A DNA stretch of 64,000 nt. It comes from Phoronis australis. Taxonomy: Eukaryota > Animalia > Phoronida. The stretch is taken from the NCBI GenBank assembly GCA_002633005.1, contig NMRA01000020.1, forward strand, positions 546,673-610,672, in the 5' to 3' direction. The notes under the pieces were generated by a model. That model did no database searches, had not been told where the DNA came from, and saw only the letters and a list, made by a program, of their open reading frames with translations. The position numbers and the translations under genes are program-made. Of this stretch, positions 1-64,000 are shown in pieces. The first letter of the stretch is position 1; every line of letters starts with the position of its first letter.

Positions 1-165
1 CCTGCGCCGCCTTCGGCGGCTGGGCTGAGGCCCGCCTAAGTGCTACGCTGGAGCCTGCCTGAGCCGCCTTCGGCGGCTGGGCTGAGGCCCGCCTAAGTGC
101 TACGCTGGAGCCTGCCTGCGCCGCCTTCGGCGGCTGGGCTGAGGCCCGCCTAAGTGCTACGCTGG
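1..165. repeat. GC-rich 57-bp tandem repeat (about 2.9 copies visible, truncated by the window start)
   Basis: Unit CCTGCGCCGCCTTCGGCGGCTGGGCTGAGGCCCGCCTAAGTGCTACGCTGGAGCCTG starts at 1, 58 and 115 and is near-identical between copies. Confidence 0.92.
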
Positions 166-1940
166 GTTCATGGAGGTACATTAGTGCTCATTTCTTCTGA
201 CGAATATCCTGGTCGCAAAATTTTCTTAAACCTCTTAAAGATGTCATTGCATGCTCCCAACTGCGCTAATGTATTACAGGAACTAAACAACAATGCCTTT
301 TGAATATCGACAAAGTGCAACTGTATTCACTAACACCTTGTAAACGTGAAAACAAAAAAATTCTGCAAATAGGTGACCTTCGCACTAATGACATACCTCG
401 AGGGCTCAAATGGCACGTAACGATACTCACTGAATATGGCGGATCATTTTAGCTACAAAACTTGTTCTTAAAAACATAAGACAATTTTCAACCAACTTCA
501 TATGTACAAAGTTTCTCAGTAATTTGGCCTACCAATCACAGAGATAAGGAATTACTCACAAATTCAGATATACATGACCTCCTTTCTACAAGTGCCTTGC
601 TAATGTACAGGCAACTTTGCCTTTTTTGAATTCCAGGTGATAGCTACAATTACTGCTATATGTGTAAAGCATCGGAAAGTTATGCACACTTCAGCCTGTG
701 TTAAGTCCAATTTGAGGACGCTGCTGGAAGTTGCATAATGCAACAACAAATATAAGAGTGTTTTCATTGTTTCCTTTCAGACCTACAATCTTCTTCAAAT
801 TTGTGTATTCTCATTTAAAGCCTTGTGGCAGGATTTTCACACCAGGCATCCAGGGTACTACATTTCTCCACTACAGTTGAAGGGTAGTGCTGTTGAAACT
901 TTTTATAGCCAATACAAGTACATATCAAGTAGAAAGCTGACATCAGTAAATTTTCCACATGCCCGGTACTGACAAAGAGACTGCAGAGAGAGGTCAGAGG
1001 TATTGTTGCAACCCATGAGATTCCACTCAGGAAAAAGCAAGAAAAAAGGCTGAGGGACACAACAATGTACTGATTCACAAGACATAGTCACAGTAGTAAC
1101 ATGCCTACCAGTGCTCTGAATATGATAAGACTGCTACAAGTATATTACTAGTGCCATTTTTGGTTCGAATAGCACCTCTCAGTGAGCAAATATACATGTA
1201 CGGTGTACTTTGCGTTATGTTGATTGATTTTGTAGTTGTTGTTCTTCTTCTTGTATGTACGGAACATCTCTCTAATACAATCATGCAGCCAGTACGTGTA
1301 AACCCCAATCAGGTGAGGATGGGGTGGGAGTCCAGAGGTACGACTTATTAAACTGGGGCCGGGAAAAAGATTCCGTCTATACTTGCGACACTGGTGCTTT
1401 CAGCTGGTAGTGGCTGCTGTACTAGCAGAGGACACGGTGACGAAGCCAGAGGACTCGCGGTGCATATACAAAAAGTAGCATTGCACACTGCACTGCGTTG
1501 CAAATCAGTGCCATGTTTACTCCTCAAGTCCAATTGTGGTAGCACCATATGATATGGCCGAATAAATTTTCTGTGAACTGTCACGCAGAGCATGACCTCA
1601 CTCAGTACGCGAAACACTGCATCGGCCTCGCTCTTCGCCACCCGTTTCCTGACGATTCGATCCGCTTTACTTCATGGAAGAGGCGGGACAACTCCTCAAA
1701 TATTACTTCACTAAACGGAGCCGAGACAAACGTGTTTCACAGAAGTTTCCTTGCTGGATAAAATCCGTCACAATGAAATTCTTTTGTCATAAACTCCAGT
1801 TATAACTATGTCATTTCGATGTAACAACTGACGAGAATCTCGAAAACTCCCATTTACAGCATGCAAATTTGATATGCTAATGAGGGAGGACTTGATTACT
1901 GCTCCATGCATACATCGACGGAAAAGCTTAAATACCCGTG

Positions 1941-2100
1941 ACTGTTGTACTTCAACTTGGAATCCTGCTTAATCTCAAAAATAAGCGGAAGTGAGTGTTG
2001 CGTGAACTTGGAATTCCAAGATCAAGCAAGTGATCTTGAGATTAAGCAAACTGCCAAATCCCGTACGTGGACTTGGAATCTTGCATGAACTTGGAATTGA
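1941..2100. repeat. Internally repetitive repeat block (AACTTGGAAT motifs); left arm of an inverted pair with 8845-8940
   Basis: 1941-1964 is the exact reverse complement of 8917-8940, and 2026-2049 is the exact reverse complement of 8852-8875. Confidence 0.75.
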
Positions 2101-2429
2101 GCGGCTGCCTGGCACACAATCACAGAACAAGGTGGTTGGGCTGAAATCGTTACTGAACCGGTAGGATACGGAGAGAAAAGATTTCGAAAAAATCGAGTTT
2201 TAAAAAGCTTCTGTGGCCTGGTCATAAATACTGGTTAGTACCGAGGGACTGGAATAAAAAATCATTTAAGGACTGTATTGTGATTACATGTCCCTCAGTA
2301 ATGCACCGGGCATTCACGGTCATAGCCCTACGGCTACGGTGGTCATTTGAGTCGTATTATTTCTGTGTTGCTGCCAATTCCTATATTAAAATAAAGCTGG
2401 ATGTTTGAAACTAGTGCCTGCTTGGCGTT

Positions 2430-3590
2430 TGATCAAGGGGGTGAAATAAACATTCTCTAACTGGCTGCAATACATTTTAAATGTTTTTTCTATTACCTTT
2501 AGAGCTTGCTTAAACTTGGAATAATTCAATTTTTTCCCAAACCTTCTCTTAATGATTACAATACAATGTAAATTAATGCATTTTCTATTACTTTCGAAAC
2601 ACCTATGAATGCATTCGCAATTGTACCCAATTCCAAGTTTAAGCAAGGGCGTGGCTCGCTTCAACTTGAAATAACTCAATTTCTGCTTCACAAAAACTGA
2701 CGTGGTGAACCAAACATTCTCTGACTGGTTGCAATACATTTTAAATGCTTTTTTCTATTACCTTTAGAATACTTCTGAGCGCATTCGCAGTTTTTTAACC
2801 CCGTAAATTCAACGTTTAAGCGAGTGAACCAAACATTCGGTAACTGGTTGCAAGACATTCTAAAGGCATTTTCTAATAATTTTGGAACACTTCTGAGCGC
2901 ATTCGCAGTTTTTTCTACCCAATTCCAAGTTTAAGCAAGGGCGTGGCTTGCTTAAGCTTGGAATAATTCAGTTTCTGCTTACAAAAAATCACGTGGTTAA
3001 CCAAACATTCTTTCACCGGCTCCAATACATGGAAAATGCATTTTCTATTACTTTTGAAACACCCCTGAATGCATTTTTGTACCCAATTCCAAGTTTAAGC
3101 AAGCCACGCTCTGGCTTAAACTTGGAACAATTCAATTTCTTCTTTACAAAAATTTGTGTGGTGTAGCAAATATTCTCTGACCGGTTACAGTATGTCATAA
3201 ATGCATTTTTATTACCTTTGGAAAACTTGAATGCCTTATCAATTGTTTCTAACCAATTCCAAGTTTAAGCAAGCCACGCCCTCGCTTAAACTTGGAATGA
3301 TTGTTTATTAGCTTTACAAAGTCACTTGGTGAACCAAACATTTTCTGGCTGTTTAAAATATGTTGTAAGCACAGCTTTTTCCTTATCTTGAGACTTTATT
3401 GAACACGTTAACTATTATTTTCTTCCGAATTCCACGTTTAAGGAGGCTGTTCTATTTTCGCTTTACAAACCCTATGTTGTGAAGTAAGCATTCCCTGAAA
3501 GATTACAAGACATTATGAATAAATTTTTCTATCCCTGTAAATTATTGGCGATTAATTTTTACCCAATGCCAAGTTTAAAAGATGACTGTA
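2430..3590. repeat. Degenerate satellite array, unit about 165-170 bp, with an internal hairpin
   Basis: CCAATTCCAAGTTTAAGCAAG recurs at about 2627, 2919, 3083 and 3253 (decayed at about 3430 and 3565). Shared blocks GAACCAAACATTCTCTGACTGGTTGCAATACAT and TTTTCTATTACCTTT also recur. The short ORFs here are repeat artefacts. Confidence 0.85.
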
Positions 3591-3876
3591 GTAAAAATAA
3601 TGCAGCAGTAAACCGGTTCTAACTTACACATAAAACTCACATTTGCCCGAGTTGCGCTCCAAACAAAACTGACGCACATTTTATTGTAAAAACACTAATG
3701 CTGACAGCAGTCTCTGATTGGCTGATATGTCAGTGGTTGACAGGGCATCGACTGCTTATCACATATTTCTGCTCCATATTGCGGCATTGAGTGGATAGAG
3801 TTTACATTGCGTTTTATAATTGTATCACCGATTCTTATTATTTACTGTTTGCCAGTGTAGTAAAAAATTCTCCATA

Positions 3877-3990
3877 ATGCCTTTTTGTATTGCACCTAGT
3901 TGTTCAAACTCTGCGAAAAAGGTGACGTCCAAGAGGACGGACACAGGGTACCATCCGTTGCCCTTGCCTTGCTACAAAGCTGTATGCTAA
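3877..3990 (+). pseudogene. Truncated THAP-domain N-terminus (transposase remnant)
   Basis: Translates MPFCIAPSCSNSAKKVTSKRTDTGYHPLPLPC..*, matching the MPxCxxxxCxN...[FY]Hx[FL]P start of THAP zinc fingers; the C-terminal CxxHF half is missing. Confidence 0.45.
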
Positions 3991-4243
3991 ATTAATTCAG
4001 AACAAAATACTGTTCCTTTTAATAAGCAAACTAGGAATCAATGTCTTTTCATTTCACAAAAAAACTAAGTGGTGAAGCAAGCTTTCTCTCGCAGATTACA
4101 ATAAACTTTAAACGCAATTCCTGTTCTTGAGACAACTCTAACACATCAACAATCGTCTTCTACATAATTTAAAATTTAACCAGTACTTAAAACAGTGCGG
4201 GGTTTCACATTTTCAATTGTATAAAAAATTTGAATACCTTTAA

Positions 4244-5891
4244 AGGAGAATGCCACCCGATTTAATTAGTCTTTTTACCGCCTTGATCGGTCTATATCCA
4301 CATCGCCTCTCATACGGTCGACCTCACCTTGCCGAGTGGTGTCGCGTTAACCTGTGAGGAAAGTGAGAAGCGACGTCAATGGTTCGTCTGCAGAGTGAAT
4401 GCCGCTATATTGCGATGCATCGGTTCCCGCTTGTCCGAACTATGAAGCTGCGAAGAAAGCGGTTATATCGTTTTTTCGACTTTCTCGAGAGCCCGAAAAG
4501 CTTAGGAAGTGGCTCGCGGTTGTGAAGAATGAAAGCTACGCTGTTAATAGCAAGTATGAGACCGTAAAACATCGCCGTGTGTGTGGCCGGCATTTCTACG
4601 ACAGTATGGTGATTTCTCTGACAAATTCCGGCTTACCAAAGAACTATCCATACGTTCTGTTGCCTATGAATGTTCACAGCGCCTCTCTAGTATTTATTGA
4701 TCAGTGTATTCCGGTTCGAATTTAACTGATAGCCTGTGAAACCTAACGATCGGACCCGTGAAGTCTTCGTCGGATGAGCTCCTGACTAAGTCGGGATTGG
4801 CGCCGTGAAGACGTTTATTATTCTGCGTTCTGTTTCAAAATGAATTATTCTCATCCAAAAATGATCCTACTTCCAATGCTTATATGAAACTGAAACAAAG
4901 TCTGTCTCATTCTATACAATTTGTAATGCCTTGGAGTGCTCGTGAGTGCAAATGTTTTGAGAAGCCAGCAATGAATAAACCACTGCTTTTGATGCCGGCA
5001 ACAAAGGTAATTGACCGGGCACCGAGGCCGTGTGAGCGCATGCTAATTCAGTGTTTGTTGACAGAAAGCTGTCGTGAAACAATTACTCGATTTTATATGC
5101 TATTTTCACATGTTATGGGAATCTTTATTTAGAAATACAAATACGTTATTCAAATCATTGTTACTGTACAACCTTTGCCCTGACGGTCTTTGGAAGGGGA
5201 ACCTGACTTCGCGGCCCCCAACAAGTAGATTTTCTGTTTCGTGGCTAATTCACATAAATAATTACGTGGACATTATCTCTTTGACTCACTATTATAGTCT
5301 TTTCGTGACTGGAGGTTTAGTTTCCAACTCAAGCTGGTTTATGTCGTGCCAGTCCCGGCGGTCGCGACGCGCCTGATTGGGCTCCGAGCCACTGGCCGGG
5401 ATAACGAGCGTTTTGTGTGTTTGGAACTAAAAAAATCACAAGTATAAACAACACAGATCTAGGTTCTCTTGTCTGTATTTCACGGAGAATACTTCGAATT
5501 TATCTCCGAACAGAACCCTGCTACGAAGCTTGGTAAATTGTCCTGCCGAACTTTGTAGGCTACAGTGTGTCCAAATACCAGTAAATTCGACGTAACAGAG
5601 AAATAAAACAACACGTTTTTATAAGAACTGGGTGTATTTTTAAAGGTTTTATATCGAAGTTTGATGATTTATTGGTGTTAAACGATGACTTCAAGCGATA
5701 AGCTAACACCACTAATCCGTGTTGTGAACTGCTGAACAGACTGCGTGTGAAACCAATTACGTCATTTGATAATTTCAACACCTCCGTCTGCCGTCAGGTG
5801 TCAGGTAACGAATCCGAACCTGCTGTTATCGAGTAGAACTTCTCGATCTAAATTGATACAAAGTAGGTTGTTCTTTGGGTGGCATTCTCCT
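4244..5891 (+). mobile_element. Non-autonomous Kolobok-like DNA transposon (1648 bp)
   Basis: Perfect 15-bp TIRs AGGAGAATGCCACCC (4244-4258) and GGGTGGCATTCTCCT (5877-5891), flanked by TTAA on both sides (4240-4243, 5892-5895). Termini are AG..CT and a THAP ORF lies near the left end. TTAA TSD, RR..YY termini and THAP together fit the Kolobok superfamily. Confidence 0.8.
4399..4725 (+). CDS. THAP zinc-finger domain ORF (transposase N-terminus) inside the Kolobok-like element
   Basis: MPLYC..PACPN..ISFFRLSREPEKLRKWLAVVK..RVCGRHF shows the C2CH THAP signature with the conserved W and CxxHF; no DDE domain follows. Confidence 0.7.
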   Translation: MPLYCDASVPACPNYEAAKKAVISFFRLSREPEKLRKWLAVVKNESYAVNSKYETVKHRRVCGRHFYDSMVISLTNSGLPKNYPYVLLPMNVHSASLVFIDQCIPVRI

Positions 5892-6439
5892 TTAATGAGA
5901 CACTTTCATAGACAAAAATTAAATCCTCGAGTTGAGCCCGTTCTTTTTGGAAAGCTCAGGGGGTCACGGAAAACATGTTCTCTATGTTAGTGCAGGTGGA
6001 CCGTAGTCTCTCACTGGAGATGATGTACATGTATGTTACGTCAACGAAAATGGTTTATAGTTTTTAAAGATATTTAAAAATAAGAATGTGACTTTGCTTT
6101 AACAATATCTGCATGGACAGGCCTAAGTTTTTATTTTTCCCAAAATACCACCAAATTTAATACAACATAAAACATACTGTGTAAAGGTACAGAGGCTGGC
6201 ATACAGTATTTTTCAAACTAAACAACACAATGTCGTAATTTGACAAGGTTAACAAAATATTTGTTTCTATTCCAATAGAATCCAATCCAATTCTAGCTAA
6301 ATCTCAACAAAAACAACTTATTGCGCAAGACCAGTCACAAACAAAAAATTAAGGACTAGACACAATGTCGAATTTCAACTCTGACAAAAGTTCGACTACG
6401 TAAACTGACAAATTATTCTGGTAAGAAGTTTATCCAAAT

Positions 6440-6590
6440 TTGGCAGTCTTGGAGACTTCTGTTGAAGTCTGTCAGGCTTGTTGGCATCGGGTGATATATA
6501 GTTACATCTAAAATGCTCTCTGTCCCCACCAAGGTTTGAACCCAGGACTTTCTGCTCACCCGTTAGCCAACACCTGATGTGATCAACATA
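6440..6590 (-). mobile_element. Probable tRNA-derived SINE remnant
   Basis: Minus strand reads ..TTGGCTAACGGGTGAGCAGAAAGTCCTGGGTTCAAACCTTGGTGGGGACA.., with a pol III B-box-like GGTTCAAACC in a tRNA-like context; no complete cloverleaf. Confidence 0.4.
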
Positions 6591-8844
6591 TGGTGTATGT
6601 GAACAAATGTCTAAACTTGGTAAAGCGGAAAACATATCTTGCAAATGGCTGATAGGATTCCAATAAAAACTTTCAGATCTTGTACTTTATGCACTGTTCC
6701 CCATCAGGCTTTTAGAGATTGTCTTTTGACTGATCTGCTTTGGCATGGGAGGGCTAGCTAAAACTGGGACTTTCAGTAATTTCATGAAAAACGCAAACAT
6801 TGATTAAAACGAAAAGGGTTACTAAAAACAGAATCGACATTTTTCAGATTCCATCTTGAACATTTATATAAAAAGAAAATTGGTCCAATATTTTGTTATG
6901 AATGTATTCCTTTTTCCGGAATTTTATTATAAATATGGTCAAGGGACCCAATTAATGGCAGATTGATATATAAAGTCATTATATACAGACTCTCTACTTT
7001 CATGAATTAAAGTAGTGTTTTAGAAAGTTAAATTCCAACGTTTGTAGATATTTGTCAGTAAGGTGCATGACCTTATGTCCTGTCATTAAATTTTAGGTTA
7101 CTCATGTTGTTTCATTACATGACAACTGATACTTCTGTCCTCTGATTTTCTGGAACAGTTTGATAATTTTGACCCACCACCCTGTGGAATAACACTTTTC
7201 ATTTACGCCACCAGGATGTCACGCAACTAGCAAGGTGACCAATCAGATACCATAAAAATCATAAACCCTGACAACAGTATGCAGACAATGTCAGTACATC
7301 AAAGTTAGCATTAAAGAAGCATCAGTGACCATTTAATAAAAGAAATATAGACTGATCTATCAGGCAGATTAGGCTACGTAGACATGAGAGGGACATATGC
7401 TTCATTTAAGGTGATTCATTGGCAAGCAGCTTCAAATGCTGTAACAGCAATGAAATGGGGTCCTCCAACTTTGGCTAATCTGTTGACCTACAGACAGGGC
7501 ACAGTAGCACGAATGGTTATCACCGATTCTGTGTAAGCGCTAAAGATGTTCACTAACATGTGCTGTCAATGAGACCAGTTGTGTGTCCCTGATTTAGTAG
7601 CTTAAACGTGCTGCGTTAGTTGAAGGGGATTGTTCCTCTCAGTTATCCGTGACTTTCTGGAAGACTAAATACAACCTATAAATGAAAGCGTTGGTGGAAC
7701 AAACACGTTCCTGATAGAAGACAACCTTTAATGACAATGACAACTGCATAAAAAAGCAGAAAATTACCTAACTTGCATAACGAAAAACCAATATTAACAC
7801 AACTTAGATATGTCATTACCTCTGTATGCTCCCGCTCACTCACATGGAAACATTTGTATCAAACATTACTGTATGCCACCATGTTTCAGTCCAGTTGTTA
7901 AATGTTATCAACTGTATTTAGAGATGTCGACAACCTACAAAAGACGCATATGCATATGTTACCTCACTCAGTCTAACATGGTTGCTTTTCAAACAGCGAA
8001 TGCTGGGCACTGAGTGGTTTGTAAGCTATTGTGTCAAAGCAAGTGGTATGAACAGTATTATTTCACTGGGCCACTTTTGCCTGTCTTTTCATACGTTTGC
8101 GTATTGTTATTGGGGGTCTGTACTGAGCAGAGAAAGGCAAAAATATCGTAGGCCAGAAAAGTCTAATCATCTCTATGAGAACATTCAAAACCTGTCAACA
8201 GAACTTAGAGAGTTGTGTTCTGTAACTTTTGTCCTATTGCCATCAATATTTAGACCTGATGACATCACACAGCATACCAATGAAAAACTAATATTCATTA
8301 AATTGCACGTTTAAAAATGAAATGAGTATTTCCCCTTTATTTGCCAAAAATAACACTTTTACTCAACAAGCGTTATCTGAACTTCTTCCTTAATCAGATA
8401 AGAAAGAATTGCAGATCCCTGCTGGCAACGATTGACGATGTCATGATAAGTGAGATATAAATGAAAACACTTCCACCACTTTACGAGCAAATTGCGAGCT
8501 CCAAGCACTGGCGTATACACGGCGTGGGGTGGCAGGTACAACGGGGCATGACAAACTGTTCAATGCAAAACACCTCTCGGTACGGTACATTCATTGTATC
8601 CTAGCTCGATCTTAATCCTTTTCATTGCAAAGGCGGTCCCAGCCTCCCAGATTGCCAGTCATTTCAGCCCCTCGGTCACAAACCCAACCATCCCAGTCAA
8701 ACCACCTTTGGAAACAATTACCAAGACCAGAATAACATACAAAATGGGCAATAAAAATAATTCAAACAGAAACAATAACTCACGACAAACGAATTCATGT
8801 CCACCACTCGAAATTTTAGTTAACAGTTGCACACTAGATGTCGC

Positions 8845-8940
8845 AAGTCACTTGCTTAATCTCAAGATCACTTGCGTGAACTTGGAATAGAAATGTATTC
8901 CAAGTTCACTCATAGTGATTCCAAGTTGAAGTACAACAGT
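8845..8940. repeat. Right arm of the inverted repeat pair with 1941-2100
   Basis: Two exact 24-bp reverse-complement matches to 1941-1964 and 2026-2049; internal palindrome GTGAACTTGGAATA..TATTCCAAGTTCAC. Confidence 0.75.
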
Positions 8941-9092
8941 TCTTCTATAATATTTTATATTTCTGACACCCTGAAGATACATTGTGAAAAATAGGAACAA
9001 ATTCGGTTGATCAATTGATGGGAAATTACTTGTCAAAAAGTGGTTCACTTGATTTTGACATCTGATGTATGGACATATATACATACGGCATA

Positions 9093-9202
9093 CCCACACG
9101 CACACGCGCATGCACTCGCGCGGATATACACGCGCGCGCACACACACACACGCGCACACACACACACACACACACGCGTGCGCACACACACACACATACA
9201 TA
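9093..9202. repeat. Imperfect (CA)n/(CG)n microsatellite
   Basis: Direct reading: cacacgcacacgcgc...cacacacacacacacacacacgcgtgcgcacacacacacacataca. Confidence 0.95.
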
Positions 9203-10094
9203 TTTGTAGTTGACGATACTCCTTAGGGCACACCTTAATTGGAGCCCAAAATGTTGCCGAGGCTTGCCATGCATCATGAAAGCACTGACTCATAAGTAAG
9301 CCAGTGTCGCAGGATGCGGTTTAACAGCGGCCGTGTGGACTAAACTACAATAGCTGAGGTCTACAACTTTTTAATCAGCCTATAATACACCTACAGAGCC
9401 AATCTGGAAAAATCTGGAGATTCAGCGAAATGAAGAAAAATTCATACGTTACTTTCGTCATTTTAAAAGTTTTAGCTAATTTTAAAGAGCTTGGCTCCTA
9501 AAATTAACAAATCTAAGAATGGCGTTTGCGTTAGGCCTCAAAACGTTGAACGCACGTTTCAGTCAAAATGCACCGTCAAATGATGAATTATTAATTTGTA
9601 TACACCTATGCCGTAACATGCGCGTATTGAGGTTCACCCCCGTTATTACGGGCCGGGCCTGGGTCAGGCAGTCGTCTTCATGCAAAAAGAAAAAAAACAG
9701 CAAGGTGTTTTTAAACCACTTATGAGTGAAGCTTCACTTTTCGTCACAAAACGGTAATTACTGACGTGTATACAATTAAATTTTCTAACTAGTATTTTAA
9801 ATGAAAAGTACTAATGATGAAAAAATACTCAAAACACACACGATTGAAGATGTGTTAGTTTACAAGGAAAATCCACCGGCGCCTAGGCGCTTGAACAAGA
9901 AGTTTTTGAAAAATAAAACCTCATTTCGGATAGCGGCGCATGAGTCTAAAATACGGGAATACACAATGATCCCGGCACTTGGGTCACCGGCCAGACTCGT
10001 CTTGGGCTTACAATGAATAACAATTCGATATGTTTGATTTTTTTATTTTCCTAGCAATTTGACATTTGATACAGTTCAATTACAATCTTTTCAA

Positions 10095-13614
<3,520 letters not shown>

Positions 13615-13660
13615 CGTGTAGTTATAGTTCGCCGTCATCCAAATTCGTCAGGTTATGATG

Positions 13661-13670
13661 TTTTTATATA
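13661..13670 (-). promoter_or_regulatory. TATA box of cathepsin paralog 1
   Basis: TATATAAAAA on the minus strand about 50 bp upstream of the ATG; the paralog has TATATAAA at the equivalent position. Confidence 0.6.
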
Positions 13671-16078
13671 GGGTTAAACGTTTATATAGCAAAAGTTGAT
13701 CGCATTTTATCGCGACACATCAAATCCGACGTTCTAACAATCGCAGTTATATTATTAGCTTTTATCAGATCAACTTACTTAAAAACATTAAATGAATCCG
13801 TAATTACAGAACAATGATATAAGGATCATATATTATCATAACATATACGATAGCGTCCAATATGATTGTTGTGAATATTTACTACAATTTAGTAATTCTA
13901 TTTATAGATTGTTCTTCAGAATTCAAGTACAAGTATCAATAAATTGTTCAAAACATGAAATGTCCAAGGAACTTTAGTGGCCCTTTTCGTTTCGTTGAAA
14001 AATGTTAAACTTTTTGTAAAATCCTTCAAAGTCGTCGTATATAACACGGTGCAAATTTATCGACATTAAAAGGCGAACATTTGCCCATGTCCTGATTTGA
14101 AAGACTCTTAAATGTAAAATAATTCAAACCGTGGTCGCATGATTGCCATGCCGTCTTTATGTAAATGCGCCATAACGGAAGTTCAAAAATAGTTGCCAAG
14201 AATATTTTTTAATTAAGATATGTTATTCAAACCAAGCATTTCAACACATTTAATCAAAACTAGGCCAAAAAAAGACTTAACATCAAAACTATCTTAAAAC
14301 TATCGCGAGTGTTCTCTAGTTAAAATGCTTCAGAAATTCAATTTGTTGGCCCGCCCTTAAACATTTCGACCGTAGTTGCTGGCGATTTCTCCATTCCAAC
14401 TAAGTGCGGTCTAGGCAACACATATTAATTTTTTGATTTCCTCTTTTTCTAGTAAAGTGGATATCACGTGCTGATTTAGATTCGCTTTCCAGCCCCATAA
14501 AGGGCAGCACGCCACCAGCATAACCGGCGCATGGATGTACAGAGAACGGATGTTCAACTATAAATAGCCTGAAATCAGTATCGGTATAATTCGGTAGCAG
14601 CCCTTCATTGCCACAAACTTTGGTTTAAGGCACGACTGTACTTCTTGTCAAACAGCTTGACATACATACTCGTCCATACTCTCTATACAATCTCGCGTAT
14701 CTTTCGTCTTGCAGTTGTAACACAAAACGCCAAAAGACATAAAGGTTAAAATACTAGATATATTTCGAAACCATATGACAGTACATAAAATGAACGTGGT
14801 GGAAGCGAAATAAACAATGTTATAAACAGTGACAGCGGGTACAAGGACGTGCAAGATAATGTGAATATAGCACAAGCCTATTCTCTCTCCCTCTCCCTCT
14901 CGAAACTCCTGAGGATAACAAGAGCCGAGTTGATGATAGTCGCGGGAGCGCATCAACACCTGCATTTATAGTATAACTTAACAAATTTGTACAGCAGTTG
15001 CTTTCGACGCAAGTACAACACCTTCCAGCGAATCTCCAAGACACAAGCACTTCTGGCAATGGCAATGATGCTGTCAAGTCTTAGAGCGTGCTAGATTGCG
15101 CCAGTAAGGTAAGGTGTCTGCAGATTGAAAAAAGAAGGTAGAGAATAGATTGTCTTGTAAGTTAGCACGCAGTAATTAAACAACCGCCACGTATGTTGCT
15201 TCTGCAGGTGATGATGGATAAGTTTTGTCAAGCTTGGACTTAATCAGCTTTATTCATTAGAGGGCCGGTAGTTATCACTGTGTGGAGAGCATTCATAAAT
15301 TGCGTCATCACTCGAGAGGGGAGGGTTTGAGTGACGCTTTATGATGGGGGAGCGGGAGGGTATACTCAAGGTAACGTCATCCTGTGGTTTGTTAGAATAT
15401 CACCATCACATTTTTGGAAATTTGTTCACCTTCTCGATTAATTGTCTAATTCCAAAACCGGGACTTGTCGTTTCACGCTTCCAGTAGGCCTATTTGTTCA
15501 CATTTCAATAGGCTTAACATATCGAAATGTACATGAACGACCGTGACAGACCCATTCCATCAAATGTCGGTTCTTTCGAAAATAGGAAGGGATTGGCTGT
15601 GATGACGTAATTAGAGACTGGACGGGGGTTGTATCATGATGACTGTTGATGACAGAGGAGAGCGAGGGTGAAAAGTGGCAAATTGTGGATGGCGTAATAT
15701 GTCATTGCTCCCTTGGTTTGTCAAAACAATATTTATACTCTTTATTATTTAAAACAAGCGAGTACTTGTCAGTGTTTGTTAATGTAGACCGTGCTTGTAA
15801 TTGAAAGCTCTGGTATTGGCATAACTGTGCCGCTGTGACACATTGTGTATCAGTTGTCAGAACAACACATTTCACCCTTTGACGTAGGCACTAGTCCTAC
15901 GATTATCCGCACAGTCACCTGGCGTAGTCGTACGATTAACGACTTAGTATGCACGTTTCTCCGTTGCACAATAAAGTCCTTTTCTATACGTATGACATTT
16001 TATTTCATTGCAACAAGACATTACATTCCAAAACATTTTGCAGTGTTAGACATTTAGCATGGCTGCGGCAAACTTCAT

Positions 16079-19421
<3,343 letters not shown>

Positions 19422-19471
19422 TGTGATGACTACGCTAGGTAGGTTTTGCGATATCCATTCTATGCGGCAGG

Positions 19472-19479
19472 TTTATATA
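19472..19479 (-). promoter_or_regulatory. TATA box of cathepsin paralog 2
   Basis: TATATAAA on the minus strand about 50 bp upstream of ATG 19421. Confidence 0.6.
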
Positions 19480-21104
19480 GAAGCAGATTATCGGACAATA
19501 GATCATGTGAACGTGCGCCGATTACTCTAAGCTTTGACCATTTTGGTTTGTGGCGAAGCGAAGGCGTTTGTCAACGCGTAATAGCTTTCAACTATCAAGC
19601 ATTAAAATAGCATTACATTCATTCTGATAAAAAACCAAATGCATGACAAAGCAAACTATTGAAAAAAAATGCTCAGACAAATCTTATATTAAGAGAAATT
19701 CAATGTGAAATTTGTCGTACATCTCCATGCTAGAATTACATTTCGATGGAAAATACTTAAATAAACAAATACGTCTATATTACGTTATGAAATCCCATGA
19801 CGTAACCGATAAATAGGCTAAGACAACCCAATTTTGTATTCTATTTTTAAACCAAAAAACATCTCCTTATCACTGAAATCGTACCAAAGGAAAAAATGGC
19901 AAAATTAAATAAATACAAAAACAAAAGCAATAGCATTTCCACAAACCCCGGGCAACCAAAAGCTTAAAAGTTTATTGATTTAAAATTAAAGTCAACGTCA
20001 TTGGATCAATACAATGCAACTGAATTCCAGATATAAAAATTGTGGTTCTGTATCAAAATTTGATTAAGCCTTTTAAACAGGCTTAGGCATATCTAAATAT
20101 GCACTAATTTAGAATAATTTTATCAAACAATTTGCAGCGCTCCTGCACCAAAGTGGTGTCAGTGTTTGCAGGTTATATTAATTTGGTAAATTTAAATGCA
20201 GCCATATAACGATTACAATATTAATGTACGGGCTTGATGATTAGCTTTCAACCAGGTGCAGATTTGATGCGTAGAATTATAATTCCCAAAACTCATGAAA
20301 CGCTCATTTGAAACTTTCTCTTGACATCGCAATTTTGGCTGGAATCAGATACTCACTGTTCCCAGTGGAAGGAGCCAGACGGCTCCGAAATGTTAGTTGA
20401 AAGGTTGTTGGGAGTTTTTCCGATGTCACCTTTAATTCCTTCCAGTCACTGTCATGACACAGGAAAAGCCTGTTGTTGTAAACTCCTAGATATGCTGTGA
20501 ATTGATCATCAACAGAAGTTGTGTTCATGGAAAAATTGTAGATGTTAACAGCTAGATTCAGATTCACATTTTGGGGAGGGATCTTTCGTTATGTTTTTGA
20601 AGGGAGACCAGTGTGTTTGTTTTTAGTAGTACTACTACTAAATGAGTTCCCTGGTAAAAATGATGCGTAGAGTTAGCGTTCTTAATCACATATAACTAAA
20701 CCACGCACCCATTCACGGTGGAGTAGATTGTTTCAACAGAAAGATTTGCTACTGCTATCTCGACTTGTTTCACCTTGAAGTTTTCATTTTCGCCTAGACT
20801 AATTAATAAACGCTTCGAATGACTTTATTTAATTACTATTAAAAAGGCCATCCTCCTTCACAAGCGTATTTGCACTTCCAATGCAACATCGTGGATAACC
20901 TTCTAACCTCATGTTTTGTATAAATCGTCTTACAATCACCCTGGTGAGAGAATTTACCGTGACAAACGACTTAAAATTTGTGTAGGACCTTATTGGCACT
21001 TCCTGTCCATTTAGAAAATGAAAGAACATTACACTATAGTTTCTAACCCAGTATAAGTTTGCATTCTCTGAAAGTGCAAAGACTGTAGAATGATTCTTGG
21101 CTGT

Positions 21105-21446
21105 TTTTAATCTGCCATTAATTGGGTCACGTACGGTGACCATGTCTTTTTAATATAATTTACCGAAAAACAAAGGTAGGTTGACACCAAAAAATAATAG
21201 TATCAATAACATGACCAAGTTTAATTTAGCATAGATGTGCAGGAAGAGATATCGAAAACTTGCGTTTTCGTTTTATGCATTTTTCCTATTAAAAAGCTTC
21301 TCATGCAAGAGTGGAACATTTCGAAAACAAAGAGAACAGTGTAGAGAATAGTATCTTAAGTTTCATATGAATATACTCTTGATCAGCCATTTCTGACATA
21401 GAATGTTCCAAAGTTAGCCAAATTTGGACATTTTTCTTAGGTCCCA
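21105..21446. repeat. Interspersed repeat copy (family member also at about 31895-32290)
   Basis: Shared blocks TCTGCCATTAATTGGGTCA, GTGGAACATTT, GATCAGCCATTTCTGA and AAGTTAGC.AAATTTGGACATTTTT appear in the same order at both loci. Confidence 0.75.
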
Positions 21447-22817
21447 CATAACCTGCGCCTAACCTTAAGCAGTAATGACCAGTCAGATATTCTCAAGCCC
21501 AGAAACCATTTTCACTCTGAGTGACGTCAAGACGAGACAGATTTTAAACACTAACATGACAAGAATCTTACCTTGCCACACCCAAACCGGTCGAGGTTGG
21601 GCAACTCCATCGGTTTGCCTACCTCAGGAATTGCCGGTTCGGATCAAAGACCACATGCTGCTGTGGTTAGTTAAATTGCCTCATGTTAGCGTTCTTAGAT
21701 AACCAGACCCCCCACAAACACACTGGGAGAGTCCAGCCAGTACTCTGTGCCTCATTAATTCTGTGGGGTGTGCAACATAATAGGCCAATTACCAAACCAG
21801 CAGGGAGCGTTACATTTTGAGGTAGGCCAAGTGTCATCCCTACAATTCTTGGCATGACTACCTAAAAGTTGTTGTGTGACAGAACGGTGAGTTGATTGCC
21901 CCTTTGACAAAAGAAAAAACCTAGAGTCTGCAAAGGAATTGTTTACTGGAACAAAAGCAACTCTGCATGGGCCTTTCCATTCAAATGAAATAAATCAAAN
22001 GACACCAAAAAATAATAATATCAATAACATGACCAAGTTTAATTTAGCATAGATGTGCAGGATGAGATATCGAAAACTTGTGTTTTCGTTTTATGCATTT
22101 TTCCTATTAAAAAGCTTCTCATGCAACAGTGGAACATTTCGAAAACAAAGAGAACAGTGTAGAGAATAGTATCTTAAGTTTCATATGAATATACTCTTGA
22201 TCAGCCATTTCTGACATAGAATGTTCCAAAGTTAGCCAAATTTGGACATTTTTCTTAGGTCCCACATAACCTGCGCCTAACCTTAAGCAGTAATGACCAG
22301 TCAGATATTCTCAAGCCCAGAAACCATTTTCACTCTGAGTGACGTCAAGACGAGACAGATTTTAAACACTAACATGACAAGAATCTTACCTTGCCACACC
22401 CAAACCGGTCGAGGTTGGGCAACTCCATCGGTTTGCCTACCTCAGGAATTGCCGGTTCGGATCAAAGACCACATGCTGCTGTGGTTAGTTAAATTGCCTC
22501 ATGTTAGCGTTCTTAGATAACCAGACCCCCCACAAACACACTGGGAGAGTCCAGCCAGTACTCTGTGCCTCATTAATTCTGTGGGGTGTGCAACATAATA
22601 GGCCAATTACCAAACCAGCAGGGAGCGTTACATTTTGAGGTAGGCCAAGTGTCATCCCTACAATTCTTGGCATGACTACCTAAAAGTTGTTGTGTGACAG
22701 AACGGTGAGTTGATTGCCCCTTTGACAAAAGAAAAAACCTAGAGTCTGCAAAGGAATTGTTTACTGGAACAAAAGCAACTCTGCATGGGCCTTTCCATTC
22801 AAATGAAATAAATCAAA
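21183..22817. repeat. 817-bp near-exact direct duplication flanking the N at 22000 (probable assembly/haplotype overlap)
   Basis: 21183-21999 matches 22001-22817 with only a few substitutions near the start; the copies abut the single-N gap exactly. Confidence 0.9.
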
Positions 22818-23130
22818 AGTTGTGTCCCAATAGTTATGACATGGTTAAGCTTGGGTAAAGAGTGAGCTGCCCTGACATCACCATGGGCATAAGAATGATT
22901 GGAGTTTAGGTAGGTCATGTCACAATTTTCTGGGACACCACTGTGGATTACCCTCATGGACATGCAAAACTAAAGAAATCATAGTGATATTATTATATTT
23001 CATTTTATAAATTAATTCCAATTAAAACATGATCGTGACACTTTACAACCATAATAGTTCAAATTTAACAATTTCAAATAGAGTAGCACACACATGAACA
23101 AGTTTTTAAAACCGAGCTGAGATGCCTGTG

Positions 23131-23199
23131 TGGTCTAACGGGATTTAAACCCACAACTTTTCTACTGTGAGGGGCTTGCTATACCACTAGGCAACACTG
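23131..23199 (-). mobile_element. tRNA-derived SINE head (degenerate) downstream of the LSS stop
   Basis: Minus strand CAGTGTTGCCTAGTGGTATAGC...GTGGGTTTAAATCCCGTTAGACC has A-box- and B-box-like motifs at tRNA-like spacing. Confidence 0.45.
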
Positions 23200-23395
23200 T
23201 TTTTGAAAAGGCGTAAACTATCATTTACAACAAATTAGTTCTCAATGTTACATATAGTCTGACACGATGATTGATAATAATTAGAGGAGAGAGGTTGCAC
23301 TTCCTTAAACTACACCCTTTCATGCCACCATCTCAGCTGGACAACCAACTCTTGAGCCACTTGACATACACATTGTCTCTAGACTCTCTCCTCTC

Positions 23396-26300
23396 TCACG
23401 AAGCCAATTGACTTTCTTTGTATAGCCGACTAAACCTTCCCAGTGTCCATATTGGGAACACATTTCTATAACTCGTGTAACTGATTGCACAAGACTTGTT
23501 GAAGACGCCACTAATATTCTCCTGTGGCCAATCACCATTGGACAACTGACGGCTAATGAGCAGCTGGATACCACGTTCTATCACAGCTAAATCAGGGTAC
23601 CTGAAGGAATGATTATATCATGATTATGCTAGTATTGCAATTTTATTGTAACACTTCATGACTGTGTCTTTCTATCCCGTTTTTGCAACTAAACCAAACC
23701 CTATCACAACGTTCATGTTCTGTTGTTATCATCATTGTCTTATTTTGACTTAGCATGCATAACATTGGTGACTCGTACTGACACTAGTCATTTGAATTGA
23801 CCACCAATACATTTACATACCTGACAGACATCAAGGCTAGCAGTGCCCAGCAGGTGTTGACCACCTGTGATTCTTCAGATTGAACATACTCCCGACGTTC
23901 ACATGACTCAAAATTTTCACCCCATCCACCGTCCTCCATCTGCTTACTGACCAGAAACTGACAGGCTTTCTTCACTACATGGTGAACATCCCTGTGGTAA
24001 CAAGTAGACATGGCGTTCACAAAATATTGTTGTCATGACAACATAGGAAGTGTTGATGATACATTTAGACCATTTATTAGTGCTTAAAATACTTAAGGGT
24101 AAGTTTTACTGATTGAATTATACTAAGTATATTATACTCACTGGCGTAAACAGTGGGACAGGTTATAGCCCCTCTTGTCATTTTTAACACCTGATCTCAA
24201 CAATTGCTATGCTTCATTGCTCGGCTGATCCATCACTTTATGCCCTTCCTTCAGAATGTTGTTGAACCTTTTTAGTAAAGCTACTGACTAATATAAACTA
24301 CCATCCCCATATGGGTAGAATACATATACAGACTCTCAACATAAGGTTGCTGGACACAACAAAAGTCTTACCCATTGTCTGTATATTTTTGACCCATACA
24401 ACTAAATGCTTCCAGACCAAACCAAGCACCGTAAGTGAAACATACACCCCAAGACCTGCAAAAATAATTCACACAATTAACATGAATTGAAATCTATAAG
24501 GAAAAGCAAATTATTACAAAACGCAAGAGCAGGAACAATGCAGAGCGCTGATATCCATCATTTGCGTAGCATGCGGCACAGATACAATTGATGATCATTG
24601 ATTAAAATATTCCCACAAGAGGGAGAAAGAGGCGCAAAGCAAATCTCCTGTATTCCCCTCAATATAAACACACTTGTTACTCTTCATCATGATTCTTCAA
24701 GCAGTTTGGTGGAGGGCGGCAGAAGACATAAGACACTAAAATGATATAAAAAGCCACTAGGATGCACTGCGTAGGTCAAATCTGTCTGTATCAAGGTAAG
24801 CGCCTTTGTTTCCTTTATGTTAACTTATTTGCCAAAATTTCATGAACACCCGTCAATGCACTTAATGGTAGAAATCATGGCAAATGCAGAGAAAATCCTA
24901 ATTACAACTTAAGGGGACACCACAGATATCAGTTGATTTCAACAATGTGAAAATCCATCACGAATTTAGAAGTTATTGTTCCACAGGCAAAATACTTCCA
25001 CTAGGAGGTACTTCTGTAGTCGGTAGGTTGCACAGAATGCATCAAATTCATCAGCAAATGGGAAGGTATACCTTATGTGCCAAATTTCATGAAAATCTAT
25101 CAAGGAATCTTGATGATGCACACTCAGGCAAAACGTAAAAAACTAAAATTGCCACAAGGGGACACAGCAGTAGTCAATTTGTCTGAAATCCGTCATCATT
25201 CATTGTAACATTGAAGGAATCCACTTGCCAATTTATACACAAATCGTACCAAAGATTTAGGAGATACAGAGACAGACGCCAGACAGAGATGGCAGCAGTA
25301 TGCTACCACATTATGTGGGCACACAAAATTCAATCAAATTTATTTTATTACCAAAGTATTTCACGTTGCATTCCTGAAAGTACTTACCCTTCCCATGATC
25401 CATCTGGTCGTTGTTTTCCAGTTATATAGTCCAATCCATTGGCAAGAACCTTCTGAATGTCATCTTTACGGTAGTTGCCATGGTGATCCATGAAATGCCT
25501 CAACGACTGCATGATGGCAGAGGTGCACTCAACATAAGTGTAATCTATCATAATGTCACCTGAAAACAAAAAGCACATTGTGAAGACACATTTAATGACC
25601 AACGCGAATCATTCAACTTGATTGACGCAAACACAAAGGCAATAGCAATGATATAAAATGGCTAACATTCAACGTAAAATCATGCTAAACCAGAGCACTT
25701 TTAAACAAAACAAAAATAAGTCTGATGTAATATGATAACTATTTTCAAACAGATGTACAAAAATACACAAGAAACGTATAACTAATTACATACTCATGAA
25801 AGATGTACCCTATCATGCTACCAGTAAAGCAGGATTTTGTTTACATTTTGTTGAGAAAGTTGTCAGTGAAAACAAAATCCCATTTTTCTGTCATATCGAG
25901 TGCTACAAAAGGTCAGTAATCGGTGAACAGTTGAATTATTCCATATGACGATTTCGTCATCATAATCATTATAGTTGCTGTTAGAAACAATGGCTGACAT
26001 GAATACCACCACAACCATAGCTTAACTTAATAAGTACTTACCAAACACTTCTGAAGGGTTCAACAACTCCAACATATGACCCCCACGCTTTAGTTCATAG
26101 GTGGCAACACCTCCATCATCCTTGTTTACATAACTTAGTAACTGAAAATAAAAGTAATGAAAACCTTGAGTAGCCAGTCTACAATTTTAACATTCCTGTT
26201 AATTCACACATGCAGTCAAACCATAAAAAATACAGAGGCTTCTAAGACAACGACTTACCACATCAACGGCCTGTTGTAGCCTTTCCTCAGGGACACTTTG

Positions 26301-29300
26301 TTCAAGGTAGGGGCAGTTTTCTTGTAAGTACATGAGGCCTTTCAAACCCTCAGCAGTGCAGTCCCCAACTATCCAACCACAGTCAAGAGTACTGAATGGG
26401 AAACCACCCTTGAAAATAAATTTTAGGTTACTTATTACATTAAAGAATTACATAACTGTTTACTGTTAACCACTGTCTTGATAAACCACCAGAACTCAAA
26501 GCTACAACAAGCCTGCACAGAGTCAAAGAAACCAAATTTTGATAAAGACCACTTGTTTAGTTTATTTTCAACATTTAGGCTTTGACCCACGTGTTATATA
26601 AAATTTACAGGATAACTCTGAGCAGCATGTACCTGAGGGCAATTAGATTAATCTGAGCAGTAGGCTTCAACATTTTCATTTAATAGCTTTATTACAAATT
26701 TATTTTTATTTGGTTCAAGCCAGCACCACTCAGGTATGAATGCAGTTCTCAGAGAACAGTACTTTTTAAAAACACAATATGAAATGATATTCATCTTAAA
26801 TTAGGGACACACAGAAAAAAACACACGGTATTTTTGGTCCACAAGAGCATGTCTACCATTCTCTATCATTAACTTATGATTGGAGCAATGCAATTTAGCC
26901 GTAGCTGCTAAAAAGAAATATGGAATATCACACAACAGATAGGATTCCATTTCAAAATCAATTTTAAATGAGGAATATGTATTAAGTTTTGAGCTATTCT
27001 CCACAGCAAAGCTTCAATCTTCTAAAAAACAATATTTAATTTGCTGCTCAAAAATTACAAGAACAGATGCTTCGCGGCCAACTCCCTGATTGTGCCATAC
27101 AAATCCAAAACCATAGCTTTGAAGCGAATTCCTAACAGATGACACCCAATTTTTCCTACCAGCCTCATCCAATGTGCCAAGCTTGTCATAAACTGATTTT
27201 TAGATTTCAATGTGCTGGCATTTTCAACAATTTAAACCAATATTTGATCAGTTTCAAACATCTTCACAATAAATTGGATATCTTCCCAGTTCTCCCAGGA
27301 CAGCATGATTTGAACAGTTACTTCCAACTCTCAGCAGTTGTTTACAGATTGGATGTGCTCGACACTAGTATATTCTTTAAATCCCCATAGCTAATGACTG
27401 GGCATACCATTTCATCAAAAATCTTGAGTGCAATATGCGGTGAAATTAAATCATTCACATTTTGACTGGACGTTTAATTTGAAAAAATCGCTTTCTGGTG
27501 AGACAAAGTTTCCATAGGAGTAAGGCAAATACCCACGGCAGGTACTTATCAATTTTGTCATTCTCAAAATATCATTTTTCATATTTTCCCAATGGTCTGC
27601 CTTTTCTAAATGCCATTATTTTTTGTTTTTTTTAAGGTTGACTTTCATACCAAAATCCTGACAGTATTCATGCAGAACGTTAATTTTTTGCTGTAATTTA
27701 AATGCTGTCTCTGCACAACCAACCATATCATCAGCGTACAGCAAAATATAAATTTGAGGTACATCCTCATTTAAGACCGCCTGACAACAATAACATTGAC
27801 CTCAAGTTGTTCCTTACTCAGATAAGAAGTGATTTTTGGTCTTGCAAAGAGCTGACAGTTAGTTGTTCCTTGAAACTATGGCCTGGCGAATAAAATGACA
27901 CGCCGTAACTGAGCCTCACTTTCTTAAGCACAAGACCAGAAATCATACCTGTGTTGACTAAGGCACAATCTGAGATCAATTTCATAAAATCTTAAGTACC
28001 ATACTTTAAATCGCCATACAGACGGGGTACAGAATTGGCATTATTTAATCAAAGCACACTATTTAGTCATTCTGAAGCGTTTCCAAGATCCAAGGCTCAA
28101 AAAGCGATTGTGTTTTGTGGACAACAACTAAAAACGTAATCTAAGATTGACAAGATTTAAACTACAATGCTCTTCTACCTTGTTCGGATGTCTATAATAT
28201 CTTTCATAATCCGGAACATTTTCTTTGATTTGCGTAAAATCTAAGAACTTGTGTACTTCTCTCAAACAGGATTCAAACTCCTTGCTTTCATGGGCACCAG
28301 CCTACAACAGAATCAGAATTAAGTAACTATTACCCAGAATGCGATGAAGATTTTTACAAATGTACAAAACTGTAATACTAAATAATCCAAGCATATGAAC
28401 TATTAGAGAAATTAGCTAATTAAAAGTATGCACACATAATAACCAAAGCAAAATTGAAGAAATGCAAATTATTGTTTAACATAATACTAATGAAAGCTTT
28501 TCTGCTGCAAACCGATCTACACTCATCTGCTTTACTCTCTGATGATTTCCTTCCAACAAGACTAATGTCAAGCAACTTCACCAAACTTTTTTATGAATTA
28601 AGAGTGAAAAGACAAATTCATGGAGGGCTGCAGTTTATGAAACATTCCTAGTTAAGGCACGTATCTCAATTGATGAAACTGTGTGTGTGTGTTCTATAAA
28701 CTGGAACTTGGTTTTAAACTGCTATACAGTAAAAATTCTGATCATCCAAATTCCCGAATTATGATCATCCTTAATGTTACGCACTAAGAGGAAACATGAA
28801 AAAGTTGTGTTGTGAGCTAGTTTTGATGATTTTACGAATTGCCAAGTCTATTTTCAGACTCTGTTGATACAAAAATGCAGTGTCCAAAATTTGAGAAAAA
28901 TAAATGCCAAAGTTGACCGCGTTTAATCTTCAGAATCAAAAAATTAAATTTCTCCTTCAATTTACGTGCACCAACTAGACTGTTCCAAACTAGAGACTTT
29001 TTACCTCAAGCGTACCTCAATAAAAGCCTGTACAGCAAATGAAGTGTCCCACAACTGTGAACCATTAGTTCCTGTCATCTTCATGCCATCCAATCCAATC
29101 CTGAAATGTTTTTGTACCACAAACAATAATTATTTTCAGTGTAAAATATTTCATGTGTTTAGCCTTAACACATTCTCTCAAATCTATATCAAATTAAGTT
29201 CATGGATTTATTTGTGAGTTTTAGTTGACAGTTTTATTGATGGAGCAAAGATTTGAAACAATTGCATTGCATTGAAATGTTGGTTGAAGGCCAGTGATAT

Positions 29301-32300
29301 TTATATGTTTTAAGTACTAACTAACTTACAATTTTAAGGACATGATCTTAAAGGCAAGTTAGTGTTCTTGGCAAAGAAAAAGCGTACAGCAATTTAATAT
29401 CCACAATCGAAATTGATTTTATGGTAATTGTCAACCTTCGTTTAGTCCTTTCGAGTTTCACCAAATAAATTTTCAACTGTTCATTGTCAACTGATAAACA
29501 AATTTTCTAATTTAAAAATACCTATCAAACTAAAAGCAGTCTTTTTGGCGCCATCAAAATCCTGTTAAAAAACTAAAATCTTCATTTTTTGACAGTAGAT
29601 ATTTTTGTTAAATTAGAATTTTAATAAAAAATCTGACACACTGTGTCTGTACAACAGCCATAAAATGAGAGAGCAAAATTAAAAACTTTCCACAAATTGA
29701 TCCACCTGCTGAAGAGTGACTGATATTCAAAACTGCCAAAAGCAGAAAAATTAAACAGTCAGAAAATGGCATTAAAGGATTTTGGTTCACTGAAGTTGTA
29801 GCAATGAAAAGTAAATAAATATGCAATTTCACACAATATCTGAATATTGTTGATACAATGTTTGCAAATTGCATTTGTGAGAAACAACTGCCATCTGATG
29901 AAGATTGGCAATTACCTTCTAAGTGAAACCCGACCATATGTAAAAAGTAAACAGTGTCAACAAGGAATAATGGCATTAAGTACTTTGACTTAAGATGTCA
30001 CCACTCACCACAGGTAGTCCTGTACTCTCTCTTGGTGCTCTTTAAAAGCTGCACATTCTGGGCCATCCACATGCCAACGAACCAACATGTTGATGACTTT
30101 TGAGATCTGTCCAAAACCAATCGGTTGTCATTATTAATATTTCACTTTGGAAGTACTAAACAGGCAACCTTTACAGGACCCATAGCCTTTGACCAGCCTT
30201 ACACAAGCACTAAACAGTCAACCTTTACAGGATCTATAGCCTTTGACCAGCCTTACACAAGCACTAAACAGTCAACCTTTACAGGATCCACAGCCTTTGA
30301 CCAGCCTTACACAAGTTCAAGCTTAAACAATAGCTCAATAGTAGAGTTACCAGAGCAAAGCTCACAGTACTCAATCATGTTTCCTTCAGGGACACTAAAA
30401 GTTAGATCTTCCCCATACCTTCCACCCCTCACAACCACATCAAAGGGTTTTTGTGTTCCTGGCCACTGTGTCTGAATTGATAAAATCAGCTGCGGTGACT
30501 TTTTAATCTGCATTTCGCTATGTACAGCTTGCTATCAACAAAAAAAAATTAGGCCTTTACTTCCATAAAATTGGTACTATAAAATTAATATTCCTTTTTC
30601 AATAGGAATTTGCAGTAATTCTCCTGCAATTTCGCACAAAAATAATCTTGACAAATTGGCCATTTTTCCAGTTTTCAAAGGGTGATTATCTTTTTGCAGA
30701 TAATGGTTATTTTAAAAAAGGTACTTTTAAATTAGGACACCAACACACAGAGACTAAAACGTTCTTGATCTTTACTTAAATTTGCGGAGACATTTAACAA
30801 AATAGAATTTCATTAATTTTGTTGACCATATAGTGTGCTATGTAAATGAAGAATAACGATTCCAAAACCAACAAGAACATCGAAACCAAAAGCAATTATT
30901 CAACATAACACTACACACTGGCCAAGTCAAAAATTACAAGTTCAAAAACTGCTGGAAATGGGAGTCCTATCACAGTAAGAAATATTATGTGACCAATATT
31001 ATGAATTAAGTAAAACATTTTTGTTTTTTATCCAACAAAATACTTTAGGGCAAAATACAGCTTTAAATGTTTTTACTGTCCATGATAAATTCAAAAGCTG
31101 AAAATAAATAAATAAATGTAATTCAGTTGTCAAACACACGCAATGAACACTGCAAGCCATTCAACAGATCTCCACATAGCAGCCATGAAAGAAGTTTATG
31201 TTTCACTTCACTTAATCACACTATACCATTACGAGTAATTACGCCCTATAATAATTAGGAGTGACTAACTCACCGGCCCTATACTAATTCCCTTGGTAAA
31301 TCTGTCATCGGCACAAATGTGGTCGTAGCACTCCGCAAGAGCCTTTTGTCTGATGGTCGAACTGTGGTAGGATTCATATATGTCCAGCATATCTATAAGA
31401 TATGTGATAACAATACTAATATGATAATAAAATGCTTCTCAATCTATTGTAAAATAAATATATACAGAAAATCCAAAATAATAATGAATAAGTAGTTGAA
31501 CTAAAATACACACTAACTCGATATAAACCGTGTAGGACCTTATTGACAAGTTGAGGAGGCAGTGTGGCCAAGTGTGATAGGTGCCTGTTTTTTTTACTCA
31601 AGGTCATGGATCCCACTGAGTAACACTGCTAAACCCCTGAGTCAGGTTTCTAGCTCCTCAGCTCGGTTTTAACTATACATCAATAAAGCACAAAAATGAT
31701 TCCAGGTGTTCAGTGCAATGGGCTCACATGCGTGGCCTGCGTGCGTCTGGCACGTGTACCAGAGCGCCTGCAGTCATTTTTTAAATTGATAAGTCTGCAC
31801 AATTAGAAAAATATGGAGTACAAATTAAACTAACTTTAACTTAAATGTATTTTCTGAAAGAAGTAAGCCTGTAGAAATTGATGTTTGACTTTTTACCAAT
31901 CTGCCATTAATTGGGTCATGTGACAATGTCTTTTTAGTAAAATTTAGCAAAAGAAGGTACATTGATAGCAATAACATGAACAAATTTTTATTGATACGAA
32001 CGTGAAAAATGAGATCTCAAAAAAGCGGTTAGAGCTTTCGAAAATATTACTTCGTTTTCGTTTCATACAATTTAATGACTTTCTTTCATGAAAATCCTAA
32101 AAGTCCTGTTTTTAGATAGCCTGTCATGCAAAAGTCAAGTGGAACATTTTAAAAACAATATCTAATTGCATTTTGAAAAAACAGTGCATAAAGCATGATG
32201 GTATATGAAAGTTTCATACGAATCCGATCAGCCATTTCTGAGATATATGTTCCGAAGTTAGCTAAATTTGGACATTTTTCTAGGGTCCTATGTACTGCCC

Positions 32301-35300
32301 CAAACTAGGGAATTTTCACAGTATTAGAACAACCAACAATCTTGTGACTGGTCACGACAAACAGTACATAAAATACCAAGTGAGCGTACAATATGCAGTA
32401 TCCAACAGCCAGCTGTGAGGTGTATATAGATCCGCCCATGCTACATTATTTCTTTGTGATGGCCAATAGATGGAGTTGTAATCTTCTGTGTATAGTTCCT
32501 GAGAGTATTAAACAAAAATGATTTAATAAGTATTCTGCATTTGCAGTAACAAAGTGTAACATGCCATTTGTTGTGCACACGAAATGATTCAAATTCAAGT
32601 CCCATAAGAAAATACCATTCCTGAGGAGATTTAACTTGACGTCCTCTACTTGGCCCACATTTGACAAGGTGACATTTTTTGCCAACTTTTGACAACACTA
32701 TAGTGATATTATAACTAGTGGTGACAATACCTTGGCCCACATTTGACAATACTAAGGTGAGACTACAACTAACTGTGACAACAGTTTTGTGTACTTTTGA
32801 CAACACTCTGGTGACATTACAACTACCTGTGACAATATTTTTGTCCACATTTGACATCACTAAGGAAAAATTCATTACAATTAGCTGCAACACCAATTTG
32901 TCTACTTTCGACAACACAAAGGTGATACTAAAACTAGCTGTGTCAATATTTTCTAGTAAACGAAAGGACTTTATAGACAGAGGATCGACATCTAGGAGTT
33001 CAACAGGTCTAACTGAGGCATGGGTGTGTGACTGCAGAATCAATGAACAATTTTATCCAACGTCTACCAGTTAGTGCTTTCAAAAATACTGAAAATTCAT
33101 TGATAATAAACATCACAATCTATCACCCTTTAGGAGCCGTCAATGTCAAAAGGACCAGTTGTTAATTTGACCACTTTGAGTTCTCCGCTTGCACATAATT
33201 AAGATTAGAAGAGATTTCCTGCTCTGGAAGAATTTAGAAAACGTTGCTGAAGATTGAACTAAATATTTTTATGCACCAAAACAATTATTGTTGTCAGTCA
33301 AATGAGAACTGCCATAATTGAACAATAGATGCAGCTACAAGTTGGAGCTTAGTGCCTTTCACTGGTGAAATCGCAGGTGCACATTTTAAGCGACTTCATA
33401 CCTTTCTCAACTGCAGAATAAGCTTGTCTTCCTTGGCTGATAGTTTGGCCCCATAACAATATGACATAGGTAAATACACCTGTCGGCAGTGACACCACAG
33501 TCTGGACGAGTGGACAGGGATCCAGCTAGGCAGGATCCTATAAACAAATTTTTAAATTATAACACATTACTTTAAAAGTTATGTAGAGCAATCAGTGCAT
33601 AGTTTACATGCAAAGGGTGTGGTTGAGAGCCCACTCATGAGGAACCCAGTGCATGTAAAAACTGACCATGGGATGATGATCCTCCCACAGTTGGAGTTTG
33701 CTAATGGAAACACAACAGCCCATTGAATTCAGTCCAGCTGCCTGGGCTGCTTGGTCACCTAGTATGTAATGCTTTATGACACCTCCTTCATAAAACTATA
33801 GGTGCCTATTGACTTGGCAACTCAGCCAGATGGCTCTCTATTGTGTTCGCAGGGAATGGGGTATTTTAATTGCCCTTCAATTCACAAATTTAAGTGAGTT
33901 GTGGCTGGAGTTTTCACATGTACTAGGTTCCTGTTGTTTATAAGTGACATGTAGGTGGCCATGTTGCTCAACTGTTCATAAACCAGATTGTATGCTTCCG
34001 ATGAATGAGACTGATCATCTGATTGAAAAGTAAACAGGTGCACAGTGCCGGACAGACAAAGGGGGGTGCTTCCAATCATCCAACACTAAAAAAGAGCCAA
34101 TATGGAGCATTGATACACACCCTGCCACTATGTAAAAATGGCAAAAACACGAGAGGCGATCAGTATTTTAAATGACCACAAGAGGGAATAGCAGTACATA
34201 AATCCATAGCGCGAGAATAGCTAGTGGACGGGGCATAGCAGACCCAGCACCCAGTCTTTTGCTACTTAAAAACATGGGGTCATAGACACTTTTTGAATAG
34301 ATTTCCATCTCTTTTTTAATGTGAAGTAGCTTTTCACTATGTGAAGAAACGTGCATTTGCCTTGGGAGTTTTCAATCACAAAATTTGAGTTTCTGATCAA
34401 CAGAAAGGGGATCAGCTTGGCGAATGCTTCATGAGTTAAACTCAAAGCCTTACAAGCAAAGACTAGCAACTGAAAATGGCAGCCACCATGTGATTGGCCA
34501 GCAGGCTAAAAATTTTGAATTAGGGCAGAAAATCCACTGTTTCTAAAGTGAAGATTTCTCGGTACAAGTGGCGCAAGAGTCCTGCATGCTTCCACTTACC
34601 ACATCTCTGGAAACAAAGTATGCATGCCCTGCCAACTGTAACAGTTAAGAACAGCCAACCAGAACTTTCCCCACGATGGAATGGCCGCGGCACCACCTGA
34701 GGAGCAAGCAAAGTTTGGACAGGAATTAACTGAAAAACTGGAGATTTGAAATTCACTAATCAAAATAAAAAACGCCCCCACTCACGTACTCTAGTATCAT
34801 ACTTTAAAACCATAATCATTGATTCGCAGTGAATTCTATGCTGCCACTCATATACTTACAGAAATAATTATGGCCCAATTTCCACAACATATCAGATAAA
34901 AATTTTCATTAGTGACATCCGTGAAATTGAGAACTAATTTGTGCTTCCACAGTACGCAGGCAATTACTTCTGAATTGATCATGCAGATATGAGCAAAAAT
35001 TATCAGTGACCACAAAGTCATGCTACTCTCATTCTTTCAACAATAACAAATTAACAAGCCTTACCAAAAGAATGTAATAGTTTCCTAGCCTTCACCAAGT
35101 CAGGATCATCCGGGCCCACACCCAACAGTCTCATGACCACATAATTCAAAGCACAGCCGAAGACAGTTGGGGGTCCTTCAATGTGACTAAAAGCACAGTA
35201 TGAATGTGGTAAGATAATGGGACTATTAGAAAAAATGACTTGGATGGCAAGCCTGAGCTTTTTCAGTATTAACAGCTTGACATCTTCGTCAAGCACAATG

Positions 35301-38300
35301 CACTGAGAACACACAGAAATGGTGTTTTAAATTGCAATTCATGTTTATGCTCAAGAAAACAATATCTATCAGGTGTACCAAAAGATGGACTGCTGTATCG
35401 GCAGGTAAAAAATGGCCAACTTCAAAGTAAAATAAAAATAAGAATGAAGTGATTTTTTAAGACAAAATGTACCCACGTGCTTCACTCCAAGCACAGTACA
35501 ACCATAGATAATAAGGAGTTATTAATTTTCAGCCTTATTTCACAACTTGATTTCTGGTGACCGTAACGAAAATTGAACCACAACATTTCACACTGTCTTG
35601 CCATTGTGTATAACTGGTTGTACCAATAAAGGTAATATTCACATTACACAAAGCTCAAAATACCATGGGGCAACAAAGCATTTCTTGAACAATGTTACCA
35701 ATTTCGGACAAAAAGAATTGGCAAATGTGCCTTTTTTGATTTTTCAAGGGCTTCTAACATTATTGCGATTGTCGAAGATTTTCAAAACTTTGTCTGATAG
35801 TAGCTGTGGTACAAAACTTGAACTGGGTTTCACAAATATCAGAGTTTTGCATTCATTGGAAATAATGAGGAACAATAGGTGGAGCAAACAACTGAATGTC
35901 ATTGTACAATATGTGTAAAGTTATGTAACAAATAATCTGTAATAAGGAACAACCATAGGACAACTTGACTCACAGACCCCATCCACCATCAGGACACTGT
36001 ACAGAGCGAAGGTAACGAATCATTTCCTTCTTCTGTGGCTCAGTGAAAGGCGTTTCGGTGATGTAGCACACTATGACCAAACCTGAAAGTGAGAAGTGCC
36101 CAGTATCAGCAAAATGGAGAAAATTGCCTTCAATATGCGTAAGCCCGCAAGTTCCCACAAGATATAGATCACCATGAATCACTAACACTGGTGCAATCAA
36201 TCTCGCTAGCTTTCACTTGTGAGTGACTCAGCATTGCTGTCCGAACAGACACTAGCCTTAAGCACTTTAAAGCGCTTTCCGTGAGCGCTTCGAATTGTTA
36301 AGACGTTGCTAATGAACGATCTGCTTTTCATCTTGGTTTTGTTGGCGATGCAGCTTGAGAAATGGTCACCAAAAATGAAAGCGCTTTCTGCAAGCGCGTC
36401 ATTCAATAGCACAATCTCGCGAAGCGCATTCCTTATTGAACACAAGACAGGTATAAATTTTGCTGTTTCTTGAGTAAACAAGTTCGTAGACTAATAATGA
36501 TCAAAATTTGAAATTGAGTTATTAATCAATTTAATATTTACAATGAGGGTAGCCTTATCAGTTCTCACTACTTTCCATGGGGACCCTCAGTTACATACCA
36601 TAACAAAACACTAACAACAGCAATGTAACTGCCTTGAAATAACATTGCCTCATGAAAAAGGAAAAGTAACAACATCACAAACCAGGCATCAGGAACAACG
36701 GCCCGCCATAATCTCCAGCCCAATGACCATCTTCTGCTTGAAGTAAACTATAAAATTTCATGCCATTGTAAGCAGCCTTCTGGGCCGTTGTGGCTTTAGG
36801 CAAGGCAGGGGCCAAATCATCCTGGGGAAAGAAATAAAAATGTCATCTAATTTTGTTAAATAAAGTTTTGAGAGGGGCAGAATTATAAACGATTTAAATA
36901 CCATAGGGTTGTACATTCTGGACACCAGTAGGGCTACATTTTTTTGGAAGAATCTGCATTAAGACAGATGACAATGGTGGAATGTTCTCCGTGCTAGAAT
37001 CTTGTCCTGCATCCTATAGGTTGATATGACATTCCAGTTATCTATCACATTTCAAACTGTTACAGTTGAAATCATTGTTAATGTGATGATTGTTGTGCAA
37101 AATACAAAAAGAGCTTAAGATCAGCCTTCTTGGAATTGTGGGAAGTTGGCTAACCACGGTTCTTGTACTTATATGAAGACAAAGTATATTATGATCTAAA
37201 ATACAATATGACATTAAACTTTAATGCTGACACACAGTTAATACAGTCATGTAAGTGCGCAGTCGAAACAGTTTGCTATATAAAAATATGGTAAACATAA
37301 AAAACACAATTAAAGGTTTACTTTTTAACAGGACACTCAAAGTGTTGTTAGATATTTAATTTTCCGCTGAAACTGTTTCATTTTCCTGCAAATATAGATA
37401 CACAAGCAATGCGTACTGGCCTTGGGTCTGTTTTATGACAGCTAATAATTAAGACTTATTAAGAAAGAAATCGAATCTTATCGATGTTCCCTGTAATATT
37501 CTGATATTACGAAGTCAGAATATAAGACTTGCTGTGTCAAATACTTTATTGGAACAAACTAAATTCTCTACAAGGTGGCTTATATAGAACAATGACTAAG
37601 CAGCATGCAATTCTTACAATGGAAGTGGTAATACCATATATAGAACTTCCTTTACTCAGAATCAATTAAACTATAGTCTTGCACTAACTGGTATGCGTGA
37701 GTAATATATCTGCTATATGTTTATCAAAACATTACATTCCCACTTCACAGTTGCTGTATAAAGATTTAGCCAAGTAATTATGAGTAGAGTTACAGTCTAC
37801 CAATAATTAATAAAAATAATCTCAGTAACTAACAGTTACGTGCATATTCTCAGAGAATTTGGACTTTTGCTCAAGTGAAATTATTTTTTAGAAATGGTTT
37901 TGAGTAAAGATCAAAGGGGCAAATTTCTGACCGAAGTCTTAAGTCACTTTTCAGTCATGACCCCAGACTCCTGGGTGACATCTAATATAACTAACTAACT
38001 GCAAATTGGAAATCCGGACTGTTCAGTCTTTTTACTGTGTCAGATGGTGTTTTTTTTATACTAAGTGCCGTTAGTTTGTGCGCAAGAACTTGGAGCACAA
38101 ACTCGCCTACAACTTCAGCAAGGCAAAGATTCTTTGGACAGGGGCAGACCAATTATCCCATAAATCCCTCAGGAACTTTATAACTCTTTGAACAGTGGAA
38201 GTATTGGCCTGTGTATCAGTGGGAATGCACGTTAAACAAAAGACTGTTGGGAAAGCTTAAAGCAGCTATAAACCTGCATGCTGTTGAAGAAACTAAAATT

Positions 38301-39035
38301 TATCTTGACCATAATACTCTAGAGGAGATTTTATGGAGAATTAAAACTACAAGTGTTGAGATCTTTTAGTGCACCAGATAAAATTAAAATTACAAGATAC
38401 AATGACCTCTTACCACTCTAAAATTGATCTTAAATGAGAAGTGATACTTGATGATTACAAAGACAGGTCTCAACTGCTCGAGACCATGCTTGGCAAATAA
38501 AATAACACATTATGACAGGTCAACTTGTAGCCCTGGTTTCAAGTAATAACAAACTGAGTTCTCTCCAACTCCACCGACACATCACATCAATTTTCACCAG
38601 GCGAGAACAGTTTGAAAACAATTTGTATGTGAAAGTAGCTAGTCTATATCAAAGGTTGTTTTTTTGATTAGACCACTGAAATACGAGTCTGCATTTGATA
38701 AACAGCTCTCCTCTGGAATATTCACTAAAAATAGATCAAGTGTTTGCAATGTCTTAATACCAGTGACATATTGAGCTACTCCTTGTGCATGCAGATAGCA
38801 ACAGGAGCCATAATAAAATCACACAACAGAAGTTAATACTAACAGTGTTCAGCCCAAGAGAATGCTTTTCAAGCATAAGTTGTTCTCTGTCTGGTGTTTC
38901 ACCATCTGGGATATATGTCCATGTCTGTCGCCCACCAACATTAGTCAATCGCCACCGAGTCAGGTCAGTAGCTGGTTCTGTCTTGTATGGGCCACCACGG
39001 TTGCGAGCAAGAGTGTTCCTGTACTCAAATGGCAT
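23396..39035 (-). CDS. LSS: Lanosterol synthase (2,3-oxidosqualene cyclase); 17 coding exons, 2211 nt, about 736 aa
   Basis: Exons 39035-38844, 36821-36683, 36082-35974, 35186-35065, 34696-34600, 33537-33402, 32498-32390, 31392-31274, 30106-30009, 29100-29016, 28301-28179, 26408-26259, 26141-26042, 25559-25388, 24455-24372, 23991-23821, 23600-23396; all GT-AG with a continuous frame. Motifs: [33 protein letters not shown] repeats ([34 protein letters not shown]), [15 protein letters not shown], catalytic DCTAE. Confidence 0.97.
26700..27775 (-). mobile_element. 5'-truncated, decayed non-LTR retrotransposon (LINE; RT C-terminal part) in an LSS intron
   Basis: Minus strand near 27600-27770 encodes [40 protein letters not shown](TKIMAFRKG), containing the YADD RT motif. 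The downstream [17 protein letters not shown] resembles the LINE ORF2 C-terminus. Multiple frameshifts and stops. Confidence 0.85.
27797..27980. mobile_element. Small imperfect inverted-repeat element (MITE-like)
   Basis: CTCAAGTTGTTCCTTACTCA..TGATTTTTGGTCTTG pairs with CAAGACCAGAAATCA..TGACTAAGGCACAATCTGAG. Confidence 0.5.
30155..30316. repeat. 54-bp minisatellite, 3 copies, in an LSS intron
   Basis: The unit ACTAAACAGTCAACCTTTACAGGATCTATAGCCTTTGACCAGCCTTACACAAGC is repeated three times. Confidence 0.92.
31895..32290. repeat. Interspersed repeat copy related to 21105-21446
   Basis: Shares the blocks listed for 21105-21446 in the same order. Confidence 0.7.
32650..32950. repeat. Degenerate minisatellite, unit about 48 bp
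   Basis: Recurring TTTGACAACAC..GGTGAyATTAyAACTA.CTGTGACAATA unit; this explains the 200-aa spurious ORF at 32441-33043. Confidence 0.8.
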
Positions 39036-39590
39036 TTTAGATGTCCTAGAAACAGAATTACAATACACATAAATATAAAAGTTTACAGTAGGTAATTGGA
39101 AAAAAGAGTTGGGGAACTGGCCAGACATTGCTGCAAGGTGTTTGTCAGGCATGTTACACAACTTTAGTTCCACAGACAACATTGGTTCCAGATACTAGAC
39201 AATGATAGTTGATACGCGTACCAAAATGCTTTGCGTAATCGAGTGGACACGGTTCTTCAAAGGCAGCATGAAACTTAGCCAACTTTAAGTAAAAAATATA
39301 TATGACAGACTTGACAGCTTTGCACCTAAGAACTTTCATGGAAAATTGTTGTACCCATACATAAAGTTCTGCTAGCAGACCGGTAAACAGGGAATACTGA
39401 AGTGCCAGTCACGCCGAAAGGAGGCAGCACAGACGGAGGCCCTGACTGAGAGACCGTACCGTCTTTGACCTGCCTACAACTGAAGCGCAGTCGAAACCTG
39501 GTCGTAATTTTCGAAGTTCAAACTTTTGTTACCAAAGGCACTAAAGAACTAGAAACCTAAAAATTTTGGGCAAGACAGTCTATGACTCAC

Positions 39591-39650
39591 CTCGAGCAGC
39601 TTACGGCGTTGCCCAGACGATGTCGGCTACGTGCAAAAGAACGGAAAGGG
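39591..39650 (-). other. LSS: Probable non-coding first exon of LSS
   Basis: Consensus donor GAG|GTGAGT at 39591/39590 on the minus strand. The ATG exon has an acceptor (TTTCTAG) giving an exon start at 39045, 10 nt before the ATG, so an upstream UTR exon is needed. The 5' end is not determined. Confidence 0.6.
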
Positions 39651-39960
39651 ATTCCCCAGCCGTAACCTGTTCATAAGGCGACGGAAATCGACCAATCACG
39701 GTTGATGTTAGCAAGATTGGGACTTCTTTGATATTGCTACGCCGAAATATTTTTAATGATTTCACGGATTGAAGCTGTGAAACGACACTAAAAGCAAATG
39801 GAAATTCAATTTATTCGCAATTTTCATCGCCTAGTTCAGTTTTATCCGCTTACCAATTTCGAAGAATACTAAATCTATCCCCACGTGCTACATGCGTGAC
39901 AGCGCAAGAACACTGGGATTCCCTAGCGGTGCTTTCTCTAATCAGGCCATATAGTAAGCT
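39650..39960. promoter_or_regulatory. Putative bidirectional LSS/CYP51 promoter with CCAAT boxes and SRE/E-box-like sites
   Basis: CCAAT at 39692-39696, ATTGG at 39716-39720, CCAAT at 39853-39857. ATCACGGTTGAT at 39695-39706; TATCCCCAC overlapping CACGTG at 39876-39887; GTCACGCAT (minus) at 39892-39900. CpG-enriched relative to the flanks. Confidence 0.65.
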
Positions 39961-40050
39961 TTGGAAGAATTGCATCCCGTTGCTTACCTCTTCAGCAGGG
40001 TTGAATTGTCCAGGGTCTTATCGTTGTGGTCTTTATTTTGGTTGGAAGAT

Positions 40051-43000
40051 ATGGATTCTACTTCATCACTGTTGGAAACTGCTATGAGTAGATATCAGGA
40101 AGCTAGTACAACACAATTAACTCTCTTTACAACGACGGTTTTACTCGCCGCTGCTTTTGTGTGCAAGAAATTTACCGATTATGAAAGCCGGGTAAGAACC
40201 ATGTAAGAGTTTGTTGAGTAGGCCCGCCTACTACGTCAGCTACCCTCGATGTCAACAAATCCTCCCAACTCAAAGTATATAGACATATTCTGTCGATGTT
40301 GATTTCTTTCATTCATTAACAAAGTAAGTCGCTATAATGTTCTTGCCTTGTGTGTGACATACGTTACACTGCTGTGCGTGAACTTGCTTGATCTCAAGTC
40401 TTGATCGCTTCTGCGTGTCCTTGTGTTGGAACTGAATATTCATCATCGATCAGGTGAATTTTTTATTCAGTGTTAAGAATTTTTGTAATTATTGGCCTCA
40501 TGATCACCCATTTTCTCCTTTACCGGTGTCAAATAATCTGAGGTTTATGTGAATCGTTAAATCAATTATTTTTTGGTGAATAATGAGATCTCCAAATTGA
40601 AAAAGATTGGTTAAAATATACGTTATTTTATTAACATGCAATTTGATTTGGAGCTGTGGAAATTTTTGTCATCATGATTGTAATTATTTGAATGAAGTTG
40701 TCAATTAATTTTCCATATTCTCACGCATATGCGATCCTGAGATTATAAGCAAGATTGGAAGTTCATGCACGGCAGCACTTTATTATAGCACCAGTTGGAT
40801 TTAGTAGAGACACAGTTTCATCCTCTCAGTAACAAGCCATTATTCAGTGTTTACCTGGTTCTCTAAGTCATGGTCCACAAAATCCGACCTGTGCCGTGTC
40901 CTTATATTGTCCCTAGCATAGAGCCGGGGGTCTATATATATGCTGAGTGCAACTCACTTTGTAAGCCGTAACCATTGATATATTGTCACCCGGTGACAAT
41001 ACGTGCCTACGTACATGATACAAATTGTCATACTCAGCACATTGTGTTGCCCTGCGTGGAGGTGACAATATGTTTGGGGTGTGAAGTATACATGACGGCG
41101 ATCTGTCGTTCAGCAACTTTTCCAGACGTGAGGGGTTCTGAACGTGCGATAACATCTGGCTCCTTTGTTAACTGCCCAGCACTGCATAACTGTCCGGTAT
41201 GATAACAAGCAGGCCAATTATCTCCCAGGCTTCAAAAGGTTACTGAAACCTGGATTGTCTTAACTTCTGCTGTAGTTGGGTGATTCAAAAGCTAAACATG
41301 ATCAGCATTTGACAAGGAATTCAGAAATGCTATTGGTTTATGTTCAAATATGTTATAGCTTAGCTTTCATTTTTAGCAGCACAGCTCAGTCAGGCTAGAT
41401 ACGATCTGATTGGAGATTAGAGCATTATTATCAAACAAAAGAGAGCTAGCCCTCCAGAATGGAGTTAATCAGTCGTGTAAGATATGGGCTACAGGGGTGA
41501 TCTTCCCAACTTGTTGTTGGGTTATAGAATCGAATAAGTTGGGGGCAACGGAAAAATGCTGTAATGATGAATTGCCCGTATGTTGTTTCAGGGAAAGAAC
41601 TTACCACCCCACATACCTTCGTCAATTCCATGGTTAGGTCAAGCCATCAGCTTCAACCAAAGCCCGATAGACTTTCTTGTTGCAGCCTATGAAAAAGTAA
41701 GTCGACAGAATGATAGTGGGCCACAAATAGTCGGTTACAGGAGTCTCAGTTTTTGATAATCAGTTTGATTCCTGTTATTCAGTCAGAAAATTAGTTCTCG
41801 AAACGTGACTGTTAAATATTGCCTTGTTCCTTTTGGTAGTCCAGTCTATTATGTAAGCTAGGGCATATTAAGCAGAGCTCAGACGAACTTGTTGTAAACT
41901 AATAGTAATAAGTGGGAGAGGCAGCAGCATTTCCTTGTATGATATTTAATTTACTTTTGGTAAATTAGACTTTAATTGTTTTTCTGATGAAGACTGCTTA
42001 TAGCTGTATTTAGCTGCTGTTTAGCTGTTAGTGTTGATATTCTAATAACCAAATCACTTCGGGTTTAAAGATATTCATCCAATCTGGAATTATTTTCGAA
42101 TGAGCCAGCAAATCAAGTCTCAAACTATGCCTACTTGTGTCACTTTTGCAATATTAGAGACGACCAACCTCATACTTTTCTGAAGTGTTATCTTGTTTTT
42201 TTTGTTGGTTTCAATGTTCTAAATAGAAATAAAATTCCATGAACATTAAAAATATTATGACGCCAATTTCATGAGACTAAAATTCAAGTTTGATTTTTGA
42301 TTTTTCAACAACCTAATGAGGGCGAAATGCTACTTTAAGTCTTGTTAAGTGATTTTAGAAAAAATGCTGAAAGCAAAATTAGCCACGACAAAGCAACAAA
42401 AACATTGGATGAGAATGCTTTAGCACTTTTGCCATTAACCTTTGTGTTGACTTACTTCTATATTTTGTGCTTTTGTTTTTTTTGTTGCCAGTATGGTCCC
42501 GTGTTCAGCTTTACAATGGTGGGTAAAACGTTCACGTATTTGGTGGGCTCAGATGCCAGCGCCACATTCTTCAACAGTAAAAACGAGGACCTCAACGCTG
42601 AGGAGGTATACAACAGGTTGACTGCGCCCGTCTTTGGTGAGGGTGTCGCCTATGATGTGCCTCATGCTGTGAGTATTCCTGTGTTTACCCTCTTGTTGCT
42701 CAAGGCATGTCACTAGTGTTGCAGCATCATGGCTTTATTTTATGATGTTTTGCTAGTTCTAACGACAATGTAATTTTCAATGCAGTGACATAAAGGTTAT
42801 GTAGAACCTTATCCAAAATTCTTCATAATCTTTAGTTGATGAATATACTTGTCGTTTAATATTTTATTGACTTGTCTTATGTTCACATGGGTTATTGATC
42901 TTTATCAAGAGGTTGGTTTACACGCACTTTGTTTTAGTTGGCTTGTTGCTATAAAGAAATTGTTTTTCCTTTTTAAATTTACAGTCATCATGGACATTAT

Positions 43001-46000
43001 GTTGTAAATTTCTTGCTCCTTTTATGAACCATGATTTTGTATCGTTTTGATGTTTTTAAGGCTCTTCCTGTTTCAGATATTTATGGAGCAGAAGAAGATA
43101 TTCAAAACTGGTCTCAACATAGCTCGATTTAGACACCATGTCGAGATAATTGAAGAGGAAACCAGAGAATACTTCCAGAGATGGGGCGATGAAGGGGTCA
43201 AAGGTTAGATGCTGAGGTCATTCGCAGCAATGACAAAATTTAGAATTTCTGAAAGACTCAGTTTGATATGCCCTATAAACTATAAATGCCACCACCATGC
43301 CACTGCTGTCTTCTCTGTGTCACTTAATACGTCTTTGTATTTTAGTCATTTAAGATGAAATTCAGAAACGCCTTTGAAGCCGAGCAGGCAATCGTCTATG
43401 TATATATATTTTTTTTTTTCTGGTACATTTTCTGGTTTTAATTTTTGTTTGAGCCATTTAAAGCTGCCATGAAACATGTTCTAAGTGTTAAATATCAACT
43501 TTATTCACAGGTGTATTTGCACTTTCAAAGCAATATTGTCGCATTCTCATCCTTTGTTAGCAATGAAATTGGTTATTGCCTGGAAATCTAGCGACTGAAC
43601 CTAACTTGCTGTGACGACCTACTTAATTGAGCCTGATCTGAACCAATAATAATTCAGTTTTTCTGAGTTAGGCAAGAGACGAGACCAGCTTCGCAACAGT
43701 CAGTGGTCTACATATTAATTTTTTTGACAGAAGGCATGGGTTCATTTTTCAATAGCTGATTTATTTGTCAGAAGAGTTCTAAGGATAACAGTTTTTGGTG
43801 TATTAAACCAGACATTCAGACTGATGTTCATAGGCTTTAAATTATTTTAAACTTTCTTGTTTCATTTTCAGATCTCTTTTCTGCTCTATCAGAGTTGATT
43901 ATATTGACTGCCAGTAGATGTCTCCACGGTGAGTGAAGATGGTCTGATGTCTTGCAGCACATCAGATATGCGCAAGCCTCATAACTGGGCACAAAAAATG
44001 AACAACAAGTGCTGTTAAGTTCAAACATGGTCTCTTTGTCAAATTTTTGTTTTTCCTTTAAGTTAGGATAATTGGCTTAATTAGAATATCAATCCATAAT
44101 CGAATATGAAGCGTTGACCTTATGTATTTATGTATATATGAAATTTACAGTATGTCTTGGTTCAGTCGTGACATAGCTGTCCACTTAATCACTGAAAAAT
44201 GAGTTGAGTGTTTGGCAGTTTCAAGTTAGAACTGCGGCGGAGGTCATCTCAGAAATTCAGTTTTCTTGCTGATAATGTCACTTGAAGTTAATGAATGTCA
44301 TGGTTATAAGTTAAATACAGTGTAGGCCTGCTACATTCCCATTTCCCTGTAAAGAAGCTTATAACTGAATGATAACAAGTTTTTGCAACATGGGGCTCTT
44401 CTTTACTTCAAATTACATTCTTATGTAATCTTTCAGGCAAAGAAGTTCGCTCGTTGTTAGACGAACGTGTTGCCCAGTTATATGCTGACCTGGATGGTGG
44501 GTTTACACCCATGGCTTGGTTACTGCCTGGATGGCTCCCTCTCCCGTCATTTAGGTAATTGAGTCCACCAATCACAGACAGTCGTTGCATTCAGCTGAAA
44601 TCTCGGCATATACAATTGATTGAAATACGGAAATTATTGCGTACTGTCTGTGATGTGAAGTTTACAGTGTAGTGTGTAATGAATCCTGCTCAGTTCTTCT
44701 TCACTTATTCAGCACACAATATGGCTGACAAGTGACATTCTAGTTTGTTTAATTTCTCCACAAAAGTAAAGACTTCAGAGCATTTTAGTCTTTCACAAAC
44801 ATGGATTGTAGTGTATATCAATATTTGCTGTTACTCTTGTTGTTTGCAAAAAATAATCATTCCTTGAAATATGGAAAAATGACCATTTTGGCATGTTTTT
44901 GCGTGAAATAAGTGGAGTATTACCATAGCAACAACTTAACCGAAGCATAGAGGGCTGTTTCAGATCTTGCTTCAATTTTGTAGAAAGCGTGACAAGGCCA
45001 ACATAGAGATGAAGAAGTTGTTTAAGAGCGTCATCGCTAAGCGTCGCGCCACAGGACCCGACGATGACATGCTGCAGACAATGATTGACTGCACGTACAA
45101 GTAGGTCATTGTTCCACAGGGTCATGTTGATCATCTTAAGGACCAGTTATTGGAAGAAAATATAGCCTTTTACCTATTAGTTAATTACTCTGTCTAGGTT
45201 TGTTGGACCTTACTTGAGGATTAGTTTGTATTGCGTTGTACCACTTTAGACCCAGGATCTTTTGATTAGACGGCCATACTACTGGCTTATGAGGAGTATT
45301 TACCTGCGTTACTGTTATTTCTATTGTGGACATTTTTCTTTTTTTAAGTAAATTAATTTTTAAAACGTGGCTTGAAAATCAATTGTAATTGTTAGAATTA
45401 GAACACACTAAAAGAATTGATTTTCATTAGCAGCAAGAACATTAAAACCATAACGACTCAATAAATGTGCATCTAAGGTTTTTGGGGTTGGCCACCTCGA
45501 AAAATACAAAATTCGAAAATGGCACGTGTATGCCGTGGCTCGAGCAGCCTGCTCATTTGGAAACGATGCATCATCATATGAGTGATGTAATGTTTTTAAA
45601 AATCCAAGCCCTTTAGTTTAGAATTCAACATTATTTTACAAATTAATAGCAGTGAAATACCTTTAATTACAAGAATTACACAACATTGTGAAACCAATTC
45701 TCAGCGTTGCACAATTGGCATATCTTGCCGGTAGATGCTCCGTTAATAGGGTACCAGACTTTTTCTTGGTTTCCTAGAAATGGCCGCTTCTTATCTGATG
45801 ACGAAATAGCTGGGCTGATGATTGGTTTATTACTAGCTGGACAGCATACCTCTTCCACTACTAGTGCTTGGCTTGGGTTTTTTATTGCCAAAAATAAACA
45901 GATTCAGGTGAGATTTTAATCATTTAAATTTGTAACATAGTTAATGTGCTAGACATATGCTAGATATATCGTACAAGAGAAAGCAATGCTCATACAAAAG

Positions 46001-48260
46001 AGTGCATTTTGCTTTATGTATAAAGTGTAGCCATGCAAGTGACATAATATAGTTGGGGGTGCTGTGTAATTTTTTGGTAATAGTCACAAGTTTCCTGGAT
46101 TTTGAGAGCCAGTTTGATGACTGTTATTCAATGGAGAAAATGGGTTATCAAAATGTGGGCCCCTTGTAACTGACTATTACCAGTTTTTGAATGAAACAGG
46201 CAGGCTGTGAAAAAGGCAGTATTTGTGCAAATTAATATCTATCTACTAGGCTTTAAGTTGCCGTCTTGTACCTCTTTAGACATTGAACACAAATACCTCG
46301 CTTCAACACAGTGGTCTTCATTTACTATAACCCAGACTAAAGGCAACGTAAATAATTAGTAAACGTGTCCCAAAAGGACCCAGCGTATCTTGTGGTATGC
46401 ATGAAATATTCCTGGTTGTTTCTCTTCTTAGAATGCATTGTATGAAGAACTCAAGACAGCATGCGGTGAAGACTTACCTTCTCTCAACTATGACCACCTG
46501 AAGGACTTGACCTTACTGGACCGAACCATGAGGGAGACTCTTCGTCTTCGGCCCCCTATTATGACTATGATGAGGATGTGTAAAACACCACAGGTCAGCA
46601 GGTTATCTTACACCAGACAGCACTGGGCAGTGTTATTAACGTCTGGATGCTTTGCGCACTAGAAAACGAAGTCTCAAAAATTTTTTTTCCAGATGATCAA
46701 TAACTTGGTTTTTATTGGACCACTCCTTTTACTAGAATTCACCCATTGAGATTTTGTTAAACTGGATTATTGTTACAGTACTAATTTTCCAGAATTGGCA
46801 ATTGAAATCCTGACTGCATTCATTGGAGCATGTTTTTTGCAAGAAAACTAAGGTCATGAAATCTTTGAGAGATATCTCATTAGGTTTTTGAGGTATAAGG
46901 TGGCAATTTAATCGTTGATGAATGAAGCATTCAACCTTCAACTGTTGAAACCACTAGTGGATGCACACGCTTAGAATTACTCATGAAATTTATTATGACC
47001 TTTAGGGTTGAAGTTCATTGGTCTTTGTTGATTTGATAACTAACTAATACCAATGGCAGAGGTAAATTTTAAACCTGTCTAATTTATAATATCGTCCACA
47101 TAAAATAGTGTTCACATTCCTTGAGTGTTCCACTGCGGCTGTGAATATTGCTCTTTTTTGCTTCCAGTTTGTTGGACGTATTTCACTATTAAATAATATT
47201 AAGTTTAAAAACACTACTTTTTACCTACAGAAGGTGATGGGCTATGACATACCTGTTGGACACCAGGTGTGTGTGTCACCTACGACCAATCAGCGAATTA
47301 AGGACGCGTGGGGCGAGACAAATATGGACTTTGATCCTGACAGGTATGTGTTCTTGTTCTTCTTGATATTCAATGTGAGGCCACTGATGCATTGTGGGAA
47401 TGGTTAGTTTCACTCATAAGCATCTTAAATACCTCTAGCTAATCAACGTGTTATTCCCTGTATACTATTAATTTGAAATTGTGGTTTTATTCCCTTCCAA
47501 GAACTTTACTCTTCAAAAATTCCTATTATTAGTTTCAGTGAAATAACTTACAGTCATCTCACTGATAGTATGTATGGCTTACTTATATTGAAAGTCTTTC
47601 TCATTACATATTATGGTAAGAATCAATATCTGCTGCAATCATGATCCATTAACAATTCAAAAAAACGTTTCAGAGTTTATCAGGGTTGAGTAACCCTAAA
47701 ATTATGAATTCAGAAATGGCGCATCTACGCATTGCACGTGATTTGAATTATCACCTGATCGGGCGAGCGTGGAAATGTTTTTAAATCCCAAAGCAAATTC
47801 AATGTTGTCAGATTAACAGGGCCAAATGCAGCTTTAAATAAGAGGTTAGTGTCAAATAAGCCAACACAATTGGGAAATGTAGAGACAATATCGGTCAGCC
47901 CAAATCCCTTCAAAATGGCCATGCCCTCAGCAGCGTGTGCTGGCATCATTCATTCGCGAAACATATTATTTTATGCACGAAATATATCCTTGTGTCCATT
48001 TTGCACTTTCTAGATTCCTGAAAGAATCGGAGGCTCTCAACACCGAAAAATTCTCATACATCCCATTTGGTGCAGGACGTCACCGTTGCATCGGCGAATC
48101 GTTCGCGTTTGTTCAGGTCAAGACGATTTGGGCTACGCTGCTAAAGATTTTTGAGTTTGACCTTGTGGATGGACATTTCCCCAGCATCAACTATGACACC
48201 ATGATACATACGCCTGTCAACCCTGTGATCAGATACAAGCGACGCGCTAAAGTGTGTTAA
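40051..48260 (+). CDS. CYP51: Sterol (lanosterol) 14-alpha-demethylase, cytochrome P450 family 51; 11 exons, 1494 nt, about 497 aa
   Basis: Exons 40051-40191, 41592-41696, 42492-42668, 43077-43203, 43872-43928, 44437-44554, 44984-45100, 45778-45907, 46432-46593, 47231-47343, 48014-48260; GT-AG with a continuous frame. Motifs: N-terminal anchor plus [34 protein letters not shown] (CYP51 SRS1), [10 protein letters not shown] (I-helix), [19 protein letters not shown] (heme Cys). Confidence 0.97.
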
Positions 48261-49582
48261 ATTTTGTTGAAGATGTGGTAATGAGGCAAATTTTTAGAGA
48301 TGCTTAACAATTTTTGCTTGTCGAAAGATATAATCTACACCTTGATCACTCTGAACTCAATGGCTGCAGCGGTTTTGGTGAAATTTTAGACAAATGAATC
48401 CTCCATTTAATTTGGCCAGTTTGTGAGCATGTCCAGTCTTCAAGAGGACCAGCTGATGCTCTTCAGTTTGCTATCTCGGGGAAAAGTTTACAAAATTATT
48501 GCAACACTTTATGGTTTTATGAGCATTACTGATGATTTCAAAGATTGTTTTTTTAAAAATTTGCCTCCTGCCTTTTAACATTCAGAACCTAAGTAAATGT
48601 AAATGAATCATGTCAAAGATTATCTTTCTCAAGATGGATTACACAACATCTGAAAGTCATTGTTGAACGTCATCACATCTACTAACATTTTTATATCTCA
48701 GTTCGGTTGTGTCGTGCATGACGAAGAGCATGTCATGAACAAAATTTGAACGATCGGTAGATGAAATAATGCATGTTTAAGAAGTGATTATGTTTCTGCA
48801 GGATTCTAATGCATTAAAGAAACTTTGAAGACAGTAAATTGTTTCAAAATTTTTGTTTTAATTAAAAGACATTGGTTTGGAACAAACGTGACTTTGGTGA
48901 GTGTGATCTGAGGAACATTTTTGACTGCACTGCAGTTCAGTTGCTGTCTCATGGATGCTATAAGTTTTTGTGAGTGAATGCCACTGAAGCCACCCCCTGT
49001 TCACTTTTGAAGGTAACTGAAAAAGTATACTGACCCTCTCTGGTTACAGTAAGTTAAGTTTGGAGAATGACTTTAAATGGAAAACAGTCAGTGTAAAAAC
49101 CTTTTAAGGTAATTGCATGCACATATTTTTAATAACTTAATTTCTGTAATTTTACACATCACTGCAAATTAGAAATATTAAATACTTTCAACTTCAATAT
49201 CACTAAAACGAGGAATGTTGTGAAGGTAATAAAATGTAAAACAAAACCTATATCAGTTAAAAACAGTAAAATTACCTGAAACTAGATTGTCATCACTAAT
49301 ACTTCACATGTCAATAATTCAACCTTTAAAAAAACAACAAGAGACAACTTTGACGAGAGAAAAACCATATCTGCACTCGGATGATGATCCCACAAAGACG
49401 TTCCTATAGAAACGTGAAAAGTTGAGCATTAATGTATATAAAGGTCACAGTTACACCAAGATGTTTTTCCTTTTGTTGTTGGGTTTCAACTAGACAGAAA
49501 CACCAACTCCATGTAGTAATCTCCAAATCACTTCATATGACTGCGTTTATAATTGATGGACAATCCTTGTCTGTGGCTATTT

Positions 49583-52500
49583 TCACTGCTTGAAGACGGT
49601 TGATTCCATATCTCTCCTAGGGGGGTGTAAAGGTTTCATCTGGGACATCATGTGCCTTGCATAGTCTGTGTTATGGACTCCGGCCTCTCTCAGCTTGGAT
49701 TCCAGTTTTACTCTGGGATCACTGACGACCTGTACATAAACAATAAAACTAAATAAAGAAGTGTTTCATAAAATATGTAAGTCAACAACTAGACCTCTTA
49801 AACTGCAATCTGTAATCTACTTAGTTTATTTTCTTTCTAATGCTCCTTAAACATTTACTGTCATTCTCCACTGCTTCCTTCTGAGTTCACTTCTAGATAA
49901 AATAATTGAGTTACAAAAACTGATAAAATTTACAGCCACATACAGAGCTATTTCAGATACTCGGCTGCAAACCTTAGTCATGATAGTTTAAAGCTGGTGA
50001 CAATGACCTAACTATCTGACTTCACTGTATAACTTGCATAATCACTTCTGGGACCATTGAGAAAATGGTGAATTATCCATTTGACAATTCATTGCACCGA
50101 CTTGGAGATGTGCTTAGGACTGTTCCAGTANGGTCTTCAGAAAAAAAACCCCAAATTATGGGTGGTCGTTCCTGTAAGAAGTGATGCATTAATAATGGGT
50201 GGTATTTTATGACCTGTTAATGTTGACAGGTTAGTTACTTCAGCCGTCAAAACTTAAAAAAAATGCAATTGGCATATATCCCAACTTATTCCAATACAAA
50301 AAAGCCCATATTGCTAGTGAACAGAGTGCAATATGTTCCCTAAGCCATCAAGTCATGGGCAACTTGATTTGAACTGTTTGTCTGCAGTCCTATTGAATTG
50401 AAAAGTTATGCAACACTTAACTGGTGTTAACACATATACATGTAAGAAAATTGATGATTTTTTTATAAAAAGTATGAGGAGTAAGATAAACAAGTTCCAA
50501 TATTCACTTGACATAGAAGTATAAAAGAGTTCGTGGAGACAGTTTGAGATTCATAGATCCTCATAATTGAAAAAATGTTCATTGAAATTATAGACACCTG
50601 GTGAACAGAGACACCTGGTGGCTGCCAAAAGTATTGCTCACAGTTTTTGACAATATTGGACAAGACAACTAGTTCTTGTCTGTCAATCATCTCAGTTCTT
50701 AACAGGTCCTCCTGGAGGCAATTTGTTTGCAAGTGTTAGATTATATATTTTAACTTATTAAAAATAATTAAAAAAATTATGGGTCATGGGTTGAAGAAAT
50801 AAATGAAAAATATGGGCGGTGGGTATGAAATTTAAGTGCCTTCCCCCCTCCCATACAGATTTTGCTGGAACAGCCCTTAACAGGATTGCACAAACCCCAT
50901 TCCTCATAGGCTTATATAGAGATGATATTCCATTGCCTTGATGGAACAGTGGGTTAAAAAGCCTGATAGCTGCCACAAGCCTGATATGTAATGCAGGTTG
51001 GGTTCATTAAAGCTGAGCATCACACTGAGTACAACAGAAATCAGACCAAGTGACCGTTTATACAAGGTAAGTGGAATGTATTTCCATCACATGTTCTGGG
51101 GTAAGAACGACAGTTTAACATTTACTGAAAGGACCAAATACAAGGATGAAGTAAGAATGCTGCGTTACATGTATTCATTCAAGTAAGAAAACAAACTTGA
51201 CAAAAATTGACAGGCAACAACCCATATTTTCCTCATTATTTTTGGTCACTTAAAGTGGCAATAAACCCACCTTCCACTACAAAGTTTAGTTTTTGATTTA
51301 GACCAACTACCGTTTTGAAATTGGTCTCAAACTGTTTGTTAGTCAAAATTGATATGATCTCAAGGCTTTGAAAGACCCAACATTTCGGTAGTGCTCGAGA
51401 CGAGGCTTGGCACATGTCCTTTTGTGCACCGAGCACGGTCTCGAGGAGAAACTGTCAGTTCTTTGTAAGCCTAGAAAACACTTCTCATCTAAGTAAGGAA
51501 CAAGCCTGAGACAAATTTCATTGTGGTCAAAATCAACACTATTCAATTTGTTATTTGTTACACAATTTAGTGTTAGAAAATGAATATGCTGTTAGGACAT
51601 GTGATACAGAATGATCCACAAAAACATTTTGTGCTGATCGTTTATTTAGAAAATGCTGCACACTTAGGGACGCTAAAATAAGAACTCTAGATGAGCCATC
51701 ACGACCAGAAGCCAAGTCGACCTATTGTGTGGCAGGCGTTGCTATCACTTACAGCCATCTGCGTTACCCAGTCTTCAAAACGGTCACACGCTTTTGGTTT
51801 GTACTACTCATGTACCAACCAGTTGTGAAATGGATTGCAGCACAGCGTGCATTCATTGTCGGTCATGCACAAAAATATGTTTGGAGTACATGTACTTTGT
51901 TGCTTGGAACATGGCACGCTAACCACCAAGAAAAATTCATGGATCAAAAACATCCACAACTGGTAATATTTTATTTTTTACAAGTCAGAACACCTGTCTC
52001 CTGGTAATTTCTCATCTGTTCTGAGCACAACCATCCTCATGTTTTTATTTCAAGTGCCTCACCCCCCATACAGACTAATGGAACAGCCCTACAACGAAGA
52101 TTACAAAAAGTATACAGTGTGCATAAACCTGACATGCCGAGATTAAAAAGCAAAGAGTTCACATTATTGATGAGAGAATGTTCCAGTTATTTGGACACAA
52201 TGTTTAATGTATCTGTGATGAACACCATACCTGATTTGCTGTGAATGTATTCACTTGAAACAAAGGTTGCTGAATTGTGATGTCGTCATCTCCAGCCTTT
52301 TTGGCATTGGATGCCTGTGTAAAGAATGTACAAAAAAGAATGATTATTAAAGCATGTAAAAATATTCATCTTTAACAAATGAAGTAACTGATGTGATGAG
52401 CCATTCTTATTCCCAGATTCATTCCTTCGCAAAGTTTAAACATGGAAACAAACTAATCAGGCTGTATATCTTAACAATTTTCAAAATGGCTATTACAACT

Positions 52501-55500
52501 AGTCCTCAAACTGCATATCTTGCTATGTCTGAATTGGCATTATGCTTTCAATAATCATCATAACTTGAAGTTCCACAATACCCACAAGTGTGAATACGGC
52601 AGTCAACTTTTTGTGATCAGACTTTCAATTCTTCCAAACGAGCGTGGGACCACATAAGTAGCGTTAATCATCATCTGCGACGCACAATTTGTCACCACAA
52701 AAGTGTTGAGGAGGTCACCCATATGATAAGTGCATTTGCCGATAGAAAATTTCTAACATGTTTATAACCTCGCGTGCAGAAACAGTGGTGTTGTCCTTTT
52801 TTCTCGGCTTTCAACATTTCAGGTCTCCTACAGAGAATAATTGATAGCTAACTGTAGTTCTCAGGGCTGCAGCTCAATCCACAATGTAAGATGCTCATAA
52901 GTGAAAGCTAAGGGAAAACATGCTCCCTTAGGTTGCTTGTTAATATCTTGTGAACACTTGTGGGATCTTACCAAGCTATCTTTAGGTACATCCTAGCATT
53001 CACTGTCCTCAGTGGCAGCAGACCACTTGCTGTGACTTACCTCTGTATCACCAAGAAGTCTTTCAGGGTCACTCTCCGCTACCACTCGCACCTGTCAATC
53101 AATGGGATATGTAATTCCACAAAGAGACACAAACTAGTTTGTCCAAAAATGTTTATACAACAGCGTATTTTGGAGTTGAGAATTCTGGTAATAGCTTGAA
53201 CCAACAGCGCCAAAAAAGCGAAACAAGTATCAAGAAGAGTACAATTTTAATGGAAACCAAGAAAAGAGTAGGAAATACATTATTAATACTACTTTGACCT
53301 TCAATTCGTAGGTTCAACTAATGCATTTGATTGTATGGTACAATCCGATACTACTGAAGCCCCACCTGTTGTCGCAAGGCTTCTAGTCTTTGCTCTTTCT
53401 CTTCTTCTTCCCGCTGGCGCTCCTCTTCAAGTTGTAGTTTCTCTGCCAACTTTTTCTCTTGCTGCTGATCACGAAACCTGACTCTGATGGTTGAATTATA
53501 GATTGAGAGTGAGTAAATCGAACAAAGTTTAAGTAGAATTAAAAGTTAGTTTAGTTGCAAATCAGATTAGTCATAATTTTGAATACAAAGTTTGCCTATT
53601 CGAACATGATACAAAAAATTTAGTACAAAAACGACTCGACAAATGAAATTTTAGAGATTAAACATCTGCACAATACACAAAAAAACAAAGGAGGAAACCA
53701 TTGCCTACATCAGTTCTATTAAATTTCTTTAAAAGGTTATTACGGTAAACCATGTTTAGGTGATTTCAATGAAGGCCTTGTTCTGCCACCTGCTAATTAA
53801 ACACTGGCATCCTATTGAGTGATAAAAGCAGAATTTAAGTAAACATTCATACAATTTGAGTCACAAATTGGACATTATAGTTCTTCGTGGGTGGGTTGTT
53901 GTGCAGATCGCCTAAAGTGAAGGACACGCTTCCCCGATTAGCAGACTTTGTAAGGAGTTAAGAAATTTTGCTCCAAATTTTTGACGGTTGTAGTAACAAA
54001 GCATTGTTTTTTTCAGAGAACTGGATGGGAATGTTTCTTCTCTGTTAATACTAGGTAAAAACTGGGTTTAATATCCTTCTATAACTTTTTTTAAAGCAAG
54101 AAGCATAGGAATAAAATTCCTGCAGCACAGAGCAGTTAAGATGGGTGGCAGTGAATCAGAAGTACAAAAATGTTTTAACCAACCTTTCTCTATCATAGGC
54201 AGCTTGCTCTTCAAAGATCTTTTGTAAATCTTCCAGTCTTTTGCGAATCTTTTCTTCCTCAACAAGCTTTTGCTTCTCCAGTTCGTCATGATGAGATTTA
54301 ATCTAAAACAAGATATCATTTGTCAAAAGTAAGAGGAAAATGATACCTATTTGCATTAAAATTTGGTTCATTTTTTTTCAAAATAATTGAGTTTACCTTA
54401 TCTTTTGTTTGAGCCCTTCGTTTCTTTTCCTTTTCTTCCTCAGTTCTTCTTTTTTCTTCCTCCTGAGCTCGTCTGCTTTCCTCTAATTTCTGCTGAATCA
54501 TCATCGCCTCCATTTTCTGCTCTCTCCAGACTTTTACCTGTCGAATAAAAAAATTGAATCCACTTGCCAAAATCCTGTATGAAAAATTCTACCAATCAAA
54601 AACCAACAGATGGCTCACAAAAAGCACAAGTTATGTTTACAAGAAATGTCACAAATCATTTCCACAGGATTTGTATGCGAGTAGTGTAAAATATCTACAA
54701 TATGCTTTGTCACGACAGACAATCACTAGACAAGATCATCTGCCTTGACCAGATAAACCTGCCAGGAAGTCCACCAGTATTGTCCAACATCAAATTTTAA
54801 TTGTAATGTCAAAATATCTGTCAAGTTTTACTAATACTTTTCTTCAAACTTTGCATACAAATTCTTCCATTTGAGACAAAATAAAGCCTAAATTGCCATT
54901 TTTTTGAAAAATTTAAGGCTTATTATTGATACGCTGTGGAAGCTCAAGACTGTACCAATTGTTTATTTTGTGACACCTGCACAGTAAACAAGAGCAACAC
55001 AGCGGCAGCATTGATATACGGCCACTGTGTGCATTGCAAATGGCAAAGATATCAGGCTGCTCATTTTTTTCAAACATTTCCTCGCACAAGAGCGAGCAAC
55101 ACTGTTTAGTGAACTTAAAACTGAGACTGCAGGGTGCAGTAATAGTCAACTTAAAATTACCAAACGCATTCCTGGCAGATACTGAGATAGTCACAATGAA
55201 TGAAAGAAAACTAAATTTACCATACACTATCCAATAGTTGTCACCAGTCATGCTCAGTTTTAAAATCATTTGCCATGATGGTTCTACAAGGAATTTGGCA
55301 GGTAGAATGGCCGAACCAAAAAACTAACAAAATTGCCATTACGGGGCAAACCCCAAGTTGGAATATTATTGTACAAAAACAGGCAAGAGCTGTTCTCTTT
55401 AGACTATATGCCAAATTCCAACCTTCATCAGATATATAAGGCAAAAACTAAAACTACCACTTGGAAGAGTAGGAGTGTTAAAATTGCCCAAGCATCAACA

Positions 55501-58500
55501 TCAGCGAGATTTCTGTCAATAAAAAATCATATGTCAAATTTCATAATAATTTTTCAAACAACCTGGCAGATAAAAAGGTGGATGTCAAAAATCAACTAGG
55601 TGGTGCAGAAAAAAATGAAAGGATAAGTGCGAAAATGGGTAGGAGCTGTATCCTCTTTTAAGGAACATATCATTCAGTCTAACTGATGAAGATTATGATT
55701 CATTCAGGTCCATGTATATGACTGACTAATTATGAATATGTCGGCCAGATGTACCTAGTGATCCCAGACATACCTAGTGATCCCAGATGTACCTAGTGAT
55801 CCCAGACATACCTAGTGATCCCAGACATACCTAGTGATCCCAGACGTACCCAGTGATCCCAGCAACATAAAGTTAATTTTAACTAAGAACGTCCAGCTAA
55901 AGTATTCACAATTAATCATATCATTCATGTCAAGTCGATTTAAAACCGTGGTTGTTTTTATTAATTCAGTCTAATTCCTAACATCTCTAAAGAACTTGGA
56001 AGTTACAGACTGAAGCAAACACAACAAGGGTTAGGTAAAATATCCACATGAAGGCACAACAGAAGTCACATGCTCTCAGTAACAACAGGTCTGGAACACA
56101 CCTACCAAGTTCCACGACAATCCTTTAAAGAAACTGGTAGATATTGAGGTACATGCCAAAAAATTCCCACAAGAATGCATAGGAATTTGATCTATAAAAA
56201 AAATTAACGTCGGCCATACTCTTGACAATGAGAATGATATACTTTGAATTTTCAGAGGATTCTTCATGGCATTTAGCACAAAGACAGGTGAAAGCTAAAA
56301 AAGGATCTTAAATATATTATTAAAACCGCTCGTCATAGGCTCAGCTCCAAAATTTATTTAATCCAACTTCCCTGGACAAACTTCAACCCTATACCTTATC
56401 ATAAAGAACATCACAAAGAGCCCTCTGTTGTTTCTTGAACTCTGCCTTTGCCTCTTGTAACTCCTGTGCCTGGCAGACCTCAGCAAATATTGCTCTGGCT
56501 TTGTTGAACAGTTCACGTCGGTCTCGGATCCAGTCATTTATTATGTCTTTCCGTCTCTCGTGGTAATATTTATGATGTAAGCACCAGCTCTCATGCTCAA
56601 CCTAAAATGCGAAACTTAAAACTTGAATTTTACCAACATTTATGTAGTGACAACAGAAGTATACAGAGTATTTCCCTAAATGCTTCGACTGATTGCTGAG
56701 TCTGATTTTTCAATAAAGAACCATTTATGCTACAAAGCTGACTTCCATCAAAGCAACCGCTTTCTGTCATTGGTCTCAAATTGTTAGTTACTAAGACGAG
56801 AAGGGATTCCAGGGCCAGGGTTTAACATTTACGCTTGAAATTAAAAAAATTACTTTGAAATTTCCCCTCCTACTTTAATACGGACCCAACATAAGTGTTG
56901 AGTACATTATGGTTTACACTATGAGCTTCTAATTCAAGATCGGATTTGATGACCCCTTAAATGAGCTATAAATTCTAATTAGGACAGCCAATTTTTGTGA
57001 ATAAGGTTTGAGATAATCTTTGAGGCTATTTCTACGTAAAAACAATGAGAACTAACCACTTGTTGCCTGGTTTTATGAGGGAGGTGCCGTTTCAGTCTAT
57101 CAAGAAACAATGTCCTCCTATTGGGAATATCGTACGAGTACTGTTCTTGAACTGCAGTAAATGTAAAGTGTTCTTCAGCTGTCCAACCACCATTTTCTAC
57201 GCTGCAAATGAAAAATAAAACTGCCCTGACGTGTGAGTTTAAAACATCAATGTGACGCTAAACTTAGTAAAATATCAGTAGCTATTCTATGTTCAAGACA
57301 TAGCGCAATTGCACAATTTTTCGCATTTGTGAGGCCCATATTTTTAATTTATTAGGATGTGTTAAAACAATCACTTCTAATTCTTTCACTTCAAAAGTAT
57401 TGTGATATACACTAAATTGAACATGTAGAATATTCATCAATTATCACAGAGCAGATAGAACAAAACAAGAAAATCAAATTTTGTACGTCTCCAAAAGCTC
57501 TAAAGCATCTACATTATGTGTGATGTTTGTTAAGATAATTTACAACGATCTTAGAAACTAATAAAATGTAGACCTTGAACCATCCAGGAAATTGTTCATG
57601 ACATCAACAATTAAGACTGGTCTGCTAGATTACCTTTTTGACTTCCTTGAATGATCTTCAGAGACCTCTCGTCTCCTTTGATGGGATGGTGACTGTGTTG
57701 AGTCGTGGGAACTCTGGTCCCGTGGGATCTCGAAACTTCCTCAGTCTATACTCTCGTTCCAGGACGAGGACAATTTGAATCTGAAGCCACCTATTTTGTT
57801 GAGAAGACTGTAAGGCTGTGATTAAAATAGCCTCCTGTAGACCTCTCTCAAACCAGTTCTTTTCTTCGCACAGGATCTCGACATTTTCCGTTACTTAACT
57901 AATGAGTGTTAAAATGCAGGTCATTATACACAGCTGATGAAATTCCTTCCCATGCAGCCAGTCTGATACATGAGTTTCTCGAGTGGTTGCTCAGTCTCGC
58001 CCATATAGAACTGGTCACATAGCTCTCTTTCACAGTGAATACAACTCAACAGCACAAGAAACGCATGTATCAACATAGGTGGGCTGCAGGAGAAGAAATT
58101 TCATCAGTTGTGTATAATCACTTGCATGAACACAATCACGAGTTAAGTAATGAAAATGACGAGATCCTGTGCAGAGAAAAGAACTGGTTTGAGAGGTGTG
58201 CAGGAGGATATTTACATCACAGCCATACAGCCTTCTCTCAACAAACTAGGTGGCGCCATATTCAAATTGCCTCATCTTGGAACGAGAGTAAGGAGACAGT
58301 TTCGAGATCCCACGTGACCTGTTTCCATGACTCATCAGAGTCAACATCCCATTGAAGGAGATGAGGTCTCTGTAGATGTAGGAAATCAAAAACGTAATCC
58401 AGCAGACTTATCTGTTAATACCAATCTTAGAAACTGTATTTGCACTTTAGTTGTGCAACAGTTCTTATAACGGCAGATTTTTTAAGATATTGCATAGCGT

Positions 58501-61500
58501 CAAAAGGAAGTGAGGTCACAAAGTGACAGTGAGTGCAACTTATGGTGGCTTCATAGCTCGATGGCTTCTGAACTTACAGAGCATTACACTCATGGTGGCT
58601 TCATGGCTCTATTACCTTTTACTTACTTAATGTCAGCAAATTCTAAGCACATGGAAAGGACATAAACACCACAGAACAAACCTTAAAGCGTCACTATGTT
58701 TCACTTCCATATCCTCTAGGATGTCCCTGTGTTTCTCATCCAGCAGAATAAACTCCTTTAAGACCTGAGACTTAAGCTCATCGTCAGGACACTCTAGACA
58801 GAAGGCCTCCTCAGGAATACCTTCATCAACACGGCGTTCGTGTGGAGCCAGTATTGCACAAAGATCGGCTAGAAAAAGATTAAAGGCAGAGCTTCTATGC
58901 ATTAGTATTAGTAATAGTAGGAGTAGTAGTAGTAGCAGTGGTAGTTTGTTGATATAATGCCATATAAAATACAAATTAAAATCCCATTATCGAATTAGGG
59001 AAGGCCCCCTTAAGTATTTTACAGCCTGCTGAACTCAAGGCTACCCATATATTATACAAACTAAAAGTAATAAACAGATAAAAGAGACACTGCAGTAAAT
59101 ATGGCAGACAAATAAACAGACATGACATGAAATTTTCACTCATGAACAAAACTCTAATTAACAATAACACATTAAACAGCAACTAATATATTGTCATAGC
59201 TGGATGACTTAACTAAATTCTTACAAGGGTGTTTACTAGTATCAAAAAATGGCTACTAGGTGGCAAAGAATACGAATACACCAAATCCAAAATGGAAGGC
59301 TGCTGTCACCTTCATGTCAATGTAAATAACATGGGTCAAAGCCCTGTGAAATTTTATTGATGTTTGACGAAAACAAAATTTTGTCAACTACTGCATTATC
59401 GTTCACCCATGCACAAACCTGTTTGGAGCTCTCCCTCTAGTGATAACTGTTCATTATAGAGTCTTTGTGTGATCTGCTCTTGCTGGGCTTTGACTGATTC
59501 TATAGTGTGCAATATGTCTGTGTGTTCACTCGCCTCCTCTTTAGGACCATTCTGGTGTTCCATTACCCAATACTGAAGATCCTCCCTAAGCATAATACAA
59601 AGGTGACAAGTGGAATTGAAACACAGTTTAAGGTAAAATTTATAATGATACTCTTTAATTGCCAGAATCCCACATAGTGTTTGATTTTTCAAAATCCTGC
59701 TACCTTCTTTATTATAAATAATAAACATCTTAGAAAGTGTCACTGACTTATGACTTCTTTGATTATTTTAGTTGAGAAATACAACAAAATCAAATGCTAA
59801 TAGTATTGTGTGCTAAACAAAATATAATCATCATAATGTTTTAATCCATAGCATATTAAAGTTGATAAAGACAAAATTTCATCTATTTAGAACACAATAT
59901 GGCAAAATAACATCTTATTCTTTTCATCTCTTCTCATAAAAGATAAGAAACGTCAAATAAATGCTTGATAATTTTCAAAGTTCTGCCATAGCTAGTTTTG
60001 AGACATTGTGGGTGAACACACGACAGTTAGAGCCTTTAAGAAATGAAAAAAGACCAATGTTGGCATTTTCGCTGAAATTGGTGAAATGATGCCAGAAACA
60101 TTTCAGCATTTCATACCATCAATCAATTCTCATAGTTCAAAAGCCGTTTCAGTCATGAATGAAGCATGATGTCTGAAACAGCCAAAAGTGGACACGCTAG
60201 TACGAATGTTTCAGGTCAACAGCACAGGCATCATTCGATCACACAACCTTATCAATAAACTGTTTTCTTGCATACCTTAAAGTCCAAATAGGGTCCACAG
60301 TGTCTTTTTTAAACTGGGTGAAGTCATTAGCTAAGCTTGACTCATATTCTTGGAACATTTCATACAGTTCTGGTTCCGGAGCTTCAAAGTCAGTGTTCTG
60401 ACGTATATGTGCTTCTAACTCTACCTGTTGACGTCGCCTTAAACCATTGAGCCTGAAACAAAAAGAATAGCAAATATTACAATGACAATCTTATCCTTCT
60501 ACTATTACAGCGCACGAGTGGTGCATCAAAACCAAGAGTTCTAATTCTGCCCAGAAAAATCACGACTAATAGAAAATATATTGATCAGCAAGTGAGCCAG
60601 TGGCAGTCAGTTGGAATAATTTTGAGGCAAGCACAAGTAATAACAGGTGAAATCTTACAAATATCCCCAGCTAAGACATGGTCACGATTCTCAGATTTTG
60701 CCACTTCAGATAGATCTGAGCACAGCTACAAAAATGCACGTCCAACAGAACATCTATAAAATAGAAGACAGATCTCTGACGGCACCGTAACATGTTCTAA
60801 ACACAGATGATGTAGTGAAAATCTAAATTGCGAATTCTGTGCCCACACACCTCATAAACTCCTTCTGCCACACTTTTTTGTGCTGTTTCACTGTATTCTG
60901 TTCCTTGGTCTGCTTTGAGGCCTGTTCTATTTTCTTGACACGAACCAATGACTCGTTGGCTGCAAATTTTTTTTCAGCAGCGAGTGCTCTGAGCTTCTCA
61001 TAGTCCACTTCCTTATACATATTGCTTCTGATGCCATGTTGAACTCTGACCACAAGGTTCTTGGCTGTTTAAGGAAGGAAAATAAATTTGATTTGTTGTA
61101 AAATATGAACATCATATTATTCTGCTCCCAATAAAAACAATCAGAATCTCAGGTATAAAAATTCTTAGCTGTGCAAAAAAGCTTTGTGATTTATTCATAA
61201 ATTCTCAGTTATTCCTAAAAACATTCTAATAAAAGCATTCTTCTCATTGGGTTTTATGAAATATTACCAATTGAGATGTTTTGGCAAGAGTCACCAATTA
61301 CCACCCGATTACTGTGACATTTCTGAGAAAAAAGAACAATGCTAAGAGGGCCTCATAACAAAGGTCAAACATTCAACCCCATAAAACACATGTGTTAAAC
61401 CTCTTAGATGACCAAACTTAACATTAAAAAGTTTCATAAATTTAACAATCTTTTATGATAAATGGGCAATTGAAACTCGCATTGCGCACTCACATTGCTA

Positions 61501-61731
61501 CTGTCCACGAAAATGAAGATTAACAATGAAACATAGTAATCAAAGAATGCCGACCTCACATGTTCGCGTTCAAAGTGTAGCCAAACCTCAAAACTGTAAA
61601 TAAGAAGATATTTTAACAAAATACTGCTACCTTATTTTTCAAAACATTTCCATTCACTTACAGACATTATCAGCAGTACTAGTGCGGTCCCTGTGAGTAT
61701 TTACAAATAGTTTGTAGTCTCTTCCACTCAT
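49583..61731 (-). CDS. CCDC148: Coiled-coil domain-containing protein 148; 13 coding exons, about 602 aa
   Basis: Exons 61731-61680, 61064-60851, 60452-60276, 59585-59419, 58868-58682, 57201-57057, 56601-56395, 54537-54397, 54302-54184, 53483-53366, 53091-53041, 52314-52231, 49729-49583 (1809 nt, frame continuous). Recognised from YKEVDYEKLRAL..KEQNTVKQHKKVW, PIWTLREDL, LECPDDELK and the C-terminus DPRVKLESKLREAG..PPRRDMESTVFK. Confidence 0.88.
50117..50876. mobile_element. PIF/Harbinger-like MITE (spans the N at 50131)
   Basis: TIRs GGACTGTTCCAG (50117-) and CTGGAACAGCCC (-50876) with TTA on both flanks; a related right end CCCCCCATACAGA..TGGAACAGCCCT occurs at about 52062-52090. Confidence 0.5.
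55745..55862. repeat. 19-bp minisatellite, 6 copies
   Basis: CCAGAyrTACCTAGTGATC repeated six times. Confidence 0.95.
57614..58412. mobile_element. Penelope-like element remnants: two diverged 3'-end copies in inverted orientation in a CCDC148 intron
   Basis: The plus copy encodes KKRMYQHR..SSVVYNHLHEHNHEL..EILCREKNWFER..(EAIYI..QPSLN), the C-terminus of a PLE GIY-YIG endonuclease. The minus copy (57614 to about 58033) encodes CDQFYMGETEQPL, a YIGET-like motif. The two arms are reverse-complement similar. Confidence 0.8.
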
Positions 61732-64000
61732 TTCAGCACATCCCTCAACTCACCAGAGGTACACGTCTACATAGCCTAAAACAAAGAGTCAGCAAAATAA
61801 ACCTGTTGGCATACCATTTCGACGTAGAAGGTTTATTTACTTTCTTCAATTTAAAAACAGATGTGTGATTAACCTAACATTTTTCAGTGTTGGATTTTTG
61901 TCAGACCAAACAATTTTAACTTGATTGGTGAAGAAGCAATGTCGATTATGATTAGTAAGTACACACAGTGCTATTGACATCTTCTCTCTGTTCACACCTC
62001 CAGCTCAGCACCTGGCAGGTGGTATGCTACAGTCTTGCAATAAATACATAAAGTTGTTGTTCAACACTCAAAGTTTGACATACAGTAAAATCTTACCAAT
62101 TTAGGAAAGAATGACTACGTTTATTTTCTCCTTTTTCATATCAAATAAACAGAACCAACAATAGATTTGCCACATTCAGATTTTGCATGACATCAACCAT
62201 CACACAGAATTTTGAAAACCTCTGGGCACTCAAAACAATGTAAGAAGATCTTGAAAATTGACAATTGGCAATTATTATTGATGTCCGAAATTGGTGTGAT
62301 TTTACCATAATCTCCGATGACTCTGTTAACAAACATACCCCATCAGTCCCATGCAAAACCCATGTTGTTACAGAGGGTATTGTTGCATGTATTGTCACAG
62401 GAATTCATTTTTATGGTTGTTGGTATTGTGTCACCTGGCTAGATAGTTTTGATATTTAGTGCAGCAACAACCTTCTATCCATTACGTACAGGAGCAGGTA
62501 TAATCCTAGGATTTTAAAACTATGAGCCAATGGGACCCACCATAGCCAAAAACAAGTCATTTTACGAAAAATTTCACAACTACAATACAGTTCCAGAAGA
62601 TTTTTTGAAATGGCCTACAAATAACACTGCTCGTGACATGTGTTAAGCCAATGTCAAGATATCTTTTGGAAGACAAAGACAACTTTGCCAATTAAAGCAA
62701 AATTTCCTAAAGTATTTGGTTTGCTGGTTATAAAATATTACTTAGAACGCGTAACAAAATAAAACCAATTCCATACTGAACCTTGTGGAAGCGAGATTGA
62801 AGAATCGGCAAAAAAAGAAATTGGACAAAAACTGACACTGTATTTCGAACTGAACAGTTGTCATTAGCACTGTCCTGTAATCTATCTGCGTTACACAAGG
62901 GTGAAATTTTTGATGAGTAATATTAATTTGATGTCCTATTTTATTTGGCCATTTATTACCCACATAAACTGCTCCAAAACTGAATTATATTTAACTGACA
63001 TGTATAATTTAATATTACGCGACAAGTCAAAAGCCAGTTTTTGCTAATTACCCACAATCTTGTCAGTGATCTTATTGATCACTACATGATATCATAACCA
63101 TTTCAAGACACATTTTGCTGGCTATTTGTATGACCAAGGATCATAAGTGAGTACTGTTTCTTTTTACGATCATTAAAAATGTTCTATTTGAACTGTTGTC
63201 AGTGTCAAACTTGATTAGTGGTGCTTTTTAAAAATTGTTTTATTTTTGGAACCACGGCAACCACATCTCACTTTTGTACATGAATCTTACAAATACATAT
63301 TAATTGTCTTCTTAATTGAAATGACTTGAATTTTGATGAAAAGTGAAGTGATCATCTGAAGAACTGAAAGAATTTAAGCACGGGGACAGTGTATGATACA
63401 CTCATGGTGGTCAATGATGAGCACATCACCATCTCAAAGCAGTTTTAGGAGGACAAACTTTGTGGTGGGCACTGACCAGATAAAGTGGTCCCTGATTTAG
63501 AATTTAGAAACGAGTTTCTACCGTGATTGCCTGAGTCCCTAAATCAGAGACCATTATATTCGAAAAAGTTTCATAACGGGAGTATTTGTTCGAGTTGGAA
63601 GAACTTAAACACATCGACAACCTCCTAAGGTGTTCCTCTATGCGCAAAAGATATTTATAACAACGTGACTTTGATGGTTTAGTCGATGCGAGGCATAATT
63701 CGCCGAAAAGCTTCCGGCGTACAGAGCGCCTATAGCCTCTACACCACCTCTGGTTCGGGCCAACAGAGGCGATGGTCATTGCCTAACGCTACCAAAGACT
63801 TCTCGTGATCTCACAAACTAGTGAGCAGGGTATACCACATAATGCATGCTAGAAGTATGTTTCAAAAGATCGCTCCCATGGCGTCACCCACCATGACACC
63901 ACAGGCGACCTAACATCGTGCCTATGTTCTTAATCATAGACTATCCCAAGCCATGGGCTAGCCAAGGCATATGACATGGTGCCTGGTGGTGTAAACTAAT

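Follow-up and report, generated by a model that had tools for sequence, protein, structure and literature searches.

A head-to-head LSS-CYP51 gene pair in Phoronis australis, most plausibly a conserved 5'-5' microsyntenic pair of animal sterol genes

Lanosterol synthase (LSS) cyclises oxidosqualene to lanosterol, and CYP51 next takes off this product's 14-alpha-methyl group. In animals, linkage of genes by pathway is regarded as rare, and the human LSS and CYP51 genes are not known to be linked. In four demosponges, LSS was reported in 2026 to adjoin CYP51, and a sponge cyclase produced lanosterol in yeast (PMC13483135, section 2.6). These are the same two enzymes as described here, adjacent and conserved among species; the accessible portions of that text are silent on orientation, distance, promoter and RNA start, and do not carry the link beyond sponges. 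For echinoderms, a 2022 figure legend (10b) names a single 'genomic neighborhood' panel for the OSC and CYP51 genes, implying that they are linked, and the available passages of that paper carry no statement of adjacency or orientation (PMC9236903). The same source describes the loss of CYP51 and a duplicated cyclase (LDS, PS) in sea cucumbers, whereas both genes are intact in the locus presented here. The original prediction held that metabolic clusters are unusual in animals; being stated for sponges and implied for echinoderms, the LSS-CYP51 adjacency is less so than was assumed, and the link itself is therefore not new. The breadth of the pairing, its fixed orientation and its promoter anatomy were not found in the main texts of the literature searched.

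Other described systems share parts of this arrangement. Ancient 5'-5' pairs such as Hspd1-Hspe1 and HADHA-HADHB, discussed in 2012, likewise consist of unrelated, functionally linked genes with a gap of <1 kb that is kept across phyla (PMC3514665). The pairs named there survive in human, whereas LSS-CYP51 does not, and the examples given are subunits of one complex rather than consecutive enzymes. LSS, CYP51, lanosterol and sterol are absent from the main text of that paper, the supplementary pair list of which could hold them. Bacterial ERG24-CYP51-LSS clusters (PMC9531527) likewise keep CYP51 and OSC close together, and in the oat avenacin cluster the OSC Sad1 lies beside the CYP51-family P450 Sad2 (PMC2776167). 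The oat genes are described as duplicated, neofunctionalised paralogues ~70 kb apart, root-specific and dedicated to a defence compound (PMC2776167), whereas those studied here are canonical sterol orthologues ~1 kb apart. Compared with the demosponges, the present locus is bilaterian, arranged head to head and has mapped RNA ends.

The window, a stretch of 64,000 nucleotides from Phoronis australis, carries LSS on the minus strand and CYP51 on the plus strand. Homology-guided splicing gave an LSS coding sequence (23396..39035, minus strand) of 17 coding exons and 736 aa, with exons 1-9 at 39035-38844, 36821-36683, 36082-35974, 35186-35065, 34696-34600, 33537-33402, 32498-32390, 31392-31274 and 30106-30009, and exons 10-17 at 29100-29016, 28301-28179, 26408-26259, 26141-26042, 25559-25388, 24455-24372, 23991-23821 and 23600-23396. 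The spliced frame is full-length with 0 internal stops, and every intron is GT..AG. The protein is 76% identical to Lingula LSS and 66-68% identical to two vertebrate LSS proteins, and the Pfam domain SQHop_cyclase_C was found in it. Human residues H232, T381, F444, C449, V453 and D455 (PDB 1w6j numbering) are all kept, the catalytic DCTAE aspartate D455 and H232 aligning with the human 1w6j protein; T381, C449 and V453 are lanosterol-type residues. Phenylalanine at position 444 has been described as the lanosterol-type state of the cyclase (PMC9236903). The gene is an intact orthologue of animal lanosterol synthase and is predicted to make lanosterol.

The CYP51 coding sequence (40051..48260, plus strand), spliced in the same homology-guided way, has 11 exons and 497 aa, with exons 1-6 at 40051-40191, 41592-41696, 42492-42668, 43077-43203, 43872-43928 and 44437-44554, and exons 7-11 at 44984-45100, 45778-45907, 46432-46593, 47231-47343 and 48014-48260. 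It contains 0 internal stops and its introns are all GT..AG; the exon-2 acceptor was set at 41592 from RNA. RNA reads join across five introns (23-80 reads per run), and intron 1 shows up in loose read ends. Identity to bilaterian CYP51s is 65-69%, exon 3 matches PDB CYP51 chains (E 8e-29), the I-helix AGQHTS and the 10-letter heme loop match Capitella CYP51A1, and the B'/C-region signature is present. On this evidence from the letters, CYP51 is an intact orthologue of the animal enzyme and a predicted 14-alpha-demethylase.

Stranded RNA-seq from three runs with the same species label, mapped over 29000-48500, demonstrated that the two genes are transcribed outward from 5' ends ~330 bp apart, these ends being lower bounds and not CAGE positions. 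LSS has a non-coding first exon (39591..39656, minus strand) with its 5' end at 39656 at least, into which joint reads extend by <=66 letters, and RNA depth drops to ~0 beyond 39660. This exon is joined to the coding part across a GT..AG intron in the 5' UTR (39046..39590, minus strand), which ends 10 nt before the ATG and is removed in 9, 7 and 14 reads in the respective runs. A minor alternative 5' exon of LSS (39355..39403, minus strand, edges approximate) is supported by 2 joint reads in one of the three runs and by 3 in another, with its donor placed from sequence. The 5' UTR of CYP51 spans 39988..40050 (plus strand), and its main 5' ends cluster at 39988-39990 in 2/3 RNA runs, with 5 molecules ending there in run X5 and 6 in run X7. 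The divergent starts, ~39656 and 39988-39990, therefore lie <1 kb apart. Exon depth in these runs, only three in number, was about 20/20/27 for LSS and 64/44/77 for CYP51. Splicing and stranded RNA thus bear out the original prediction of intact, divergent genes with ATGs at 39035 (minus) and 40051 (plus), 1016 bp apart, and the RNA also confirms the predicted intron of the LSS leader, the last exon base at the donor being 39591, 460 bp from the CYP51 ATG.

An artefact of assembly could produce a false adjacency, and the contigs of run X1 do leave a 53-bp hole in the gap, at 39818-39870; the DNA runs X1-X3 may also come from the window's own source sample. However, single contigs of two other runs bridge both start exons (X2, 38629-40378; X3, 38814-40378), the X3 contig having a depth of 43, like other unique pieces, and unrelated animals share the same layout. 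Misassembly of the junction, one of the refuting outcomes named in the original prediction, is thereby rejected, with next to no probability left to it.

Two cathepsin-like genes and one coiled-coil gene flank the pair in the window. Inspection of the listed ORFs turned up no further sterol gene. In the plant and fungal sense, a biosynthetic gene cluster comprises three or more non-homologous pathway genes, and the window falls short of that number. The locus is a two-gene pair within the window and not a full cluster.

The same layout was found in three metagenomic animal contigs (L001, L020 and L026), in which CYP51 is the immediate upstream neighbour of LSS on the other strand and the ATGs are separated by 651, 945 and 919 bp. 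Head-to-head orientation with a short gap is therefore seen in 4/4 DNA cases including the window (ATGs 651-1016 bp apart), all of them protostome-like by tree or similarity. L001 groups with annelids (CYP51 tree, SH-aLRT 85), L020 with the bryozoan Watersipora (LSS tree, 99), and L026 is sister to L020 (99); the trees held animal sequences only, and L027, being truncated, was omitted from the exon-1 tree. A third look-up for loci returned no further pairs.

Database numbering extends the pairing to other phyla. LSS and CYP51 are consecutive in Lingula (XP_013417878/877, on one 271,973-bp scaffold), Ptychodera (XP_070566081/082), Branchiostoma belcheri (locus tags Bbelb_066990/067000) and B. 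lanceolatum (CAH1238669/670 and XP_066301414/415), and are consecutive or 2 apart in two hybrid amphioxus assemblies. For Lingula, Ptychodera and two amphioxus species, consecutive numbers within a single scaffold point to adjacency in either orientation. As both protein names start with 'lanosterol', an alphabetical artefact was considered and rejected, because positional 'hypothetical protein' tags are also consecutive, LSS comes before CYP51 in some species and after it in others, the scaffolds agree in length, and the numbers lie far apart in species that have the genes on different scaffolds. Assuming about 20,000 genes, we estimate that two given genes would be adjacent by chance in ~1 in 10,000 genomes; the pairing is seen in several phyla. 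Of the groups that the original prediction proposed for survey, brachiopod, hemichordate and amphioxus gave the adjacency, and most gastropods, among the molluscs, did not.

When the exon edges of the window were placed on L001, AG was found at 15/16 and GT at 14/16 positions in LSS, and AG at 10/10 and GT at 8/9 positions in CYP51. The shared intron positions support vertical descent of the pair. The flanks are not kept: there were 0 tblastx matches of the window flanks in the 27 metagenome loci, the comparison reaching only a short way past the genes in L001 and L026. A recent import, or a remnant, of a bacterial sterol operon could be suspected, since CYP51 lies within 10 kb of OSC in 46/80 bacterial loci and sponge symbionts are described as carrying ERG24-CYP51-LSS operons (PMC9531527). 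The bacterial clusters are, however, intron-less operons with about 1.3-1.5 kb between the two genes, co-directional in 42/46 cases, and the 4 head-to-head ones have gaps of 1.1-2.0 kb. Bacterial OSC is 32-49% and CYP51 32-38% identical to the Lingula proteins, whereas identities between bilaterian animals are 65-76%. Of the 16 + 10 coding introns of the window genes, most are common to another animal, and the nearest rows of these genes in quick trees, which held animal sequences only, are the orthologues of Lingula and Lineus. Such an import is therefore extremely unlikely, and the argument against it in the original prediction is upheld on the shared introns, the low bacterial identity and the animal tree neighbours. 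A far older, pre-animal origin of the link may be envisaged.

The link is not universal. Among 19 species in which both genes could be traced, 10 have them unlinked (7 gastropods, 3 vertebrates), and 5 have them on one chromosome and were scored as neither linked nor unlinked (Glandiceps, Lineus, Liolophura, H. asinina and B. floridae). A jump in RefSeq numbers is no proof that the genes are apart, because those of B. floridae are 44 apart while its congeners have consecutive ones. Echinoderms, lamprey, named annelids, Amphimedon, Trichoplax and tardigrades yielded a single gene only and do not enter the pair counts. No CYP51 is seen in 24/27 metagenome loci, of which 18 are too short, 4 are borderline (2.9-3.5 kb) and 2 are informative (L008/L009, with identical exon 1 and 10 kb upstream); in these two, from an annelid-like clade, a CBS-domain gene takes the place of CYP51. 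The link is thus broken in 7/8 gastropods, 3/3 vertebrates and one annelid-like clade, and separations have been fixed at least three times. As many lineages are unlinked and have both genes, the link is dispensable.

Alternatively, selection for co-regulation could have joined LSS and CYP51 separately in each of several lineages, as happens in plant clusters; OSC and CYP51-family genes were co-recruited independently in oat (Sad1/Sad2), and OSC and CYP51 cluster in bacteria (46/80 OSC loci). We consider this very unlikely, because orientation, distance (651-1016 bp) and CCAAT orientation are alike in 4/4 DNA cases, and because one origin with few losses accounts for the presence of the pair in sponges, in two phyla of deuterostomes and in three or more spiralian lineages. 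B. glabrata and H. asinina, moreover, still carry LSS and CYP51 on the same chromosome, which is what local breakage of an old link would leave. Between the two options of the original prediction, recurrence in several phyla speaks for an ancestral microsynteny lost in vertebrates and against a lineage-specific assembly.

The ~330 bp between the main RNA 5' ends (39657..39987), bridged by single contigs, are likely a bidirectional promoter and are treated here as a candidate for one. A full CCAAT/NF-Y box, for which the consensus is taken by us to be RRCCAATSR, lies at 39690..39698 (plus strand), pointing to CYP51, 361 bp from its ATG. The box occurs in the same orientation in 4/4 linked promoters, 262-375 bp from the CYP51 ATG, with a chance expectation of 0.04-0.14 per promoter. 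It also occurs <=3 kb upstream of LSS in 7/13 checked loci showing no CYP51, and therefore marks the promoter and not the LSS-CYP51 link. Adjoining it is a tentative SRE-like decamer (39673..39682, minus strand), found in 3/4 linked promoters and never in ~43 kb of background from the window, by a post hoc pattern built from these sequences; the canonical SRE with <=2 mismatches was not above chance in the linked promoters. The nonamer GGGATTCCC has only two plus-strand copies in the window, at the LSS start (39648..39656) and upstream of the CYP51 start (39915-39923), and a partial copy in L026. An E-box, CACGTG (39882..39887), is also present in L001 and absent from L020 and L026, and is not above chance (0.13-0.20 per promoter).

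The pair could be ancestral and yet be kept by inertia, in that two overlapping housekeeping core promoters in a ~300 bp gap would form a very small target and be harmful to break regardless of gene function, with shared sterol regulation being incidental. This would agree with the many lineages that are unlinked and retain both genes, with the commonness of CCAAT boxes at promoters, including the LSS loci without CYP51, with the lack of SRE enrichment, and with the functionally different CBS-domain gene that became the divergent neighbour in the annelid-like clade. However, inertia leaves unexplained why the partner is the next pathway enzyme and why the flanking genes were lost, and the CCAAT box keeps its position and strand from phylum to phylum. 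We therefore judge it rather unlikely.

Our preferred reading of the locus is that of a conserved 5'-5' microsyntenic pair, in agreement with predictions 1-3 for co-regulated ancient pairs as given in section 7 of PMC3514665. Recurrence in several phyla makes it likely that the pairing goes back to the earliest animals and that one shared promoter maintains it. Mammalian LSS and CYP51 are SREBP targets that use NF-Y. We think it probable that this is an ordinary animal pair of LSS and CYP51, likely inherited from the last common ancestor of animals and likely kept by one NF-Y-bound promoter, probably also under SREBP. From the promoter anatomy we infer co-regulation, in which one shared promoter would turn on both genes when sterol is short, so that lanosterol would not be made faster than it is demethylated. 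A break within so short a gap would sever one gene from its promoter, which could be why separations are rare. As a tentative extension, doubtful in its entirety, the module could be older than the sponge-bilaterian split with one SREBP/NF-Y bidirectional promoter balancing the making of lanosterol against its removal ever since the first animals, vertebrates, gastropods and the annelid clade having unlinked it independently, and the loss of CYP51 in sea cucumbers having accompanied the release of the cyclase to saponin scaffolds.

If two successive enzymes of cholesterol synthesis have stayed paired from sponges to amphioxus, they would offer a clean case of old linkage in metabolism. Its ~330 bp promoter, alignable across phyla, could be used to ask when sterol control by SREBP/NF-Y arose, and amphioxus against vertebrates, or brachiopod against gastropods, provide natural comparisons of linked and unlinked states. 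The pairing also gives a practical handle, as one gene locates the other when asking which invertebrates make sterols de novo.

The LSS-CYP51 pair in the window (G+C content 38%) is real, intact and expressed, the identities of the two enzymes being assigned by sequence. Homology-guided splicing bore out the original prediction of intact, divergent genes with ATGs at 39035 (LSS, minus strand) and 40051 (CYP51, plus strand), giving 17 coding exons and 736 aa for LSS and 11 exons and 497 aa for CYP51, with all introns GT..AG and no internal stops. For LSS, protein identity is 76% with the Lingula enzyme and 66-68% with those of two vertebrates; for CYP51 it is 65-69% with bilaterian CYP51s and 60% with that of Amphimedon. 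H232, T381, F444, C449, V453 and D455 of human LSS (PDB 1w6j) are all conserved, and residue 444 decides between lanosterol and parkeol or lanostadienol, according to the accessible text of PMC9236903. The CYP51 carries the I-helix and heme-loop motifs given for Capitella CYP51A1 in the available part of PMC4229089. Quick trees did not place the animal within Bilateria, the closest rows being Lingula and Lineus. High-copy repeats, with contig depth in the thousands, were seen at 40450-40525, 41180-41500 and 31600-32290, within CYP51 intron 1 and LSS introns.

Past the LSS 3' end, on the same (minus) strand, are two tandem cathepsin-L-like protease genes (~10100-13650 and ~16070-19450), with I29 propeptide and Peptidase_C1 domains (Pfam) and exons 76-88% alike. 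Right after the LSS stop, a near-perfect tandem duplication (21183-22800, 818-bp spacing) either arose recently or was introduced by the assembly. Convergent with CYP51 is a multi-exon coiled-coil gene (~49583-61070, minus) with zero Pfam matches, which resembles CCDC148.

For transcription, stranded RNA from three runs under the same species label was used (about one fifth of each, with LSS covered above 29000). LSS RNA was on the minus strand, and its non-coding first exon, whose donor at 39591 had been predicted from the sequence alone, was spliced from there to 39045 in 9, 7 and 14 reads. The LSS RNA reached 5' to about 39656 and CYP51 RNA, on the plus strand, had 5' ends stacked at 39988-39990 in two of the three runs, so the main starts are about 330 bp apart, RNA-seq ends being lower bounds. 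At least five CYP51 introns were supported by RNA among the joints listed. Exon depths were about 20, 20 and 27 for LSS and 64, 44 and 77 for CYP51, three runs being too few for co-expression. Low-level plus-strand RNA was also seen at 39404-39851 (depth 1-8, strongest in run X6), covering the first exon of LSS together with the left half of the interval between the RNA 5' ends, with no joint to CYP51 exon 1 among the joints listed; it could possibly represent upstream starts in the CYP51 direction or antisense promoter RNA.

The junction between the genes, for which misassembly had been raised as a possibility, holds. One DNA run had a 53-bp hole inside the gap, and in two others single contigs covered both start exons. 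As these runs may be the window's source sample, the stronger case comes from the same layout in other animals, and misassembly has next to no probability.

Adjacency, which the original prediction urged should be surveyed, is indicated in four traceable species and recurs in three metagenome contigs, with separations elsewhere. Both proteins were traceable in 19 species by accession numbers and scaffold length, a basis that is indirect and silent on orientation. In four species (Lingula anatina, Ptychodera flava, Branchiostoma belcheri and B. lanceolatum) the two numbers follow one another and the scaffold is shared; the positional tags of B. belcheri are consecutive (Bbelb_066990/067000), the B. 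lanceolatum genes are consecutive in two annotations, and two hybrid amphioxus assemblies, outside the 19-species count, agree with linkage. Another five (B. floridae, Glandiceps, Lineus, Liolophura and Haliotis asinina) have both genes on the same chromosome and were counted neither adjacent nor separated, and in Biomphalaria glabrata they are 651 GenBank numbers apart on one chromosome. Different scaffolds were found in nine: six gastropods (Aplysia, Bulinus, B. pfeifferi, Batillaria, H. rufescens and H. cracherodii) and three vertebrates (Latimeria, Pleurodeles and Eublepharis). In human, LSS is on chr21 and CYP51A1 on chr7. Full-length LSS was also present in the tardigrades Ramazzottius and Paramacrobiotus (P0221, P0225), although most ecdysozoans are not known to make sterols.

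Scanning metagenome contigs with an LSS exon 1 alignment gave 27 loci, three of which have CYP51 immediately upstream on the opposite strand, with ATG-to-ATG distances of 651 bp (L001), 945 bp (L020) and 919 bp (L026) compared with 1016 bp in the window. L001 clusters with annelids in the CYP51 tree (SH-aLRT 85). In the LSS tree L020 joins the bryozoan Watersipora (99), and L026 is grouped with L020 (99). The bryozoan-like CYP51s (L020 1560-1854, L026 6330-6615) sit on long tree branches and have an N-terminal extension that contains a second hydrophobic stretch. Of the other 24 loci, 22 form one clade, annelid-like by a weakly supported tree position. In L008/L009, no CYP51 was found within 10 kb upstream of LSS; the nearest recognised divergent neighbour there is instead a CBS-domain gene (Pfam; ~1250-3530, minus), which resembles an AMPK gamma subunit. 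Four further loci of this clade had no CYP51 match in the 2.9-3.5 kb upstream of LSS, the remaining loci being too short. The window's flanking genes had zero matches in the 27 loci, where little flank DNA is present.

Splice sites in L001 match window exon edges at 15/16 acceptors and 14/16 donors for LSS and 10/10 acceptors and 8/9 donors for CYP51, indicating that both genes were inherited vertically. Common ancestry of the pairing is very probable, and much firmer than co-regulation; that the recurrence reflects repeated independent assembly is very unlikely. In bacteria, 394 OSC loci were found, and 46 of the 80 top-ranked ones have a CYP51-like gene within 10 kb, in agreement with the operons in the accessible part of PMC9531527. 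The two genes are co-directional in 42 of these and head to head in four, all Methylococcaceae (L039, L051, L058 and L074; gap 1.1-2.0 kb). The bacterial CYP51-like genes are 32-38% identical to Lingula CYP51, and import of the pair from bacteria is, if anything, less likely still.

LSS produces lanosterol, from which CYP51 then strips the 14-alpha-methyl group as the following step, and in mammals both are SREBP targets, aided by NF-Y. Probably both genes are served by a single short promoter and the pair has been kept since early animals, with a few fixed separations: such a promoter would switch both on under sterol shortage, and a break within the gap would be costly, favouring retention. 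A full NF-Y (CCAAT) box, consensus RRCCAATSR, is present in all four linked promoters (window, L001, L020 and L026) on the CYP51-ward strand, 262-375 bp from the CYP51 ATG; its chance per promoter is 0.04-0.14 in simulated sequence, and the two bryozoan-like promoters are not independent. CCAAT boxes were also upstream of LSS in 7 of 13 checked loci without visible CYP51, therefore the box indicates a promoter and not the cause of linkage. Canonical SREs were not above chance frequency in the linked promoters. An SRE-like decamer is near the CCAAT box in three of the four, a pattern derived from these very sequences; its distance to the box is identical in L020 and L026. The main rival to a shared, co-induced promoter is inertia, in which two housekeeping promoters overlap within so small a gap that breaks are difficult irrespective of what the genes do, and this we consider rather unlikely.

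PMC3514665 defines the class of ancient gene pairs and describes nearly 600 of them, among which 5'-5' orientation and short gaps are over-represented; LSS/CYP51 is not named in its main text as available, and its supplementary pair lists may hold more. In the demosponge Acanthella cavernosa a validated lanosterol synthase adjoins CYP51, as in three more demosponges (PMC13483135, 2026); the accessible text gives neither orientation nor a wider survey, whereas the window pair is head to head. An OSC genomic-neighbourhood panel has CYP51 drawn in (PMC9236903, 2022), and its figure legend implies that the genes are linked in sea stars and urchins. The available portions of PMC6018497, PMC7947880, PMC4229089 and PMC9652883 do not mention an animal LSS-CYP51 link. 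A pan-animal or head-to-head pair was not found in full-text literature covering few subscription papers, and echinoderm and sponge supplements may hold more. Oat Sad1/Sad2 are paralogues about 70 kb apart, according to the accessible part of PMC2776167.

LSS-CYP51 is an ancient 5'-5' gene pair whose specific link was already reported in sponges. The predicted "sterol biosynthetic gene cluster" stands as a two-gene module, but not as what is normally meant by a biosynthetic cluster. Our analysis extends the reach of the pair to genomes of brachiopod, hemichordate, amphioxus, annelid-like and bryozoan-like animals. It also adds the fixed divergent arrangement, in which the CCAAT box keeps its orientation, the mapping of the RNA starts, and the separate loss of the link on at least three occasions.
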